DNA of 64,000 bases from positions 193,206 through 257,205 of the IMG/VR virus record IMGVR_UViG_3300027754_000034. The stretch is one strand, 5' to 3'. Positions 1 to 64,000 of the stretch are shown here, in pieces. Positions within the stretch are counted from its first letter, which is position 1. Every line of letters begins with the position of its first letter. The translations under genes and the position numbers were made by a program. The notes beneath the pieces are model-generated. The model did not search any database. It was given only the letters and a program-made list of their open reading frames with translations, and was not told the origin of the DNA.

Positions 1-1845
1 GTAATATTACAGGACTGGCAAAGCGTGAATGAGTCTAAAAATTCATCTATATACTTATCAAATTTGGGGTTAACAGGAAATCAGATTAAGGGGGTTCTCA
101 CTTTGTTTGGAGGAGACTCTCGTCGCATGATTTCAGAAAATCCATATTTATTATGTAAATGTTCAGGGATCGGATTTAGTGCAGCAGATCAGGCCGCTAG
201 AATAGTGGGTATAGGAGTAGATGACTCTCGACGAGTAAAATCCATGATTTTATATATAGTTGAGGATTTATGTAATAGTGACGGTCATATGTATGTGACT
301 TCCGGTGAAATTCTGAAGTATGGATCCGGAAGGTTTTTTAGAAGGCACAGTTTAGAACCCTTTTCGCATGGTGATAAGATAACTGATTCGCAATATTACG
401 GAGCATTAAATTCATTACTTGAATCTGGGGAATTGGTATCGATCAATGATAAGATATATACAAAGTGTAATTGGGAATATGAGCATAGTATAGCTAAATA
501 TTTATCTAGTGCTTTATTGTCTGATCCTTATGAATTTAAGAATTTAGATGTCTTTCTTAAGGAATTTCAGAAAAGAAATAAAATAAAATTATCAGAAGAT
601 CAAATAAGTGCTTTTAAACTGTTGGGTAAATCTAGAATAGTTTCCATATCGGGTTATCCGGGGACCGGGAAGACTACTCTCATATCATCCTTTGTGGAAC
701 TATTCAGTAATTATAATTTAGATTTTAGTCTGTTGTCGCCCACCGGTATTGCCGCCAAAAGACTATCTAAGGTTACCGGAAAAATGGCTTCTACCATACA
801 CAGGGCTTTAGGATATAAAAAGGATGGGACTTGGGAATTTAATCACACTAATAAGTTTATAACCGATGCCATTATCGTGGATGAGATGTCTATGGTAGAT
901 TCAGCCTCATTTTATCATTTATTGGATGCCCTAAACCCCTCAACTATTCTTATACTGGTTGGTGATTCAGCTCAGTTGCCTTCTGTTGGCTCAGGTTATG
1001 TGTTCAATAATTTATTGAATTGCGAAAATGTAAGCAAGGTGTCCCTTACTCACATTTTTAGACAGGGTAAAACATCAGATATTATCACAGTTGCACATAA
1101 TATTTTAAATAATCATCATGTGGACACTTCATTGAATAAGGAATCGGAATTCATATTTTTCCCTATGAAAGATGATGAAATAGTGTCGCAGGTGTGTCAG
1201 TTGTCCTTTAAATTAAAGGAATTAAAAAGGAATTTCCAAGTAATTTCTCCTATGCATGATGGGGTATTGGGAGTAAATAACTTAAATCAAGAACTGCGTG
1301 ATGTACTGAATCCTGATAGTCTGCTTAAGACCGTATCTTATGTTAAAAGTGGAGAAACTGGCCTTTACGAAGGTGACAGAGTAATGGTGGTAAAGAATAA
1401 CTATGATAAAATGATATATAATGGAGATGTAGGAAAAATAACACAGATAAATATAAAAAATGATGAGGTGGAGGTAAAAATCTTTGACTGGTTTGACCAG
1501 GAATCGTCATCTTCCAAATATGCTGATAAATTATTAACATTCACTGTAGAAGAAGCTCGTTCTATGCTGAAGGTGTCATATGCTTGTACTACCCATAAAG
1601 TGCAAGGTCAGGAATTTGATTATATAATAATGCCGATGAGTTCTCAATATGGAATCATGTTATACCGTAATTTAGTATACACAGCAATTACTAGAGCTAA
1701 AAAGAAAGTATTTATTTTTGGAAGTACAATTGCATTTGAGAATGCTATCAATAATATTAAGGAAACTATTCGGAATAGTGATCTAGCGAATTTGATTAAA
1801 GAATATTATAAATTAGAATGTGCTAATGCTGTTATGATATCCTGA
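1..1845 (+). CDS. recD: RecD2-like SF1B helicase (5' end lies outside the window)
   Basis: Frame is open from base 1. N-terminal HhH region (ENPYLL...GIGFSAADQAA), Walker A GYPGTGKT, Walker B IIVDEMSMVD, motif III LVGDSAQLPSVG, and C-terminal YACTTHKVQGQEFD and LVYTAITRAK. Confidence 0.93.
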   Translation, partial: VILQDWQSVNESKNSSIYLSNLGLTGNQIKGVLTLFGGDSRRMISENPYLLCKCSGIGFSAADQAARIVGIGVDDSRRVKSMILYIVEDLCNSDGHMYVTSGEILKYGSGRFFRRHSLEPFSHGDKITDSQYYGALNSLLESGELVSINDKIYTKCNWEYEHSIAKYLSSALLSDPYEFKNLDVFLKEFQKRNKIKLSEDQISAFKLLGKSRIVSISGYPGTGKTTLISSFVELFSNYNLDFSLLSPTGIAAKRLSKVTGKMASTIHRALGYKKDGTWEFNHTNKFITDAIIVDEMSMVDSASFYHLLDALNPSTILILVGDSAQLPSVGSGYVFNNLLNCENVSKVSLTHIFRQGKTSDIITVAHNILNNHHVDTSLNKESEFIFFPMKDDEIVSQVCQLSFKLKELKRNFQVISPMHDGVLGVNNLNQELRDVLNPDSLLKTVSYVKSGETGLYEGDRVMVVKNNYDKMIYNGDVGKITQINIKNDEVEVKIFDWFDQESSSSKYADKLLTFTVEEARSMLKVSYACTTHKVQGQEFDYIIMPMSSQYGIMLYRNLVYTAITRAKKKVFIFGSTIAFENAINNIKETIRNSDLANLIKEYYKLECANAVMIS

Positions 1846-1928
1846 TCATAAATTGGGTTGTGTATCGTGTAGATTCAGTATGATTTTCCTGTTCAAATAT
1901 TTTTACAAAATATTTTGTTTATTTCATT

Positions 1929-1969
1929 TAGAGTATAAAGTAAATGGTTATTTTTACGATGTTTATATA
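1929..1969 (+). repeat. 41-bp intergenic copy of 3001-3041 (nuclease core of the downstream gene)
   Basis: tagagtataaagtaaatggttatttttacgatgtttatata versus tagagtataaagttaatggttatttttacgatgtttatata; 1 mismatch. Confidence 0.9.
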
Positions 1970-2027
1970 TTTATTCTGAATGTATGGTACCATTAGACTT
2001 GTGTAATTTTAATGGTCACCATTAGTT

Positions 2028-3761
2028 ATGAAAATAAAATCAGGTGAAAAATATGGGGGTTTATTATACGAAGGGCCTGATTATGAAGGAAAGACAAGGG
2101 ATGTAATCGAATTAAAATGTAACTGTGGTAGATTAAAAAAAGTACGTATATATAATCTATTAAATGGATCTACCAAAAGATGTGGATTGTGTAATTCTAT
2201 TACCCTTAAAAAGGGTGATGTATTTGGTAAATTATCCTACTTAGGTCCTACCATTGAATTACCAAAAGGGTCTAAGCGTAAAATTGAGGTTAAATGTGAT
2301 TGTGGTCGTCATAAAGATATTAAGCTAGTAAATTTAATAAATGGACTTAGTACCTCTTGTAATGAGTGTAATCACATTTTACTTAAATCGGGTGAAAATT
2401 ATGGAAAGATTAAATATATTGGTTCGGACATTTACATAGGTCGGTCCAGTCATAAAAAGTTATCATTTGAGTGTGAGTGCGGTCGTCTCCATATTACTGA
2501 ACTTCAGTATTTAAATGACACCTCCTCATGCGGCAAGTGTGCTAATGTTATTTTAGAAAATGGTGAAAAGTACGTTAATTTTAAATACTTCGGAGAGCGT
2601 ATAGAAATTTCTCCATATAGTAATAAGAAATTATCATTTGAATGTCGTTGCGGCACTATTAAGAATATATCGGTTCAATATATTACTAAAAATCAAAAGT
2701 CGTGCGGAAGTTGCCGAAATCAAGTCTTTGGTTGGTATCAAAATAACGCAGATTTATTGAAAAATGGTGTTCCTATTGATGGTATGTTACCGATTGGGGG
2801 ACCAATTGTTTTAGAAAAAATAAAGAATGCGAGTGTTCCATTTTTGGCGCAATGTTGTGTATGTGGTAAGCAGTATAATCCGAGATATAAGGACATTAAG
2901 CGTGGTCTTTCGTTAACGTGTGGTTGCACTCAAAACAAAACATCTTCATACAGTCTATTAATTTCGGATTACTTAAGTTCCCTAAACATAATTCATTTTT
3001 TAGAGTATAAAGTTAATGGTTATTTTTACGATGTTTATATACCTTCGGCGAATTTGCTAATAGAAATAAATGGACTCTATTGGCATTCCTCAACTTTAGT
3101 ATCTAACCTTGATGCACTTAAATATAAAACCGCATGTGAAGGTAATTATGATTTTATGATGATATATGAAGATGAAATCATAAATAAGTTTAATCTAGTA
3201 AAAGCATTGGTATTTAACCGCATTAAGTCTAAATCTTTCGTCTCTTTAAGACCCTCTCAGTGTGTAATGAAAAGGGTAGATAATCATGGATTAAAGGAAT
3301 TACTAAACAACCATCACTATTTAGGTACCTGTACATTTAAGATAGGGTATGGGGTATTTTATGAAGGAATGCTTATAGCAGGCATTACTTTTTCTAGACC
3401 CACCAGGCAATCATCCTATGATTGGGAACTGACTAGGATGGTTAGTGACTCTAAGTATAAAGTACATGGAATATGGAGTAAACTCTGTGGTTTATTCATC
3501 AGGGAAATAAACCCAAAATCAATGGTTTCATTTTCTGATAATAGACTATTTTCTGGTTTAGTGTATTCGAAGATTGGCTTTAAATATGATGGTAATGTTC
3601 GCCCTGATTATTATTGGGTAAAAGGGAAAAACAGGTACCATAAATCAAGGCTCAGGAAGAAAAAAGGAGAAGTAGGAACTGAAAATGAGTTAAGAATTTC
3701 CCAAGGTTATAGAAAAATAATGGACCTTGGCAAGAAGCGTTGGATATTAAATGTAACTTAG
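2028..3761 (+). CDS. Zn-ribbon repeat array + PD-(D/E)xK nuclease + Hef/Mom-like GNAT domain (homing-endonuclease-like)
   Basis: Four ~58-aa CxCG...SCxxC repeats, then FYDVYIPSANLLIEINGLYWH, then C-terminal HHYLG...WELTRM...SFSDNRLFSGLVYSKIGF. Confidence 0.75.
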   Translation: MKIKSGEKYGGLLYEGPDYEGKTRDVIELKCNCGRLKKVRIYNLLNGSTKRCGLCNSITLKKGDVFGKLSYLGPTIELPKGSKRKIEVKCDCGRHKDIKLVNLINGLSTSCNECNHILLKSGENYGKIKYIGSDIYIGRSSHKKLSFECECGRLHITELQYLNDTSSCGKCANVILENGEKYVNFKYFGERIEISPYSNKKLSFECRCGTIKNISVQYITKNQKSCGSCRNQVFGWYQNNADLLKNGVPIDGMLPIGGPIVLEKIKNASVPFLAQCCVCGKQYNPRYKDIKRGLSLTCGCTQNKTSSYSLLISDYLSSLNIIHFLEYKVNGYFYDVYIPSANLLIEINGLYWHSSTLVSNLDALKYKTACEGNYDFMMIYEDEIINKFNLVKALVFNRIKSKSFVSLRPSQCVMKRVDNHGLKELLNNHHYLGTCTFKIGYGVFYEGMLIAGITFSRPTRQSSYDWELTRMVSDSKYKVHGIWSKLCGLFIREINPKSMVSFSDNRLFSGLVYSKIGFKYDGNVRPDYYWVKGKNRYHKSRLRKKKGEVGTENELRISQGYRKIMDLGKKRWILNVT

Positions 3762-3763
3762 AT

Positions 3764-4747
3764 ATGTCTTGCATTCGTTTTATTACATCCTCTGATGAGC
3801 ATGTTGCTGATTTAGCACCGGGTTTTAGGAAGGATGACTATAAAGCCAGTATTTTAAAGAAATTAGAATGGCAGGGAGAATTAGCTAAAAGAGCATCTTC
3901 AGATGCTATTCTACGTGGTGGCGACCTTTTTCATGTTAAGGCTGCTAATAAAAACACGCACGCCACCATGCAAAGGGTAGCCGAGATACATAGAAAATAT
4001 CCGTGTCCTACTTATGCTTTGGCCGGTAATCATGATATGTCTAATAATGATCCTGATTCAATATTGCGTCAACAGCCCCTGGGTGTACTAATCAAAACCG
4101 GGACATTATATGATTTAAAGGAGGAAACCTTCGTGTCTGGTTCTATGAAGGTTAGAGTAGTGGGTATTGAATATACAACAGATTTGGGAGTGGAAACCAT
4201 TCATGATGCAGTTAGAAAAAATGATGATGACGTATATACTGTCGCCGTGATTCATGCTTTGGCGTCCATGGCTCCTTCTGAGAAGATTCAATCATTTTTT
4301 AACGAAACGATTTTTGACTATAGAGATTTAGTATTTCCTGGATGTCCAGACGTATATGTTTTCGGACATTATCATAAGGATCAAGGAATACTAAACCATT
4401 GCGGTATTAACTTCGTAAATTTGGGTGCAATATCTAGAGGAGCGTTAACTTTCGAGAATTTAGAAAGAAAGCCTAAGGTATCTATGCTTACGTTTGATTC
4501 ATCGGGAGTTTCATGTGAGGAGATAATAGTTCCACACGAAGATGCGAAGGATATTTTCGACTTAGATCTAAAACGGAGATTAGACGTGGAAAGAAAGGAT
4601 CTGGATGACTTCATAAGTCGTTTAAAAAAAGATTCGTCAGTTTCGCATTCCCTAAAGAAGGAGGAACTAGATAGTTTTCCGAGTGATTTAAAAAGTTTGG
4701 CCTTGGAAGTGTTAGAAGCTGCGGAATCCGGAGTATTAGAGGACTGA
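3764..4747 (+). CDS. sbcD: SbcD/Mre11-like metallophosphoesterase nuclease
   Basis: Calcineurin-like motifs SDEH, GGDLFH, AGNHD, GHYH. ATG at 3764 chosen over the TTG at 3740. Confidence 0.82.
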   Translation: MSCIRFITSSDEHVADLAPGFRKDDYKASILKKLEWQGELAKRASSDAILRGGDLFHVKAANKNTHATMQRVAEIHRKYPCPTYALAGNHDMSNNDPDSILRQQPLGVLIKTGTLYDLKEETFVSGSMKVRVVGIEYTTDLGVETIHDAVRKNDDDVYTVAVIHALASMAPSEKIQSFFNETIFDYRDLVFPGCPDVYVFGHYHKDQGILNHCGINFVNLGAISRGALTFENLERKPKVSMLTFDSSGVSCEEIIVPHEDAKDIFDLDLKRRLDVERKDLDDFISRLKKDSSVSHSLKKEELDSFPSDLKSLALEVLEAAESGVLED

Positions 4748-4748
4748 T

Positions 4749-5609
4749 ATGTATTATGATTTGAGTTTAAGCTATTCGGGTCGTAAAATTTATTTAAAAT
4801 GTCCGAAGCAATATCAATTTAAGTACATTTTAAAGGACTCTGCCGTATTTGATACTAAAAATACCTTATTCGGTTCTATAATCGGAAAGTTATTTGAGTG
4901 GTTTTATGAAAAGCAGGTCTGGAAGAGTAGCAATCCTTCAGACTTACTTCTCAGTATGAAGGCTGAAGCTATTGAATTAGTCTATTTAAAAAATGACTAT
5001 TTTAAGGGCAGTGATAGTTCCTTAGAATTGCGAATAGAAAGCGACCTGATTAAGTATGTGCCTCTCGGCGTTGAAACGATCAAGAATCAAGGGTTACTTA
5101 CTACTAATAGTAAGTCTGAATTAGATTTAACCATATTTTATAAAACCAAAGATGACCTAGTTTTAAAAATAGTCGGAATAGCCGACTTTGTGCATTACAA
5201 TAATGCATCTGATATTTGGATAATGGATGGTAAAGCTTATAAACAAAGAGAAAAATATGTGGATGCGGATCAATTGATGTGGTATGCTACTTTACATTAT
5301 TTAAAATATGGAGTGGCTCCATCCCGGATAGGATTTATTTATTGGTTACATCCTGAAAATCCAATTAGTTATATATCGTATGATTCGGATTCTATGCGTC
5401 TCCTTCTTCAAGATACCATAAATACCTGTAAGGACATATTGAATAAGAAATTCGATGCTAGACCTTCGGGTGAATGTCACCGATGTGCCTATAAACCGAA
5501 ATGTGAGGAGGGGCTCTGGCATATTGCTAAACGTCGACATGAATCTGGTGGGCACTTAGAAAATTCGATTTTTGATTTTGAAGATGTAACTTCTTCTAAA
5601 GGAGACTGA
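4749..5609 (+). CDS. PD-(D/E)xK (RecB/Cas4-like) exonuclease
   Basis: N-terminal YLKCPKQY, core GIADFV...IMDGKAYK, C-terminal CHRCAYKPKC Cys cluster. Confidence 0.85.
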   Translation: MYYDLSLSYSGRKIYLKCPKQYQFKYILKDSAVFDTKNTLFGSIIGKLFEWFYEKQVWKSSNPSDLLLSMKAEAIELVYLKNDYFKGSDSSLELRIESDLIKYVPLGVETIKNQGLLTTNSKSELDLTIFYKTKDDLVLKIVGIADFVHYNNASDIWIMDGKAYKQREKYVDADQLMWYATLHYLKYGVAPSRIGFIYWLHPENPISYISYDSDSMRLLLQDTINTCKDILNKKFDARPSGECHRCAYKPKCEEGLWHIAKRRHESGGHLENSIFDFEDVTSSKGD

Positions 5610-5887
5610 TGATTATGGAAGACATAGAGACCAGGTACAAGGAATATCTCTCGAAAAGAGAGAAGGTGATGCAGGCAAAGATTAAGATAGAGGCTGCTCT
5701 CGCAGAGCGGAAAAAGCAGCTTCGTGATACTATGGAGGAGTGTAAGAAATTAGGGCATAACCCCGATACTTTGTCTGAGGATTTAAAAAAGATGAAGGAA
5801 GTATTACTTACTAAATTAAGTATTTGTGAGTCGGATCTTGAAGCAGCTGAAGAGTCAATACTGCCGATGCTAAAAGAGATAGAATAA
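5609..5887 (+). CDS. Small coiled-coil protein
   Basis: 92 aa, E/K-rich heptads, coupled to both neighbours. Confidence 0.7.
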   Translation: MIMEDIETRYKEYLSKREKVMQAKIKIEAALAERKKQLRDTMEECKKLGHNPDTLSEDLKKMKEVLLTKLSICESDLEAAEESILPMLKEIE

Positions 5888-6996
5888 TGTCTATGTCTGC
5901 TAAATCTAAGGATTTAAAGTCCGGATTAAACTTAGCAAAAGTAGTAAAGCCTACTGATGGAGAATATAGAATTTCCATCTCAGGTGGTTCAATTGCTATC
6001 ATCAGCAGTGACAAAAGAAGGTATCTATGTGCCTTTTTGACTACAAGGATGGGTGATGGGATTACTGAAGATTTCTTATTACCCCAGGACAGGTCTTCGA
6101 TTTTCGAGGCAGACTTAGATGATGTTGATTTATCAATTAACGAAAAAGGACTTTCGCTAAAATATTCGGGAGGAGGCACTAAGAAGTCTGCAGTGATAAA
6201 ACGCAGATCTCCGTCGAAAAAGGGAGTGTTGGGAAAATCTATAATCATTGATGAAGAAGAATGGAGAATAGAATCTAATCTATTAGATGAACTTCTTACT
6301 GTAGCGTCGGCTTCTGCGTTAGTTCATGAAACTAAAACAGAAGAGGATATGAAAATGAATCAAATAATATTTGATTCGAAAAACAACTGTATCATATCGA
6401 ATGCAAGATACTACGCAACTTTTGTTTTCCATCCGTCCATAAAGAAAGATATCTCAATTATCAGTGCTGATATACCAACAATCAGGGCATTCTGTAATAG
6501 ATGTAAGGGTGATATATTAATATCCTGTGATAATGTAGGTTTATGTTTTAAACATCAAGAGACCGGGAGTTATCTTATTATCAATAAAATAAATAGTAAG
6601 CAGTCGAAAAATCCATCTGTTCCGGATGTTAGGGAATCTATCATAAATATTCAGTGTAGCACGGCACTTTTCAAAGATGCTATTAAATGGTCTGGCGTCA
6701 CTTTAGAGGGAACGCAAAGAATTTCGATTCAGAGCGAAAATGATGGTGATTCGGAGGTCTTAAAGTTTTCTCAGTCTGATAGAGTGCTTACTTCGATTCC
6801 GATTTTATCTAGTGGTAATACTTCTTTTTCTGCGGATTTACCCTTGAAGGTATTGGATAATATATCCTGTTATCTATTAGATGGAAATGTTGTTATACGT
6901 CATGGATTAAAAGCATTTCCGGATGTTGTTATGTTCGAGCAGACTTTAGAAGACCTTAAGGTACAACATTTTGTAAGGAGTATGAGATCGAAATGA
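5887..6996 (+). CDS. Putative DNA sliding clamp (DnaN/beta-like)
   Basis: 369 aa (beta-clamp size), three similarly patterned alpha/beta segments, located near dnaX and primase. Sequence motifs are weak. Confidence 0.5.
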   Translation: MSMSAKSKDLKSGLNLAKVVKPTDGEYRISISGGSIAIISSDKRRYLCAFLTTRMGDGITEDFLLPQDRSSIFEADLDDVDLSINEKGLSLKYSGGGTKKSAVIKRRSPSKKGVLGKSIIIDEEEWRIESNLLDELLTVASASALVHETKTEEDMKMNQIIFDSKNNCIISNARYYATFVFHPSIKKDISIISADIPTIRAFCNRCKGDILISCDNVGLCFKHQETGSYLIINKINSKQSKNPSVPDVRESIINIQCSTALFKDAIKWSGVTLEGTQRISIQSENDGDSEVLKFSQSDRVLTSIPILSSGNTSFSADLPLKVLDNISCYLLDGNVVIRHGLKAFPDVVMFEQTLEDLKVQHFVRSMRSK

Positions 6997-7628
6997 ATGC
7001 GGTATCAGTGCTTGAATCCAAATTTCACAATATTTCACGAAAATTGGATAAGTTAAATGCTTATCAGAGTTTACTCAGTAATAGGCTCGCGAAAGCTAGT
7101 ATTGAGTCTCAGGATCATAAATATAAATCCGAGTTATATCTAAAATGTTCGACAATATTTAAGAGATGGTTAGAGGATTCAATTGAAAGAAATGTAGAAT
7201 CTATTTCAGAATTAACGACTACTGGATTGAATTACATCATACACGACCAGCCCTTAAAATTCTTAATTAAGCAAGAGCAAAAAAATAATCGTATATCCAT
7301 GAAATTCGCCTTAGAACAGGATGGGTTCGAGGGAGACCCTCTTTGTTCATACGGCGGAGGGGCTGCAGTGGTAATATCATTAATTTTACGTTTATCTATA
7401 ATGCAAAGATTGGGACTTGGCAACTTATTAATATTGGATGAATCGATGGTGGCATTAGCGAACACATATGTACCGAATGCTGCATCATTCATTAGACAAC
7501 TATCGGAAAAGACGGGCGTAAATATATTGATGGTCACTCATAATCCTGAGTTTTTAAATGGTGCCCACACAGCCTATGAGGGTTTTAAGTCAGATTCATT
7601 GCACCTGAAATGTATAGTTAATACATAA
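6993..7628 (+). CDS. SbcC/Rad50-like ATPase, C-terminal half only
   Basis: Signature-like SYGGGAAVVISLILR, Walker B LLILDES, H-loop MVTHN. No Walker A. Confidence 0.8.
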   Translation: MNAVSVLESKFHNISRKLDKLNAYQSLLSNRLAKASIESQDHKYKSELYLKCSTIFKRWLEDSIERNVESISELTTTGLNYIIHDQPLKFLIKQEQKNNRISMKFALEQDGFEGDPLCSYGGGAAVVISLILRLSIMQRLGLGNLLILDESMVALANTYVPNAASFIRQLSEKTGVNILMVTHNPEFLNGAHTAYEGFKSDSLHLKCIVNT

Positions 7629-7629
7629 A

Positions 7630-8121
7630 GTGAAAACGCAAATAGAAATAGAACGCCGATTGATTAAACTAACTAATCGGCATAAGAAAAGACATTTGGG
7701 CGCAAATTTGTCTAAATTACCAGAAAACTGTAAATATAATTACTTACATGAACCAAACACGTTAGAGTACAATTCTTCTTTAGATGATTCCGATGTCGTA
7801 AAAATTTCTGAAGATAAACCCGTACGGATTTGCATGTATGGATCCGAAAATCCGGCAAAATGGAATGGTGATATATGTGATACTAAAGAGGTATCATCGG
7901 GGTGTGGATATTTTTGCCCGAAAAAGAGCGCAGATCAATTGTCTGCTGAATTTAATGAAATGATTACGGATGATGGGTATACTATTGAAAATTATTCAGA
8001 TGTGGCTGCTTTGCAATGGGTGGTGAATGATAGAACCGTAAATTTGAAAAATCACTCTTTCTTCGTATATTATGTGTTATTAGTGTATTCTAAATTATGT
8101 ATGTTTTTTAAAAGTGTTTAA
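7630..8121 (+). CDS. Hypothetical Cys-containing protein
   Basis: 163-aa ORF in operon with five Cys. Confidence 0.65.
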   Translation: MKTQIEIERRLIKLTNRHKKRHLGANLSKLPENCKYNYLHEPNTLEYNSSLDDSDVVKISEDKPVRICMYGSENPAKWNGDICDTKEVSSGCGYFCPKKSADQLSAEFNEMITDDGYTIENYSDVAALQWVVNDRTVNLKNHSFFVYYVLLVYSKLCMFFKSV

Positions 8122-8123
8122 CT

Positions 8124-8711
8124 ATGTCATGGTTACATAAAATATTGGATCATGACCTTCATAAAACGAAGGTGGGCATGAACTCCAGGGTCCTTCTCAT
8201 AGAGACCCCGGGAAAAAAAGAATTTCTTCCATGTGTTGTTAGCACTGCGGATAAAGGAAGATTTCTAATTAATAATTCTATTACCAAGGAAGGTCGAATT
8301 AGGTCTGGAGTATTCGAAGGAGCTGAAGAGTCGTTGGATGTAATTATTCCTCCTTTGTTTACGAAGGCATATGAATTATCTATCCAGAAGGAATATTCGA
8401 ATATTTTTAGTGATTCCCAGAGTTGTCTGTCTTATATAAAGGATAAGAGTGGGTTTAAAAAGGTCCCCGGTATGTGTTTTATTCCATTCTCATGGTCAGA
8501 TGTGAATCTTAAAAGGGTTTTTCCGGGGTTATCGTTAGAAGACGGGATGATTAACGGTTATTGTAAATTCTTAAAAATTGAAATGGAATTTGCTGTGTTT
8601 TTATCTAGACCTGATTTTGTGGGCCTATACACTAGACTACCGAATAATCAGAATAGTGTAATTCTACATAATGTTGAATTTGGTCTCGCGTTTTTAACAC
8701 TTAATGTCTGA
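8124..8711 (+). CDS. Hypothetical protein
   Basis: 195-aa ORF coupled to neighbours. Confidence 0.65.
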   Translation: MSWLHKILDHDLHKTKVGMNSRVLLIETPGKKEFLPCVVSTADKGRFLINNSITKEGRIRSGVFEGAEESLDVIIPPLFTKAYELSIQKEYSNIFSDSQSCLSYIKDKSGFKKVPGMCFIPFSWSDVNLKRVFPGLSLEDGMINGYCKFLKIEMEFAVFLSRPDFVGLYTRLPNNQNSVILHNVEFGLAFLTLNV

Positions 8712-9510
8712 TTTTTTAAATAATTTCGTTGAATGGTCAAATGATCAGCTATTTTGCTCAGAAGTAGCAGTGGATTTCCTTCATGGTAGAGGTTCATCGG
8801 AATACCAATGGCGAAAGCACAGTATCGGTTTTGTTTCTAATACTTATGTTCCAGATTCAGATTTAGATAGTGGTCATGGTGAATATTGTTATGAAGAAGC
8901 AGATAAAAATCGGGTCTGTGATACTTGTCGATTTAAAAAGTGGTCCACTTTATATTCAAAAGATGATCCTGTCGTTGGTGGGAAATTAATTAATAATATA
9001 GTATACCCTCTTACTACATACTCTGGTCAGATACTTGGGGTTCAAGTCCGGTCTATTCGAGAAAAAAGATATGATACTTTCATGAGAAAGTATCGACCCG
9101 AACCATATTTTTTTGGTACTAAGGGGTCTATTGATAAAATATGGTTAAGGAAAAAGGTAATTTTAGTAGAAGGTCCATCGGATATGTTGACTGTTGAGAG
9201 GTTTTGCGATTTACCTGTGTTGGCTTTAACCACAAATTCCACTAATGAATCTCAAACCAGATTTCTAAAGTTATTTGTTCAGAATATACTACTATGTCTA
9301 GACAATGATATAGCCGGAAGAGAAGGCACCAATAAAATTTATAACAAATTACAAGAATATTTGACCGTTTCGATTGTAGATTATAAAAAATCAGGATTGA
9401 AGGCCAAGGATTTAAATGAGATGTGGCAAGTTCTTAAGGATGAGAACTTCGCATCACATTTAAAAAGTGTTTTAACAGAATTGGAAGGAACCAAAAATGA
9501 GCGAGAATGA
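8704..9510 (+). CDS. DnaG-type primase (TOPRIM), lacking the N-terminal CHC2 finger
   Basis: LVEGPSD, LCLDNDIAGREG, KDLNE. Confidence 0.85.
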   Translation: MSDFLNNFVEWSNDQLFCSEVAVDFLHGRGSSEYQWRKHSIGFVSNTYVPDSDLDSGHGEYCYEEADKNRVCDTCRFKKWSTLYSKDDPVVGGKLINNIVYPLTTYSGQILGVQVRSIREKRYDTFMRKYRPEPYFFGTKGSIDKIWLRKKVILVEGPSDMLTVERFCDLPVLALTTNSTNESQTRFLKLFVQNILLCLDNDIAGREGTNKIYNKLQEYLTVSIVDYKKSGLKAKDLNEMWQVLKDENFASHLKSVLTELEGTKNERE

Positions 9511-9976
9511 CGCAGTTCGTAACAAAAAAGAAAAAACCGCAGCCATCCCATTACTTTTCGGAGATTTTGAGGCCGCTGAGGTTATTTCCCATAACTTGAT
9601 AGCAAAGCACCATCACGAACTTAGTAGTGCAAAATTTAGGTTTCTTTGCCGCAACAGGTCAACAATGGCGGGCGGAGAAAAAGTACCTGGAAACATTAAG
9701 AAAGCATCCCCCATGGAAAAACATGTCTGTGGGGGAGAAGTCGATTTTATAATGGTTGTGTCTTTGGATGTTTGGAATGACCTTTCGGTGATGCAAAGAA
9801 TAGCTCTTGTAGATCACCTTTTGACGCGTTGTGTTATGCTGGAAGATCCTAAGACTGGAGAACCGAAGTATAAGATACGACCACCTCAAGTCCAAGAGTT
9901 TCCAGAAATAGCTGAGAGGTATGGAACCTGGAATGATGGTTTGGTAGAATTGAACGCATGTCTGAAAGATAAGTGA
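9497..9976 (+). CDS. Putative phage metallopeptidase-family protein with degenerate HExxH
   Basis: VDFIMVVSLDVWNDLSVMQRIALVDHLLTRC...IRPPQVQEFPEIAERYGTW pattern. Confidence 0.6.
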   Translation: MSENDAVRNKKEKTAAIPLLFGDFEAAEVISHNLIAKHHHELSSAKFRFLCRNRSTMAGGEKVPGNIKKASPMEKHVCGGEVDFIMVVSLDVWNDLSVMQRIALVDHLLTRCVMLEDPKTGEPKYKIRPPQVQEFPEIAERYGTWNDGLVELNACLKDK

Positions 9977-11358
9977 TGTTAGATCTAAAGTATAGACCTT
10001 TGAAATTTGCCGATGTAATCGGTAATGTAGGTCCTGTTACTGTTCTAAAAAGAAGAAGTAACGACGGTACTTTGCTTCAAAGGTCTATACTTTTAGGTGG
10101 CCCAAAAGGATGTGGGAAGACTACGCTAGCCCGTATAATATCTAGAGCATGCATATGTAAAAATAAGGATGAAGGCGAACCGTGTAATGAATGTTATGAC
10201 TGTCGTTCTATTATGGATGGTTCATCCTCATCAGTATTTGAATTCGATGCTGCTGCTCATGGGACAGTAGATAACATTCGGAACATAGTTGATAACTTAG
10301 ACTATGTAAACTTCGATGGTAATCCTACTATTCTAACTCTAGATGAGGCACATCGTTTAAGCCCAGCATCCCAAGATGCAATGCTTAAATCGATGGAAGA
10401 CAGAAGTCTTTTTGCGATTCTTTGTACTACTGAACCAAATAAAATACGTTCAGCAGTAAGGGATCGGGTAGATGAATACTCTATTCGTCAACCTGATAAG
10501 GATTCATTAGTTAGTCATTTATCTACTATATGTGATAAAGAAGGAATATTGTACGAAGATAAAGCCATATCAATAATTGTGGATTTTAATGATAATTCCC
10601 CAAGGTCTAGTATAAATGCGATAACATCGTTATCATATATCGGGGGATTAAGCGAAAAAAGTGTCGGAGAATATTATAAATTTAGTAGTATTGATGTGTT
10701 AAAAAGAGGTCTTTCGTATTTGGCTGAAAACCCTTCCTTCGCTATAGGAGAAATTTATGAAGTACTAGATAAAGAGCCTGCTTCATGGGTAAAGGATACG
10801 ATTTTAAAGCTAATAAATAACTCCATAAGACATGCTCATTCCATTAAAACGAATTTTTCATATTTTTTCATACAAAAATCAGATATTGTGAAGTATGTTG
10901 GTATTAGCAATGTACTATCTAATATATTGAAGCCTACCAATGTGGATATAGAACTTGCTTTGCTTTCTGTTCTTAGTAAAACGAGGGAGTCTGCTCCTGT
11001 CGAGCATAGGAGTCATTCCAATAGTGTCCATAAATCATCTTTTGATCAGTCTGTTCCTCATACCGAATCAATAAAACCAGAGGCTGAGTTAAGGAGCGTT
11101 CTCGTAAGAAGTGACTTAACGCGGTACGCGGAATTTTCATCAACGAAGAGTCGTATTCTTGAAGTAGACGGGGTAAAATTTACTTCTGAAGAATCTCTCA
11201 CTTCAGTGGACATGAAAATGGGTCCAGGACGTAAACCAGATATTATGAAAGAGGAGACGATTTTATCAGATATTGATAATAGTAAAGTACCTATATCAGA
11301 TCAGGAGTTCAGTCGTGTCTTCACTGAAAAATTCTCAAGGCGATTCATCAACAACTAA
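9973..11358 (+). CDS. dnaX: DNA polymerase III gamma/tau-like clamp loader
   Basis: KYRPLKFADVIGN, GPKGCGKTT, Zn module CICK..EPCNECYDC, LDEAHRLS..QDAMLKSMED. Confidence 0.92.
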   Translation: MMLDLKYRPLKFADVIGNVGPVTVLKRRSNDGTLLQRSILLGGPKGCGKTTLARIISRACICKNKDEGEPCNECYDCRSIMDGSSSSVFEFDAAAHGTVDNIRNIVDNLDYVNFDGNPTILTLDEAHRLSPASQDAMLKSMEDRSLFAILCTTEPNKIRSAVRDRVDEYSIRQPDKDSLVSHLSTICDKEGILYEDKAISIIVDFNDNSPRSSINAITSLSYIGGLSEKSVGEYYKFSSIDVLKRGLSYLAENPSFAIGEIYEVLDKEPASWVKDTILKLINNSIRHAHSIKTNFSYFFIQKSDIVKYVGISNVLSNILKPTNVDIELALLSVLSKTRESAPVEHRSHSNSVHKSSFDQSVPHTESIKPEAELRSVLVRSDLTRYAEFSSTKSRILEVDGVKFTSEESLTSVDMKMGPGRKPDIMKEETILSDIDNSKVPISDQEFSRVFTEKFSRRFINN

Positions 11359-11860
11359 CACTTCCAAGAAATGGGTGGTAGTGCAATTATCTTCCACAGG
11401 AGAAAAAGAGAAAAATATTAATCTCTTTCAGAGATCTGTAAAGCGTTATCTCGGAAAGGATCTTTCCGTATTTGTTCCAGCTGCAAATTTATCGGCTAGA
11501 GAAGATAACCATGTTATGTATTACATGGATGGATATATTTTTATCGAACATGCTGCAAATATACAATATAATAAATTAAATGAAACCGCGTATTTTATGA
11601 GGGTCTTAACTCACCCGAAAACGGGTGTATGCCTAATTAATGACTCGGAAATCGAGGTCATGAGAAAGGGTATGGAAAAAATGAAGAAAGGTATCTTCGA
11701 TAAGAATGATGAAGTGAAGGTAATTCGTGGTTCATTTAAAAATCTTACAGGGAAGATATCAGAGGTATATGATGGTGGAGAATTCGTTCAGATTGATGTG
11801 GGATTGTTGAGTAAGCCCTTGCTAATAGATTACCCGGCAAATTATTTGATGAAGTTATGA
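11315..11860 (+). CDS. nusG: NusG-family transcription factor (NGN + KOW)
   Basis: KWVVVQL...VFVPA...DGYIFIE and KOW FDKNDEVKVIRGSFKNLTGKI. GTG start at 11315 is preceded by AGGAG. Confidence 0.82.
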   Translation: MSSLKNSQGDSSTTNTSKKWVVVQLSSTGEKEKNINLFQRSVKRYLGKDLSVFVPAANLSAREDNHVMYYMDGYIFIEHAANIQYNKLNETAYFMRVLTHPKTGVCLINDSEIEVMRKGMEKMKKGIFDKNDEVKVIRGSFKNLTGKISEVYDGGEFVQIDVGLLSKPLLIDYPANYLMKL

Positions 11861-12804
11861 ATCGCAGAATCGGTGGATCCAATATAAAAAAGCATGTTTT
11901 GATTGATATTAGTAATATCATACATAAGTCTATCTATATACTAAAGAAAGAGAGTAAATCTGGTTTAGGGAATCTATCTTTAAAGGTTTTTAGTTTAGTG
12001 CTTTCTGCTTTGGATAAAATTAGCACATTTGATGATGTTCGAATATTTTTTGACGGTAAGTCCACAAGACGAAATACTTTATATCCAGCGTACAAGGGGA
12101 ATAGAGCAAAACCCAAAGAAAATGACACTGTTGGAGAGTTGTTAATATCACATGAGATTTATTATGATATCAATGATGTTTTAAAGTTTCTTTTTAAAAA
12201 GGCTGGTTTTTATTGTTATCATTCAAAAACTGATGAGGCTGACGACTGTATCGGATCTTTTTGTAGGTTATATGATTCAAGCATTAAAATAATCGTGTCG
12301 GATGATAAAGACTTCTTTTTCCTCCTTAAGGATCCTCGAACAGTAATATTCAAGTATTCTTTGTCATCGTATATAGATGCTGATTCATCAAAGAGTATGT
12401 GGGGGAAAAATATACTTCTAAATCCTCAGGATGTCTTATTATTTAAATCTTTGTATGGGGATGCTTCAGATAATATAAAAGGAATTCCAAGATTACCGAA
12501 ATCATTTGTGAACATGCTTAGTGACATCGCTGATGTTGATGACCTTTTTACCAGTCGTAAAATACCTATTGATGTTTCACGAAAGATAAATGAAAATAAG
12601 GAGTTAGTTGAACTAAATCATAAGATAGTGAGTTTAAATCTATATGTAGATTTAAACGCTTCTGAAGTCTTACCGAATAAGAATATCCCTGAACTTAGAA
12701 ATATCCTTAAGGATGATCTTAAGGATGATCTATCTTTAGGAGTTTTATTTAGAAATGAAAGCTTTCACGCCGATTCTCTCCCGGATTGGTATGTGTCTTT
12801 ATAA
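11857..12804 (+). CDS. 5'-3' exonuclease / flap endonuclease (PolA N-terminal, T4 RNase H-like)
   Basis: LIDISN, FFDG...YPAYKGNR, EADD, SDDKDF, YGDASDNIKGIP. Confidence 0.92.
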   Translation: MNRRIGGSNIKKHVLIDISNIIHKSIYILKKESKSGLGNLSLKVFSLVLSALDKISTFDDVRIFFDGKSTRRNTLYPAYKGNRAKPKENDTVGELLISHEIYYDINDVLKFLFKKAGFYCYHSKTDEADDCIGSFCRLYDSSIKIIVSDDKDFFFLLKDPRTVIFKYSLSSYIDADSSKSMWGKNILLNPQDVLLFKSLYGDASDNIKGIPRLPKSFVNMLSDIADVDDLFTSRKIPIDVSRKINENKELVELNHKIVSLNLYVDLNASEVLPNKNIPELRNILKDDLKDDLSLGVLFRNESFHADSLPDWYVSL

Positions 12805-12896
12805 ACGAGTTAATTGGTATGGTAGTGAGCATCCTTTTGATGTAGACCAAGACCTGATACAATAAAGCGAATTACTTATTTCGCTTACGGAGAAAA

Positions 12897-13712
12897 ATGT
12901 CACATATTGTCATTCAGGACCCAAACACTATTTCCATGAGATTTAGTAATAGAAGTGGGTTTAGTCATGGTTATGATAACATTGAAGATTTTATCGATAG
13001 ACAATTCGGACCTGAGGCTGAGCAAGACCTTTCTTCTTTGGTGGATGCGGGCCCTAGTTCATTAGACTATGGTCTCTTAGAAAGATACCTTTACAGAATA
13101 CCAATTCGAGAGGCAGATTTAATTAGATTATACTATAAAGATAAAATGAAACAAGAACAGATAGCTAAATTATTTAGAATTACACAGGCAGCAGTAAGTT
13201 ATAGACTTCACCGAGGTATCAAGAGGATACAATTTTTGCGAACGATACCTGAATTAGAAAAGAAGGATTTTGACATAGAGTTAGCCCCTAAATTTTCAGA
13301 GCAGGATAGGGAAATATTATGGAGAATGTATGAGACTACCTGCCAATCAGAAATTGCCAAGCAAATGAGTCTTACTCAGGGAAGAGTGCGACACCGGTTT
13401 TTTAGGGCTTTGGGAAAGATAAAGGAATTGATAGCTAGTGAGATAAATGAAAATTATATCAGAATGATGATGCTTCAAAAGCACGGTATAAAAGAAGACT
13501 TCGAAAGTGATCCATCGGAAATACTAAAGGAAGCACTAAAGGATTTGGAAAGTGCTGAAACCGATCTTTCAATTGCGGTTCAAGCTTCAAAATACGGTAA
13601 ATATTTTACCGTATTTTATGCCATAAGTGACAAGCATTTCAATATACTTCACGAGGTCTCGCTTCCACAGTTTAAAGACCGTGGAGACGCACAGATTTTA
13701 CCGATAGAATGA
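12897..13712 (+). CDS. Transcription regulator with two tandem sigma70 region-4-like HTH domains
   Basis: IPIREADLIRLYYKDKMKQEQIAKLFRITQAAVSYRLHRG and FSEQDREILWRMYETTCQSEIAKQMSLTQGRVRHRFFRA. Confidence 0.75.
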   Translation: MSHIVIQDPNTISMRFSNRSGFSHGYDNIEDFIDRQFGPEAEQDLSSLVDAGPSSLDYGLLERYLYRIPIREADLIRLYYKDKMKQEQIAKLFRITQAAVSYRLHRGIKRIQFLRTIPELEKKDFDIELAPKFSEQDREILWRMYETTCQSEIAKQMSLTQGRVRHRFFRALGKIKELIASEINENYIRMMMLQKHGIKEDFESDPSEILKEALKDLESAETDLSIAVQASKYGKYFTVFYAISDKHFNILHEVSLPQFKDRGDAQILPIE

Positions 13713-13775
13713 GTCCGCAAATTTAGGTCTCTGATAGAGGGTTTATCAGTGCCTCTTAATAACTGATAAGGTAAT

Positions 13776-14516
13776 GTGGGTACTACCTTTACATCCTACA
13801 GAACGGGAGGAACAGGGGAAATAGTAGATGCTACTATTAACTTGTCATCGGATTCCCCTATTCAAAATCCTACCGTAAGTATATACGGAAACCTCAATAA
13901 GATTTATGGGGATTTAGGGTTAAAGACTAATTACACCTTAGATTATGTTCTCTACATAAAGGGCACGAATCCTCGCCCGAATTTATATGTATATACTTTT
14001 GTTCTTAGGGCGACTAATAAGAATTCGCCAAGTTCCTCTTATAATGCATTTCGTGGTCCCCCTGGGTCTCCTGGTCCCGAAGGTCCATTTGGTCCCATCG
14101 GTCCTACAGGATCTATTGGTCCACCGGGACCAGCTGGTCCAGGTGGAAATAGTAGATTTCAGGCACAATTAGTACCAGGAATAGCAATTGGAACATGTGT
14201 TTCTGTAGCCTCAAGTTCTGGAATAAGTATAGTAGTCGATAAAGCAGATATTTTCGATGTGTCTCGAATGCCTTCTGTTGGTATACTTATATCTAAGTCG
14301 AGTGATACTCTGGGGACCATTATATACTCTGGAACGTATACTGTTCTCGGTTTAAGCAAGGGTATTAAATACTTTGTAGGGACCAATGGTGTTTTAACTG
14401 ATGTAGCTCCTATTGCTACAGTTTCTTCTGTGTTTGTACAGTCTGTTGGTGTTGCTTTAAGTGATAATTCACTTTTAATCTCAATGCCAAATGATTTTGT
14501 AGAGAGGGTACCATGA
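13776..14516 (+). CDS. Collagen-like virion fibre/decoration protein
   Basis: Run of about 10 Gly-X-Y triplets (GPPGSPGPEGPFGPIG...) followed by a C-terminal beta domain GIKYFVGTNGVLT...VQSVGVALS. Confidence 0.7.
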   Translation: MGTTFTSYRTGGTGEIVDATINLSSDSPIQNPTVSIYGNLNKIYGDLGLKTNYTLDYVLYIKGTNPRPNLYVYTFVLRATNKNSPSSSYNAFRGPPGSPGPEGPFGPIGPTGSIGPPGPAGPGGNSRFQAQLVPGIAIGTCVSVASSSGISIVVDKADIFDVSRMPSVGILISKSSDTLGTIIYSGTYTVLGLSKGIKYFVGTNGVLTDVAPIATVSSVFVQSVGVALSDNSLLISMPNDFVERVP

Positions 14517-14986
14517 AAGACGAAGACACTAAGCCATCAGAACCCATTAAACCCAGTAAGTCATTAAAAAAGGCATCTTCAAAGAAGTCTTCCTCGATTG
14601 ATTTGTCATCGGAGATAAAAATTCCGAGTTCAATGCCTTTAGAAGAAGAGATGCAAAGGACTAGTGATGGTAATAAGATTTTTAATAAAGATGATTTATT
14701 AAGATATAGACTTTCAGAAGCTCAATTCCAAAATGCTCAGACTAATCTAGCACTAAAAAATACTGAATTTGAGTCTCAAAAGGCTCAATTCGAGCTGAAA
14801 CTTAGAGATTTAATTGAGAATGTGAAGCAAAGTCGCTCACAGTATGAAGAAAAACTTCGGGCTTTGAGCATACTCAGATCAGAACTAGAGGGAAAGTATT
14901 CGATCAATTTTGATTCGATGTCCTTCCATGAACTCACTGGCGTGATTTTCGAGCACGTAAAATCCGCAGATCCCCAAAAGGAATAA
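14513..14986 (+). CDS. Coiled-coil protein, possible fibre chaperone
   Basis: Lies between two fibre genes; K/S-rich N-terminus then heptads. Confidence 0.55.
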   Translation: MKDEDTKPSEPIKPSKSLKKASSKKSSSIDLSSEIKIPSSMPLEEEMQRTSDGNKIFNKDDLLRYRLSEAQFQNAQTNLALKNTEFESQKAQFELKLRDLIENVKQSRSQYEEKLRALSILRSELEGKYSINFDSMSFHELTGVIFEHVKSADPQKE

Positions 14987-14991
14987 AAAAT

Positions 14992-17463
14992 ATGTCTCTT
15001 TCTAGTCTACGTAAGCCCTTAGCTATTTCAGAATCGGGCTACAGTCAAGAATTAAATGATTCTGCCAATATTCAGGTTGGTGGTCTTAGCGCCTCCACCT
15101 TGGAGATTACAGGAAACGTTGATGCAGCTAACCTTCTGGTTAGTGGTTTATCAACTTTGTCAGGAAACGTCGCCGCGTTATCGAATCTTAGCGTCGCCAG
15201 TTCTATTACCGCTGCCAGCGCGACTCTTTCGGGCGCTCTTTCTGCAGCAACCGGTGCATTCTCCGGAAACGTTTCTGTAGGAAACATTTCTTCAGGCATC
15301 ATCACTGGTTCTAGTGCCGCTCTTTCGGGCGCTCTTTCTGCAGCAACCGGTAGCATATCTGGGAACGTTTCTGTCGGAAACATTTCCTCTAACATCATCA
15401 CTGGTTCTAGTGCCGCTCTTTCGGGTGCTCTTTCTGCAGCAACCGGTGCATTTTCTGGGAACGTTTCTGTAGGAAACATTTCTTCAGGCATCATCACTGG
15501 TTCTAGTGCCGCTCTTTCGGGCGCTCTTTCTGCAGCAACCGGTGCATTCTCCGGAAACGTTTCTGTCGGAAACATTTCTTCAGGCATCATCACTGGTTCT
15601 AGTGCCGCTCTTTCGGGTGCTCTTTCTGCAGCATCTGGTAGCTTCTCTGGAACCGTTTCTGCAGGAAACCTTTCCACGACGGGATCTTTAACGTCTAACG
15701 TATTAGCCGTTTCGGGTCAAGTTACTTTATCTGGCAACGTCACCGTTGGTAACCTTTCGACTACTCTGGGTGCCCTCAGTGCCAAGACAATAACTGCCAG
15801 TGCGAATATTTCAGCAGGCAATTTATTAGCCAGTGGTCTGCTGAGTGCAGCAACCGGTAGCTTCTCTGGGAACGTTTCTGTAGGAAACATTTCCTCAGGC
15901 GCGGTTTCCGGCACCAGTGCGTCTTTTACCAGCGCAACTCTTTCGGGTTCGCTTTCTGGTACAACCGGTAGCTTCTCTGGGAACGTTTCTGTAGGAAACA
16001 TTTCTTCTAACGTGGTTTCCGGCACCAGTGCGTCTTTTACTAGTGCCGCTCTCTCGGGCGCTCTTACTGCAGAAACTGGTGCATTCTCTGGGAACGTTTC
16101 TGTAGGAAACATTTCCTCTAACATCATCACTGGTTCTAGTGCCGCTCTTTCGGGCGCTCTTTCTGCAGCAACCGGTAGCTTCTCTGGGAACGTTTCTGTA
16201 GGAAACATTTCCTCTAACGTGATTTCAGGAACTGTAGGTGCTTTCAGCACGAGTGTTACAGTTAATGGCATCGTTGTAGGCACGGACGGTAAGATCAGTA
16301 ATTTGACTGATCCGACAGCAGACCAAGACGCTGCCACCAAAAAGTATGTTGATGGTGTTGCTGCTGGCCTTGACATTAAGCCATCTGTCAAGACCATATC
16401 TTCCTCTTTAATCACACTGAGCGGTACACAAACGGTAAACGGAGTTGCGTTAACCGCTGGTATGAGAATCCTCGTTGCCGGTCAGGGCGGCGGGGTAACG
16501 ACTCCAGATACAGCAAACGGTATATATATCGTTGCAGCTGGTGCTTGGAGTCGTTCATCTGACATGGCAGCGGGTTCAGATGCAGCCGGTGCCTTTACAT
16601 TCGTAGAGCAAGGAACACTATACGCAGACGCCGGATGGGTTTGCGTTACTGACACAGCAGTCGTTGGTACCAATGCTCTCCGATTTACCCAATTCTCGTC
16701 AGCAGGCGTCATAGAAGCGGGTGCCGGTCTGTTAAAGACAGGTAACACTATTGATGTTATCGTAGATGATGGTATCAAGATTGACGGTAGCAACAAGGTT
16801 GCAGTAAACCTCGCATCTTCCTCTGGCCTAGAGTTTAGCTCCAAGGCTCTGATTATAAAACTTGCTGATAACTCCCTGCAACTTGGTGCAGGTGGTTTAA
16901 GTGTGAAGCTTAGCGGCTCAACACTCGATGAGACGGCGAGCGGTCTTGAAGTTCTTGGTGTTCCCACTCTGTTCACCGTGGCGGGAACCGCCACTGCCGC
17001 TCATGTTACTGCAGCTAACTTGGGTGTTTATTCAAGTGGTGTTGCATCTGTTGGTGGTGATGCTTCAGCACTTCACTTCCACAACATGGTCGAATCTATG
17101 GACTTCTCAGCCCATAGTAGTGGATTGACCAAGGGAGATCCTGTCTACGTTTCATCTAGTTTTGAGGCCAAGAAGGCAACAGCGGCTGTAGCAGATGGAG
17201 ACGGCATGGTCTTCGGTGTTGCTGTAGCGAACGTTGCTGGTGGTAACACTTCTAGAGTCATTTGTTCCGGCGTAGCACTTGGAGTGCTTACTGGGCTGAG
17301 CGGAACCGGTGCTGGTTTTAAGGTATATCTTGGCGATTCAGGTGGACTAACCACTAACATTGCCACAATATCGGCAGGAAAGCGCTTAATCCTTATGGGT
17401 GTGTGCATAAACTCGAACGACTTGTTCGTTCAGGTTCGTGATTACGGTCAGAAGGCTAGCTGA
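14992..17463 (+). CDS. Long repetitive virion fibre protein
   Basis: Ser/Gly/Ala 32-aa repeats, fibre motif ISNLTDPTADQDAATKKYVD, C-terminal domain like that of the 13776 protein, elevated GC. Confidence 0.75.
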   Translation: MSLSSLRKPLAISESGYSQELNDSANIQVGGLSASTLEITGNVDAANLLVSGLSTLSGNVAALSNLSVASSITAASATLSGALSAATGAFSGNVSVGNISSGIITGSSAALSGALSAATGSISGNVSVGNISSNIITGSSAALSGALSAATGAFSGNVSVGNISSGIITGSSAALSGALSAATGAFSGNVSVGNISSGIITGSSAALSGALSAASGSFSGTVSAGNLSTTGSLTSNVLAVSGQVTLSGNVTVGNLSTTLGALSAKTITASANISAGNLLASGLLSAATGSFSGNVSVGNISSGAVSGTSASFTSATLSGSLSGTTGSFSGNVSVGNISSNVVSGTSASFTSAALSGALTAETGAFSGNVSVGNISSNIITGSSAALSGALSAATGSFSGNVSVGNISSNVISGTVGAFSTSVTVNGIVVGTDGKISNLTDPTADQDAATKKYVDGVAAGLDIKPSVKTISSSLITLSGTQTVNGVALTAGMRILVAGQGGGVTTPDTANGIYIVAAGAWSRSSDMAAGSDAAGAFTFVEQGTLYADAGWVCVTDTAVVGTNALRFTQFSSAGVIEAGAGLLKTGNTIDVIVDDGIKIDGSNKVAVNLASSSGLEFSSKALIIKLADNSLQLGAGGLSVKLSGSTLDETASGLEVLGVPTLFTVAGTATAAHVTAANLGVYSSGVASVGGDASALHFHNMVESMDFSAHSSGLTKGDPVYVSSSFEAKKATAAVADGDGMVFGVAVANVAGGNTSRVICSGVALGVLTGLSGTGAGFKVYLGDSGGLTTNIATISAGKRLILMGVCINSNDLFVQVRDYGQKAS
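15232..15650 (+). repeat. 96-bp (32-aa) tandem repeat, about 4.3 copies; degenerate copies continue to about 16230
   Basis: Units start at 15232, 15328, 15424, 15520, 15616 (GALSAATGAFSGNVSVGNISSGIITGSSAALS). Confidence 0.92.
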
Positions 17464-17493
17464 TAACGTACTTTATACATAAACCTAGATAAT

Positions 17494-17531
17494 CATCGGC
17501 CCCATAATCCTTAAGGATTATGGGGCCGATG
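17494..17531. terminator. Perfect 38-bp palindrome after the fibre gene (terminator-like)
   Basis: catcggccccataatcctt|aaggattatggggccgatg. Confidence 0.7.
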
Positions 17532-17560
17532 TGTATATGCTTCTTATTAATTGTTCGGTT

Positions 17561-18460
17561 ATGAGTACCGTCATCACGGGGGGTGGTTTTTATTACTCCC
17601 TTATATCAGTAGGTGGTAAATGGACATGGAAAGTAATCACAAATAATGTGGTGAATTCTGGTCAGTATTATTATGTAGATGATATAAATAGTCCTTTCGG
17701 TCCACTAAGTGTTGTAAATAGCCCGATTCCTGCGGATGTTGTGTCTTCAATGGCAGACTCTCTTAGTGTATTTCAGCAGCAGTTATTACCTAATTTATAT
17801 TTAGCTTCAGGAAGTACTTTATCGATAACAGTAACGGAAGGAGACCCCGTTACCGAAGTAGGGTTAATTTCCTTTGTGAATACGGGTGCGTTAGGGTCAT
17901 TCTTATCCGTAGGTTGTTCGCCATCAGAGATTTGGACTATCATTAATCCTACAAGTGTTCTGGGGTTAAACAAGAATCAGGCCGGTTCTACGTCTGTCAA
18001 AATAGACCCTTCAGACCTTTTAAGCACGGATTCTCCGTATTCCAGTGTAACTACTCTTTCCAATCTTTCCGTCCCTTTAAACTCTGTGTCGGTTACTTTA
18101 AATGTAGAGGTTTTACCACGTCCAGAGTTGTCTTTAAGTGTGTCTACTATAGAGTTTACATATAATATTGCAAGCAATACTTCTAGTGGTCCTATTGATG
18201 TTGATATTACCAATAGTGGTCCGCTAACTTCTATTCTTGAGTGTTATTTGAGTAAAATCCAGAACAGAAGTCCTTGGTTAAGTTTCATCCCCACTTCCTT
18301 AGGTCCCGTAGATAGTGGTGATAGTGAAACTGTTACTTTTACCCTTTCGGTATCGGGTATTACCAAAATATCGGGAACATATACTGAGACTGTATCTGTA
18401 TACTCAAATAACGCTTCAAATTCTCCTGCAATTTTAACTATAGAGCTTATTGTTACATAA
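17561..18460 (+). CDS. Ig-like (BACON-type) domain structural protein
   Basis: Two beta-rich modules, e.g. PELSLSVSTIEF...ITNSG...SPWLSF...GTYTETVSVYSNNASNSPAILTIELIV. Confidence 0.65.
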   Translation: MSTVITGGGFYYSLISVGGKWTWKVITNNVVNSGQYYYVDDINSPFGPLSVVNSPIPADVVSSMADSLSVFQQQLLPNLYLASGSTLSITVTEGDPVTEVGLISFVNTGALGSFLSVGCSPSEIWTIINPTSVLGLNKNQAGSTSVKIDPSDLLSTDSPYSSVTTLSNLSVPLNSVSVTLNVEVLPRPELSLSVSTIEFTYNIASNTSSGPIDVDITNSGPLTSILECYLSKIQNRSPWLSFIPTSLGPVDSGDSETVTFTLSVSGITKISGTYTETVSVYSNNASNSPAILTIELIVT

Positions 18461-18495
18461 TATTAAATTGTTCATTAAATCCTCTATTTTAGAGG

Positions 18496-18762
18496 ATGAG
18501 TATGTTAAAAATAGATGATTTCAGCTTTGGATTTTCTTCGTCCATAGATGACTTTTATTCGCCACCTAAGTCGATATCGTTAAATACTAATAGAATTAAA
18601 ATATCTAAATCTGCTGATTTAAGTGGGTTTGTGAGAATAGCTTCGGATAGATTGGTTCGAATTTCTCAAAATGACTTTTGGAAACTAGCCAAAGATGAAG
18701 ATACGGGCGAGTTTTTTATAGAACGTTTAACTGATGATATTGATGGTCCGGTAAAGGGATGA
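18496..18762 (+). CDS. Hypothetical virion-region protein
   Basis: 88-aa ORF with RBS, contains VRIAS. Confidence 0.7.
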   Translation: MSMLKIDDFSFGFSSSIDDFYSPPKSISLNTNRIKISKSADLSGFVRIASDRLVRISQNDFWKLAKDEDTGEFFIERLTDDIDGPVKG

Positions 18763-19841
18763 TTATGGATCATAACGAGATCTGCCGCATAGCATCTAAG
18801 ATATCTGCATCCTCAAACGTTAGGACTGCGGGAAAAATAGAATTTATACGAGATCAAGGTCCTCTACGGCGAGATGTTCGGGCGAACGACTTTGAATGGT
18901 CTTCTGACTCTTTAAAAAATTTAGCCAAAATATTATGGGCTGCGCAAAGAGCTCATAGTTATTCGGTGTCTGCTTTAAGATTATTTTCTAAAATGCCTTC
19001 TAGTCAGTTTAGCCCGGATGGGTTGCTGGGCGGAAGGGGTTATATTCAACCTATTAAGGAATTAAGAAAATCTTTATCTCAGGCTTCAGAGGTTTTGTCC
19101 TCATTTACCGATACCCTTTACGATGAAATCAACGCTAGCCATTGGTCTGATTCAGAGACTGAAGATAGTAAAAATTTACTGAAGAATACTGAAGAAGTAA
19201 AAGATAACCCTGAAGCATTCGTCGAAGAGGAATATGAGGCGGAAGGAGAAACGGATTTTCATGAAACTAGTCCTTCGTCTTTAAATCCGTCGCCAGAAGA
19301 TTTTCAGGATGAAATCGAACAACCAGACGAAGAATCTGATGCAGAAGATTCCGGGGGGTTTAGTCAACAAGCTTCGTTTGATCAGTACCCTTCCTTTTTT
19401 AAAAATACGCTTGCAAAGCAAAATGGAAGAGTACTAATGGGTACTAGTTCGTTACCTGTTAGCACTCTTCCTGGTCCCAGAGTGGAACATATCGGGCCTG
19501 GAGAATCAGTATATGGCTGGGTGAATGGTCCCGATGCGGTTCCCTCTGATGATCCCTCCTTAGAGGGATTTATTACTGATCAGCCAATATATGAAGATGT
19601 GTGTGCTGATGGTGTTTCTGGATATGAAAACCCAACAGACGGAGATAATACTTATCTTAAAAAAGCTTCATACTCTTTGTTACCTGGTTCTGAGAATTTG
19701 AAAATAATGCCTTTTTATGATCGTAATCTGACTAAAGCTGATGTAGAATGGCTTATGGCGAACTCAAGACCAGATGTCCCAAAGTTATCTACAGGAGAAG
19801 TTACAGACAGTGACACATCATGGTTATGGAAGGACATTTGA
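18759..19841 (+). CDS. Hypothetical virion-region protein with basic leader and acidic linker
   Basis: N-terminus CRIASKISASSNVRTAG; later QQAS and KKAS. Confidence 0.7.
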   Translation: MIMDHNEICRIASKISASSNVRTAGKIEFIRDQGPLRRDVRANDFEWSSDSLKNLAKILWAAQRAHSYSVSALRLFSKMPSSQFSPDGLLGGRGYIQPIKELRKSLSQASEVLSSFTDTLYDEINASHWSDSETEDSKNLLKNTEEVKDNPEAFVEEEYEAEGETDFHETSPSSLNPSPEDFQDEIEQPDEESDAEDSGGFSQQASFDQYPSFFKNTLAKQNGRVLMGTSSLPVSTLPGPRVEHIGPGESVYGWVNGPDAVPSDDPSLEGFITDQPIYEDVCADGVSGYENPTDGDNTYLKKASYSLLPGSENLKIMPFYDRNLTKADVEWLMANSRPDVPKLSTGEVTDSDTSWLWKDI

Positions 19842-20825
19842 ATGCCTTCTACATTGCCTTCTGAGTCCTGCTTGGATAAGACTGTAGATACTTTCGGTCT
19901 TGGTACTTATGATTACTCTCAATGGGGGTTTGATCATGGCGAGGATAGTAACAAGAAAAAATCAGAAAGAACTCTGCCTGATGATGGGGGACCTTTGGAC
20001 CCTTTTGGACCTGATAGACTATTAAGTTATCCTACTATGATTTCCACTTCCCTCGTGCCTGGGGATTCTAGTAGACCGCCTTCCCAAAAAACTCCCCCTC
20101 CTTCATATTTAGACTCGGTAGTCCATTCAGTTTCTCAATCGAAACTTCCTCCGGAAGATCCTACTGTCGCTAGGTCAGATTATTATGATTATATGACAAC
20201 TAGCACCAAAGTAAATTCTTTTGATGACATGTTTTCTAATAGCGGCGATGATACATATACTAGTTCGGATGAAGATTCATTGCCTTCATTGCCTAAAAAT
20301 GAGCAGGAATTCGATAACAACTTGCAGTCATTGGGTAACTACTGGTCGGGAATGGTGATTCAAGATCAATCTGGACCAGCAGGTTTTCCATCCACTGAAT
20401 TTGAGGATCCTCAAAGATACCAAAAAACTAATGCCTCGGAGAAAAATATGAAAAGAATGGCTACCGATATAGAATTGGTTAGGGGTTTGACAAAGTCCTT
20501 TCTTAAGGACTTTGGGAAATCAGAGTTAACTAGACGTCACGTAATGGCATTCCTACAGAAGAATAACCGTAATATGTATTTTGCGTCTGATGTAATCAGA
20601 TGCTTAAAATTAGACCATGATATTATAGTAAAGGATGTTTTGGACGAATTTCCAGTAAAGAAAGAAGCATCTACAAGCCGATTATCTTCAATACGAGACA
20701 TATTGATTAGTTACGAAGTACCTAATGGGAAAAATCCTGAGGTTGCTTCCGAATGTCGACTAGCTGCTGCTAACATAAGCCATGTGTTGGCTTTATTAGA
20801 AAGATATGGAGTTAAAAATGTCTGA
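19842..20825 (+). CDS. Hypothetical protein, acidic/Pro-rich N-half
   Basis: 327-aa ORF in operon. Confidence 0.7.
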   Translation: MPSTLPSESCLDKTVDTFGLGTYDYSQWGFDHGEDSNKKKSERTLPDDGGPLDPFGPDRLLSYPTMISTSLVPGDSSRPPSQKTPPPSYLDSVVHSVSQSKLPPEDPTVARSDYYDYMTTSTKVNSFDDMFSNSGDDTYTSSDEDSLPSLPKNEQEFDNNLQSLGNYWSGMVIQDQSGPAGFPSTEFEDPQRYQKTNASEKNMKRMATDIELVRGLTKSFLKDFGKSELTRRHVMAFLQKNNRNMYFASDVIRCLKLDHDIIVKDVLDEFPVKKEASTSRLSSIRDILISYEVPNGKNPEVASECRLAAANISHVLALLERYGVKNV

Positions 20826-22728
20826 AAAGAAATTGGATTTTGAAGACGGACTGGGCGACATCGACTCCATACTCCATAATCAAAGTATTTCAGATTTATC
20901 CTGGTTAGCTGTGGATGAAGAGGTATATAGAGCTTCGGAAGCGTTACCTAAGCAAAATCTGGATATGATCCCAGAATTGACTCAAGCATTGACATATTCT
21001 TCTGAAGAAGATATCCCTCACGCGATACCCCTTAAACCCCATGTAATGGTAAATCGGAACCCTTTAGATGCTCACGAAGCTTCTAAACGGGACTTATCTA
21101 CCCCTATTAGAAATAGAGTGGCCAAATATGTGATGGAGGGGATAAATAACTCCGAAATACATAAAAAATTATTATTAGAATATTCTCCTGTAGATATACG
21201 GAATGCTAGTGCATTAATATCAGAGGTATTAAGTGAGTCTGGGTTATTGGGGAATGTTTACATAAATGCAAGCCATTTTCCGAGATGTGCTCAAGAGGAT
21301 GTTAAGGATAGAAAGTTTCTAACAGCTTGCGCTAAAGCGTCTTCATATATCCTTAAGAAGGGTGAATGTAATGGATGCGTAAAGAATATTAATGGTCGAT
21401 GTGCATCTTTAAAAAGAGATCTGGTAGATGAAGTTCCATATGGGTCTAAATTAGCGGCTCATTATGCGCCTCAGCTTGCGGCTGAGAAAAGAGTAGCCAG
21501 TTTCAACGATGATACAAAATCGTGGAAAGAAAAAATGAGGATAGCATTCCTATCTTCGCCTACTACTTCTAATCCTGATGGGGTGAAGCATGTAGCGTAT
21601 CAAGCAAAGTTATCACTTACTCCTGTAAGTGATTCTGAGATCAGTGATTATGTAGATCGGCAAGCGTCATCAAAGCGTAATTTCATACTATCTTCAGATT
21701 ATAGAAAATTCGCCACTAGGATGATGGAAGGATATAACGATATCTCTACCATGCGAAGTGCTAGTAGCTCTGAACTGGATAGTTTATCTAAGGAGTATGG
21801 GCTATTGGGCCATACCTACTTAGATATGGACGTTTTAGGGGGATGTAAAAAAACTCTATTTTTTATAAAAGCCAATAAGCTTTCACCTAAATATATTATA
21901 AGAAGAAATGCATCTTGCGGATTATGTAAGAATCTTCCTGATGGAGGTTGCGCAGAACTGTGTGGGTCTCACAATATTTTGGGTTCAATACCAGAATTTT
22001 CTAGGAATGATCTTATTCATGCCTTAGAATCCGCTCTAAAAACTAATCGCATATCATCTAAGGATATGCAGAATGCGATTTCTAGAGTATCAGCAAATGC
22101 TGATTTCAAGTTCTTGATATCAGCCATTAACCTTCATACGCCAAAGATCCAATCTAACTCCTACTCTAGCACAAAGTATAAGGGATTTTATGGTGGAGAC
22201 TCTGGAAAAATTCAAATAGAGGAAGATGAGGTAAGAAGATTCATATCACACTTGATGAACACTGGATTGAAGGGTACTGATCTAAATAATGCTGTATTGA
22301 GTAGATATGCGAAATCAGATATTTCACACTTAAAATCTTTGGGATCAAGATTAGCTGCTGAAGAAAGTGTTCAGGGCACACATTATATCGACCCTACTGC
22401 ATATTTAGACTATGGTCATGGATGTTCTGAGGGTTCCTCTATTTTTAAAAATAGGAGTCCCAAAAATATAATGGCTAGCGCAAAATGCACCGGATGCACT
22501 TTGCAGCTTTCTTCTGGGTGGTGTTCTAGATATGCCAAGAATCTTATAAGGTCGGTACCGGAGGACGTCCGAGAGGCAGCGAAGAGGGTTTCTTTGCCTA
22601 TCTACAGGGAAGCGGCAGAAAATCCTGTAGAAAAATACGAACTCGCTACAGAGGTTATGGTGGATTTAAATGGATCAAAGGCGAGTCGTCTTCCAATATC
22701 ATTTGATGATTTTGGATTTGATGAGTAG
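20806..22728 (+). CDS. Hypothetical protein with triplicated Cys-rich module
   Basis: Three GxxYxxxxx...C ...CxxC...GxC segments. Confidence 0.72.
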   Translation: MELKMSEKKLDFEDGLGDIDSILHNQSISDLSWLAVDEEVYRASEALPKQNLDMIPELTQALTYSSEEDIPHAIPLKPHVMVNRNPLDAHEASKRDLSTPIRNRVAKYVMEGINNSEIHKKLLLEYSPVDIRNASALISEVLSESGLLGNVYINASHFPRCAQEDVKDRKFLTACAKASSYILKKGECNGCVKNINGRCASLKRDLVDEVPYGSKLAAHYAPQLAAEKRVASFNDDTKSWKEKMRIAFLSSPTTSNPDGVKHVAYQAKLSLTPVSDSEISDYVDRQASSKRNFILSSDYRKFATRMMEGYNDISTMRSASSSELDSLSKEYGLLGHTYLDMDVLGGCKKTLFFIKANKLSPKYIIRRNASCGLCKNLPDGGCAELCGSHNILGSIPEFSRNDLIHALESALKTNRISSKDMQNAISRVSANADFKFLISAINLHTPKIQSNSYSSTKYKGFYGGDSGKIQIEEDEVRRFISHLMNTGLKGTDLNNAVLSRYAKSDISHLKSLGSRLAAEESVQGTHYIDPTAYLDYGHGCSEGSSIFKNRSPKNIMASAKCTGCTLQLSSGWCSRYAKNLIRSVPEDVREAAKRVSLPIYREAAENPVEKYELATEVMVDLNGSKASRLPISFDDFGFDE

Positions 22729-22737
22729 TATAGTTGA

Positions 22738-23316
22738 TTGATGGATAAAGATGACTCTGGTCCCCATAAGGGGAAAATACTAACGTTCCCCTCTGGGGAG
22801 TCCATAAACCCAGATGATTTAGGAGCAGATTACGTTCTGGCTCAAGGAACGCATATAACTACTGCTGAATTAGTAAATCCTCAAGATATTTCTAAAGATT
22901 TTAGAGAAAGAGAAGAATATGTCGCAAAGTCAGAATTATTAGTAAAAGTAAATGAAAAATATTCTGCTGTAGATCTTGTTGAACAAGTAATTAAAGAAAT
23001 TACTGAAGAATTAGCGCATTTAAAATATGAAAGAAGGAAAGCGGCAAAGGAAGGAAAGAACACTGTAAACTACACTATTTCCAGGATATCTTCATTAAGA
23101 CAATTGGCAGATGTCTTAATGAAGAGAATAGAAAATGCAAGAGCAGAGCAGTTAGATCTAAAAAGTCCACGGTTTAGAGAAGTCTTAAAATTATGGATGG
23201 AATTCATCTATGATTCTATGGTAAAGGTCGAGGTCTCTGAACAAGTAATAGACTTGGTATTTAGACAAATAGAAGCAGATATTAAAGACTGGGAACAAAA
23301 AGTCATAAATATATAG
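22738..23316 (+). CDS. Helical protein, possible terminase small subunit
   Basis: Size and position directly upstream of the large terminase; no diagnostic motif. Confidence 0.4.
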   Translation: MMDKDDSGPHKGKILTFPSGESINPDDLGADYVLAQGTHITTAELVNPQDISKDFREREEYVAKSELLVKVNEKYSAVDLVEQVIKEITEELAHLKYERRKAAKEGKNTVNYTISRISSLRQLADVLMKRIENARAEQLDLKSPRFREVLKLWMEFIYDSMVKVEVSEQVIDLVFRQIEADIKDWEQKVINI

Positions 23317-23318
23317 TC

Positions 23319-25256
23319 ATGCCTATCAAAGAAGTTACTTATAAAAGTGCCCTGGTGGGTGAGGTCTCAAGTTTCATAGAGAAAAAGCGTAAGTCCAAAT
23401 CTGGGGGTGAGGATGGTGATGTAGAATTTCTTCCGGTGATAGATTTTATAGAAAAATTTAAACTGTTACCTTATGGTCTTTACCCTGTACAAAAATTGAT
23501 TGTTAAAGCTTATTATAACGTTCCGTTAGATGATAAAAATAAATTAATAAAAATATCGGATAAGTTTAATGAAAGAATAATATATAATTTCACAGAAACT
23601 GAATATCTAAAATATCTTTATGATCAGGGTAGATGCAACATTCAAACACAAGATGGTATAGAAAGAAGAGAACTTTTGTTAGTGGTAGGCCGACGAAGTG
23701 GTAAAAGCGCTTTAAGTGCCATATTTGCGGCGTATGAAATATATAAACTATTAAAGAGAGGTAACCCTCAAGCATACTACGGTATGCCCGGAGGTTCAGA
23801 GATCAGAGTTCTTTGCGTAGCTAATGATAAAGATCAGGCATCTATCGTATATGGGGATGTTCAATCTCACGTAGAATCGGTAGATTACTTTAAAAGTTCC
23901 GTAGCTAATGCTACCCAGACATTCATGAAGTTTAGAACTCAGAATGATAGAGAACGATTTGCAGATTCCAATAAAGCCAGTATAGCGGCGTCCTTTAAAA
24001 GTTCAATAGCAAAAGGTCTTCGTGGTCGCGGTGTCATTTGTGCTATATTGGATGAGATAGCATTCTTTCAAGATACCGGATTTAGTAGTGGAGAACAAAT
24101 TTATAGGGCTTTAACTCCTGCATTAGCTCAATTCTCACCAAGAGACTCGCAGGACAAATTAAAACCTATCGGTCCTTCTGAAGGACGCATGATACTAATA
24201 TCATCGCCTGATGCAAAAGAGGGATTTTTCTATAGATTATATCAGACAGCCATGTCTAACAGCAAAGGCTCGTCTGATATGTTGCTCATTCAAGCTCCGA
24301 CTTGGGAAGTGAATCCCACTTTGGATAGAAGTTATTACGAAAAGGAATATTATAAGAATTCAAAAGCATTCATGACAGAGCACGGGGCTGAGTTTTCAGA
24401 CCGTGTTAGGGGGTGGATTGAAGATTCCAGAGATCTTTTGGAATGCGTGGATCCAAAGTTAAAACCTGTTGCTAAGGGTGTCGCAAGAGAAGTACATTTT
24501 GCTGGAATAGATGTTGGTCTGGTGAACGATGGTACAAGTATTGCCATTACAAAAATAAATAATGGTAAAATAGAGTTAGTTTACCATGAAACATGGTATG
24601 CCAAGAGGAAATGGAGTGATATAAATCCGCATTTAAAGGATCCTCTTACGTCTTATGCTCGCACACTTCAGGATCAAGAGAGAATAAGTATGTCTGAAAT
24701 AGCCTCATGGTTTAAAGCTCTTTCAAACAGATTTTATATTCATAAAGCAATATTCGATCAGTGGAGCGGAATCGTATTTGAACAAGAATTACATAAAAAC
24801 GGATTACGTCAATTTGAAATGAGAAATTTCTTTACTTCTGATTCCTCACAAATGTATCAATCTCTAAAAATGTTCATGTATAATAGGCAGCTTAGTATTT
24901 ATGATTATCCATTACCAGAGTTGGAACCCGGGATGACGACGGGAAGACACTCACCTTTAATTTCTGAATTATTAGAATTACAAGCTACATCAGCAGGTAA
25001 AAATCTTATTTCTGTAGAGGCCCCAAAAGCCCCTGGAAAACACGATGATATGTCCGATGCTTTGGCACGTTCGGTATTATTAGCTTCGGAATATATTAAA
25101 GAAAACCCAGGAATTCTAGATAAGAAGATAATCGGAACCGGTGTAGATCATTTATTGCCGGGTAGAATCCCTACGTATTCATCATTCCACAAATCAAGAA
25201 TGAAATTACATGGTGCAAACACACAAAGAATAGTGCCGAAAAATAGATTGCGTTGA
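23319..25256 (+). CDS. terL: Terminase large subunit
   Basis: Walker A VGRRSGKS, Walker B ILDEIAF, LISSP coupling motif, nuclease AGIDVG and HDDMSDALA. Confidence 0.93.
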   Translation: MPIKEVTYKSALVGEVSSFIEKKRKSKSGGEDGDVEFLPVIDFIEKFKLLPYGLYPVQKLIVKAYYNVPLDDKNKLIKISDKFNERIIYNFTETEYLKYLYDQGRCNIQTQDGIERRELLLVVGRRSGKSALSAIFAAYEIYKLLKRGNPQAYYGMPGGSEIRVLCVANDKDQASIVYGDVQSHVESVDYFKSSVANATQTFMKFRTQNDRERFADSNKASIAASFKSSIAKGLRGRGVICAILDEIAFFQDTGFSSGEQIYRALTPALAQFSPRDSQDKLKPIGPSEGRMILISSPDAKEGFFYRLYQTAMSNSKGSSDMLLIQAPTWEVNPTLDRSYYEKEYYKNSKAFMTEHGAEFSDRVRGWIEDSRDLLECVDPKLKPVAKGVAREVHFAGIDVGLVNDGTSIAITKINNGKIELVYHETWYAKRKWSDINPHLKDPLTSYARTLQDQERISMSEIASWFKALSNRFYIHKAIFDQWSGIVFEQELHKNGLRQFEMRNFFTSDSSQMYQSLKMFMYNRQLSIYDYPLPELEPGMTTGRHSPLISELLELQATSAGKNLISVEAPKAPGKHDDMSDALARSVLLASEYIKENPGILDKKIIGTGVDHLLPGRIPTYSSFHKSRMKLHGANTQRIVPKNRLR

Positions 25257-25279
25257 CCTATTTTTAAAATATAAAAATT

Positions 25280-25525
25280 ATGGATGAGATAGGTGTAAAA
25301 GATACGATAGCATTTAGAATATCAGACCAGATCATGAGTCATATTTATCCTGATCAAAAATTTTCAGAATATGATTTTCTCAATGTATTCCATGTGTTTT
25401 TAAAAAGAGATGGTAACTGGGAGGATTTAATAAATGGTGACCCAAAGCAAATAGAGTTACTCATGGACTCGCTTAAAAGCATGATGAAGATAAAGAATAA
25501 TCCTGAGAAGTATGGTATTGGGTGA
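25280..25525 (+). CDS. Hypothetical protein
   Basis: 81 aa; contains TIAFRIS. Confidence 0.65.
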   Translation: MDEIGVKDTIAFRISDQIMSHIYPDQKFSEYDFLNVFHVFLKRDGNWEDLINGDPKQIELLMDSLKSMMKIKNNPEKYGIG

Positions 25526-25842
25526 ATAACAAGATTAGTCACGATTCACATGTAAATACCATCAATGCCCGCTTTAATGAATTCATATCCAAAAGCGAAA
25601 AAATATCGAGAGAGTTAGAAATGTTATTAAAGGATTTGGAATCGTTTGATCATACCTTCTGTAGGACTTCTTTAGGTAAAGAGCTGAATGTAAAGGGTAA
25701 TCTAAAACTTGATAATTTTAAGAACATTTTAGGGTCTTCTTGCGCTAATATTAAGAAGTTCGCTTTAGGTAAGCGAAAGATTTCGTTGGCTTTTGATAAT
25801 AGGGATGATTTATCCGATTCACGCAAGACAGGGCATTCATGA
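25522..25842 (+). CDS. Hypothetical protein
   Basis: 106 aa, overlapping start and stop with neighbours. Confidence 0.6.
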   Translation: MNNKISHDSHVNTINARFNEFISKSEKISRELEMLLKDLESFDHTFCRTSLGKELNVKGNLKLDNFKNILGSSCANIKKFALGKRKISLAFDNRDDLSDSRKTGHS

Positions 25843-27635
25843 CTAAGCGCAAGAGTAACTCCTCAAATATTAACAAAAATGGTATGCCTGTAGTGAAAGT
25901 GGAAGATCAGATATCTTCTAAGCAGAAATTAACTAAACTGGAACGCATAGCTCGTCGCGAAATGCGTCAATCCATAAGAGTAGCTGCTTATAGTGGTGAC
26001 TATGGAAATATGAACGGTGGTAATATCAAGTCCGGAGATTCTTCTTTTTATTCACCTCAGTTATCCACAGACTTTTTAGAGCTTCCGCAGTCTGAGAGAG
26101 AAAAGCGGGAGTTATTTAGATTTTGGTACAATACCCACCCTATTGTTGGTGCGGCCATAGATTTCCATACCGATGTCCCTATGAGCAAACTTCGTTTAAG
26201 TTTGCCGAAGGGTAAGGATCTAAAAAGAAATAAACAGATTCTTCATTTTTATCAGGAGATGTGTAGCAGAATACAGTTGTTCCAAACTTTATATGACACG
26301 ACACATGAATATTGGTTAAATGGAAATGTTTATTTGTTTTGCGAAGACCACGATCTTACAAATGAAATACCCGATGATCTGTTGTCCGAGGAAGAACATG
26401 AAGAAGTCGGAGAAATAGATTATGCAGGCAGGACCACCACTAAGGAAACTACTAAGCGGGTTTTAAAACCCGAGGCAGTAAGATCCGATAATATTAGAGA
26501 ATTCATCAAAGAGCACTATATGGGATGGCAAAGGATACAGATCCTCCCTCCTGAACAAATAAAATTAGAGGTGTTCCAATATACGAATAAAGCTCGTATG
26601 GAGCTAATCCCTTCTGAAAAGGATCGTTTATTAGTGTTAAGGGCTTCAGAAGGCAGTGACCCTGAATCCAATAAAATAGCTGATGATATTCCAGAACAGA
26701 TTCGAGAAAATCTGTTAAGTGGACAGCCTATTCCTCTAAATACTTCTCCATATGATGACTTCTTATGTTCATCATTTTGTTATCATTTGTCTCACAAGAA
26801 GGCGGCTTATGATACCAGAGGAATCTCGTTATTGGAACGATGCTTACGTACTCTCATTTATCAGGATAAACTACGCCAGGCCCAGACTAGCATTGCTTCT
26901 AGAGCGATGACGCCTAAACGCATTGTTTGGGCAGATAAAATGTCGGAGCCCGATACTGACTCTTTAAGGGATCAAATAGACCAAGCCATAGTTGACCCTG
27001 ACTTCACCATAGTGACTAACTTTGAAGTACACTGGGATGAAATAGGATCTCGTGATAGATTATTAGACTTAAGCACAGAGTATGAAATCACGAATAAAAT
27101 GCTTTATATAGGTTTGCGTGTAACTGAAAGTATGTTAACTGGAGAGTCCTCCTACTCGGGTGAGAAAATTCATTTAGATGTAATGAATACTATGTACTTG
27201 TTATACCGGGAAAGAATGTCGGAATTCGTTGAACAATGGTTATTTAAACCGGTAGCCGAGAAAAAAGGATTTTTTGAAGAAGATGAATATGGAAACAAAA
27301 AGTTACTCTACCCTCAATTACAATTTACACGATTAGCATTGCGGGATAATTCTGAGTTGCAGGATTTCATGTTTAATTTATATCAAAAGGGTTCTCTCCC
27401 CGTATCATTCATATTGGAGCTACTTAATATAGATTCTGATGATGCTTTAGAGCAGTTAAAGAAGGATATGTTTACTCCAAATGATTCTACTTTTAACGAA
27501 TTCTTAAAGGGAGTTTTAACCAGGGCTGGTGAAGAAGCAATAGAAAAGACTGACGCCCTGGATAGGATCATCAAAAATGCTGGATTAAATCGAGTGGATA
27601 AAAAATCAGATAGATTCGGAAAGGAAGAATCATAG
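25839..27635 (+). CDS. Portal protein
   Basis: Position after terL; YNTHPIVGAAIDFHTDVP, RGISLLERCLRTL, LLTGE-like MLTGESSYSG and late helical motifs typical of portals. Confidence 0.82.
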   Translation: MTKRKSNSSNINKNGMPVVKVEDQISSKQKLTKLERIARREMRQSIRVAAYSGDYGNMNGGNIKSGDSSFYSPQLSTDFLELPQSEREKRELFRFWYNTHPIVGAAIDFHTDVPMSKLRLSLPKGKDLKRNKQILHFYQEMCSRIQLFQTLYDTTHEYWLNGNVYLFCEDHDLTNEIPDDLLSEEEHEEVGEIDYAGRTTTKETTKRVLKPEAVRSDNIREFIKEHYMGWQRIQILPPEQIKLEVFQYTNKARMELIPSEKDRLLVLRASEGSDPESNKIADDIPEQIRENLLSGQPIPLNTSPYDDFLCSSFCYHLSHKKAAYDTRGISLLERCLRTLIYQDKLRQAQTSIASRAMTPKRIVWADKMSEPDTDSLRDQIDQAIVDPDFTIVTNFEVHWDEIGSRDRLLDLSTEYEITNKMLYIGLRVTESMLTGESSYSGEKIHLDVMNTMYLLYRERMSEFVEQWLFKPVAEKKGFFEEDEYGNKKLLYPQLQFTRLALRDNSELQDFMFNLYQKGSLPVSFILELLNIDSDDALEQLKKDMFTPNDSTFNEFLKGVLTRAGEEAIEKTDALDRIIKNAGLNRVDKKSDRFGKEES

Positions 27636-27660
27636 AATTCTTCTGAATAGTATATATGGG

Positions 27661-29433
27661 ATGACCATATACAAAACATCGGATAGTTCCCTCTCAGGTT
27701 ATGAGAGGGAAGATAAAGAAGTACGCCGAAATAGTCCCACAGGTCGAAAACCACACAGGAAAAAGAAACATACTACGAGTCGCCGTTCACCACGACCTGA
27801 CCAACGTCGCACAAGGATTCAGGAAAAAGACCCCGATTTAAAGAAGGGTGTGGAGGCAGACCCTGATTTATCATTGAATTATAAGCACTCATCTTTACGA
27901 TCGTTTTCAAGAATAGCTTTCCGTATTTCTATAGGGGCTGTCCCCCCAGAAGTGATGTCTCAGTACTTTTCCTCTATTCCCGTTTTAAAAGATTTCTTAG
28001 TAATATTAAAAGGTATTAGTGAGAAGTTAAAAAATGAATACTTAATATTCCTAGAAAGTAAATATGGATTCTCGGGTTTTAAACAGGTTTATGATGATGT
28101 AAATGATGAACATGGGCCACCGTTAATGGAAATTGGTGATTACCCTGATTCTCAGCGCGAGGAGATTGAAACAATAAACACGGGTGTCTTGAATGAAGTA
28201 AAAAAAGGAAAGTTAGAACAAAAAAAGAAGTATAAGATAACGGATTTTAATAACATAAAAAAACTTTTGAACAAGATATCTAAAGATTATGAATCTTCTA
28301 CACCTATTTTTAAAGCAGGTATTAGAGAGACCATAAAAAGTGCCTTAGAGAAAGAGTATGATTATCCAAAGCCATTCATAGATTTTCATATAGCGAATCC
28401 TGACTCGCTGGAAGACCTATCTCAAAATTTGACCAATTTAGAAAACACCGGGCAGATTAGTATTCCTGATGTTTCGGATAAACAAAAGTTATTAGCATTT
28501 CTCGCTTTAGCTTCGCTTCATAAATCATTAGAAGAAAACCCAGTTAATCCGGATTGGACAAAAATGTCAGCTAAAATACAGGAATTAGTAAATAATGTAG
28601 TCAATGAGTTTGAGTACATGGAGTCTTTAAATATGTTAATGAAACAATATGATGCGAATTCTAAAAGATTAATGGCGGATATTGAAAAAGATATTGAAGA
28701 TGATTTAGATGATGATGATGTAGATGTACAGCTCCCCGAAAATTCAGGTTTATTTAGTTTCTTGCAGAACTGGGAAAAAGAGACAGATGACGTTTTAGAA
28801 GGGTTTGATGAATGGATAGGGGAAGTGAAAGATTTTGAATCTGAATTAAATGATATCTCAAAAGAGATCTCTAAAAATAGACCCCATTTTTGGACAGAGT
28901 TGTCAAAAGCATACTTAAAATACTTTGAGAAAAACCATCCGGAGAAGGTCCCTGCTATTTTAAGGCTGAGCACCGGCTCACAGTCTTCTAATGACAAGAG
29001 TATTTTGAAAATGCGTAAGACAGCTGAATATCATGGTACTAAAATACAGGGAAACCCAGATGGTGTTACCAACACTGGGTGGAAATCTATAGATAAAAGG
29101 TATATTGGTAGTATTCATCACAAGTCAATTCTTGATACTGCTCGTTCCATGCTTAAGGATGGTCCTTGGTTTGAATATTCTTGGCGTGGTGGTAGTGTAG
29201 ATGCTCCTGTGAGAGCTGCTTTAGATATCGCCATAGCTACTGCCGATGAAAGTATATATCAAAGTAAAATAGATGCTCCTACTTATGAGTATTTATTAAA
29301 CAAATTAGCCTCTTGGGAATACGACTTATTTTCTGATACATCATTGAATATGCCTAAATCTCCTAATAAGCGCAAGGCTTCTAACGTCAGTATTTACGAC
29401 GAAATGGTCGAATTCGCTTCATTTATAAAATGA
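27661..29433 (+). CDS. Hypothetical head-region protein
   Basis: Arg-rich N-terminus; segments bounded by KTS, KHS, KTA, RKAS. Confidence 0.7.
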   Translation: MTIYKTSDSSLSGYEREDKEVRRNSPTGRKPHRKKKHTTSRRSPRPDQRRTRIQEKDPDLKKGVEADPDLSLNYKHSSLRSFSRIAFRISIGAVPPEVMSQYFSSIPVLKDFLVILKGISEKLKNEYLIFLESKYGFSGFKQVYDDVNDEHGPPLMEIGDYPDSQREEIETINTGVLNEVKKGKLEQKKKYKITDFNNIKKLLNKISKDYESSTPIFKAGIRETIKSALEKEYDYPKPFIDFHIANPDSLEDLSQNLTNLENTGQISIPDVSDKQKLLAFLALASLHKSLEENPVNPDWTKMSAKIQELVNNVVNEFEYMESLNMLMKQYDANSKRLMADIEKDIEDDLDDDDVDVQLPENSGLFSFLQNWEKETDDVLEGFDEWIGEVKDFESELNDISKEISKNRPHFWTELSKAYLKYFEKNHPEKVPAILRLSTGSQSSNDKSILKMRKTAEYHGTKIQGNPDGVTNTGWKSIDKRYIGSIHHKSILDTARSMLKDGPWFEYSWRGGSVDAPVRAALDIAIATADESIYQSKIDAPTYEYLLNKLASWEYDLFSDTSLNMPKSPNKRKASNVSIYDEMVEFASFIK

Positions 29434-29720
29434 ATTATAAATATCATTATTCAACGGATTATCTACATAAATTAGTGGACCATGAGTACGTAGGACAAGT
29501 AGTAAATGATAAAGATAAGAAACCCCTTTCTATCCTAATAGGAGTATTAGGAGCCATAGAAAAGGGTGGAAAAACAGTTGACTCAGATGAGTCTTCAGTA
29601 GGTATTGCTCAACATTATAGCAGGATTCTTCTGTCACCTCGTAATGTGCTGTTGGAAAACAAAGACTTTAAAAAGATTAGTGAATTGATAAAAAAGTTTA
29701 ATAATAGTCATAAGAAATGA
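29430..29720 (+). CDS. Hypothetical protein
   Basis: 96 aa, ATGA overlap with the upstream gene. Confidence 0.55.
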   Translation: MNYKYHYSTDYLHKLVDHEYVGQVVNDKDKKPLSILIGVLGAIEKGGKTVDSDESSVGIAQHYSRILLSPRNVLLENKDFKKISELIKKFNNSHKK

Positions 29721-29871
29721 AATTCTTATGAATGATTTTGTTTGTGAGCATGCTGTCTTTTTATCAACCCCATCATTCGGGCATGCATTAATGGGAAATT
29801 TAGGTATGATTCTCGAATCAAACTATTCATCTCTCACTGAAACTAGTAAGAGATATAACTAGAGGACTAAG

Positions 29872-30174
29872 ATGTCAGTAGACCACAACCAAAGAATCGC
29901 TGCGGAAATTAAGGAATTAACTCACGTGGCTTATGAGAACCCCGAAGCTCGTGAAGTTCTCTTGCCAATAATTGCAGCTAAGATGAAGATGCTAAAGAAG
30001 CCTAAGGAAGCTCCTAAGAAAGCTCCTAAGAAAGCTTCACCTAAGGAAGCCCCTAAGAAAGTTTCACCCATGGAAGCTCCTAAGAAAGCTCCTAAGAAAG
30101 CTCCCAAGAAAGGTTCACCCAAGAAGAAGCGTAAGGCTTCTGTCGATATCACCCTTTCCGATTCTCGGTGGTGA
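29872..30174 (+). CDS. Basic PKKA-repeat (histone H1-like) protein
   Basis: RBS GAGGA; about 10 PK(K/E)A-type units encoded by 12-bp repeats at 30001-30127. Confidence 0.78.
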   Translation: MSVDHNQRIAAEIKELTHVAYENPEAREVLLPIIAAKMKMLKKPKEAPKKAPKKASPKEAPKKVSPMEAPKKAPKKAPKKGSPKKKRKASVDITLSDSRW

Positions 30175-30219
30175 TATTTACATTTTTCATGCTTTTTTTA
30201 AAGCAGTCTGGAGTAAAAA

Positions 30220-30711
30220 ATGATTCCGAAGAGCGTTGCGAACAAAGTATTGAGTAATTTAGATTCAGCGGCTTCTCGCATTGAGTCCCTAGTGAATGAG
30301 GGAAAAATCGGTGCAAGAGTGGCTTCGACATTAGTGCGTGATTTAGACTCCTTTGCAGACCGTTTCGAGGTGGCTGCATTTGGTAAGGAAAATCTTAGTC
30401 GTCGCATATCTACCCTTATGAAGGGAGATAAGGATGAGGAGCATTACATGAAGTCTTTCGATAATGTGAACGCTCCTTTGAAGGTTCAGGCGGATGAGTC
30501 TTACATGCATGAGTCTGGTGACTCTGCTCGTTGGGATAGTATTCCAACATTTGATCAAGATAACTCTTCAGCGGTCATGAATCGCCCTGAATATGCAGTT
30601 GTAGACCAGAGTAAATGGTCAAACGACGGAAAAAGCGTCGCCCAACCGTCATTAATATCAGGGCCTCTTAAGAAGCATAAAGCTTCAGGTCCTAAGACCT
30701 GGGCTGACTGA
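30220..30711 (+). CDS. Hypothetical head-region protein
   Basis: RBS GGAG; 163 aa. Confidence 0.72.
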   Translation: MIPKSVANKVLSNLDSAASRIESLVNEGKIGARVASTLVRDLDSFADRFEVAAFGKENLSRRISTLMKGDKDEEHYMKSFDNVNAPLKVQADESYMHESGDSARWDSIPTFDQDNSSAVMNRPEYAVVDQSKWSNDGKSVAQPSLISGPLKKHKASGPKTWAD

Positions 30712-30737
30712 TCTTTCGTCATGCTTACAGGTATAAG

Positions 30738-31442
30738 ATGAACACGAGATTCGCCTTCGTAGATGAAGTATTATATTCCAAGGAATTTAATACTGGTGAT
30801 TGTGTACGCAAGACTGGACTTCGTGATTTCGTTTTAACTCCGTATGCCGGGCGTGTGCTTTATAGTGATACTGATACCGGGGTGGTAGTTGTTCAGTGGC
30901 CTTGGGGAGCCGAGAACAACTATCCCTCGGAATTGGTAATCGATAAATCGGGTGATTTTGGGACTCCGAACATGGATCAGTCTTATTCTACTTGGGAATC
31001 CACTAGATATAAAGATGATCCCGATACATTAAAGAATGATGTAAAGTGGCGAAAAAGTTTAGCTTCTGATATTTCTGAGGAATTTAGTCGATTAACCCTT
31101 CCAATATACAAATCTGCTTGTAAGGCTTGGTATCAAGAGTTACCAGAAATGGAAGTTCTGGTAACTCTCTCTAGTATTTATTCACCGAAATATGGTTTTG
31201 AACCAGTACGAAAATCAGTAGATGATGTGTATAGTTCTGGTCGTCGGATCGCTATTTATTGGGGAAGCAGTAATAGAAAGTATAGAGTAACTCAATCAGA
31301 GATGGTAACTGGGAAGTACAAATGTCCTCGTTGTGGTAATGGTCTAAAGCCTAGAACCTTCAGACATTTAAAAAGATTAATGTCATGTGGAGGACCTTCA
31401 GGATGTGGTTTTTCAATACATAATAAGGATTTATTAAAATGA
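30738..31442 (+). CDS. Hypothetical protein with C-terminal Zn ribbon
   Basis: KCPRCG...MSCGGPSGCG. Confidence 0.72.
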   Translation: MNTRFAFVDEVLYSKEFNTGDCVRKTGLRDFVLTPYAGRVLYSDTDTGVVVVQWPWGAENNYPSELVIDKSGDFGTPNMDQSYSTWESTRYKDDPDTLKNDVKWRKSLASDISEEFSRLTLPIYKSACKAWYQELPEMEVLVTLSSIYSPKYGFEPVRKSVDDVYSSGRRIAIYWGSSNRKYRVTQSEMVTGKYKCPRCGNGLKPRTFRHLKRLMSCGGPSGCGFSIHNKDLLK

Positions 31443-32491
31443 ATTCAATCTCCAAGATTCTAAAAATTAGTGGCTCTATTTCGAATACTCGCTTTAATGG
31501 CTTGAGATTGTCTGATGACTCGTCTTATTGGGGGACTCAGAAAACAAACGGGTTCTTTTACTCGTCTTTAGGGTATCTTGTAACTGAGGCTAAAGACGTA
31601 CTCATAGATTTAAAAAATAAGATTCGAAAGTTATTGTCTGATTCTAAAAATGCTAGAGAATTTGCTGAATCCTTAGATAAGGAAAAGGGAAAAAAGATAA
31701 TCGATTTAGAGTCGATACTTAAGGCTCACAAGTTGTGGGAGGATAAGTTAAAGAAACAAGCTTCTTCTCGCCTAGCCATTTTTGGGCTTAAAAGTCCATT
31801 ACAAACAATTCTTGATACAAAAGATGATGCTCTTGATACGCCACCAAGTGTAATCGAGCAGCAGTTTAAGTATAATAAGAAATTTTTTAACTTGGTTAAA
31901 AAGATTCAAGATGAATATGAAGTATTAATACAGAATCCTTCAGAAGATTCAGAAGATAATGCAGAAAAGCTGCTTCGGGATATAGATGAAGCGTTAGACA
32001 TGTCATCAGGAATCCTATCTAAAATTTACCATGAACCGTCGTCCAAGGCTGTTCCTAAAAAGCCTCTTCCACCCAAACGGAAGCCTGAATATACAGAATT
32101 AACGGATGAACAATTAGAATTTATAGAGCCGGAGCAGGAATATGCGGAAGTAACTGATGGACAGTTACAATTTGTAAAGGATCCACCTCAAACAAAGTTT
32201 AAAAGTCGTCGTAATATAAATCGTGACAAAAAGGAAGAAGAAAAAGCCATAAAGAATCTTCCTGAAATGCGTTCTTATTTTGCAAGGTTACTGAGAATGA
32301 AACCAGAATCTGCGGCATATAAGAGTTCGCTTAAGAAGTTATTTAGTCTGTTAAAAGATAACTTTGGCGAAGAAGCAGATTTGAATACTGTCTTAACGGC
32401 ATCGTCTCACATATCATCATTAATACGTGATAATCAGAGAGTGAGAAATGATGTAGTGGTTTATTTATCAACTTTATGGGGAACTTTATAA
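31439..32491 (+). CDS. Hypothetical helical protein
   Basis: 350 aa; internal 18-aa duplication EY(T/A)E(L/V)TD(E/G)QL(E/Q)F. Confidence 0.68.
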   Translation: MNSISKILKISGSISNTRFNGLRLSDDSSYWGTQKTNGFFYSSLGYLVTEAKDVLIDLKNKIRKLLSDSKNAREFAESLDKEKGKKIIDLESILKAHKLWEDKLKKQASSRLAIFGLKSPLQTILDTKDDALDTPPSVIEQQFKYNKKFFNLVKKIQDEYEVLIQNPSEDSEDNAEKLLRDIDEALDMSSGILSKIYHEPSSKAVPKKPLPPKRKPEYTELTDEQLEFIEPEQEYAEVTDGQLQFVKDPPQTKFKSRRNINRDKKEEEKAIKNLPEMRSYFARLLRMKPESAAYKSSLKKLFSLLKDNFGEEADLNTVLTASSHISSLIRDNQRVRNDVVVYLSTLWGTL

Positions 32492-32521
32492 TTTCTATAA
32501 ATTTTATAGTTAAGGAATTTT

Positions 32522-34033
32522 ATGCCTCGTAAGCATTATGCAAATGCAATAATTTCTCGACAAAACGTTCCATTTGATGAGTGGATGGACGTATTGAGAG
32601 GACAGAACGAGGGGGCTGTTCCTAAGGATCATATTAATCGGGTAGCAAAAACCGTCTTGCGGAAGTGCGACCCGAATCAGTATTTATTATCCCATTCCAC
32701 TATAGTAGCATCTGTTGATACGATTGAACCCAAGGGAACCAAGACCGGACGGTTAATGAACCGTGGAGTACAGATCGATGTTAGATATCCGGATTTTAGG
32801 ATAAAGTCCGGTTGTTTACCGATAATTAACAATAATGGAGACGCTTGGTCTCGTTCATTGTTACTTTCTTCTTATCGTACATTTATAGGTTCTCCGAATT
32901 ACTTAGAACATGTCCAGATACCTGAATTATCGAAAGGTTTCATAGTTGATGCTGTGGCCCGTGACTTGGGCGACTCTTGTTATGTCGACATTCTAGTGGC
33001 AACGGACCGAAAGCACGGTCAACTGGTAAATGATATTCTTACCGGGGACATTACTGGAATGTCAATGGGCTGTATTAGTCTATTTACTATATGTACTAAG
33101 TGTGGAAATGTTGCTTCAGACGATTCTCAGTTATGTCCTTGCATACAATATGAGGGTAAGCATACCGAATTTATTGATGAACAAGGTAATAAACAGAAAA
33201 TTGCAGAATTAATTGGGCATGTAATGGTGCCAAACAGTAACCAATTTATTGAAGCAAGTTGGGTGAAGAATCCAGCTTTTACTGGTGCCGTAAGAAGAAA
33301 TTTCTTAAATCAAAATATGATTCAAACAGCAGCAAAGATCAATGACGCTGCTGAAGTTTATGAAATCAAGCGATCTATGCCTGATTTAGATGGTATGAAG
33401 AGAGCTGCTTTTACTTATAGAAAATCGGATGATGACGAGACACAGGATATCGGAGACGGTCAGGAGCCTTCTCAATCACAGAATGGTCCTTCCTCAGATT
33501 CCGAACGACCGGTCAAGAGTGACCAGCTGAATTCTCTTATTGATAAAGTTCAGGAGCAACTCCTGAGCTTAATAATGGAGAATCTCTCTGATCGGCTAAA
33601 ACCGAAGCCTGAGGATGTGGGAACCGTAGTTTCTGCTCCAGTAGATCTAACTGCCGGAAACGATAATATCATTCATAGTTCGGCAGATTTCGAGCGCCAT
33701 GTAAAGCGCAAATTCGCTAGTTCTACATCATTAGCGGACTGGGCAATTAAAACCCATAAGATTGTTCATGAAGGAGGAGTTAAATCTATAAAAGCGGCAC
33801 GTCTAAAACCGCAAGATTTAATAATCCTTTCATGGGTTGTTGATAATGTTAATGGCAGGAGATACGCTTCTGACCTTTATCAATTGTCAATTAAAATTGG
33901 GCCTTTGAGCAACTATCCAAACGAGATATCCTTTTTAACAGCGTGTTCTATCAAATTTGGTCGCGATTTAACGGCCAAAGAGGAGAGATTCTTAGTCTGG
34001 AAGGGTAAAATCGCGAGTATTGCGTGCTTTTAG
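32522..34033 (+). CDS. Prohead (capsid maturation) protease with Zn-finger insertion
   Basis: NYLEH, GFIVDAV, ITGMSMGC...CTKCGN...CPCI, FIEASWVKNPAFTGA. Lies between portal and scaffold/MCP. Confidence 0.75.
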   Translation: MPRKHYANAIISRQNVPFDEWMDVLRGQNEGAVPKDHINRVAKTVLRKCDPNQYLLSHSTIVASVDTIEPKGTKTGRLMNRGVQIDVRYPDFRIKSGCLPIINNNGDAWSRSLLLSSYRTFIGSPNYLEHVQIPELSKGFIVDAVARDLGDSCYVDILVATDRKHGQLVNDILTGDITGMSMGCISLFTICTKCGNVASDDSQLCPCIQYEGKHTEFIDEQGNKQKIAELIGHVMVPNSNQFIEASWVKNPAFTGAVRRNFLNQNMIQTAAKINDAAEVYEIKRSMPDLDGMKRAAFTYRKSDDDETQDIGDGQEPSQSQNGPSSDSERPVKSDQLNSLIDKVQEQLLSLIMENLSDRLKPKPEDVGTVVSAPVDLTAGNDNIIHSSADFERHVKRKFASSTSLADWAIKTHKIVHEGGVKSIKAARLKPQDLIILSWVVDNVNGRRYASDLYQLSIKIGPLSNYPNEISFLTACSIKFGRDLTAKEERFLVWKGKIASIACF

Positions 34034-34073
34034 GGCCTTGATAAGTTATTGATTAACAGGAGACAGATTTAAT

Positions 34074-35309
34074 ATGCGTACACGTACCACCTGGCAGGGC
34101 AAGGGAAGCGAAACCGCGCGTCAGGCGACAACGGTCCGCCGTGCGGATATCTATGACATGAACTTTGGAGGACCACGTCCCCAACCTGCTCCGGACCAAT
34201 ATATGGCTCCGGATGCAGGTCCAGATAAGTGGGCGGAGACTCCAGCGTCATATGACCGTATTTCTGAAGAGTATGATTCAAAGGGTCATGTTCTTCGCAA
34301 CGAAAACGGTATGGCGGAGTTCCGGAAAAATACTTTTGATCGTCCTTCATGGGGTGACGAGAAGAAATATGACAACCGTACAGCTTCAGAACGCAAGGCA
34401 GTTGCCGCTCACAGACTTGCTTCATATTTATTAAAGACAACTGACCGTGGCCTTGTTCGCAAGGTCGCTCTCGGATTCATGTCAATGCCCGATGCAGCTG
34501 TTAGTACAGCTCTTCGTGCAGTTGATCAGATTTCTCCCAAGTCTCTCCCAGATGAATCTCGGTTCAAGCGTGCCTTTGCTTGTACTAAGTTAGCAGCTGG
34601 AATGCTTGGCGATGGTTCTACAGAGGAGTCAGTCGAACGTCTCGCTCGTTCGATCTACGAGGTCGACGACCCTACTCTTCGTTCCATTGTGAAGTCTGTT
34701 GCTATGGCGAAGATCGCCCAGCAGCAAGAGGAAGAGGAAGAGGAAGAGGAAGAGGAAGAGGAAGAGGAAGAGAAAGATGCCTCTTCTATGAAGCCTGAGC
34801 ATCCTGCTAAGCAAGCTCAGGAAGAGGAAGAGAAAGATGCCTCTTCTATGAAGCCTGAGCATCCTGCTAAGCAAGCTCAGGAAGAGGAAGAGGAAGAGGA
34901 CTCCTGTGGTTCTGATTCCATGATGGGTGGCATGCATGCTCAGGCAGAAGAGGAAGAGGAAGAGGAAGAGGAGGATGAATCCGGCGTCCCAGTTGATGTC
35001 CAGATTATGCTCGAGCAAATGAAGCTTCCTGCCATGAGCGGTCTTCCTGCCATGTCAGAGTCTCCTGCAGCTCCTGCAGCTCCTGCAGCTCCTGCAGCTC
35101 CTGCAGCTTCGGTTGCAGCTTCTTTAGAGGCTCTTTTTTCTGATGATCCTGAGGTTCAGGCTCACCGCGAAATCATGGCAGCTTCAAACCCTGGCTTTAA
35201 GTCAGGACGAGTTGCCTCGACCAGTGGTGCTAAGAAGCTCGGTAAAGTCCAAGCTTCCGATCAGAAGAACGCAACTTCTTCTTTAGAAGCATTGTGGGAT
35301 CGTTCCTGA
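34074..35309 (+). CDS. Capsid scaffolding protein
   Basis: RBS AGGAG; poly-Glu tracts, PAA repeats, C-terminal anchor LEALWDRS; directly upstream of decoration and MCP genes. Confidence 0.72.
   Translation: MRTRTTWQGKGSETARQATTVRRADIYDMNFGGPRPQPAPDQYMAPDAGPDKWAETPASYDRISEEYDSKGHVLRNENGMAEFRKNTFDRPSWGDEKKYDNRTASERKAVAAHRLASYLLKTTDRGLVRKVALGFMSMPDAAVSTALRAVDQISPKSLPDESRFKRAFACTKLAAGMLGDGSTEESVERLARSIYEVDDPTLRSIVKSVAMAKIAQQQEEEEEEEEEEEEEEEKDASSMKPEHPAKQAQEEEEKDASSMKPEHPAKQAQEEEEEEDSCGSDSMMGGMHAQAEEEEEEEEEDESGVPVDVQIMLEQMKLPAMSGLPAMSESPAAPAAPAAPAAPAASVAASLEALFSDDPEVQAHREIMAASNPGFKSGRVASTSGAKKLGKVQASDQKNATSSLEALWDRS
34727..35108 (+). repeat. (GAGGAA)n tracts, a 60-bp tandem duplication (about 34761-34890) and a 9-bp x4 repeat (about 35063-35108)
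   Basis: agaaagatgcctcttctatg recurs at 34771 and 34831; cctgcagct occurs four times. Confidence 0.9.
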
Positions 35310-35320
35310 AATAAAATTTT

Positions 35321-35358
35321 AACCCCAGATGGAGACTAAGGTTTTCATCTGGGGTTTT
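35321..35358 (+). terminator. Rho-independent terminator-like hairpin
   Basis: aaccccagatg...catctggggtt followed by T residues, after the scaffold stop. Confidence 0.7.
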
Positions 35359-35515
35359 AGATAAAGAAACGCAGACTTTTACAGAACCTAGGGAAGTTTT
35401 TAGGGAAATATAAACAACAATTTGGACGGATTCGCGGAATAGGCCGGACTGAATTCACAGATTGTAAAAATTCATTGTTTACCCGAAAAGCTGACTGAAG
35501 GACTGGAGTAATAAA

Positions 35516-36166
35516 ATGGGAATCGGCGGACAAGCATCAGGCGATTTTAAGCTTGACAATAGTGCGCTGCGTATCCTCTACTCGCTTATCAAGGATACTA
35601 TTCCTTCTTTAGCGAGCGATGGATTTACGCAGAATAATCCTTCTGTCGTAGTGGCAGCTGCGAACGCTTCAACAACCTTTCCTGTGGACGTCAAGAAGGG
35701 CGTTCTTGGTGGTTCTTGTGCGTTCCTTCGTCCCGACGTGGGTTCTAACGTAGTTGGCGGTGCCGTAGTCGATGGCATGGGCGACTATTACGTTGGTACG
35801 CGTCCAGTAGGTCTTTTCATCAATGACGCCAAGGGTGGCGCATATGAGAACACACCTTCGGTGGCTTCGGGCAAATGCCCGTTCCTTCGTGGTGGTTCCG
35901 TTGGTGTTAAGATTTATGAGACCCAGAAGCAGATTGGTGCTGATGATGACCTCACCTACTTGGTTGGTGATTTCCTCTACGCCTCAGTCAATGGCCTTCT
36001 GACCAAGAACTGGGAAGACTCGTACGAGAAGCAGTGGATTGACACTGCTACTACGGGCAGCGGCGCGGGTGGCGTTGCAATTGAACCGGATGTCACCCGT
36101 ATGGGTGTTGTCCTTTCACCCCCAGATGCAAACTCATCGGAGCTGTTCCTCGCGCTCTTCTTCTGA
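35516..36166 (+). CDS. Capsid decoration / minor capsid protein
   Basis: Immediately upstream of the MCP; GC-rich codons; RPVGLFIND and VGDFLYASVNGLLT beta-tulip-like patterns. Confidence 0.62.
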   Translation: MGIGGQASGDFKLDNSALRILYSLIKDTIPSLASDGFTQNNPSVVVAAANASTTFPVDVKKGVLGGSCAFLRPDVGSNVVGGAVVDGMGDYYVGTRPVGLFINDAKGGAYENTPSVASGKCPFLRGGSVGVKIYETQKQIGADDDLTYLVGDFLYASVNGLLTKNWEDSYEKQWIDTATTGSGAGGVAIEPDVTRMGVVLSPPDANSSELFLALFF

Positions 36167-36193
36167 GCCTAGGACAGAGAAAGGACTATTATT

Positions 36194-37081
36194 ATGGCAT
36201 ACGGAGTACAGGTGGTTGATAACGCCATCAAAGAGCAGATTGTTGACAAGTTCATTGGAACGAGCGCTGGTCGTCGCCACTTAGCGGCTTCTATGATTCA
36301 GCCTCTTCGCGAGCGTCGCGATTATTCGTCCGTTGGCCGCAAGACGTTCCTCGTCGAGCAGCTACCGGACGGAGCGCTTCCCATCTACGACAAGGACCCC
36401 GACGTCGTTGCTTACGTCATCGGGGAAGAAGGCGAGTCGATCACGGCGGTTTCTAAGCCCCGCCGTGTTATCTTCCCGCTCTTCGAGATCGCGGCCCTCC
36501 CCAAGGCTCCTCTTACGCAGATCAAGGAGCGTCGTTACGACCTCCTCAAGCGTATGCAGGACCTTGGTAAGGCTCAGATCCAGGCTGCTGAGGACGATCG
36601 CGTGTTCAGCATCCTCGATGCTATCGCGGTTAATGGCTTCGACAGCCTTCCTGGTGGTACGAACCCGGATATTCCGGTCGTTGCTCCCATCTCGCCTGCC
36701 ATCCTTGCGGATGCGTTTGCCGAGATCGAGCGCCACGACCTGCGTGTTGCTCGCGTTTATATGAACGCGACCGATTACGCAGACGTTCGTAAGTTCGGAC
36801 GCGACGTTCTCGATATCGAGAGCCAAGCGACGCTCTGGAAGACCGGTATGATGGCAACGGGCTGGAACGCCCAGTTCATCGTCTCGCGTCTCGTTCCCGC
36901 AGGCGTTGTTTACGTCTGCTGCGAGCCCGAGATGTTTGGTCGCATCCCGGTTCGTACTGAGCTGACCGTATTGAGCGCGGATAATCCCGAAGAGCGCACA
37001 ATCGGGTTCAGCATGTTTGAGAATCTTGGTATTGGCGCATACAATCCACGCGGATTAGTGCGCCTCATCGTCCAACGCTGA
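36194..37081 (+). CDS. Major capsid protein (HK97 fold)
   Basis: RBS AAGGA; 295 aa with AASMIQPLR, AQIQAAEDDRVFSILDA, C-terminal LGIGAYNPRGLV; strongest codon bias in the window; followed by a terminator. Confidence 0.85.
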   Translation: MAYGVQVVDNAIKEQIVDKFIGTSAGRRHLAASMIQPLRERRDYSSVGRKTFLVEQLPDGALPIYDKDPDVVAYVIGEEGESITAVSKPRRVIFPLFEIAALPKAPLTQIKERRYDLLKRMQDLGKAQIQAAEDDRVFSILDAIAVNGFDSLPGGTNPDIPVVAPISPAILADAFAEIERHDLRVARVYMNATDYADVRKFGRDVLDIESQATLWKTGMMATGWNAQFIVSRLVPAGVVYVCCEPEMFGRIPVRTELTVLSADNPEERTIGFSMFENLGIGAYNPRGLVRLIVQR

Positions 37082-37102
37082 TTTTCGGAATTCCGGAAAT
37101 CA

Positions 37103-37136
37103 TTAAGCCCCGGTCCTTGATTGGATCGGGGCTTAA
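37103..37136 (+). terminator. Terminator after the MCP
   Basis: ttaagccccggtcc-ttgatt-ggatcggggcttaa then ttgtttt. Confidence 0.78.
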
Positions 37137-37185
37137 TTGTTTTATATCCCAGTACAGAGGCTTATAACCAAATGTAAAATTTTAT

Positions 37186-38688
37186 ATGATGTGCAGAATA
37201 TGCAATGCTGTTAGCCAGCACGATCTTTGCAATGTATGTCGTCAGGATACTAACTACTTAGTAAAATACCCAGTATTAAAGAATATCCTTACAGATTCAG
37301 CCTTAGAGGTCTTGGATTTTAATCCCTCGCGCTCTGACTTTCAACGAGTAGACGTTATATGTGGTGAATGCAAGAGTACTAATAATATAGATTTAGTTAG
37401 CATCCTTAAATATATAAGACGTCATCTAAAAAAGAATCCCTATAACATATATAAGTGTCATTCATGTTCTAAAAGAGGGGAATCTCTCATTAGTCTCAAA
37501 GAGGTGATGCCGATCATAGATATGAAACTCACACAGGAAAAACATGGTGGAATAGGTAAAAATGTAAAAAAGTCCCTTGTTGTGGTCAAATGCGAGGATT
37601 GTTATGAACTATCAGACATTAAGTTAAGTAGTTTACTGCATGGGGCTAGAAGGCATCAGAAGCTAGGTCGAAAGTGTATTTACAAGTGTTTTAAGTGTGG
37701 TGTTCTATTGCCGGATGCCATAAAGAAGTCCAATGATGCCAGAGCTAAGCAGTTAGCTGTAGGAGCCCGTTCTCATATCGAAGTCGCTTTAGCCAATAGA
37801 TTAAAGGCTTTGAATATAGAATATGAGGAGTAGTTTCGTACCGATATGTATGTTTGGGACTTTTACCTCCCTAAGTATTTATTATTAATAGATGTAAATG
37901 GAGAATACTGGTATGGACTATCTCGGAATAAATCAAAAGATAAGTCTAAACTGACTTATGTAGAAAATTATCTACCTGAATATAAAACCCTAATCATAGA
38001 GGAAAAGCGTTTTCTAAACCCCTTGATGGTAGATAAAATAATTAAGGACGCCATAGGAGAATCTAAGAAGATTACGGTAGAAGAGTTTAGCTTATTGGAT
38101 GTGATCATTAATCAGTCCTCAAAGGTATCTAAGTCCAAAAGGTCTACGGAATCTGATTTTTTAAACTCTTATCATTACTCAGGATTTGGTCGGAACGGGA
38201 AATTAGTAATTACGGCACATCTTAATGAATCATTGGTGGCACTTTGTAAATTTAGTGGTACGACTCGACAAGGCACTGCTAAGTCTTTGGGTTATAAATG
38301 TTATGAAGTCCTGGAACTTGACAGATTCTGCATACATCCTTCTTATCATAAAAAGAACTTCGCTTCTTGGTTTTTGTCACGATGTATGAAATTAGTATTT
38401 GAATCGAATAAACTTATGCAATGTTTGGTATCATTCGCAGATCCCACATATGGTCATACCGGCACTATTTATAAAGCCACAAATTGGGAAATGAAAGGCA
38501 AAACCAATCCAAGTTACCATTATATGGATCACTTAGGGGTTCCAGTCAATAAGAAGAGGATTTATGACTTTGCACAAAAACTTCGGATGAAGGAAGCTGA
38601 ATATGTTGAACTTCATGGACTACAGAAGTTCTCTGAATTACCCAAGATTAAATATGTTTACAAGCGTTTTTCATCCGGGTCTAGATAG
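37186..38688 (+). pseudogene. Zn-ribbon + nuclease + Mom-like fusion interrupted by an in-frame TAG at 37831-37833
   Basis: ORFs 37186 and 37846 share a frame; the stop aligns with Gln in the 49218 paralog (IEYEE*FRTDMYVWDFYLP vs ISYKEQYVVGPYIFDFYLP); the Mom-like domain is intact. Confidence 0.8.
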
Positions 38689-38835
38689 TTCTGTTGGTAT
38701 CATGTTCCAAATGGGTGATGGGGATCATTACCTTTTCATTAGTATGAATTTACTGTGTTGATGTTCGTTCATATTTGTGCTTCGCTATTTATTAGAACAT
38801 ACTTATCCTTTAATTTTTTATGTCACACATAAAAT

Positions 38836-39336
38836 ATGAATCGTAGTGCTATTTCTCCTTCGCGAATCTCAACGTCTCTGCGTCGCATAGCTTCCGCTAT
38901 CGAGAATTCGGAGAATCCCTCACGTGAGTTGGTAGCAAGGGAGTTACAACGTCTAGTAAGAAAAATAGCTGGTAACGAAGACGGAATTTCAGTACTTGGT
39001 CAAACGGTAAATGTTGAGGTTCCCGGTTTGGGTCTCGTACCTGTAATACTTACTAAAGTCGAATTCTTTGATGAGAAGAATACTCGAAATGTGGTAGGAA
39101 CTATAAATGGTTTTATGGTCAAGACTAGTACATACAGTAGATCTTATAAGGTAGATCCTACTGATATCCTTCCTGTGGAGTTAAAGCAATATTTCGATCC
39201 TGAAGGATTCCGACCTGTCGACGCTTTTGCCATCGCAATAGACAAAATTCTTAAGAATTATGGGATAGAGGACGAGTACCCAATTATAGAAAATGGTATA
39301 TATTTTTCTAGTGAGCAGGATGACGACTCAATATAA
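38836..39336 (+). CDS. Hypothetical protein with LRRIA..IE.S.NPS leader
   Basis: Leader shared with the 60016 and 61100 genes. Confidence 0.75.
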   Translation: MNRSAISPSRISTSLRRIASAIENSENPSRELVARELQRLVRKIAGNEDGISVLGQTVNVEVPGLGLVPVILTKVEFFDEKNTRNVVGTINGFMVKTSTYSRSYKVDPTDILPVELKQYFDPEGFRPVDAFAIAIDKILKNYGIEDEYPIIENGIYFSSEQDDDSI

Positions 39337-39353
39337 CGATAAAGAATAGTAGA

Positions 39354-39382
39354 CTACAGGATTCCTCATCGAAATCCTGTAG
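39354..39382 (+). terminator. Hairpin after the 38836 gene
   Basis: ctacaggatt...aatcctgtag. Confidence 0.5.
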
Positions 39383-39615
39383 AGTGCTCTACACGCATTT
39401 AATTTATAAAATGTGTTAAGTATATAGGGAAATAAAGTGGAGAAGTATTCATCCTCCCTGGGTCTAAAGTTAGTAAGTACATAACAATGTGATTAAAGAA
39501 ACTCGGGATATTGAAGTTCAGTATAAACCCGGCCCACATGACGACGTTAGAACATGTGGTTCCTTTATATAATAAAAACCAGGAATAACTAATGATTTTT
39601 TTAGTATAGTATTCT

Positions 39616-39849
39616 GTGATACAGATAAAATTTTCTAAATTTGATGGTGGTAACATAGTATCAGCTGGCGGAGATTTAGTAGAAGTCACTGATAAATATG
39701 TAATAGTTAAACATCAAGATGTCAGTTACTCCTTCCGAAGGACTCCCGGTTCTAAATCGGGATATGGTATTGGGGCGGCAAAAAATTGGAGGCTGGGGTT
39801 AGAAGAAAGAAACCAGCATGTTCACCCTGAAAATCTGAAGAAAAGATAA
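39616..39849 (+). CDS. Small hypothetical protein
   Basis: 77 aa; SH3-like beta pattern; followed by a hairpin. Confidence 0.55.
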   Translation: MIQIKFSKFDGGNIVSAGGDLVEVTDKYVIVKHQDVSYSFRRTPGSKSGYGIGAAKNWRLGLEERNQHVHPENLKKR

Positions 39850-39886
39850 TTTAACCATCAATATATAAGCTATTGATGGTTAAATT
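39848..39886. terminator. 16-bp-stem inverted repeat
   Basis: aatttaaccatcaata-tataagc-tattgatggttaaatt. Confidence 0.6.
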
Positions 39887-39914
39887 TTGTGTAACTTCCT
39901 AACGGAGAATTTCT

Positions 39915-40175
39915 ATGAAAATGCTTAACGTTGTTTCAGTTTTGATTCTAGCTCTCGTGTCTTGTGGTAAGGACGAAAGTAAGCCTGTTGATGCCGCTTC
40001 TTCGGCTTCCGTGGGCTCTGGTGGCTCCGGTGGTGCCAAAATGGTTAGTGGTTCAGGAGGCGCAGACGGAGACGGAGGAACGGGCGGAGCGGTTGCATCC
40101 TCGGTTTCCGGTTCTGGTGGAGCCGGTATGGGTGGTTCTGGTGGAGCCGGAATGGGTGGTTCTGGCGGCAAGTGA
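39915..40175 (+). CDS. Gly/Ser-rich small lipoprotein
   Basis: RBS GGAG; signal peptide with lipobox LVSC; GGSGGAGMGG repeats. Confidence 0.8.
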   Translation: MKMLNVVSVLILALVSCGKDESKPVDAASSASVGSGGSGGAKMVSGSGGADGDGGTGGAVASSVSGSGGAGMGGSGGAGMGGSGGK

Positions 40176-40196
40176 CTATCTAGCATATAATGTCCA

Positions 40197-40228
40197 AGGG
40201 GAAACGACCGATATCAGTCGTTTCCCCT
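40197..40228 (+). terminator. Terminator after the lipoprotein gene
   Basis: aggggaaacgac-cgatatca-gtcgtttcccct. Confidence 0.7.
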
Positions 40229-49217: not shown

Positions 49218-50648
49218 ATGAATGGAGAAAAACTAGCTAAATATTTAGCTACGTTAGAGCCTGGGTATACGAATAAATCCAGAATAACTTATACTTGTGA
49301 GATGTGTGGTATTCAAAATCACATTATTTTAAAATGCTTTAAAGAAAAAATATCTAAGGGCTCGTTATATTGTAAGAAGTGTTCACTGAAGCAGAAATGG
49401 CAAGATGAAGAATATCGATCTAAAATAAAGAAAAGTCAAGAAATAATATGGAATGAAACTGATACGAAAAATAAAATATCGGAAAAAAGCAAGAAATTGT
49501 GGCAAGATCCCGAATACAAATCTGCTCAGTTAAAAATTCACTCCGACCCCGAATATCTAAAATCAGCTAGAGAACATTCAATAGACAATTGGAAGAGTGT
49601 AGAATTCAGAGAAAACCAACTGAAAACTCGAAATACTCCTGATTTTAAAGCAAAACAGTCACAATCAATGCGTGATTTATGGAATTCTAACAAATATGTA
49701 GAAAAAACCCTTCTGTCCTTATCAAAAAAATTCAGTAGTGACTTTAAATCATCGTTAGAGATCATAACATCTAATATTTTAACTGCTCTTAGTATTTCAT
49801 ATAAAGAGCAGTATGTAGTAGGACCCTATATTTTTGATTTTTATCTTCCCGATTTTAAAGTATATATTGAATGTCAAGGAGAGTATTGGCATTCATTAGA
49901 ATCTGCTGTTAAGCGTGATGCGAGTAAATCTACTTATCTAAGGAAGGCTCATTCTGATAGTAAGTTTTTGTACTTAAATGAGGTAGATTTCTGCAATCCT
50001 ACTTTAATCAAGCAAAAAATTATTAGTATTTGTGGTTCGACTGCCATAACACAGGTTAAGTCGTTCGAATTAAAAAGTGTAGATATTAAGTTAATTAAAA
50101 AGGATGATCGGGATTTTAATTTAGCACATAACTTGTTAACTAGTTTTCATTATGCGGGTTTTGGTAGAGCTGCTAAGGTAATATTTGGAGCATATAAGGA
50201 TAAGGAGCTCATAGCCGTATGTAAGTTTTCACCGCCAATAAGACAGGAAGTGGCCACCTCTTTAGGCATTAGTCCTAAAAATATGCTTGAGCTTGATAGG
50301 TTCTGTATAAAACCAGATAGGCAAATAAAGAATTTTGCTAGTTGGTTTTTATCGAGAGCAGCTAAACTCATTTTTAGTATAGATTCTTCAAAATCTCACT
50401 TGGTGTCTTTTGCTGATAGCACTTACAATCACTTAGGAACTATTTATAAAGCAGCCAATTGGGCGTATGTTGGTGTTGTTTCCCCTGATTATTACTACGT
50501 TAATGGTCAGGGCTGGATATTACACAAAAAGACATTATATAATCAAGCTGTAAGAAATAAAATGAGGGAGTCTGATTATGCTGAAAAGCATCATTATGTA
50601 AAAATATACGGAAAAGAAAAATATAAATTTATTCTTGCTAAGTCTTGA
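49218..50648 (+). CDS. Zn finger + helical repeats + PD-(D/E)xK nuclease + Mom-like GNAT fusion
   Basis: CEMC..CKKC; W-anchored ~20-aa repeats; FDFYLPDFKVYIECQGEYWH; FHYAG...LELDRFCI...SFADSTYNHLGTIYKAANW. Confidence 0.8.
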   Translation: MNGEKLAKYLATLEPGYTNKSRITYTCEMCGIQNHIILKCFKEKISKGSLYCKKCSLKQKWQDEEYRSKIKKSQEIIWNETDTKNKISEKSKKLWQDPEYKSAQLKIHSDPEYLKSAREHSIDNWKSVEFRENQLKTRNTPDFKAKQSQSMRDLWNSNKYVEKTLLSLSKKFSSDFKSSLEIITSNILTALSISYKEQYVVGPYIFDFYLPDFKVYIECQGEYWHSLESAVKRDASKSTYLRKAHSDSKFLYLNEVDFCNPTLIKQKIISICGSTAITQVKSFELKSVDIKLIKKDDRDFNLAHNLLTSFHYAGFGRAAKVIFGAYKDKELIAVCKFSPPIRQEVATSLGISPKNMLELDRFCIKPDRQIKNFASWFLSRAAKLIFSIDSSKSHLVSFADSTYNHLGTIYKAANWAYVGVVSPDYYYVNGQGWILHKKTLYNQAVRNKMRESDYAEKHHYVKIYGKEKYKFILAKS

Positions 50649-50675
50649 CATTGTTATTTAGCTTTTGATTATAAT
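50645..50675 (+). promoter_or_regulatory. Sigma70-like promoter candidate
   Basis: TTGACA-19 nt-TATAAT, 11 nt upstream of ATG 50687; the spacer is long. Confidence 0.35.
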
Positions 50676-50686
50676 ATGGTTTTGTA

Positions 50687-51820
50687 ATGGATAGTCATGG
50701 GTTTGTATTAACAGAAGCTGCTCAATATGCATTTAAATGTCAGGATGTTTATCCTGACATTTTGTCTTTTGCTGCTGCAATCCCAGAACATCTCAAGCCG
50801 ATATTTCTTTTACCCGTTAAGATGGAAGCTATTGTGGCTTCTGAATCTAACTATTTGATAGCTACTCGAATAGCAGCGTGTGCTATGGATGGATCCACCC
50901 CTGAGGGTGATCTTTTTAGTTATCAATCATTCTTATATAATGATATAGAACCTACTATTCCTAATTCATCTCCGGGATCTATTTTCGATATAAGTGACGC
51001 CGATAGTCTTACCCATCATCAAGAGTATAATTTCGATCAAAATATTCAAGTTCCGACTGATACGAGTTATATGTCTGATGTTGATATGACTCAATATTTC
51101 AGTTATCCATATAGAACGGTAGAACAGCCCGTAAGAAAATCCTCACTGAACTCCCATCATGTTGCTTTAATCAGATTAGCACTAAATCCGGATTATTTGG
51201 AAACGAAAACTCCCAGAAAAATAAAGAAAAATGCTGATGAATGCACTGTAATTTTGATAGATTATGATCGGAAGACACGAACTTTTACATTTAATGTGGT
51301 TTGTGGTAGCGATAAAAAAGTAGTAAAAGCCGCTTTATCTGATGTAAGAAATGTTGTACTGGTTTGCAATTGCGAATTCTGGAGATACAATGGTCCTGAT
51401 TACAATGCGAAAACCAACAAATTTTTATTAGGTCCCCCCGTTGGTCGTGCTACTCCCCCAAATATAAGAGATCCTAAGCGACAATATTGGCTTTGTAAGC
51501 ATACGTATGCTGTCATAGTTAGATTAGACGATTTCTTGAAGGACATTTCTTCGGAAAATCTAGAACTTGACGAAAAGTCCTTGTTAAATGTAGTAGATAG
51601 GGAGTATGATAGGTTAGCAGAGAAGACTCTAGTTCCTCTTGAAGATGTCGAGCAGGACGTGGAAGTAGATTGGGAGGGATTTGATGGGCAACAACAAATC
51701 CCTGTTTATTTTGATGAAGATGAGCAGCAACAAACTCCTGTCGATATGGAACAGGATCAACAAGATGTAATCCAACTCACTCAGGATGACGTCCAATTTT
51801 TACAGCAACAGCAAAAATAA
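50687..51820 (+). CDS. Hypothetical protein with SWIM-like Zn finger
   Basis: VCNCEFW...LCKH; acidic/Gln-rich tail. Confidence 0.68.
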   Translation: MDSHGFVLTEAAQYAFKCQDVYPDILSFAAAIPEHLKPIFLLPVKMEAIVASESNYLIATRIAACAMDGSTPEGDLFSYQSFLYNDIEPTIPNSSPGSIFDISDADSLTHHQEYNFDQNIQVPTDTSYMSDVDMTQYFSYPYRTVEQPVRKSSLNSHHVALIRLALNPDYLETKTPRKIKKNADECTVILIDYDRKTRTFTFNVVCGSDKKVVKAALSDVRNVVLVCNCEFWRYNGPDYNAKTNKFLLGPPVGRATPPNIRDPKRQYWLCKHTYAVIVRLDDFLKDISSENLELDEKSLLNVVDREYDRLAEKTLVPLEDVEQDVEVDWEGFDGQQQIPVYFDEDEQQQTPVDMEQDQQDVIQLTQDDVQFLQQQQK

Positions 51821-51843
51821 CTCACTACTTTGTAAAGTAGTAT

Positions 51844-52248
51844 ATGCCTACATATAGTTATAAGTGCACTTCTGATTCATGTGAAAATGTTCAGGAGTGT
51901 GTAGCTTCCATGAAAGAATATAATGTAATCACTCCAGCATGTAAAGAGTGTGGTAGTTTATGTAATTATTTCTATGTGCCTTCGGTTCCCTTGGTTTCAT
52001 TTTTGGACGGTCCTTCGGGCAGTTGGCCATCAAAGGGAAATCGGTTCAAAAAGCACCGAGAAAAGTCTGCTGAAGCCGCTAGCCTAAGGCAAAGAGATAG
52101 ATATGGTGCAGTGGGCGGGGCTGTCCCGAATTTTCAAGGTAAAGATACGGGTACTTGGGCAGAAGCTCAATTTCAGGCTATGAAAGAAAAAGGTGTGGAA
52201 AGTGCTGCTACATATAATGATAAGGTAAAATCCGAAAAGACGAAGTAA
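51844..52248 (+). CDS. FmdB-like zinc-ribbon protein
   Basis: MPTYSYKC....C...CKECG. Confidence 0.75.
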   Translation: MPTYSYKCTSDSCENVQECVASMKEYNVITPACKECGSLCNYFYVPSVPLVSFLDGPSGSWPSKGNRFKKHREKSAEAASLRQRDRYGAVGGAVPNFQGKDTGTWAEAQFQAMKEKGVESAATYNDKVKSEKTK

Positions 52249-52281
52249 CTATTGGTCTTTTATTCAGTCGTCTACATTAAG

Positions 52282-52923
52282 ATGCCGAGAGTATTTTCTT
52301 TAAATCGTCGCAGGAAAAATCTTTTAGATATAGTCATTTCTTCAAAATCTGACGTCGGATCATATCAATTCGCGGTATCAGATAATTTTGATGGAATGTT
52401 TTCGGATTTTCAAGTAGTGCCCAAGGCGGGATACCGTTCTAAAGGTGTAGTAGAAGGATCTCAGTCTTATTCGGGGTTTAGAGGGTTAACCAGATTCCTT
52501 CTAAATCCAGAAGACTACGTGATGTCTTTCCCGGACCTGGATGATACAAAGCCTTTTTGGATTACTGTATCCGAAATTCCTTATGGAGGAGCTGCTGGCG
52601 CTCCTAGTGCACCCCATTTGGTGTTGCCATATAACACCACCCCTAATCTAGGCTTTAATATTTCGGGAAGCGTTTCTGCTACGGTTACTGAAATACAATT
52701 ACCACAATTAGTTTCTAATATTGTAATAGATGTAGTGGGTCCAGATGGTTTAAATTTGGCCTATGAGGAAAATGGAACCGTATTTACTATCCCACTAAAT
52801 GCGGGTCTTGACGTTGAGTATTGGTCAACATTCCACACAACCGGACAGTTATTCTTGTCTAGTACTGGAATGGACACAGAATTCAGTGCTGCTTTCCGAC
52901 TGATGAACAGTTTAGCCTTATAA
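52282..52923 (+). CDS. Putative structural protein
   Basis: Beta-rich, in a late-type cluster. Confidence 0.55.
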   Translation: MPRVFSLNRRRKNLLDIVISSKSDVGSYQFAVSDNFDGMFSDFQVVPKAGYRSKGVVEGSQSYSGFRGLTRFLLNPEDYVMSFPDLDDTKPFWITVSEIPYGGAAGAPSAPHLVLPYNTTPNLGFNISGSVSATVTEIQLPQLVSNIVIDVVGPDGLNLAYEENGTVFTIPLNAGLDVEYWSTFHTTGQLFLSSTGMDTEFSAAFRLMNSLAL

Positions 52924-52952
52924 TACTTTACCAAAATTGGTAGGAGATTTCA

Positions 52953-53507
52953 ATGCCCCTGATTTACATAAGAGTTGTTAATGAACAAGTCATTGACCGG
53001 TCACTTTTAATAGATAAAATTGACAAGAGCCAGGGGAACTTTGAAGGTTATGCTCAGCGTGCAAAACAGGCTGTTTATATCCCTTACGTAAATCCGGATG
53101 ATACTTCTGTAAAGGGGTATTTAAATCTGGTACCTACGGATGAAGTCCTGTTGGCGGCAAATAATGGATCTATAAAGGGTCTTTCAGACGCTAACTACAT
53201 TACTTTCTCTCCTGTAGACGCTTTAGCGATTGCGAAAAGCGTGGTTGTGGCTGCGGCCAACGACGTCATGAACAACTGGACTGACGTGGATGGCTTGACT
53301 TTTACATCTGTTTACCCAGATGACACTCGTCTCCAATTGAAGAATATGGGTGGAACGGTCCAGACAATTACTTCAGGGGACTTTGCAGTGTTTACCGGTA
53401 TAGCTATCCGTGTGTTGGATGCAGTAGTAACTATTGGCGTTCCAGCAGCAGGGTGGCAAGTGAGAGTCCAGGCTAATTCGCTATTTAGCGAGTGGTTCAC
53501 TCTCTGA
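52953..53507 (+). CDS. Putative structural protein
   Basis: RBS AGGAG; elevated GC. Confidence 0.6.
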   Translation: MPLIYIRVVNEQVIDRSLLIDKIDKSQGNFEGYAQRAKQAVYIPYVNPDDTSVKGYLNLVPTDEVLLAANNGSIKGLSDANYITFSPVDALAIAKSVVVAAANDVMNNWTDVDGLTFTSVYPDDTRLQLKNMGGTVQTITSGDFAVFTGIAIRVLDAVVTIGVPAAGWQVRVQANSLFSEWFTL

Positions 53508-53537
53508 TAAGACTTTAGAATAAAGAGGAGCAAACAA

Positions 53538-54338
53538 ATGCGAGTCGGTGCTATCAGAACGGACATTCAAAAGGTTTACTTAGCGGACATTGAGAATCGC
53601 GCTCAGCGTTGCTTCTCTAGCGAGCCGCCAGGGCAGTCTCGTTATCTCGAAAAGCCGTCAGATGACGACTTTAAGAGCGTGTTAGATACGTACGCGTTTT
53701 TGTCGCTGTACGGGTCTAACAATGCGGCTACGGTCAACACGACTGGTGGAAATAACGTTTTTAAGGTTCGCGTTTCAGCGACAGCTGCCTACACGACCAT
53801 TAACGTTACCTCGAATGCTGCTTTAGCTAAAGCTACGATCCGTAATGAGTTGAATGCAGGATTTGAATCTGCCAGCCTTCCGCTAGTTGCTCGTTTAGTG
53901 GGCAATCGCATCATCGTAGATTCAAATGGATCAAATTCCGGTCCGGCTGCTTACATTGGGGTTGATGTTGGTGGCAATTCAACACTCAATCCGATAGTGG
54001 GCTTCACGGCTGGTGCACTCTCTGGGTTATCAGTTACTGCTCTTAAAGCGGCAGTATATGCTGGTGGTACAGTAGATGTTTCGAGCGCCACTATTTTGGC
54101 TCTTTCTACTTTTACCCGTTTGCTTGCTGCAGCTCAGGATGCACTAGTCGGCGGTATAGCAGACTTGGCAGCACCAAGTCTCATTGAGACCGGTCCCGTT
54201 CTCTTGTCCTTCGTTTATGGTAATCTCTCTAAGTACAACTCGGCTGATTTCCAGCCGGGTGGAGACAGAGCAGGTTTAACTGCTGGTGCGGCTGTTGTCT
54301 GCTTAGAAGACGACGGTTCTACTCTTTTCTCAGTCTGA
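53538..54338 (+). CDS. Putative abundant structural protein
   Basis: RBS GAGGAG; Ala/Gly-rich with GC-shifted codons; followed by a strong hairpin. Confidence 0.62.
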   Translation: MRVGAIRTDIQKVYLADIENRAQRCFSSEPPGQSRYLEKPSDDDFKSVLDTYAFLSLYGSNNAATVNTTGGNNVFKVRVSATAAYTTINVTSNAALAKATIRNELNAGFESASLPLVARLVGNRIIVDSNGSNSGPAAYIGVDVGGNSTLNPIVGFTAGALSGLSVTALKAAVYAGGTVDVSSATILALSTFTRLLAAAQDALVGGIADLAAPSLIETGPVLLSFVYGNLSKYNSADFQPGGDRAGLTAGAAVVCLEDDGSTLFSV

Positions 54339-54352
54339 GAGAGCGTAGTATT

Positions 54353-54391
54353 TTATGCCTACCCAGGGTGTGAATCCCCGGGTAGGCATAA
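54353..54391 (+). terminator. Terminator hairpin
   Basis: ttatgcctaccc...gggtaggcataa. Confidence 0.7.
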
Positions 54392-54435
54392 TCGTATTAG
54401 TGGTTCGATGAGTATTGTGTGTTGGAAAATTTAAA

Positions 54436-54669
54436 ATGGAACAAGAAGAATTAGAAACTCATGACATTTATTTGGCGGCTTATCTTAGCATCGCGGGTTG
54501 TGCGCTTAAACGCAGATATCGAACTGGTCCCAGGGTTTATTTTGTATTTGTAAATCCTGCAGGTTCTATAAATGAACTACGTGAATCGTATTATGCTGGT
54601 AGCGCGACTGTAAAAGCCCATGACTTCTCACAAAAAGTGATCGGGATGAAGAATCTTTGCTTTGAATGA
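54436..54669 (+). CDS. Small DUF5659-like protein
   Basis: ETHDIYLAAYL...RVYFVF pattern. Confidence 0.6.
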   Translation: MEQEELETHDIYLAAYLSIAGCALKRRYRTGPRVYFVFVNPAGSINELRESYYAGSATVKAHDFSQKVIGMKNLCFE

Positions 54670-54673
54670 GTGA

Positions 54674-54967
54674 TTATTGACTTGCTATTTGCCGCAATTT
54701 TTTTGGTTTAGATTCGAATATTCCACTATCTAGGTGGGTGGATTCAGCTTTTCCCTGCATCTCGTCTTTTTTGTCACGTATCATATTTGCTAAATAACCG
54801 AGGTTTTCCGTTATTTCAAGTTCTTTAGGTGCAGTCAGTACTCTATGAATTTTATCTAATATTTCGATTAAGTTCTCAGAATACCAAAATTCTTTATTCT
54901 TAGGTATTCCTGACCAATTGAGTTCCTCGATGCCAGCTATTCTGAAGGAGATTTTTCTCAGATTCAT
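54674..54967 (-). CDS. Hypothetical protein with MNLRKISFRIAG leader
   Basis: ATG at 54967; leader matches those of 56446 and 63884. Confidence 0.72.
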   Translation of the reverse strand: MNLRKISFRIAGIEELNWSGIPKNKEFWYSENLIEILDKIHRVLTAPKELEITENLGYLANMIRDKKDEMQGKAESTHLDSGIFESKPKKLRQIASQ

Positions 54968-55020
54968 AATTCTTGCTCTATTCAAGAGCCTTTATTAGAT
55001 TACTAATAATTAATTCAATT

Positions 55021-55404
55021 ATGAGCCGTTTAGTGTCTAGTGGTGTTATAATATACGATCAGATAGTAATAGTTGATCCTCTGAATTCTCAGGATAGAGT
55101 ACTGGATGTCTTAGTCGGTGATTTATCTTTAAATCTTTTTGTTAACAATGTGAAATATAACTGGGATATCTTAGATGGATCATCAGTATTAGATTCAAAT
55201 ATCTCTCCTGGGAGTATTTATTTTAATGAAATTAGTGGATCCCCGGGTTTTTATTCTGTAAGATTCTATCCTGATAAAACTGGCTATTGGTATACATCTT
55301 ACGTATATAGTGTAAACTCGCTTGAAATTGTTAGGGATTATGATTTAGTACCAAGAAATTTCTTCGGGTCTTCTTCTTCTGGCATAGTCGCCAGCTTTAC
55401 TTGA
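55021..55404 (+). CDS. Ig-like structural protein
   Basis: PGFYSVRFYPDKTGYW beta-sandwich pattern. Confidence 0.6.
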   Translation: MSRLVSSGVIIYDQIVIVDPLNSQDRVLDVLVGDLSLNLFVNNVKYNWDILDGSSVLDSNISPGSIYFNEISGSPGFYSVRFYPDKTGYWYTSYVYSVNSLEIVRDYDLVPRNFFGSSSSGIVASFT

Positions 55405-55405
55405 T

Positions 55406-56089
55406 ATGACCGTAGTTTATAAGAATCAGCAGCTTAGTGTAGGCGAGATAAGCTTGCAGCTACAGAATGCTGAAGGGCAAATCATTAATGTCAATTCCGT
55501 CACATACTCTATTTATGCGTTAGATGGGAAATTAGTTTCGGGAAAATCTTTACCAGCCATTTTGGCTGTTGATGGAAAATACTATATTCCTTGGGAATCC
55601 AATATACCAAATGGTACTTATAAAATTTTGTGGGAAATCAATACAAATGGCATCCAGATAGAAATCAAAGAATCATATATTTTTGTGTTAGATAAGGCGG
55701 CTTATCCTAAATCTCCTTCAAGTGTCTGTTGTATTCTGCCTTCTAGTATACCTAATCCATTATCAAAAGTCTTTATATCAGGAACAACATTAGGTCCTGA
55801 AGATTTAAATATGTACTTGAACGATTCAATAACAGGTCTTTTCATCGACCCTTATTCAATATATTGGACGATATTTAACTGTCGCGGTTGTATCGAAACC
55901 CGGAAAACTGTTGGGTCTAAATACGCTGTTGGTAAATTTTACGCCCCGTACACCGTAATGGGTCCGACTGCTGAATATGATATAGTATGGGAATTTAAAG
56001 AGAATGTGAATTCACCTCTGATGTCAAAAACTCAGAGATTCTCAGTGTTAAATACTACAAACCTAAAATTTAAAGAGTGTGACTGTTAA
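55406..56089 (+). CDS. Structural protein with two related Ig-like domains
   Basis: GKYY..W..GTYKILWE repeated as GKFYAP....AEYDIVWE. Confidence 0.62.
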   Translation: MTVVYKNQQLSVGEISLQLQNAEGQIINVNSVTYSIYALDGKLVSGKSLPAILAVDGKYYIPWESNIPNGTYKILWEINTNGIQIEIKESYIFVLDKAAYPKSPSSVCCILPSSIPNPLSKVFISGTTLGPEDLNMYLNDSITGLFIDPYSIYWTIFNCRGCIETRKTVGSKYAVGKFYAPYTVMGPTAEYDIVWEFKENVNSPLMSKTQRFSVLNTTNLKFKECDC

Positions 56090-56446
56090 CGTTTATCAAA
56101 CAGTTTCTTGGTCTTTCTGGTCTCTCTGTCTACTGTAGTGTTTCTATCGAGATCTGCTTCCTCGGAGAGGAGGTTAGCCATGTCCTCGGCTTCATTTTCA
56201 TCATCATCATCAGTTTCAGGTGCTGGTTTTTCATACTCTCTAAAGAAATAATCTAATCTTTTATCTAGTATGGTAAGGTTATCAACCTATTGTTTCCGGG
56301 TCTTTACCTGATAAAGCACCCGACATACCCCAAGCCACGAGATTAGAAGTCTCTGTTTTCCAAAAATCAGGATTTTTAGGTAAGTTATCGAATTTAGGTA
56401 TTAAATCTAATGATGCGATCCGAGTAGCTATCCTTTTAAGATTCAT
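56086..56446 (-). pseudogene. Leader-bearing gene (MNLKRIATRIAS...) broken by a one-base insertion at about 56286
   Basis: ATG 56446 to TAA 56086 spans 361 nt (120 codons + 1). Removing one G in ACA-ATA-G-GTT-GAT restores a 119-aa ORF. Not in the supplied ORF track. Confidence 0.68.
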
Positions 56447-56480
56447 AAATAATCATTAAAATTTCGGATTAAAACCACAA

Positions 56481-56825
56481 TTATCGCAAGTTCATGAATT
56501 TTCTAATTCTTGGAGCTTCTGTATGATCTAGTAACGAATCAAAATTATCACGCTTTATGTATGTGTCTATGATATCATATATGAAACCTTCCTTAGACCG
56601 TGTCTTCCTAAAATCGTAAGATTCAAAGAAAGAGTAGAGGCACACTACTTTTTCTGATATTATGCGACTGAGTATTAATGCTTCCAGATTGATTGATTCT
56701 CCCTCGCTATAACTTCCATATACTGGGCCTCTGAATACCGGAACTGATTTCTTGATGGAGTCGAAAAACTCTATCATTAATGGTTCTGGGTGTCGGATTT
56801 CGCTAATATAATGAATCTTGCGCAT
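56481..56825 (-). CDS. Hypothetical protein
   Basis: 114 aa. Confidence 0.55.
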   Translation of the reverse strand: MRKIHYISEIRHPEPLMIEFFDSIKKSVPVFRGPVYGSYSEGESINLEALILSRIISEKVVCLYSFFESYDFRKTRSKEGFIYDIIDTYIKRDNFDSLLDHTEAPRIRKFMNLR

Positions 56826-56976
56826 GATGTTTCTATTTAATTAATAAGCAAAAAAGACTTGCACGAATTTCGAATAGATTACTATATGACATACATGGTT
56901 CCTGTGTGTGTGAATCTAGTGCAACACTAGTGATTGTACCAAATATACATTAAGCCTGTTTTCGGTATTTTTCTTT

Positions 56977-57888
56977 ATGAGTGGTGTTGTATTTAAAAGA
57001 AATCAACAATTAAGTAGAACGAGTGGTTTATCTTTATTTCTTAAGGGCCAGGATAGGACTTCTAAAAATGCTGCCCAACTATTTTACGATATATTCGATT
57101 TTACTACTGGTATTGAAGTATTACTTCCACCTGCTAATCGAGTACCACAAAACCCTACGGTAGGTGAGTATTACGCTGATTTTACGGTGCCTATTGATGC
57201 GAATATAGGAGATTACCGAATTCGGTGGAAGGCTCGAGAATATTTAAATTCCCCAGTAGTGAACATATTGCAAGAATTTGCGATAGTTTCTGACCCTACT
57301 CAATTGGTAAGTTTGCCAGGTGCCTCTAATAATCAGTTAGATATGATAAAGAGCCTTAGGATATTGTTGCGAGATAATAATCCAGCAAGAAACTATCACT
57401 TCTTGCCTCCGTCTGGCGAAGAAAGCGTTAACCAGATGAATAGAATATTCGGATATATATGGGAGGATCCAGAGCTTCTTGAGTACCTCCGCGTGTCTTT
57501 AGACATCATAAACATGTATCCGCCTCGGACTTTCTATGCGACTTTGGATCAACTAATGCAACAGAATGCAGGGTGGAGGTCTTTAGTGCTAACTGGTGCT
57601 ATGGTATATTCACTACAAGCATTAAGTCTGAACTGGGTGGCAGACGAGTTTGCCTACTCAATAGGCGGCGTTTCCCTTGATTTAGAAAAATCATCCAAGT
57701 ATTCATCCATGGCTGATGCAATAGATGGACGATTTAAAGAGATGTTATCCGCTGATACTGGAGCTAAAGCTACCGTTAAAATCATTCGCGGTATACAACA
57801 GTCAAAATATGGGATAGGAATAAGGTCATCATTTGGTCCATCAGTAGGCCGTGGTGCTCTTACCCCTCGACGGTTTATTGGAATGTGA
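56977..57888 (+). CDS. Putative head-completion / neck protein
   Basis: N-terminal Ig-like domain; C-terminal adaptor-like DPELLEYL...EFAYSIGGVSLDLEKSSKY. Confidence 0.55.
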   Translation: MSGVVFKRNQQLSRTSGLSLFLKGQDRTSKNAAQLFYDIFDFTTGIEVLLPPANRVPQNPTVGEYYADFTVPIDANIGDYRIRWKAREYLNSPVVNILQEFAIVSDPTQLVSLPGASNNQLDMIKSLRILLRDNNPARNYHFLPPSGEESVNQMNRIFGYIWEDPELLEYLRVSLDIINMYPPRTFYATLDQLMQQNAGWRSLVLTGAMVYSLQALSLNWVADEFAYSIGGVSLDLEKSSKYSSMADAIDGRFKEMLSADTGAKATVKIIRGIQQSKYGIGIRSSFGPSVGRGALTPRRFIGM

Positions 57889-57955
57889 TTAAATATATAC
57901 TGTCATTAGAGAATATTTAGTATTGTTTTGATTAGTACTGATTTCTTCTTCCGGT

Positions 57956-57992
57956 TCATGGTCCTAAATATAATACATATTTAGGACCATGA
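57956..57992. terminator. 16-bp-stem inverted repeat upstream of the fourth nuclease-Mom gene
   Basis: tcatggtcctaaatat-aatac-atatttaggaccatga. Confidence 0.6.
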
Positions 57993-58035
57993 TGTGTACT
58001 AATTCCAATTTATAGTCCAAATTGTATAGTAATTT

Positions 58036-59940
58036 ATGTATAATTGTGAGTATTGTGGGAAAGAATTTCCACGACCAGTCACATCTGGTCATAAGAGGAA
58101 GTGTCCGGAGTTCCTCGCAGCTAAGCCCTTAGATGAGAGAAAACCACCTGCATGTCTTTGTGGTCATCAAGAAAATTCCTTCACTAGTATGAAGAGACAC
58201 AGAGGTATATGTGAATTATGGAAAAATAGAGATAAAAAACAAGTAACTAATGAAAGAATAATAAATACTTTCGAAAAAAGGTATGGGTCAGGTGTAACTA
58301 ATGCTATTCATATTCCAGATGCTAGGAGAAAAAAGGAAGAAACCAATCTAAAGAAGTACGGGGCTATAAATACCTTTTGTAAGGATTCTATATTATATGA
58401 TCAAATTCAAAGTTATTGGAATGGAAAAGATAGGTCAGCTCACTTAGATAAAAATAACTGGGCGCGACCTGAAGTTAAAGCCAAGATTAAAGAATCTAAT
58501 TTAAGAAAATATGGTGTAACCAATCCGTCTTTACATCCAGAAATTCGTGCTAAACAGCTGGCCACTTCTAAGGAGCGTTATGGTGATGAACAGACTTTAA
58601 GAGTTCCTGAAATTAGAGCCAAGGGAATAAATACTATGATTGAAAAATATGGAGTTCCCAATGCAATGAAACTTGAAGAAATCCAAAATAAAGTCAAGGG
58701 AACTAATTTAGAAAATTACGGTGTTGAATGGACTACTCAAGATATGAATACACGTTTAAAACAATATGAAAGCCAGATTAATCATTACGGTAGTTATTAC
58801 TTTCAGACTACTGAGGCTAAGAAAATTATAAAAGACAAATTTCCTGAATCATTAGACAAATTTCATGCTACCAACATAGAACGCTATGGGGTCCCCCATC
58901 CTATGCAGAACCCCGAGTATGCTAGAAATCAATTACAACATTCTAGACGTTCAGGACCGAATAATCTAGAGAAAAAATTCCAGAGCATCTTCCCTCAATT
59001 TTTATTTACAGGAGATGGTTCATACTGGAGATATTTACCAGCATTAAGTAAGAATAAAAACCCTGATTTTCTTCTGATAGGTCCCGAACCTGAAAATCCG
59101 TTCCATGGTGCAAACTCAATAGTAGAAATATTTGGTGATTATTGGCATTCTGAACGTTTTACAGGATTAAATAATGAAGACCATGAATCTTTGACTATTG
59201 CAGCATGGAATGAAATAGGTATGAATTGTTTAGTTATCTGGGAAAATGAATTTAAGACAAATAATTGGAAATCTAAAGTAAAATATTATCTTAATAGGAT
59301 CAAGATAAGCAATTCAGTACCTGTTGGTGTCAAGCGTAATCCGTCACTTATCAATCAGGATTTGGTAGATTTTTCCTTTTCAGATATTAAGATATCACGT
59401 CTATCTAGTTTCGATGACGCTAAAAAGTTTTTAGATGACTATCATTATTCTGGATATGGGCGTGCAGGATCTGTAAATTATGGAGTGTATTTAGGTACCG
59501 ATTTGCTTGCAGTTGTTAAATTCGCCTCGCCTGTCCGTCAGGGCATCGCCGCCACTCTCAAAATAGAGTCAAAGCAGCTTTTGGAGTTAGACCGTTTTTG
59601 CATTCACCCGTCTCGTCACAAGAAAAACTTTGCCTCATTCATCATGGCTCGTGTAATTCGCCTTATTAAGCGGGACTTTCCTATCATTCGTAAGTTAGTT
59701 AGCTTTGCCGATCCTCGTGCTGGTCATACCGGTCATATCTACAAGGCATCTAACTGGACCGATTTAGGTAAAACTGCTCCCTCTTATTATTACCTCGATC
59801 CTAATGGAAATGAAGTTAACAAAAAGACTCTTTACCAGTCCGCCAAGCGTCAAGGCCTAATAGAGCGCGAATATTTTGAGTCTTTAGGTTATAAGAAAGT
59901 GCAGACACCCGCGAAATTTAAGTATTCCTACACTTTATGA
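58036..59940 (+). CDS. Zn finger + KYG(V)-repeat array + PD-(D/E)xK nuclease + Mom-like GNAT fusion
   Basis: About 8 (K/R)YG repeats; NPDF...IVEIFGDYWH...VIWENE; YHYSG..GVY..LELDRFCI..VSFADPRAGHTGHIYKASNW. Confidence 0.82.
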   Translation: MYNCEYCGKEFPRPVTSGHKRKCPEFLAAKPLDERKPPACLCGHQENSFTSMKRHRGICELWKNRDKKQVTNERIINTFEKRYGSGVTNAIHIPDARRKKEETNLKKYGAINTFCKDSILYDQIQSYWNGKDRSAHLDKNNWARPEVKAKIKESNLRKYGVTNPSLHPEIRAKQLATSKERYGDEQTLRVPEIRAKGINTMIEKYGVPNAMKLEEIQNKVKGTNLENYGVEWTTQDMNTRLKQYESQINHYGSYYFQTTEAKKIIKDKFPESLDKFHATNIERYGVPHPMQNPEYARNQLQHSRRSGPNNLEKKFQSIFPQFLFTGDGSYWRYLPALSKNKNPDFLLIGPEPENPFHGANSIVEIFGDYWHSERFTGLNNEDHESLTIAAWNEIGMNCLVIWENEFKTNNWKSKVKYYLNRIKISNSVPVGVKRNPSLINQDLVDFSFSDIKISRLSSFDDAKKFLDDYHYSGYGRAGSVNYGVYLGTDLLAVVKFASPVRQGIAATLKIESKQLLELDRFCIHPSRHKKNFASFIMARVIRLIKRDFPIIRKLVSFADPRAGHTGHIYKASNWTDLGKTAPSYYYLDPNGNEVNKKTLYQSAKRQGLIEREYFESLGYKKVQTPAKFKYSYTL

Positions 59941-60015
59941 CCTTAATGGCTTTTCAAGCGATATCTTAGGCAAATGTCCAATAGTATATGATGGATTTTT
60001 TTAATTCATACCTAT

Positions 60016-60444
60016 ATGAATCCGTCTGATATACCTAATGCTCTTCGTCGTATAGCTGTAGCAATCGAAAATTCGCAAAATCCATCTCGCAAATTAGTCG
60101 CTCGCGATTAAGGCTTATTAGTTTCTAAATTATCATCGAAATACTCAAAAAGGGCACCATTTAATATCCCGTATGATTTCGCATCTTTAATCAAGGATTC
60201 AGGACACTTAGATTCCATTAATAGATTCACACCTTTAGATGAATCCGAGCTAAACGAGCTTTCGGAGTTAGATGTACTCGTTAGGGCTGCCATACAATAC
60301 TGGTCCAGCCCCAGATCGAGCTTTAATGTTTATTGGTCTTATGAAGGTAAGGAATATACGAAGGATTTAATTACTAAGCTGTTGAAGGAAGTTGGTGAAA
60401 GGATAATGAATCAAGTAAAGCAAAGACATCGTATGAAGTTGTAA
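60016..60444 (+). pseudogene. Leader-bearing gene with premature TAA at 60109-60111
   Basis: MNPSDIPNALRRIAVAIENSQNPSRKLVARD*GLLV...; the frame stays open to TAA 60444. The stop aligns with Leu (TTA) of the 38836 leader. Confidence 0.75.
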
Positions 60445-60461
60445 ATCCAACCGCAGTCATA

Positions 60462-61100
60462 CTATATAAAGTCTTCGCGGCTCAACCCTCTATAACCATA
60501 AGGGTCTTCCGCTTCCTCGGCATTATCGGCATAATCGGCAGCAAATGCCTTTGCTTCGTTAGAAACTTGGGCATCCTCACGGAGTGAATCGGATAGAGAA
60601 GACCACCCATGTTCTTGGTCGCTGAGATCTTTTTCATCTAAAAATCTTTCATAAAGTTCATCACTACTGAGGACCTCAACACCATCTAATTTTAGAGTGC
60701 AACCAGTGGTACAATCTGGTTCATCAGAAATATCAACACTAATATATGACCAAGAGGTCCTACCATCTGAATCTTTCTTCATAGAAAGACTGTACTCGAC
60801 TGGAACCGTAAATTCGAATGGTTTTCCATCGAAACGACCCTTAAATGTGAAATTTGCCGTAAGATCCTTCTTCTTATCGTAATTCCATCTTGAATCCGTC
60901 AATTCGAAATTCGAATTTCCTTTGTGAGTCCTTCCTCCCGCCAATTTATTTGTTAAATAAGCCTCAGCTTTTCTATTTCCGTTTATGGCATCAGATAACG
61001 CCATAAGATCTTTTGCTACGGCAGATTTATTGGGAGACTTGGATGCCGCTAACGCGGCAGCCATTCTCTTCATCATATTAGATGCATTTACGGGGTTCAT
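60462..61100 (-). CDS. Hypothetical protein with related leader (MKRMAAALAASKSPNKSAVAKDL)
   Basis: 212 aa; the leader aligns with 38836 and 60016. Confidence 0.72.
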   Translation of the reverse strand: MNPVNASNMMKRMAAALAASKSPNKSAVAKDLMALSDAINGNRKAEAYLTNKLAGGRTHKGNSNFELTDSRWNYDKKKDLTANFTFKGRFDGKPFEFTVPVEYSLSMKKDSDGRTSWSYISVDISDEPDCTTGCTLKLDGVEVLSSDELYERFLDEKDLSDQEHGWSSLSDSLREDAQVSNEAKAFAADYADNAEEAEDPYGYRGLSREDFI

Positions 61101-61138
61101 ACTATGAATGGTATATTAAAAGATAAAATATATACGGG

Positions 61139-61255
61139 TCATTCAGGTTCCATATCGGCTCCGGTGAAATTGGCTCCCTGAGTTTTTGCCCCGTCCAGTA
61201 TTGCCCCGATCAATTTCGCCCCGGTCAGGTCCGCCCCGCGCAGGTGGCTTTGCAA
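61139..61255 (-). pseudogene. Remnant 3' end of a pentapeptide-repeat gene
   Basis: LQSHLRGADLTGAKLIGAILDGAKTQGANFTGADMEPE*; in-frame TAG two codons upstream of the TTG; GC-rich patch. Confidence 0.72.
61142..61219 (+). repeat. 78-bp direct repeat, copy A (copy B at 63890-63967)
   Basis: 76/78 identical by manual alignment. Confidence 0.92.
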
Positions 61256-61412
61256 AGACTAAAGGTATGAAAAGAATGTGAGTGTCTTGAAGCTTTATGA
61301 TATAAAAAAGTCCATACTCAACCCAAACTCAAGTTCGTACTCGAACTAAAAAATTAGAGATGATACCGGATGTGGTATTATCTTCCATGTAAAATCTTCA
61401 CAAGGCATATAA

Positions 61413-62432
61413 ATGAGTATTGATAGGTATGACTACAAATATTTCGCTCAGTCATTTCATAAGTGGAGGAAAGAAGTATCCCAGCACGATGGTAGTGGGA
61501 TAGAACGTGAAAAGCTACAAGCTTTAGGAACTGCCATATGGCCCCATAGTTACCAAAAATCAGATAATGATGAAGAAGCTATGGATCACCTGTCTGATTA
61601 TGTGTATTCTAATCCTCAGTTTTCAGCATTTTTAATGATACCATCGGATCGCATCGCTTTTTTAGCTTCAGCGAGGTGGGCAGATCAGGGGTTTCCTTCT
61701 ATTGTTATGGGACATAAGTACGCTGCAGCGCTTATGGCCACACATGTGCCTGCCGAGATTTCATCCATAACGCTTCCACCTTGGAAAGCTTTTTGTATCG
61801 AGATTCCGGACAATCTTTTATTTATACTAAATTCTAAATCTGAGGAAATACCTATCAAAAGAGTGTTGGTTCAGTATATCGGGAACTTCCAAGATAAATC
61901 AGGCATCTGGCAATATGTGGCTTTTACTAATACTGATGTCACTATATGGAACCACGGTGTCAAATCGGTGCAGATGGCAGAAGGTCAATTTGAAAAGTAT
62001 GAAGGGGTAGAAAATGAATGGGCGGATACGATATTTAGTTTACCGCCTAATAGTATTGACGACGCTACTAATAAGCTAATAGGTAAGTTAATCATAAACG
62101 TCTGCTTGGCCATGTCTGATCCTGATAATGTAAAGACACGACCCGAGAATGGTTCAGTAGGTAGCATATCCTCTAACAGAGGAAATTTTAAAAATGTGAG
62201 AACCTACAAATTAGGGAAACCCATTTCTATAGACGTAAGACAAGCCATAAATGACTACATGCATGGGCGTAGTCGGTCTGGGGGAACCCCCTCAGTGCAA
62301 ACGATCGTTCGTGGACATTGGAAACCCAAGTTGACTTCTAGGATCGGTCGTCCGGTTTGGATAGAACCCTACATTAGAGGCCCTGAAGACGCACCTGTTT
62401 TGATTAGGTCCGTCAGGTTAGGAAAGTCTTGA
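61413..62432 (+). CDS. Hypothetical phage protein
   Basis: 339 aa; C-terminal VRGHWK...VWIEPYIRGP motif. Confidence 0.75.
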   Translation: MSIDRYDYKYFAQSFHKWRKEVSQHDGSGIEREKLQALGTAIWPHSYQKSDNDEEAMDHLSDYVYSNPQFSAFLMIPSDRIAFLASARWADQGFPSIVMGHKYAAALMATHVPAEISSITLPPWKAFCIEIPDNLLFILNSKSEEIPIKRVLVQYIGNFQDKSGIWQYVAFTNTDVTIWNHGVKSVQMAEGQFEKYEGVENEWADTIFSLPPNSIDDATNKLIGKLIINVCLAMSDPDNVKTRPENGSVGSISSNRGNFKNVRTYKLGKPISIDVRQAINDYMHGRSRSGGTPSVQTIVRGHWKPKLTSRIGRPVWIEPYIRGPEDAPVLIRSVRLGKS

Positions 62433-62471
62433 CTGTGGATTTTAATACCATTTTTATGTAATGTGTTAAGT

Positions 62472-62939
62472 ATGAGCGATGATAAGGTATACTACACTGG
62501 CGTTGTTTTAGACGATTTGGAAATCAAAAACCTTCGTGATTCATTAGATGATGCTTTAGACTCATTTTACGAATCTATGGACACGGACGAATATGCCCAA
62601 GTAAAACAATGGGTACGTTCTAATATAAATCCTACCCACGGTCATGAACAGTTAAATCATCATATGACCATATATGCTAAACCAGCAGATGAAGAAGTTC
62701 GGGAAGATTTAGGAAAGGAGTTGAAACTGACCATAGACGGATTCGGTATTGATCCGGAGCTAAAAGTAGCAGCGTGGCGTGTGAAATCACCCATTTCTGT
62801 AGAATCTGGGGTTCCACACATTACTGCTCTTTTAGGTCCAAGTGGGAAGGTATTTAATTCTAAGAATATAAAAGTATGGGTCGATTTAGTTCCATTTGAT
62901 TTGGTGGGTAAATTACAAGAAGTCACTTCAAAGAAATGA
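62472..62939 (+). CDS. 2H phosphoesterase
   Basis: Two HxT motifs: NHHMTIY and VPHITAL. Confidence 0.75.
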   Translation: MSDDKVYYTGVVLDDLEIKNLRDSLDDALDSFYESMDTDEYAQVKQWVRSNINPTHGHEQLNHHMTIYAKPADEEVREDLGKELKLTIDGFGIDPELKVAAWRVKSPISVESGVPHITALLGPSGKVFNSKNIKVWVDLVPFDLVGKLQEVTSKK

Positions 62940-62974
62940 TAGATATGACTTTATTGACGTATTAATATTGCACC

Positions 62975-63457
62975 ATGAGTGAAAATTCTCCTGCTAACCA
63001 TGATTTATGGGATAGGATTCAGAAGCTTACTCGCGGTGATGTTGCCTATATTATACATAATAAACGCCGTGTAGATGGACCGAACGGAGGTAAAGGGTTT
63101 AAGAAGCACCCATCTGCTTACTCTAACGGTTGGGCGGTGAAGTTATATAACGAATCTGGTGGGAAATGGGTCTCCTCTAAAAATGCTAGCATTGCGTTAA
63201 GAATAGCTAATCTTAGCGATTGGTTCAAAAAAGAAGATTGGGTAGCTATTGATACACATGGCAAGATAGTAGGACCATGTGGCCAATCAGAGAATAGACC
63301 CAAAGAGACTCACAAGGGTCAAGACCCTCTGAAATGTTTGCCTCGCTCTAAAGCTCACCAGATGACTAAAGCGGAAAGGGCTTCTGCTTCACGGCGCAAA
63401 AAGCGTTACGAAAAAGAAATTCCGGATTCAAAAAAACCAGTTCATAGTCCGACGTAA
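62975..63457 (+). CDS. Basic hypothetical protein (DUF5872-like)
   Basis: PSAYSNGWAVKLY..GGKW and WFKKEDW...PCG...KCLP. Confidence 0.65.
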   Translation: MSENSPANHDLWDRIQKLTRGDVAYIIHNKRRVDGPNGGKGFKKHPSAYSNGWAVKLYNESGGKWVSSKNASIALRIANLSDWFKKEDWVAIDTHGKIVGPCGQSENRPKETHKGQDPLKCLPRSKAHQMTKAERASASRRKKRYEKEIPDSKKPVHSPT

Positions 63458-63482
63458 AAATAATTACTCCGGTGTATGTTGT

Positions 63483-63761
63483 TTGATGGAAATCATCGGC
63501 ATACTACTCGGTTTGATCGGTCCTGTTCTTCTCATTTTGGTGTTATCCGGAAGTCCTGTTAACGCCTGGATGAAAGGTCTTAAATATGTAAGTTTAGTGA
63601 TTGGTCTTTTACAGTTATTTACTGCGTTGATCATAGTAACTGCAACAAACCCTAAGTCGGTTGGTACAGATGATATTTGGATGCGTGTCATACTATTGAT
63701 TATCTGGTCTATCTTAAATGTTTTGGCTTACATCAAGACCAGGAAATCAGAATACCAGTAG
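63483..63761 (+). CDS. Small three-TM membrane protein
   Basis: Three hydrophobic helices in 92 aa. Confidence 0.65.
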   Translation: MMEIIGILLGLIGPVLLILVLSGSPVNAWMKGLKYVSLVIGLLQLFTALIIVTATNPKSVGTDDIWMRVILLIIWSILNVLAYIKTRKSEYQ

Positions 63762-63884
63762 AGTATTGCACTCCGGTTCGGTTTCCGGAACCAACCACTT
63801 AAAACCTGTTGAACCCCGTAGATAGGCGATCAAGTTCGAATTCCCAAAAGCGATCCGCATTGATATTCTTTTCACGTCCATCAT
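63747..63884 (-). CDS. 45-aa ORF with MDVKRISMRIAFG leader
   Basis: ATGA-coupled to the pentapeptide gene stop; below the ORF-track cutoff. Confidence 0.55.
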   Translation of the reverse strand: MMDVKRISMRIAFGNSNLIAYLRGSTGFKWLVPETEPECNTLLVF

Positions 63885-64000
63885 ATAATTTCAGGATCCA
63901 TATCGGCTCCGGTGAAATCGGCTCCCTGAGTTTTTGCCCCGTCCAGTATTGCCCCGATCAATTTCGCATTGGTCAAATTCGCATTGCTCAAATTCGCATT
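63881..64000 (-). CDS. Pentapeptide-repeat protein, 3' end only
   Basis: NANLSNANLTNAKLIGAILDGAKTQGADFTGADMDPEII*; runs off the window edge. Confidence 0.82.
   Translation of the reverse strand, partial: NANLSNANLTNAKLIGAILDGAKTQGADFTGADMDPEII
63890..63967 (+). repeat. 78-bp direct repeat, copy B
   Basis: Matches 61142-61219 with 2 mismatches. Confidence 0.92.

What the first reader, a model, noticed from the sequence alone, without database searches (positions are those of the whole stretch)
18496..35309. Recurrent K/R-x-A(S) motifs punctuate head-region proteins: a candidate prohead-protease cleavage code
Seen: RIAS, RTAG, QQAS, KKAS, RMAT, KEAS, RVAS, RQAS, RVAA, KTAE, RKAS, KQAS, RTAS, KIAQ and KQAQ occur at boundaries between compositionally distinct segments in the 18496-34074 proteins. 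In the scaffold they directly precede poly-Glu blocks. Known: T4 gp21 and phiKZ gp175 cleave many head proteins at short motifs, but after Glu. Inferred: this phage's Zn-finger protease processes polyprotein-like internal proteins at a basic-x-Ala site.
Basis: inference. Interest (0 to 1): 0.65.

Follow-up and report, generated by a model that had tools for sequence, protein, structure and literature searches.

The report
Jumbo-phage head protease cleavage motif
The head-assembly proteins of this 257-kb phage and its relatives (including Bacillus phage G) are studded, far beyond chance, with a short Arg/Lys-x-Ala-Ser motif. It is most likely the cutting signal of the phage's own capsid-maturation protease and resembles the Ala-Ser signal of herpesviruses, not the Glu signal of T4 and phiKZ.

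Summary
All 15 listed tetrapeptides are present. The core motif [KR]-x-A-S occurs 24 times in the 17 head-module ORFs (18496-35309) against 4.6 expected (z about 9). The other 278 ORFs of the 257-kb genome show no excess (44 against 39.6). An unbiased scan of 8000 gapped tripeptides ranks R.AS first after poly-Glu. The excess recurs upstream of the capsid gene in Bacillus phage G, Tunturiibacter phage Tunturi_5, huge phage LR745208 and 39 IMG/VR loci.

Sites keep their positions: about 30 residues before the scaffold C-terminus (22/22 orthologs), at the end of the protease catalytic domain (Ala invariant), in the protease tail and in the portal N-terminus. Arg/Lys and Ala are fixed there and the next residue varies, as expected for cleavage after Ala.

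The protease has the herpesvirus-assemblin / T4 gp21 fold plus an inserted Cys-rich zinc-ribbon-like motif. T4- and phiKZ-type Glu motifs are not enriched.

Cleavage itself, the exact bond and the virion location of the substrates are inferred, not shown. The claim that sites mark compositional boundaries fails a test. I read it as a new specificity variant of a known mechanism.

The parts
32522..34033 (+). Capsid-maturation (prohead) protease, 503 aa. It has a catalytic domain of about res 50-285 (fold match res 50-264), an acidic low-complexity linker, and a helical C-terminal domain (res 387-503).
   Evidence: phrog_18299 head maturation protease, E 3.8e-11. AF2 model res 50-264 matches VZV protease at Z 11.8, PrV protease at Z 11.2 and T4 gp21 at Z 9.8. 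Invariant H58, NNNGD 103-107, E129-H130, S181-M-G-C184, C191, C194, C205 in 22 orthologs. No Pfam family.
33398..33412 (+). Candidate site at the end of the protease domain: KRAAF, res 293-297 (release-site-like). Relatives mostly have KKAAS here.
   Evidence: Ala296 is invariant in 22 orthologs and the next residue varies (F, G, S, H, T, Q, Y). [KR].AS is at this column in 19/31 orthologs. It lies at the start of the low-confidence linker 288-333.
33710..34018 (+). Three [KR]xAS sites in the protease C-terminal part: KFAS res 397 (nt 33710-33721), RYAS res 447 (nt 33860-33871), KIAS res 496 (nt 34007-34018).
   Evidence: The extreme C-terminal site is present in 19/31 orthologs. Post-catalytic parts of the orthologs hold 60 sites against 7.2 expected.
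34074..35309 (+). Scaffold-like protein, 411 aa, with poly-Glu blocks and five [KR]xAS sites: RTAS102, RLAS114, KDAS234, KDAS254, RVAS379. It also has KIAQ213 and KQAQ246/266.
   Evidence: It lies between the protease and capsid genes. Five sites against 0.66 expected, p 6e-4. Site coordinates.
35208..35219 (+). Scaffold C-terminal site RVAS (res 379-382), 30 residues (Thr383-Ser411, counting Ser382 as the first) from the C-terminus if the cut is after Ala381; maturation-site-like.
   Evidence: R379, A381 and S382 are invariant in 20 orthologs. [KR].AS is at this column in 22/22. It is followed by the conserved tail GAKKLG...LW[DE]RP.
25977..25988 (+). Portal N-terminal candidate site RVAA (res 47-50) in the portal gene 25839-27635.
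   Evidence: 'QSIR[VLM]A' is conserved across orthologs, with the next residue A, S, T, H or M. RVAS is at this column in 8/26. The phage G portal has RKMAS at res 55.
20806..22728 (+). 640-aa orphan protein with six [KR]xAS sites, all in the N-terminal 369 residues (res 132, 198, 229, 285, 317, 367). Candidate multiply-cut head protein.
   Evidence: Six sites against 0.78 expected, the lowest per-protein p of all 295 ORFs. The LR745208 homolog also has six. No family or Atlas match.
18496..20825 (+). Three orphan ORFs (88, 360 and 327 aa) carrying RIAS47, RIAS10, KKAS301 and KEAS274, plus the variants RTAG, QQAS and RMAT.
   Evidence: No family hits.
27661..32491 (+). Orphan ORFs between portal and protease that carry sites. 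27661-29433: KLAS548, RKAS571 (19 aa from the end). 29872-30174: KKAS53, RKAS87 (13 aa from the end). 30220-30711: RVAS33, plus HKAS153 near the end. 31439-32491: KQAS106.
   Evidence: The 27661-ORF C-terminal site is present in 7/10 orthologs and the 30220-ORF N-terminal site in 6/15, with [KR]xA in nearly all.
36194..37081 (+). Major capsid protein (HK97 fold family), 295 aa, without any site. It is the shell in which the protease would act.
   Evidence: phrog_2522 E 2.7e-46. 38% identical to phage G gp27, 45% to Tunturi_5, 77% to LR745208. 0.1 sites per ortholog.
23319..25256 (+). It serves as an internal negative control.
   Evidence: phrog_2 E 2.6e-25. No sites in the window; 0.3 per ortholog.

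Best explanation
[Arg/Lys]-x-Ala followed preferentially by Ser is the substrate recognition code of this phage's own assemblin-fold capsid-maturation protease (32522-34033).

Proposed mechanism, inside the assembled prohead:
- The protease frees itself by cutting at the end of its catalytic domain (KRAAF, res 293-297) and in its C-terminal tail.
- It cuts the scaffold about 30 residues before its C-terminus, detaching it from a conserved, presumably capsid-binding, tail. It also chops the scaffold at four or more further sites so the pieces can leave.
- It trims about 49 residues from the portal N-terminus.
- It processes several orphan proteins encoded around the terminase and portal genes.

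The bond cut is most likely the one after Ala (P3 = Arg/Lys, P2 free, P1 = Ala, P1' = Ser > Ala > others). That is the same P3-x-P1 layout as T4 (Leu/Ile-x-Glu), phiKZ/SPN3US (Ala-x-Glu) and herpesviruses (Val/Leu-x-Ala|Ser).

Shown: the motif, its confinement to the head module, its conservation, and the protease fold.
Inferred: cleavage itself, the bond, and the fate of the fragments.
For: 1. Enrichment is specific to the head module. 24 sites against 4.6 (z 9.2), while the rest of the genome has 44 against 39.6. It survives local shuffles. The three most enriched of all 295 ORFs are the 20806 ORF, the scaffold and the protease.
2. Unbiased discovery. R.AS is the top gapped tripeptide that is not low-complexity, both in the window and in the pooled relatives (219/54).
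3. Replication in distant relatives, upstream of the capsid gene against the capsid gene and downstream: phage G 13/3.2 against 3/1.6; Tunturi_5 13/4.1 against 2/2.5; LR745208 21/5.0 against 6/3.2; IMG/VR loci 268/75 against 34/19. Arg/Lys at P3, Ala at P1 and Ser after it are favoured in all three clade groups.
4. Positional conservation at classic protease targets.
5. At conserved sites Arg/Lys and Ala are fixed while the next residue drifts: portal A/S/T/H/M, protease domain end S/F/G/H/T/Q/Y.
6. The enzyme is of the right kind: fold Z 11.8 and 11.2 to herpesvirus proteases and 9.8 to T4 gp21; PHROG head maturation protease.
7. The hosts of the relatives belong to different phyla (Bacillota for phage G, Acidobacteriota for Tunturi_5). 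The conserved agent is therefore phage-encoded.
8. Synonymous codon variation at the sites shows peptide-level selection.
9. Herpesvirus release and maturation sites are YLQA-T and VQA-S in pseudorabies virus, with the same logic of freeing the protease and removing the capsid-binding C-terminal tail of the scaffold (PMC4498786).
Against: - There is no direct evidence of cleavage. No virion N-terminal or semi-tryptic data exist for any member in the papers I could read. The phage G structure and mass-spectrometry paper was not held.
- The protease-scaffold co-fold gave no verdict.
- The scaffold C-terminal site lies in a generally conserved segment, so its 22/22 conservation is less telling than it looks.
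- Some sites lie inside predicted helices or Cys motifs (KIAS496, RCAS198, RNAS367) and may not be accessible.
- The IMG/VR loci are related to one another, so the pooled counts are not independent events.
- A more divergent protease clade (L035-L042) mostly lacks [KR]xAS in its own tail and has other residues after Ala.
- None of the substrate proteins is shown to be in the virion.
Confidence: 0.7

Rival explanations
1. The motif is recognised by the same prohead protease, but the bond cut is not Ala|Ser. It could be after the Arg/Lys (trypsin-like) or after the Ser.
For: No tool result fixes the bond. HK97 matures its capsid protein after a Lys (my own knowledge, not tested here). Basic residues are the most enriched flank (Arg 8.5-fold).
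Against: Ala two residues downstream of the basic residue is obligatory (no other P1 residue is enriched) and invariant at conserved sites, while the residue after Ala drifts. Every characterised assemblin-fold protease quoted here reads P3-x-P1 and cuts after the third residue.
Confidence: 0.15
2. The motif is a conserved non-proteolytic signal. It could be a docking or targeting motif for incorporation into the prohead, or a basophilic Ser-kinase site of the Arg-x-x-Ser type.
For: Arg-x-x-Ser resembles kinase consensus sites (general knowledge). Several sites lie close to protein termini, where targeting peptides often sit: 12 of 24 are within 57 residues of an end.
Against: [KR]..S as such is not enriched (75 against 73), so the signal depends on Ala. 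At conserved sites Ser is replaceable while Ala is not, which is the opposite of a phospho-acceptor. Up to six sites per protein, and an absence from the protease's catalytic domain against a crowded tail, fit chopping better than docking.
Confidence: 0.08
3. The sites are cut by another protease, either a host enzyme or a second phage enzyme such as the ClpP-like protein reported in phage G virions.
For: Phage G encodes ClpP/ClpX, and these were detected in particles (PMC12484599).
Against: The motif is shared by phages of hosts from different phyla. It co-occurs everywhere with the assemblin-fold protease, which itself carries the sites at its domain end and tail. No ClpP-like gene was seen in the window's head module.
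Confidence: 0.04
4. The pattern is a statistical or compositional artefact, caused by low-complexity Lys/Ala/Ser-rich segments, tandem repeats or a shared paralogous domain.
For: One KKAS lies in a PKKAPKK repeat, and the two KDAS sites lie in a duplicated scaffold segment.
Against: Removing those three leaves 21 against 4.6. Block shuffles keep z above 8. The flanks of the sites are unrelated to one another. The same excess appears in phage G and Tunturi_5, where the proteins are not detectably homologous by BLAST.
Confidence: 0.03

Closest known systems
Herpesvirus assemblin (e.g. HSV/PrV pUL26, HCMV UL80a) with its release (R) and maturation (M) sites
   Same: - The protease fold is the same (Z 11.8 to VZV and 11.2 to PrV protease).
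- Ala is at the predicted P1 with Ser preferred after it, as in PrV YLQA-T and VQA-S.
- One site sits at the end of the catalytic domain.
- One site sits a few tens of residues before the scaffold C-terminus, upstream of a conserved tail.
   Different: - P3 is basic (Arg/Lys), not Val/Leu/Ile. [VLI].AS is only weakly enriched (12/6.4).
- Protease and scaffold are separate genes here, although the protease has its own long C-terminal extension.
- The catalytic domain carries an inserted Cys-rich zinc-ribbon-like motif.
- Many more substrates are predicted.
- There is no sequence-level homology.
T4 gp21, phiKZ gp175 and SPN3US gp245 prohead proteases
   Same: - Same fold (T4 gp21 Z 9.8).
- Same layout of a three-residue code with a free middle position and a cut after the third residue.
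- Many head proteins, the portal and the protease itself are processed, and propeptides hold several sites (PMC10052503).
- SPN3US also prefers Ser after the cut.
   Different: Those enzymes cut after Glu (Leu/Ile-x-Glu, Ser/Ala/Gly-x-Glu, Ala-x-Glu). Such motifs are not enriched here (z -1.2 and -0.9). Here the key residues are Arg/Lys and Ala.
Bacillus phage G (Donellivirus) head module: gp14 portal, gp19 protease, gp26 decoration, gp27 capsid protein
   Same: The capsid protein (38% identity), portal and protease are homologous. The same [KR]xAS excess lies upstream of the capsid gene (13 against 3.2), including two sites in the C-terminal 50 residues of gp19 and one at res 55 of the portal.
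   Different: The phage G genome is twice as large. Lys rather than Arg dominates P3. The other substrate proteins (gp4, gp7, gp11, gp12) are not detectably homologous to those of the window. No cleavage motif for phage G appears in the papers I could read.

Membership tests
Assemblin-fold capsid-maturation serine proteases (herpesvirus assemblin / T4 gp21 / HK97 gp4 superfamily) | Characteristic beta-barrel fold of the catalytic domain | tested here: met
   AF2 model (pLDDT 85-93 over res 50-260). VIA-align gives Z 11.8 to VZV protease (rmsd 2.6, 114 aligned), 11.2 to PrV and 9.8 to T4 gp21, with 58 chains at Z 8 or more, the listed ones being herpesvirus proteases and T4 gp21. Foldseek alone is weak (best E 5.7e-3, T4 gp21).
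Assemblin-fold capsid-maturation serine proteases (herpesvirus assemblin / T4 gp21 / HK97 gp4 superfamily) | Catalytic His followed by catalytic Ser, plus a third His/Asp/Glu, all conserved | tested here: inconclusive
   H58, H130, S181, D200 and E229 are invariant in 22 orthologs, in the right order. I had no residue-level superposition to assign the triad. Inteins in relatives are inserted right after 'SMG' of SMGC181-184 and before LEH128-130, which hints that these motifs are functionally central.
Assemblin-fold capsid-maturation serine proteases (herpesvirus assemblin / T4 gp21 / HK97 gp4 superfamily) | Gene lies in the head module between the portal and the scaffold/capsid genes | tested here: met
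   Order is terminase 23319, portal 25839, protease 32522, scaffold 34074, capsid protein 36194. Phage G, Tunturi_5 and LR745208 have the same order.
Assemblin-fold capsid-maturation serine proteases (herpesvirus assemblin / T4 gp21 / HK97 gp4 superfamily) | Sequence membership in a curated family (Pfam S21, S77, S78 and the like) | tested here: not met
   No Pfam hit even at E up to 1, apart from a weak zinc-ribbon match. No PDB sequence hit with the profile. Only PHROG 18299 and 2774 match.
Herpesvirus-type cleavage code (Val/Leu-x-Ala|Ser; R-site and M-site) | Ala at P1 and Ser at P1' | tested here: inconclusive
   The sequence pattern is met: Ala is obligatory and Ser is enriched 5-fold. 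The cut itself cannot be observed with these tools.
Herpesvirus-type cleavage code (Val/Leu-x-Ala|Ser; R-site and M-site) | Hydrophobic P3 (Val/Leu/Ile) | tested here: not met
   P3 is Arg (8.5-fold) or Lys (3.2-fold). Ile is a minor third choice, and Val and Leu are not enriched.
Herpesvirus-type cleavage code (Val/Leu-x-Ala|Ser; R-site and M-site) | A site near the scaffold C-terminus that removes a capsid-binding tail | tested here: inconclusive
   The site is 30 residues from the end in 22/22 orthologs, followed by the conserved GAKKLG...LWDRP tail. Binding of the tail to the capsid protein was not tested.
Herpesvirus-type cleavage code (Val/Leu-x-Ala|Ser; R-site and M-site) | Protease translated in frame with the scaffold | tested here: not met
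   Separate ORFs 32522-34033 and 34074-35309. The protease has its own 200-residue extension that carries sites.
T4 / phiKZ-type cleavage code (x-x-Glu|) | Enrichment of Leu/Ile-x-Glu or Ser/Ala/Gly-x-Glu in head proteins | tested here: not met
   [LI].E 50 against 58.0 (z -1.2). [SAG].E 81 against 88.3 (z -0.9). A.E 35 against 27.8 (z 1.5).

The most novel reading that the evidence does not exclude
A whole clade of jumbo and mega phages (phage G, Tunturi_5, LR745208 and dozens of uncultured relatives) matures its capsids with a herpesvirus-like code. It cuts after Ala, usually before Ser, and has a release-like site at the end of the protease domain and a maturation-like site that removes a conserved C-terminal capsid-binding tail of the scaffold. 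This would be the first tailed-phage protease with Ala|Ser specificity. It would suggest that the Ala|Ser code and the R/M-site logic are either ancestral to Caudoviricetes and Herpesvirales or arose twice on the same fold. In addition, short Trp-containing C-terminal tails downstream of the last site (scaffold, ORFs 29872, 30220, 18759, 31439) would act as removable capsid-targeting peptides.
Probability: 0.4. Interest if true: 0.72.

Novelty: new variant of a known kind. Interest (0 to 1): 0.6.

Why it matters
Prohead proteases decide which proteins stay in a phage head and in what form, yet a cleavage code is known for only a few lineages (T4, phiKZ/SPN3US, HK97, herpesviruses).

A sequence-readable code for the phage-G lineage would let anyone predict the mature ends of head, scaffold, portal and internal proteins in hundreds of uncultured huge phages. 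It would also tell structural and proteomic studies of phage G what to look for. The published phage G searches read here allowed only fully tryptic peptides, so they could not have seen these ends.

The resemblance to the herpesvirus Ala-Ser sites adds a functional link between tailed phages and herpesviruses, on top of the shared fold.

Tried and rejected
- Co-folding of the protease catalytic domain (res 40-300) with the scaffold C-terminus (res 345-411) gave no verdict (score 0.01). It counts neither for nor against.
- ESM Atlas look-ups of the 20806 and 27661 proteins gave no usable hit and poor models. PHROG and Pfam scans left 11 of the 17 head-module ORFs unnamed or not scanned.
- A profile search of the protease against PDB sequences found only noise.
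- The claim that sites mark compositional boundaries was tested by Jensen-Shannon divergence and by charge difference, and is not supported. Closeness of sites to protein termini is suggestive only (12 of 24 within 57 residues).
- Gordonia phages Pupper and Skog (capsid protein 28-30% identical, 1082-aa protease fusion) show no clear [KR]xAS excess. They mark the limit of the clade and were not used as support.
- Literature searches turned up no described Arg/Lys-x-Ala-Ser phage motif. The phage G cryo-EM and mass-spectrometry paper (PMC7316594) is not held, and the 2025 phage G paper has no supplements held. I therefore cannot exclude that cleavage data exist there.
- I did not use the big protein searches, the look-up of sequencing runs or read laying, because no claim needed them.

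Full report
**Context.** The window is the last 64 kb of a single 257,205-bp contig. Bases 18496-37081 hold a co-directional head module:
- four orphan ORFs;
- a possible small terminase (not established);
- large terminase (23319-25256);
- portal (25839-27635);
- six orphan ORFs;
- a head maturation protease (32522-34033);
- a poly-Glu scaffold-like protein (34074-35309);
- a small protein (35516-36166);
- an HK97-type major capsid protein (36194-37081).

The capsid protein is 77% identical to that of the uncultured huge phage LR745208, 45% to Tunturiibacter phage Tunturi_5 and 38% to Bacillus phage G gp27. The genome therefore belongs to the phage-G-like lineage of jumbo phages.

**Checking the observation.** I called 295 non-overlapping ORFs on the whole genome and counted motifs against within-protein shuffles.
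- In the 17 head ORFs (5484 aa), [KR].AS occurs 24 times against 4.6 +/- 2.1 (z 9.2) and [KR].A 85 times against 46.8 (z 6.4).
- In the other 278 ORFs, [KR].AS occurs 44 times against 39.6.
- Shuffling only within 20-50-residue blocks, which keeps local composition, leaves z at 8.2-8.9.
- Changing one position at a time shows Ala is the only enriched residue before Ser. Arg (8.5-fold) and Lys (3.2-fold) are the enriched residues two places before Ala. Ser (5.2-fold) is the main residue after Ala, followed by Ala, Gln and Phe.
- Among all 8000 patterns of the form a.bc, R.AS ranks second after E.EE, which comes from the poly-Glu blocks.
- The three most enriched proteins of the whole genome are the 20806 ORF (6 sites), the scaffold (5) and the protease (3).
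- Codons at the sites are diverse, so this is a peptide motif and not a DNA motif.
The remark about poly-Glu blocks holds for KIAQ and KQAQ.

**Replication elsewhere.** The table gives [KR].AS counts as observed / expected from composition.

| Phage or set | Upstream of capsid gene | Capsid gene and downstream |
|---|---|---|
| Phage G | 13 / 3.2 | 3 / 1.6 |
| Tunturi_5 | 13 / 4.1 | 2 / 2.5 |
| LR745208 | 21 / 5.0 | 6 / 3.2 |
| IMG/VR loci | 268 / 75 | 34 / 19 |

- The IMG/VR set is 39 loci found with the protease, whose proteases are 36-84% identical to the window's. Together they carry 377 sites against 120 expected on the coding strand. The row above is restricted to the loci where a capsid gene could be located.
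- R.AS is again the top pattern that is not low-complexity in these loci.
- The same residue preferences hold in three separate groups of relatives. Lys dominates in phage G and Tunturi_5, Arg in the window's own clade.
- Two Gordonia phages with a more distant capsid protein show no clear excess. The code therefore belongs to a bounded clade.

**Where the sites are.** Alignments of orthologs show four kinds of conserved site.
1. *Scaffold C-terminus.* A site 30 residues before the C-terminus is present in 22 of 22 orthologs (R379, A381 and S382 invariant). Conserved GAKKLG...LW[DE]RP tail follows it.
2. *End of the protease catalytic domain.* Ala296 is invariant here. The residue two before it is Lys/Arg and the residue after it varies (Ser in most, Phe in the window).
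3. *Protease tail.* Further sites lie in the linker and at the extreme C-terminus. Summed over 31 orthologs, the catalytic part holds 7 sites against 7.5 expected and the rest holds 60 against 7.2.
4. *Portal N-terminus.* 'QSIR[VLM]A' is conserved and the next residue is A, S, T, H or M. Phage G has RKMAS at the equivalent place.

The capsid protein, the small protein upstream of it and the terminase carry essentially none. A fixed Arg/Lys-x-Ala with a drifting following residue is what one expects if Ala is the P1 residue.

**The enzyme.**
- The 503-aa protein matches PHROG 18299 (head maturation protease) and no Pfam family.
- An AlphaFold model built from 22 orthologs has a confident domain at residues 50-264. 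This domain aligns with herpesvirus proteases (VZV Z 11.8, PrV Z 11.2) and T4 gp21 (Z 9.8).
- Invariant residues include H58, H130, S181 in SMGC, and the Cys set 191/194/205 with Cys or His at 207.
- In several relatives, inteins interrupt the gene right after SMG or before LEH. This is typical of insertion at functionally central motifs.
- I could not assign the catalytic triad residue by residue.

**Mechanism proposed.** By analogy with all characterised enzymes of this fold, the code reads P3-x-P1 with the cut after P1. The characterised codes are T4 Leu/Ile-x-Glu, SPN3US Ala-x-Glu with Ser preferred after the cut (PMC10052503), and pseudorabies virus YLQA-T and VQA-S (PMC4498786). Here that gives Arg/Lys-x-Ala | Ser.
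- The protease would release itself at KRAAF (res 293-297) and trim its tail.
- It would detach the scaffold from its C-terminal tail and chop the scaffold into pieces.
- It would trim the portal.
- It would process the orphan proteins. The 20806 ORF, for example, would lose its N-terminal 369 residues in seven pieces.

T4-type and phiKZ-type Glu motifs are not enriched.

**What is not shown.**
- No experiment or data set available to me shows cleavage.
- The co-fold of the protease domain with the scaffold tail gave no verdict.
- The substrate proteins have no known relatives, and their presence in the virion is assumed from gene position.
- Pooled counts over related loci are not independent.
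- Some individual sites may be buried.
- The phage G mass-spectrometry paper could not be read. I found no published description of the motif but cannot rule one out.

**Verdict.**
I put 0.7 on these being sites of the phage's own prohead protease. Given that, I put about 0.8 on the cut being after Ala.
- It is a new specificity variant of a well-known mechanism. It is notable for its herpesvirus-like Ala-Ser core and for covering the whole phage-G lineage.

Noticed in passing
L022:8396-11194, L024:8348-11074 (also L026, L027, L030, L031); portals L014:104-6391, L029:1328-5740: Inteins (Hint plus LAGLIDADG domains) interrupt the protease genes of several relatives, right after 'SMG' of the invariant SMGC motif or just before 'LEH'. 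The portal genes of other relatives carry inteins too. The window's own protease and portal have none.
   Followed up: partly
window ORF ends: 19841, 30174, 30711, 32491, 35309: Five of the 17 head ORFs have Trp within their last five residues, against 18 of 278 elsewhere (Fisher p 0.006, a post hoc test). The scaffold tail LW[DE]RP and the 30220-ORF tail K[TN]WA are conserved in orthologs, and both lie downstream of a last [KR]xAS or HKAS site. They may be removable capsid-targeting tails.
   Followed up: partly
window 34000-38000 and 14000-18000: GC is 0.47-0.49 over the scaffold and capsid genes and 0.44-0.47 over 14-18 kb, against about 0.36 elsewhere. The capsid protein is 91% identical (median) to its IMG/VR relatives, while the protease (46%) and scaffold (43%) of the same loci are far more diverged.
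   Followed up: no
window 37846-38688 (+) and 37186-37833 (+): Just downstream of the capsid gene lie a Mom-like / HNH endonuclease-like protein (phrog_1384 E 7e-24, phrog_559 E 7e-18) and a Cys-rich zinc-finger-like protein. The first may be a homing element next to the highly conserved capsid gene.
   Followed up: no
window 20806-22728 (+): The six-site orphan protein holds three similar Cys motifs (CxxC followed 8-10 residues later by C) at about res 187-199, 371-382 and 559-571. Two of the [KR]xAS sites (RCAS198, RNAS367) touch them.
   Followed up: no
genome outside the head module (G000 contig, e.g. 47-80 kb) and window 14992-17463: The rest of the genome is rich in G.TG, TGP and PV.P repeats (G.TG 145 against 31 expected), which suggests collagen-like or fibre repeats. 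The 823-aa protein at 14992-17463 matches head-decoration and Ig-like virion protein PHROGs.
   Followed up: no
L043:11040-14288 and L044:11023-14271 (Gordonia phages Pupper, Skog): The homologous protease in these phages is an N-terminal domain of a 1082-aa protein, a herpesvirus-like protease-plus-long-extension architecture. In Skog it is annotated as 'LysM-like endolysin', which looks like a mis-annotation.
   Followed up: no

What the first reader, a model, noticed from the sequence alone, without database searches (positions are those of the whole stretch)
37186..38688. Nuclease-Mom fusion split by an amber codon at a conserved Gln, leaving the Mom-like half intact
Seen: a single TAG at 37831 aligns with Gln in the paralog, an ATG follows four codons later, and the nuclease core also deviates (IDVNG for IE..G, YWY for YWH) while the Mom-like domain keeps all motifs. 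TAG ends other genes normally (e.g. 22728, 23316, 38688), so genome-wide recoding is not supported. Inferred: domestication in progress (nuclease lost, modifier kept), or a read-through switch if a suppressor tRNA is encoded elsewhere.
Basis: partly seen in the sequence, partly recalled or inferred. Interest (0 to 1): 0.6.

Follow-up and report, generated by a model that had tools for sequence, protein, structure and literature searches.

The report
Freshly broken mobile nuclease–Mom gene
A selfish "homing-endonuclease-like" gene of a large freshwater phage, which joins a DNA-cutting domain to a Mom-type DNA-modifying domain, has very recently picked up a stop codon and lost a catalytic histidine; this is ordinary decay of one copy, though the gene family itself deserves study.

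Summary
Window 37186-38688 is one 500-codon frame broken by a single TAG (37831-37833), with an ATG four codons later. All 13 aligned full-length orthologs (46-85% identity) have Gln there. This copy alone has Tyr (TAT, 37912) for the nuclease His. Against the two nearest orthologs both are C-to-T changes (CAG, CAT). "IDVNG" is the orthologs' normal motif, not a deviation.

The protein is a Hef-like free-standing mobile endonuclease:
- three Zn-ribbon modules;
- a Vsr/EDxHD nuclease (PDB 3r3p, E 9e-9);
- a Mom-like GNAT (PDB 8bv8), with 6 of 7 Mom active-site residues.

Six paralogs lie in the 257-kb phage contig. The gene sits just 3' of the major-head-protein terminator. That site is hypervariable: this ortholog fills it in 8 of 54 relatives, scattered over the head-protein tree.

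dN/dS against the closest intact ortholog is 0.08 in all three domains, and this lineage shows no excess of changes. So the stop is very young: a freshly inactivated mobile nuclease gene. Domestication is not shown.

Read-through is unsupported. TAG ends 32 of 211 long ORFs, the contig (about 60% complete) has no CUA tRNA, and no ortholog shares the stop. Three assemblies carry TAG, but raw reads were not available.

The parts
36194..37081 (+). Major head protein gene (context). Homology with relatives runs through this gene and ends within about 65 nt after its stop.
   Evidence: phrog_2522 major head protein, E 2.7e-46. 481 relatives found. Ends of homology.
37102..37137 (+). Terminator-like hairpin (15-bp stem) followed by a T-run, after the head gene. 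The variable region begins just after it.
   Evidence: Hairpins at the same place in relatives.
37158..37168 (+). Promoter-like motif AGGCTTATAAC about 20 nt upstream of the ATG. It is conserved in the occupied loci L004 and L001.
   Evidence: Alignment A3. Inference only; not called by the sigma-70 scan.
37186..37833 (+). ORF-N: three Cys4 Zn-ribbon modules (presumed DNA-binding part) plus the first helix of the nuclease domain with the first catalytic Glu (E199). It ends at the premature TAG.
   Evidence: weak Zn-ribbon hits; invariant Cys pairs; 3r3p alignment starts at profile position 200.
37831..37833 (+). Premature amber codon. It is CAG (Gln) in the two nearest orthologs.
   Evidence: The same TAG is in the JGI 3300009181 contig and in a Logan contig of SRR5818192.
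37846..38688 (+). ORF-C: the rest of the nuclease domain plus the complete Mom-like GNAT domain. Its ATG is ancestral (the DMY motif of the orthologs). GAGGAG lies 15 nt upstream, outside the 5-10 nt spacing usual in this genome.
37768..38085 (+). Vsr-like (EDxHD-type) nuclease domain, split by the TAG. Motif residues are E199, D225, N238, Y243 (His in relatives) and D252.
   Evidence: Profile A1 against PDB 3r3p, E 9e-9. Single sequence E 7.7e-4. Residue tallies.
37912..37914 (+). TAT (Tyr243) where orthologs have CAT (His). This His is the counterpart of the general base His69 of Vsr and His213 of I-Bth0305I.
   Evidence: Roles of the residues are from PMC3239194.
38128..38661 (+). Mom-like GNAT domain. 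H330, Y331, R380, S394, D419 and Y429 correspond to Mu Mom H58, Y59, R111, S124, D149 and Y159. Mom R151 is Thr here, as in most of the family.
   Evidence: Pfam PF25680 E 2.2e-19. 8bv8 alignment. Foldseek E 1.7e-9. Residue list from PMC13219725. Tallies.
2028..3761 (+). Intact paralog (577 aa): repeated Zn ribbons, nuclease and Mom-like domain.
   Evidence: phrog_559 and phrog_3339 'homing endonuclease' cover nearly its full length.
49218..50648 (+). Intact paralog (476 aa).
   Evidence: Pfam Mom 1e-23 plus weak DUF559, MTES_1575 and Vsr hits.
58036..59940 (+). Intact paralog (634 aa) with a DUF7487 N-terminal part.

Best explanation
The locus is a free-standing, Hef-like mobile endonuclease gene. 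Its domains are Zn-ribbon DNA-binding modules, a Vsr/EDxHD nuclease and a Mom-like GNAT.

It lies in the variable spot just after the major-head-protein terminator of a large freshwater phage.

In this phage lineage the copy has very recently suffered two C-to-T changes in the nuclease domain. CAG became TAG at codon 216, and CAT became TAT at the general-base histidine, codon 243.

Shown here:
- the two lesions and their derived state;
- the intact state of every ortholog;
- the patchy occupancy of the site;
- uniform long-term purifying selection on all three domains.

Inferred:
- The full-length nuclease is no longer made, so the copy is at the first step of the usual decay of a homing-endonuclease gene after it is fixed in a population.
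- A 280-aa nuclease-dead Mom-like product could still arise by termination-reinitiation at the ATG 12 nt after the stop. Nothing here shows that it is made or selected.
For: One gene, broken once:
- The read-through product has 99% coverage with ~495-aa orthologs at 71-85% identity.
- CAG and CAT in both nearest orthologs make both changes derived.

Family:
- Profile hits to the I-Bth0305I nuclease 3r3p (9e-9) and to Mu Mom 8bv8 (9e-7).
- Foldseek top hit 8bv8.
- Campylobacter-phage 'Hef-like homing endonuclease' genes cover 92% of ORF-C.
- PHROG homing-endonuclease families match the paralogs.
- Six paralogs lie in 257 kb, with GC of 33-37% against 39.8% for the genome.

Mobility:
- The ortholog is present in 8 of 54 relatives with enough flank.
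- Occupancy needs at least 6 changes on the head-protein tree, at least 4 of them forced by well-supported branches.
- L012 shows head gene, terminator and the downstream-gene homolog with nothing between.
- No intron family is found, so the gene is free-standing.

Recency:
- dN/dS is 0.080, 0.078 and 0.084 for the three domains, with dS near 1.
- Amino-acid changes are 22 on this lineage and 22 on the intact relative's.
- There are no further stops or frameshifts.

Not an assembly slip:
- Three assemblies are identical over the site, and the Logan contig has depth 16.

Only this copy is broken:
- All other syntenic copies found are intact, with Gln and His.
Against: - Two hits in about 110 nuclease codons and none elsewhere is more targeted than neutral decay predicts. 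That pattern fits selection against the nuclease activity.
- His-to-Tyr at the same position recurs in three other, otherwise intact homologs (P0060, P0110, P0113), so Tyr may be tolerated rather than inactivating.
- Only contigs could be laid, not raw reads. A CAG allele may coexist in the population.
- Endonuclease and homing activity are inferred from family membership, not tested here.
Confidence: 0.68

Rival explanations
1. Functional split. The nuclease has been disabled under selection. ORF-C, and perhaps ORF-N as a DNA-binding protein, is kept and expressed by termination-reinitiation, so the phage retains a Mom-type DNA-modifying activity without the cutter.
For: - Both lesions fall in the nuclease domain, while all six conserved Mom active-site residues and the fold are intact.
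- An ancestral ATG lies 12 nt after the stop.
- The Mom residues are at least as conserved as the nuclease residues across 119 homologs.
- Nuclease-site variants with intact Mom domains recur (P0017, P0060, P0110, P0113).
Against: - The three domains do not differ in dN/dS, and ORF-N shows no relaxation.
- No second case of a split or of a stand-alone half was found. The shorter hits P0031 and P0028 are mis-called starts of intact genes, and ORF-N has no stand-alone relatives.
- ORF-C has no SD at the usual spacing.
- Cut from its Zn-ribbon modules, the Mom domain would lose its presumed targeting.
Confidence: 0.15
2. Programmed read-through or suppression. The TAG is decoded at low efficiency by a phage or host suppressor tRNA, or by leaky termination, so that little full-length nuclease is made.
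For: - The stop sits at a Gln codon one transition away.
- The contig is only about 60% complete by CheckV, so tRNA genes may be missing.
- A weak tRNA with anticodon UCA exists at genome 153497-153571 (30.5 bits), which shows that odd tRNAs occur in this phage.
Against: - Neither tool finds a CUA-anticodon tRNA.
- TAG ends 32 of 211 long ORFs, and code 11 already gives 90% coding.
- None of the other syntenic copies or 119 homologs has a stop there.
- The read-through product would still lack the catalytic His.
Confidence: 0.05
3. Artefact or minor variant. The TAG is a sequencing or assembly error, or a low-frequency allele that the assemblers happened to pick.
For: - All three assemblies that carry it may derive from one lake or sample.
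- Contigs hide minor alleles.
- The two other runs that hold fragments of this phage do not cover 37831.
Against: - Three assemblies by at least two pipelines are identical over 3 kb or more, at k-mer depth 16.
- The change is a clean substitution in non-repetitive sequence.
- A second damaging C-to-T lies 81 nt away on the same contigs.
Confidence: 0.07

Closest known systems
EDxHD (Vsr-like) homing endonucleases, prototype I-Bth0305I (PDB 3r3p; Taylor et al. 2011, PMC3239194)
   Same: - Homologous catalytic domain (profile E 9e-9).
- The same E, D, x, H, D motif positions in the intact relatives.
- Modular DNA-binding part N-terminal to the nuclease.
- Found in phages. That paper places the phage 'Hef type' enzymes in this family.
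   Different: - I-Bth0305I is intron-encoded, 266 aa long, and has NUMOD/HTH modules and no further domain.
- Here the gene is free-standing, has Zn-ribbon modules and carries a C-terminal Mom-like GNAT domain.
- This copy lacks the His and is cut by a stop.
Hef (homing endonuclease-like function) of T-even phage U5, and the 'Hef-like' free-standing endonuclease genes of Campylobacter and LIMEstone phages
   Same: - Multi-copy, free-standing genes next to conserved essential genes (PMC3322345, PMC3296691).
- Campylobacter-phage Hef-like genes align over 92% of ORF-C, covering the nuclease remnant and the Mom-like region.
   Different: - Identity is only 26-28%.
- The Campylobacter proteins do not reach Pfam Mom at E 0.01.
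- The U5 Hef sequence and its paper were not available, so direct kinship with U5 Hef is untested.
Phage Mu Mom (PDB 8bv8). It transfers glycine from Gly-tRNA(Gly) to N6 of adenine in dsDNA (PMC13219725).
   Same: - GNAT fold with the Mom-type helical insertion (Foldseek E 1.7e-9, 193-214 columns aligned).
- Counterparts of H58, Y59, R111, S124, D149 and Y159 are conserved.
   Different: - Mom is a stand-alone 231-aa anti-restriction enzyme.
- Here the domain is fused behind a nuclease.
- The essential R151 is Thr in 106 of 119 family members.
- Substrate and chemistry are unknown.
Defunct free-standing or intron homing-endonuclease genes in phages, such as the truncated I-TevIII of T4 (PMC2790892)
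   Same: A resident mobile nuclease gene that has lost its activity by mutation while the surrounding phage genes are intact.
   Different: Here the damage is minimal (one stop, one substitution) and demonstrably recent, and an intact second enzymatic domain lies downstream of the break.

Membership tests
EDxHD / Vsr-like homing endonucleases | Sequence homology of the catalytic domain to I-Bth0305I / Vsr | tested here: met
   Profile A1 against 3r3p E 9e-9. ORF-C alone E 7.7e-4. Weak DUF559, MTES_1575 and Vsr hits in a paralog.
EDxHD / Vsr-like homing endonucleases | Complete E-D-x-H-D catalytic motif in one polypeptide | tested here: not met
   This copy has E199 before the stop and D225, N238, Y243 and D252 after it, and the His is replaced by Tyr. 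The motif is complete in 12 of the 13 aligned orthologs; P0017 lacks the His.
EDxHD / Vsr-like homing endonucleases | Patchy presence at a fixed site among close relatives (mobility) | tested here: met
   8 of 54 loci are occupied, needing at least 6 changes on the head-protein tree, at least 4 forced by supported branches. L012 is an empty site.
EDxHD / Vsr-like homing endonucleases | Site-specific cleavage of the empty allele and gene conversion | not testable with these tools
   Needs purified intact ortholog and empty-site DNA, or mixed infections.
Hef (phage U5) family | Sequence similarity to U5 Hef itself | not tested
   The sequence and the paper (PMC1275590) are not held. Only Campylobacter 'Hef-like' genes matched. 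A nuclease-domain tblastn found no T4-type Hef.
Mom protein family (Pfam PF25680) | Score above Pfam's gathering threshold | tested here: met
   70.4 bits against 27.1 for ORF-C. 84-94 bits for two paralogs.
Mom protein family (Pfam PF25680) | GNAT fold with the Mom-specific helical insertion | tested here: met
   Model pLDDT 90.6. Best PDB matches are 8bv8_B and 8bv8_A, E 1.7e-9 and 2.4e-9, TM by target 0.61-0.62, over 193-214 columns. The model has helices 236-245 and 250-256 between strands.
Mom protein family (Pfam PF25680) | Active-site residues H58, Y59, R111, S124, D149, R151, Y159 of Mu Mom | tested here: inconclusive
   Six of seven are conserved (H330, Y331, R380, S394, D419, Y429). 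The essential R151 aligns with T421, which is Thr in 106 of 119 homologs.
Mom protein family (Pfam PF25680) | tRNA-dependent modification of adenine N6 in dsDNA | not testable with these tools
   Needs expression and nucleoside LC-MS.
Stop-codon-recoded phages (TAG read as Gln) | Many in-frame TAG codons in conserved genes, poor coding density under code 11, and a CUA suppressor tRNA | tested here: not met
   Code 11 gives 89.6% in ORFs of 150 aa or more. TAG ends 32 of 211 long ORFs. Seven tRNAs, none with CUA.

The most novel reading that the evidence does not exclude
The nuclease-Mom fusions, and the nuclease-methyltransferase fusions that fill the same hot spot in sister phages, may be single-chain selfish modules built like restriction-modification systems.

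How it would work:
- The modifying domain marks the carrier phage's own DNA so that its nuclease spares it.
- Unmarked DNA of competitors that lack the element is cut and converted.

On that reading the broken copy is the only viable kind of loss mutant: cutter dead, protector intact. The six paralogs with different N-terminal modules would be six specificities.
Probability: 0.12. Interest if true: 0.75.

Novelty: new member of a known kind. Interest (0 to 1): 0.35.

Why it matters
The split itself is ordinary: a mobile nuclease gene caught at the very start of its decay. It is a clean, datable example. There are two derived C-to-T hits, no other damage, and an intact sister copy at 85% identity.

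The more useful result is the context:
- Hundreds of metagenomic phage proteins join a Vsr-type homing nuclease to a Mom-type GNAT, with the catalytic residues of both domains conserved.
- The same hot spot in sister phages holds LAGLIDADG and EndoVII-like nucleases fused to methyltransferase-like domains.
- Mom was recently shown to be a tRNA-dependent DNA-hypermodifying enzyme.
- I found no paper in the held library that discusses a Mom-like domain inside Hef-like endonucleases.

Testing what that domain does there could show how mobile nucleases avoid cutting their own carrier.

Tried and rejected
- Megablast of 12 kb around the locus against GenBank phages found no match.
- Genome-wide recoding is rejected. 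Code 11 gives 90% coding, and in-frame neighbours under other codes are no more than chance adjacency.
- A relaxed ARAGORN run gave 158 calls, three of them 'cta'. I disregard it as noise, because Rfam RF00005 confirms only the seven default tRNAs.
- The shorter homologs P0031 (305 aa) and P0028 (389 aa) looked like independent truncations. They are intact full-length genes with mis-called starts.
- ORF-N searched alone (118-376 aa range) has no relatives, so there is no recurrent split.
- NCBIfam has no model for the family.
- A nuclease-domain tblastn against phages found no T4-type Hef, and the original Hef paper is not held.
- Runs X2 and X3 hold near-identical fragments but none covers 37831, so there is no independent read support.
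- In three occupied/empty sister pairs, homology simply stops about 65 nt after the head gene. These pairs gave no clean right-hand insertion boundary.
- The sigma-70 scan found nothing convincing for ORF-C.
- No complex prediction was run, since I do not claim that the two halves bind.

Full report
**The sequence.** Window 37186-38688 is a single frame of 500 codons with one internal stop, TAG at 37831-37833. Four codons later an ATG (37846) opens a 280-aa ORF that ends at TAG 38688. The window is the last 64 kb of a 257,205-bp viral contig. The contig has 39.8% GC, is classed by IMG/VR as linear, and is about 60% complete by CheckV.

**Genetic code.**
- Under code 11, ORFs of 150 aa or more cover 89.6% of the contig.
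- Of 211 long non-overlapping ORFs, 104 end in TGA, 75 in TAA and 32 in TAG.
- ARAGORN and the Rfam tRNA model find the same seven tRNAs, none with anticodon CUA.
- The genome does not read TAG as sense in general.

**What the gene is.**
- The downstream ORF carries a Pfam Mom domain (70.4 bits, cut-off 27.1).
- Read through with X at the stop (P0001), the product matches 304 proteins. About 25 orthologs of roughly 495 aa align over 94-99% of its length at 46-85% identity.
- A profile of these orthologs hits two solved structures. One is the catalytic domain of the homing endonuclease I-Bth0305I (3r3p, E 9e-9), the prototype of the Vsr-like EDxHD family. The other is phage Mu Mom (8bv8, E 9e-7).
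- An AlphaFold model of ORF-C (pLDDT 90.6) has Mu Mom as its best PDB match (E 1.7e-9, 193-214 aligned columns).
- The N-terminal 190 residues hold three pairs of invariant CxxC motifs, that is Zn ribbons.
- Campylobacter-phage genes annotated 'Hef-like homing endonuclease' align over 92% of ORF-C. PHROG families annotated as homing endonucleases cover the paralogs nearly end to end.
- Taylor et al. place the phage Hef enzymes in the Vsr-like family (PMC3239194). Hef-like genes are known as multi-copy free-standing elements (PMC3322345, PMC3296691).
- The contig holds six paralogs with different N-terminal parts, all 33-37% GC.

**The lesions.**
- In the 13 aligned orthologs the TAG column is always Gln.
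- YWH is replaced by YWY in this copy only. Of the orthologs, P0003 has YFH and P0017 has lost the motif.
- The nearest orthologs are L004 (85% identity) and L001 (71%). Both have CAG and CAT where the window has TAG and TAT, so both changes are derived C-to-T transitions.
- By the 3r3p alignment and the published roles, the lost His corresponds to the general base, His69 of Vsr and His213 of I-Bth0305I. The first catalytic Glu (E199) lies upstream of the stop and the other motif residues downstream.
- The stop therefore cuts the nuclease domain itself.
- Across 119 homologs the nuclease residues are E 107, D 119, H 115 and D 117. The Mom-site residues H, Y and R are invariant, with S 113 (T in 6), D 117 and Y 118.
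- Six of the seven Mu Mom active-site residues listed in PMC13219725 have counterparts. The essential R151 is Thr throughout the family.

**Is it mobile?**
- The gene lies just 3' of the major head protein gene and its terminator hairpin.
- Of 54 related loci with at least 2 kb after the head gene, 8 carry this ortholog, 2 carry another Hef-Mom subfamily and 44 carry neither.
- On a head-gene tree the occupancy needs at least six changes, four of them forced by well-supported branches.
- L012 has head gene, terminator and then a homolog of the window's next ORF.
- Homology between occupied and empty sister loci stops about 65 nt after the head gene.
- There is no intron or other Rfam family in the window.
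- This is the pattern of a free-standing mobile nuclease gene in a hot spot.

**How old is the break?**
- Against L004, Nei-Gojobori dN/dS is 0.080 for the Zn-ribbon part, 0.078 for the nuclease and 0.084 for the Mom part, at dS near 1.
- With L001 as outgroup, this lineage and the intact L004 lineage each have 22 private amino-acid changes. For ORF-N the counts are 15 against 11, and for ORF-C 6 against 11.
- Head-gene DNA is about as diverged as the gene itself.
- All three domains have therefore been under strong constraint for nearly all of the time since the two phages parted. The part upstream of the stop has not started to drift.
- By a rough reckoning of mine from the counts, the stop is young relative to that divergence, at most a few per cent of the branch.
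- All other syntenic copies found are intact. The two shorter database hits are mis-called starts. ORF-N has no stand-alone relatives.

**Is the TAG real?**
- A Logan contig of the probable source run (25.9 kb, depth 16) is identical over 36500-39500.
- A 29-kb JGI contig is identical over 6.3 kb.
- These may all come from one lake, and only contigs could be laid. An assembly slip is unlikely, but a coexisting CAG allele cannot be excluded.

**Expression of the downstream half.**
- The ATG is ancestral.
- GAGGAG lies 15 nt upstream, whereas SD-like cores in this genome peak at 5-10 nt and occur before only about a quarter of genes.
- Reinitiation by ribosomes that terminate 12 nt upstream is plausible from general knowledge of translational coupling. 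It is an inference only.

**Verdict.**
- The best reading is a very recent inactivation of one copy of a Hef-like mobile nuclease-Mom gene.
- Domestication of the Mom half is possible, since both hits are in the nuclease. No rate difference, recurrence or expression signal supports it.
- Programmed read-through is unsupported.

**Context.** In sister phages the same spot holds a LAGLIDADG endonuclease fused to a methyltransferase-like domain, EndoVII-like proteins with a methyltransferase-like C-terminus, a Dam-type methylase, or a lone LAGLIDADG gene. Three nuclease folds, each joined to a nucleic-acid-modifying domain at one hot spot, suggest that modification may serve these elements as self-protection. 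That idea is untested.

Noticed in passing
Related loci L066:5162-7474, L036:5087-7399, L020:4995-6611, L029:4980-6563, L072:4978-5826, L083:5213-5935 (same site, 3' of the head gene): Sister phages fill the same hot spot with other genes. These are a 771-aa LAGLIDADG endonuclease with a methyltransferase-like C-terminus, ~530-aa proteins with an EndoVII-like N-terminus and a methyltransferase-like C-terminus, a Dam-type (D12) methylase, and a lone LAGLIDADG gene. Nuclease-plus-modification fusions seem to be a theme here.
   Followed up: partly
Genome (outside the window) G000:C1:153497-153571, minus strand: A weak tRNA-like gene with anticodon UCA, which would read TGA (ARAGORN 'SeC'; RF00005 30.5 bits, just over the cut-off). 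Its D and anticodon stems are poor. TGA is the commonest stop of the genome (104 of 211), so its role is unclear.
   Followed up: partly
Genome G000:C1:151741-151814, minus strand: The phage encodes a tRNA-Gly(UCC). Mu Mom uses Gly-tRNA(Gly) as donor (PMC13219725) and this genome has six Mom-like domains. This may be coincidence.
   Followed up: no
window 37158-37168; L004 and L001 at the same place: A conserved AGGCTTATAAY motif lies about 20 nt upstream of the ATG of the nuclease-Mom gene in three occupied loci. It is possibly the element's own promoter.
   Followed up: no
window 34074-35309: A 411-aa ORF between the prohead-protease-like gene and the head gene has long Glu runs and a duplicated ~20-aa acidic unit (the segment KDASSMKPEHPAKQAQEEEE occurs twice). 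It is likely a scaffold protein. The homologous ORFs in relatives vary in length from 368 to 479 aa.
   Followed up: no
window 39915-40175: A small ORF with a signal- or lipoprotein-like start and Gly/Ser-rich repeats (SGGSGGA, GMGGSGGA). A Pro/Glu-rich ORF overlaps it on the opposite strand. This is low-complexity DNA and its coding status is unclear.
   Followed up: no
Homologs P0060, P0110, P0113: The same His-to-Tyr replacement in the nuclease motif (YWY) has arisen independently in three otherwise intact family members from other subfamilies. Tyr may be tolerated at this position, or nuclease-dead full-length proteins may be kept.
   Followed up: partly
window 58036-59940 and 2028-3761: The paralogs carry quite different N-terminal parts: DUF7487 repeats in one and five or so tandem Zn-ribbon units in the other. 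This would fit different DNA specificities.
   Followed up: no

Follow-up and report, generated by a model that had tools for sequence, protein, structure and literature searches.

Two clade-restricted tags on otherwise unrelated small proteins of phage-G-like huge phages: a plausible capsid-targeting system

The capsid targeting sequence (CTS) of bacteriophage T4, with the consensus MKTYQEFIAE, is an N-terminal peptide of about 10 residues carried by unrelated, non-essential and fast-evolving proteins (IPI-III, Alt). This modular address label serves for packing its cargos in the head, from which they are injected against host defences. Terminal segments also bring proteins into the procapsid in the case of the HK97 gp4 tail, the lambda C/Nu3 C-terminus and, as proposed, the C-terminal propeptide of SPN3US gp245; the action of the HK97 protease tail in capsid targeting was reportedly described by Duda and colleagues in 2013. 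The cargo-loading peptides of encapsulins, which are short, terminal (N or C) and repeatable, dock diverse cargos inside an HK97-fold shell. Polymorphic effectors, among them MIX/RIX type VI effectors and the polyvalent proteins of phages, pair a conserved N-terminal trafficking domain by recombination with variable C-terminal payloads, which are enriched in conflict-related functions. The T4 CTS is the precedent for tag-based loading of a phage head (PMC7411985; PMC9958956), and C-terminal targeting has been proposed for the SPN3US protease (PMC7411985).

The window analyzed here, 64 kb in length, is the final part of a 257-kb contig from a freshwater phage belonging to a phage-G-like clade of uncultured freshwater huge phages. 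Its major capsid protein (36194–37081, plus strand; phrog_2522, E=2.7e-46) is 78–97% identical across 483 IMG/VR stretches, on contigs of up to 618 kb. An earlier note had described six genes in this window with basic N-terminal leaders of two types, and the type I and type II profile scores confirmed all six where it had placed them. Like the T4 CTS, these leaders are short N-terminal peptides on unrelated, non-essential and fast-evolving proteins and probably act as modular address labels, type I being of similar length (about 12 residues). Unlike the T4 CTS, there is a second, folded tag of 40 residues; C-terminal, internal, duplicated and stand-alone placements occur; the cargo families number in the hundreds; and the type I consensus has no sequence similarity to that of T4. 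The lineage differs too: these phages are phage-G-like, have a separate scaffold and use a protease of an unrelated family.

The type II tag is a basic helix-turn-helix of roughly 40 residues (net charge +4, pI 10.5) with the consensus MKPSxLSxxLRRIAsAIeNSKNPsRxLVArDL, in which Met1, Pro3, Ala14, Pro23 and Val28 are invariant, as is an Asp. Three copies lie in the window and at least five in the whole genome. A profile scan of the kind proposed in the earlier note matched 853 protein clusters (E<=1e-3); the anatomy and cargo counts given here rest on the best 152 of these matches. The tag sits at residue 1 in 140 of the 152 proteins, and the module was also found C-terminal, internal, duplicated or as the whole protein. 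Two copies are present in 17 of the 152, eight of these consisting of nothing more than tag, Ala/Pro-rich linker and tag; proteins consisting of the tag only also occur in the clade, and in one family of about 330 aa the tag is C-terminal in four loci and N-terminal in another. The AlphaFold model of a two-tag protein, of moderate confidence (pLDDT 78, pTM 0.62), shows four helices packed intramolecularly. Third codon positions vary freely in the DNA coding for type II while the peptide stays conserved, and selection thus acts at the protein level. Neither tag had a match in Pfam, PHROG, the PDB, cultured phages or cellular genomes; for type II, nothing was recovered in Pfam at E<=0.1, by Foldseek at E<=0.001 or among PDB sequences.

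Type I is an N-terminal amphipathic helix of about 12 residues, with the consensus MN[LF]x[KR]IAxRIA, on otherwise unrelated proteins. It begins the genes of tandem arrays coding for small acidic proteins; in a 427-kb relative, seven type I genes overlap in tandem, the first of them about 400 nt past the capsid gene. At the DNA level, the pattern encoding [KR]I[AS]xRIA was counted three times in the window versus 0.01 expected from shuffles. With a type I profile built solely from sequences outside the window, the genes at 54967, 56446 and 63884 scored 24, 23 and 17 bits, and all other window ORFs 4.7 bits or less. Type I N-termini were among the next-best window matches of the type II profile, aligning to its helix 1, which type I resembles.

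The intact type II gene of the window (38836–39336, plus strand, 166 aa; 68 bits against the family profile) has a Mom-family gene 148 nt upstream of it and the capsid gene 1.75 kb upstream; its leader spans residues 7–46 (nt 38854–38973) and its acidic cargo of 119 aa is an ORFan. The second (60016–60444, plus strand; 57 bits) is interrupted by an in-frame TAA at 60109–60111, after 31 leader residues and followed by 110 open codons, and a contig obtained from another sample has the same TAA. The third (60462–61100, minus strand, 212 aa; leader at nt 60978–61100) is divergent, with 31 bits. Its first ~54 residues recur in two genes located elsewhere in this genome, beyond the window (100% and 93% identity), which carry different cargos, one of them a pentapeptide-repeat protein.

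All three type I genes are on the minus strand. The gene at 54674–54967 (97 aa) carries the leader MNLRKISFRIAG at nt 54932–54967, and that at 56282–56446 (54 aa) has its leader at nt 56411–56446; their products, p54967 and p56446, are alike over the leader and for about 20 residues past it (E=2e-7). An acidic ORF of 66 codons in another frame (56086–56286) may be the frameshifted continuation of the 56446 gene. The third, type I-like leader (MDVKRISMRIAF at nt 63846–63881) stands on a 45-aa stub (63747–63884, with the start at 63881 or 63884), and the same leader was found on full-length genes of 352 aa in the same genome and of 475 aa, encoding pentapeptide repeats, on a contig of 27 kb that comes from the same sample. 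The stub could be an assembly artefact, because it sits at a repeat beside the contig end. Both copies of this direct repeat (61142–61234 and 63890–63982, 93 nt, 91% identical) represent the 3' end of a gene for a pentapeptide-repeat protein, and each lies a short way upstream of a leader gene; the pair is the footprint of a cassette duplication or recombination. Two disrupted genes and a very short one had been claimed previously: the stop in the 60016 gene and the 45-aa length of the 63884 gene stand, while for the 56446 gene a frameshift is a possibility.

The tags proved modular, with unrelated cargos behind a common leader. The type II cargos of the 152 proteins fall into 125 unrelated groups, different Pfam domains follow one and the same tag, and pentapeptide-repeat cargos occur behind both tag types. 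Most cargos are small (60–430 aa) and acidic (median pI 4.7) behind the +4 tag, and almost none belongs to a Pfam or PHROG family; the types that could be named include pentapeptide-repeat DNA mimics, LRV/HEAT repeats, a C39-like peptidase and a kinase-like protein. The unrelatedness of the sequences downstream of the leaders, as claimed earlier, held for the window cargos, among which no pairwise similarity was detectable, except for the extension of about 20 residues in p54967 and p56446. In three genes of this genome a leader segment of ~185 nt is common at 92–99% DNA identity and the sequences then diverge abruptly at the tag–cargo junction. Recombination has thus taken place at this junction, and the fast turnover previously suggested is strongly supported. 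Mom/HNH endonuclease genes adjoin several leader genes.

Both tags are restricted to one clade. Leaders were seen only in loci with a capsid protein at least 86% identical to that of the window, and none was found in 194 kb over 16 loci of a sister group with 78–80% capsid identity. In the former group, all 19 full-length loci tested had detectable members of the scaffold, p30220 and p27661 families; in the latter, the six loci tested had none of the three.

Motifs resembling the tags are present in proteins of the head module. A post-portal protein of 590 aa (27661–29433) contains the internal motif DLS...RIAFRIS (27865–27930, plus strand), which is kept in homologues across the leader-positive subclade; the strict pattern is found in 10 of 21 homologues versus 0.7% of shuffled sequences. 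Among the internal echoes of the leaders listed by the earlier note, that of the 27661 ORF (27910–27930) was conserved in homologues and those at 25280, 50687 and 62975 were at chance level. The putative prohead protease (32522–34033) ends in the tail WKGKIASIACF (33998–34030, plus strand), which in the leader-positive subclade reads [WR]KG[KR]IAS[LVI][AS] in 38 of 40 distinct homologue tails; a count of the [KR]IAS core gave 30 of the 40 tails, or 38 of 40 with a relaxed pattern. This core, common to the protease tail and the leaders, is no more than suggestive of a link between them; the likeness covers 4–5 residues, and a profile built from the tails gives the leaders no significant rank. 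Near the C-terminus of a poly-Glu scaffold-like protein (34074–35309), the conserved segment GR[TIV]AS..GAKKLG (35205–35243, plus strand) includes R[TIV]AS, which bears a weak resemblance to the tag core, and a profile comparison of the tags with the head protein p30220 was not significant. The protease tail (KG[KR]IAS[LVI][AS]) and the scaffold segment (GR[TIV]AS) are placed like the known or proposed capsid-targeting tails of HK97, SPN3US and lambda, which, unlike the tags of this clade, serve one or two assembly proteins and no large effector repertoire.

In 63 loci centred on the capsid gene, leader genes numbered 36 downstream of it (31 co-oriented) and 3 upstream, half of the leader genes being within 2.9 kb. 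Enrichment downstream of the capsid gene is unproven because the leader density there (0.11 per kb) equals the window-wide value. In the present genome, most tagged genes are distant from the head genes, several of them on the opposite strand, and have nucleotide-metabolism and homing-endonuclease genes as neighbours, which speaks against capsid targeting.

We favour the reading, with a probability of roughly 45%, that the leaders are docking tags acting at the protein level, by which accessory proteins are singled out for entry into the procapsid. Capsid targeting is plausible on circumstantial grounds: the arrays after the capsid gene, the post-portal motif, the RIAS core of the protease tail, the co-occurrence of the tags with one scaffold/core gene set and the cargo types. 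From these we infer a capsid destination, a receptor and injection into the host. The tag would bind some conserved part of the head during its assembly, either the inner face of the major capsid protein, which is a candidate docking surface, or subclade-specific scaffold/core proteins; the tagged cargos would be enclosed in the head, kept with the DNA and delivered to the host at infection, and recombination at the tag-coding segment would create new tagged genes. The clade tags have the position flexibility of encapsulin peptides and the ultra-conserved capsid protein is of the HK97 type, but no known loading peptide resembles them in sequence and the shell is a DNA-packaging phage capsid. 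We regard as doubtful a bolder version in which a two-tag loading code docks directly onto the interior of the nearly invariant HK97-fold capsid protein as in encapsulins, with many different effectors packed per virion, with the 850 or more tagged cargo families as a catalogue of injected proteins for host takeover and anti-defence, and with cargos swapped by recombination, possibly through homing endonucleases. The combination of a conserved delivery module with variable payloads recalls MIX/RIX effectors and polyvalent proteins, although the delivery route differs and the payloads are mostly small acidic single-domain ORFans.

If docking in the procapsid is correct, the sequence alone would flag hundreds of candidate injected effectors in unculturable phages, among which new anti-defence proteins and DNA mimics should be plentiful, and huge phages of the phage-G-like kind would have evolved the internal-protein strategy of T4 independently and much more extensively. 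It may also help explain the strong conservation of the capsid proteins of the clade, and would offer a short portable tag for loading foreign proteins into large capsids. Whatever the destination, the 853 clusters represent a large, unannotated and sharply clade-restricted module without relatives in Pfam, PHROG or the PDB, marking a pathway common to many accessory proteins.

The tags might instead be general docking or oligomerisation modules for a hub outside the capsid, binding each other or a common partner (replication factory, membrane, nucleoid or host machine), with two-tag proteins as cross-linkers gathering accessory proteins in the infected cell. The position independence of the module, seen in the ~330-aa family tagged at either end, the 17 two-copy and the tag-only proteins, the four-helix packing predicted by AlphaFold and the scatter of many tagged genes among non-structural genes all favour such a hub, which we nevertheless consider unlikely: the packing is intramolecular and of moderate confidence, and the post-capsid arrays, the post-portal motif and the scaffold/core co-occurrence are left unexplained. 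That type II could be a nucleic-acid-binding helix-extension-helix of the SAP/HeH kind, tethering cargos to DNA or RNA, is suggested by its ~40-residue helix-loop-helix and basic charge, but this is improbable, as it has no Pfam, PDB sequence or structural match, its invariant positions (Ala, Pro, Val and Asp) are of the packing kind and do not form a basic surface, and the 12-residue type I, too short for such a domain, precedes the same class of cargo.

The ~185-nt segments with their abrupt break, the 93-nt and ~65-nt junction repeats carried by the window end, and the neighbouring Mom/HNH genes could also mean that the leaders are mainly substrates of recombination or homing at the DNA level, their peptide having no targeting role. 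This is quite improbable: DNA repeats joining the leaders are absent for most of those in the window, and recombination accounts for the spread of the tags but not for a peptide conserved in 853 clusters while synonymous positions vary. A conserved leader with a hypervariable remainder in tandem arrays, and a C39-family peptidase encoded at one neighbouring locus, are reminiscent of RiPP- or bacteriocin-type leader peptides, which direct how a variable core is processed or exported. We give this very little credence, since the cargos are 60–430 aa long, acidic and often folded domains, with no double-glycine motif, no modification enzymes or ABC exporters appear among the Pfam matches listed for the inspected neighbourhoods, and the module has no NHLP/Nif11 Pfam match and is found at C-termini too; the C39 protein itself looks like a cargo because its own N-terminus is type I-like. 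Ordinary paralogy over the full length, for which the ~20 residues common to p54967 and p56446 could be invoked, is effectively refuted by the 125 cargo groups in 152 proteins, the mutually unrelated cargos of the window and the different Pfam domains behind one tag.

Within the favoured reading of docking in the procapsid, the idea that the prohead protease removes the leader, as the earlier note cited for T4 and proposed to look for here, found no support. No conserved cleavage motif was found after type I or type II tags, neither the Leu/Ile-x-Glu that would recall the T4 CTS nor any other, and the anatomy of the tags argues against obligatory cleavage. A retained docking domain fits better than a T4-type cleaved signal, given the C-terminal, internal, double and stand-alone tags. 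About half of the type II tags are followed by [SAG]-x-Glu, as judged by eye.

The six genes that the earlier note had singled out for their shared N-terminal leaders were all located in the window: three with the type II leader, a basic module of about 40 residues (38836(+), 60016(+) and 61100(-)), and three with the type I leader, a peptide of about 12 residues (54967(-), 56446(-) and 63884(-)). The type II family profile scored its three window copies at 68, 57 and 31 bits, and a type I profile built solely from sequences outside the window scored the 54967, 56446 and 63884 genes at 24, 23 and 17 bits, all other window ORFs remaining at or below 4.7 bits. The DNA pattern for [KR]I[AS]xRIA was present three times in the window versus 0.01 expected from dinucleotide-preserving shuffles; when the first 30 loci were translated in six frames along with the window, this seven-residue core lay four residues past the Met of an ORF start in most of the 26 distinct matches. 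The protein parts behind the leaders (cargos) had been described as unrelated, and we indeed detected no pairwise similarity between those of the window, with the single exception of p54967 and p56446 (proteins are named after their ORF starts), which have an extension of 16–20 residues past the leader in common. Among the leader-like motifs previously noted inside four other ORFs, the one in the post-portal ORF 27661 was real, but those in ORFs 25280, 50687 and 62975 were at chance level. The idea that some leader genes are disrupted or very short held for the 60016 gene, in which a single in-frame TAA (60109–60111), also present in a contig from another sample, interrupts an otherwise open frame of 142 codons, and for the 63884 gene, a stub of 45 aa, but for the 56446 gene no frameshift could be shown. 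Full-length versions with the leader of the stub are encoded elsewhere in the same genome (352 aa) and, within the same sample, on a contig of 27 kb (475 aa); since the stub is located on repeats at the contig end, it may be an assembly artefact. Another candidate type I product, p18759, was unsupported by the type I profile, and relatives of it were not found.

Building leader profiles and scanning with them, as had been proposed, revealed a family extending far beyond the window copies. Among 1.84 billion representative proteins, a 42-position type II profile matched 853 clusters at E<=1e-3, 238 of which reached E<=1e-10. We closely inspected 152 leader proteins (the best 150 of the profile matches and two earlier finds). 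The module began at residue 1 in 140 of them and was first internal or C-terminal in the 12 others; 17 carried two copies. Once the module was masked, the remainders fell into 125 BLASTP groups, which establishes the modular leader-plus-cargo organization suggested previously, and almost none of the cargos had a Pfam or PHROG family. The consensus of the leader is MKPS[QE]L[SA]xxLRRIA[SA]AI[DE]NSKNP[SD]RxLVA[RK]DLKKLI; Met1, Pro3 and Ala14 were invariant in 128 aligned N-terminal leaders, and Ser20 (126/128), Pro23 (127/128) and Val28 (125/128) nearly so. All 10 matches whose source was looked up were metagenomic. No known family was found for the leader in Pfam, PHROGs, PDB sequences or Foldseek; tblastn against cultured phages matched neither the leader (50,697 records) nor p38836, and the pattern RRIA[SA]AI[DE]NSKNP had no match in 185,579 cellular species genomes. 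The strict pattern IAxAI[DE]NSKNP matched just once in IMG/VR, being too narrow, and the cargo of p38836 yielded no lead in the ESM Atlas. A prior description of such a tag system was not found in the searchable literature.

The DNA pattern of the type I N-terminus was recovered in 11 IMG/VR stretches versus roughly one or two expected by chance from base frequencies. Beyond the contigs of this genome itself, the sources were four contigs of 62, 202, 377 and 427 kb, two of them with several matches and three above 200 kb; for those of 377 and 427 kb, membership in the capsid clade of the window is confirmed. Type I N-termini were among the window matches of the type II profile that ranked next below the three type II genes, aligned at its positions 8–17, and type I looks like a lone helix 1 of type II. 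Third codon positions are free to vary in both leaders, so it is the peptide that is under selection. In locus L030 (IMGVR_UViG_3300032053_000004), the SRIA unit of the type I gene at 3822(-) has grown to six tandem copies (MNFSRIASRIASRIAS...).

AlphaFold predicted the type II module as two helices (approximately residues 3–19 and 25–38) with the NSKNP turn between them, and a natural two-module protein as four helices packed together (pLDDT 78, pTM 0.62). The type II leader is basic, with a median net charge of +4 and a pI of 10.5; the cargos, with a median pI of 4.67 and 79% of them below pI 6, are acidic. Identifiable cargos included pentapeptide repeats, common to both tags (E=1.8e-77 behind type II and E=6.6e-61 behind type I), LRV/HEAT repeats, a peptidase of the C39 family (E=4e-14) that follows a type I-like N-terminus, and a weak APH-like kinase signature. 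One leader protein gave a weak head-protease match (Pfam Mu-like_Pro, 7e-5; phrog_328, 1e-4); this protein was not one of the 20 that were rescanned.

The rapid turnover suspected in the earlier note was borne out within this single genome by shared leader DNA, an abrupt switch of cargo and a 93-nt repeat. Two genes located near 115 kb and 177 kb of the contig, and thus outside the window, encode N-termini that are 93% and 100% identical to the first ~54 residues of p61100. Their DNA is about 92% and 99% identical to that of the 61100 gene over ~185 nt counted from the start codon of MNP, as estimated from the alignment, and they diverge abruptly past the shared segment into different cargos, one of them a pentapeptide-repeat protein. 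With these genes counted in, at least five type II and at least four type I genes are present in the ~100 kb of this genome that were read. The 93-nt direct repeat (61142–61234 and 63890–63982, 91% identical) corresponds to the 3' end of a pentapeptide gene, and its copies lie upstream of two different leader genes. Clearly, cassettes are undergoing duplication and recombination in or close to the leader segment.

At its very end (63876–64000, 125 nt), the window is 100% identical to the interior of IMGVR_UViG_3300027754_004729 (27 kb, same sample; loci L018 and L025), whose leader genes encode a type II leader with pentapeptide repeats, a type I leader with a 208-aa cargo and a 475-aa pentapeptide protein with a type I leader. 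The assembly probably broke in the repeats at the window end, and this contig may be the continuation of the genome or a co-occurring variant. Free-standing genes resembling HNH/Mom-family endonucleases were observed in the window (2028–3761, 37846–38688, 49218–50648 and 58036–59940) and in locus L117 (11688–13211), a segment of 64 nt being conserved at 38425, 50400 and 59695. Two of them stand directly upstream of the type II genes 38836 and 60016; at other places, such genes border leader genes. Their role may be the mobilisation of leader-cargo cassettes, or leader-coding DNA may be their target.

The genome itself, IMGVR_UViG_3300027754_000034, is a viral contig of 257,205 bp from a freshwater metagenome, and freshwater DNA metagenomes were the sole holders of the sequence, with no RNA runs listed. 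The head module in the window comprises the large terminase (23319–25256), the portal (25839–27635), the 590-aa post-portal protein p27661 (27661–29433), small proteins including p29872 and p30220, a putative prohead protease (32522–34033; 35% identity, E=5e-43, to the protein that is annotated as head maturation protease in Tunturiibacter phage Tunturi_5), a poly-Glu scaffold-like protein (34074–35309), a 216-aa decoration candidate (35516–36166) and the major capsid protein (36194–37081; phrog_2522, E=2.7e-46). By capsid protein, Tunturi_5 and Bacillus phage G were the closest cultured relatives, at 45% and 38% identity; no leader was found in the head region of Tunturi_5, and p27661 had no similarity to the annotated "DNA ejection protein" of that phage. 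Across 483 IMG/VR stretches, whose contigs are as long as 618 kb, the capsid protein is 78–97% identical, whereas the scaffold-like protein is only 41–44% identical in the same relatives; on contigs of 180–436 kb, 90–97% identity in the capsid protein stood against 35–61% in the neighboring scaffold-like protein. Purifying selection on the shell of such a degree is unusual. The head genes have a G+C content of 0.44–0.49 versus ~0.35 in the remaining window. The C-terminal half of p29872 (29872–30174, 100 aa) consists of KAPKK-type repeats resembling a histone H1 tail, and by its sequence this protein may be a DNA-condensing internal protein; its N-terminus (QRIAAEIKE...NPEAREVL) is loosely type II-like, the match being not significant (E=11).

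Loading of the cargos into the capsid is in our opinion the best single explanation of the tags, with a probability of about 0.45. Leaders were confined to the subclade with a capsid protein at least 86% identical to that of the window, in which each of the 19 full-length loci tested had detectable members of the scaffold, p30220 and p27661 families; in the sister subclade (78–80%), these families were detected in none of six loci tested and no leaders were found in 194 kb from 16 loci. Homologues of p27661 conserve DLS...[IL]Ax[RK][IV]A at the position of its leader-like motif, the strict pattern being present in 10 of 21 anchor-bearing homologues versus 0.7% of shuffled sequences. The prohead protease must itself be enclosed in the head, and its C-terminal tail carries [WR]KG[KR]IAS[LVI][AS] in 38 of 40 distinct tails; the scaffold carries GR[TIV]AS..GAKKLG near its C-terminus. 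The tail of the HK97 protease is reportedly a precedent for capsid targeting, described by Duda and colleagues in 2013 (cited in PMC12749128). The RIAS resemblance between protease tails and leaders covers 4–5 residues, and a profile of the tail, too short to discriminate, did not single out the leaders; hhalign of the type II tag with the N-terminus of p30220 was not significant. In the 63 capsid-centered loci, 36 leader genes were downstream of the capsid gene (31 co-oriented) versus three upstream, and half of the leader genes were within 2.9 kb of it. A 427-kb relative has seven tandem, partly overlapping type I genes from ~400 nt past the capsid gene and further leader genes a few kb beyond; a different relative has a type II gene that starts ~100 nt past it, and the p38836 gene occupies the equivalent position in the window, with two genes apparently inserted ahead of it. 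Because conserved head genes occupy the upstream space, the asymmetry around the capsid gene is partly trivial, and enrichment downstream is not demonstrated since leader-gene density there equals the window-wide density. Also speaking against the head, most leader genes of this genome are located in accessory islands, on either strand, next to Thy1, adenylosuccinate synthetase, sigma-factor and homing-endonuclease genes. Inspection of upstream regions by eye showed no promoter motif common to leader and head genes.

The capsid targeting sequence of T4 provides a precedent (PMC7411985, PMC9958956), as does the C-terminal targeting propeptide proposed for the SPN3US protease (PMC7411985). The tags would work similarly to the T4 sequence, but they differ from it in sequence, phage lineage and module behavior, and thus do not belong to that family. 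In particular, the proposed removal of the leader by the prohead protease found no support: no conserved cleavage motif was found 3' of the tags of either type, and the module also occurs C-terminally, duplicated or alone. In a conserved ~330-aa family encoded 3.5–8 kb downstream of the capsid gene, which has no homologue in the window, the type II-like module is C-terminal in L056 (14114–15151(-)), L057, L068 and L070 and N-terminal in L086 (13504), with an additional type I-like N-terminus in L056 and L057 (MSTIASRVAGRI). Other proteins consist of two modules joined by Ala/Pro-rich linkers, or of the module alone. This flexible position, the duplications, the stand-alone modules and the lack of a cleavage motif fit a retained, position-independent docking domain, which by analogy would resemble an encapsulin loading peptide. 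Such anatomy is equally compatible with docking to a hub outside the capsid, and a docking or oligomerisation module for a non-capsid hub is the main rival to capsid loading, although we regard it as rather unlikely.

Several further genes and signals were observed. The neighborhoods of leader genes (L118, 5322–5555; L031, 151–390) contain IF1/eIF-1A-like, SET-domain, trypsin-like protease and sigma-70 genes, as is usual for huge phages. At 40898–41881, with a methyltransferase gene on one side and the endolysin region on the other, this phage encodes a protein of the thaumatin family (Pfam E=4e-15). A near-consensus sigma-70-type promoter (TTGACA, 17 nt, TATAAT) is located at ~50640–50686, just 5' of the 377-aa ORF 50687, and TATAAAT-like elements were present upstream of the protease and endolysin genes.
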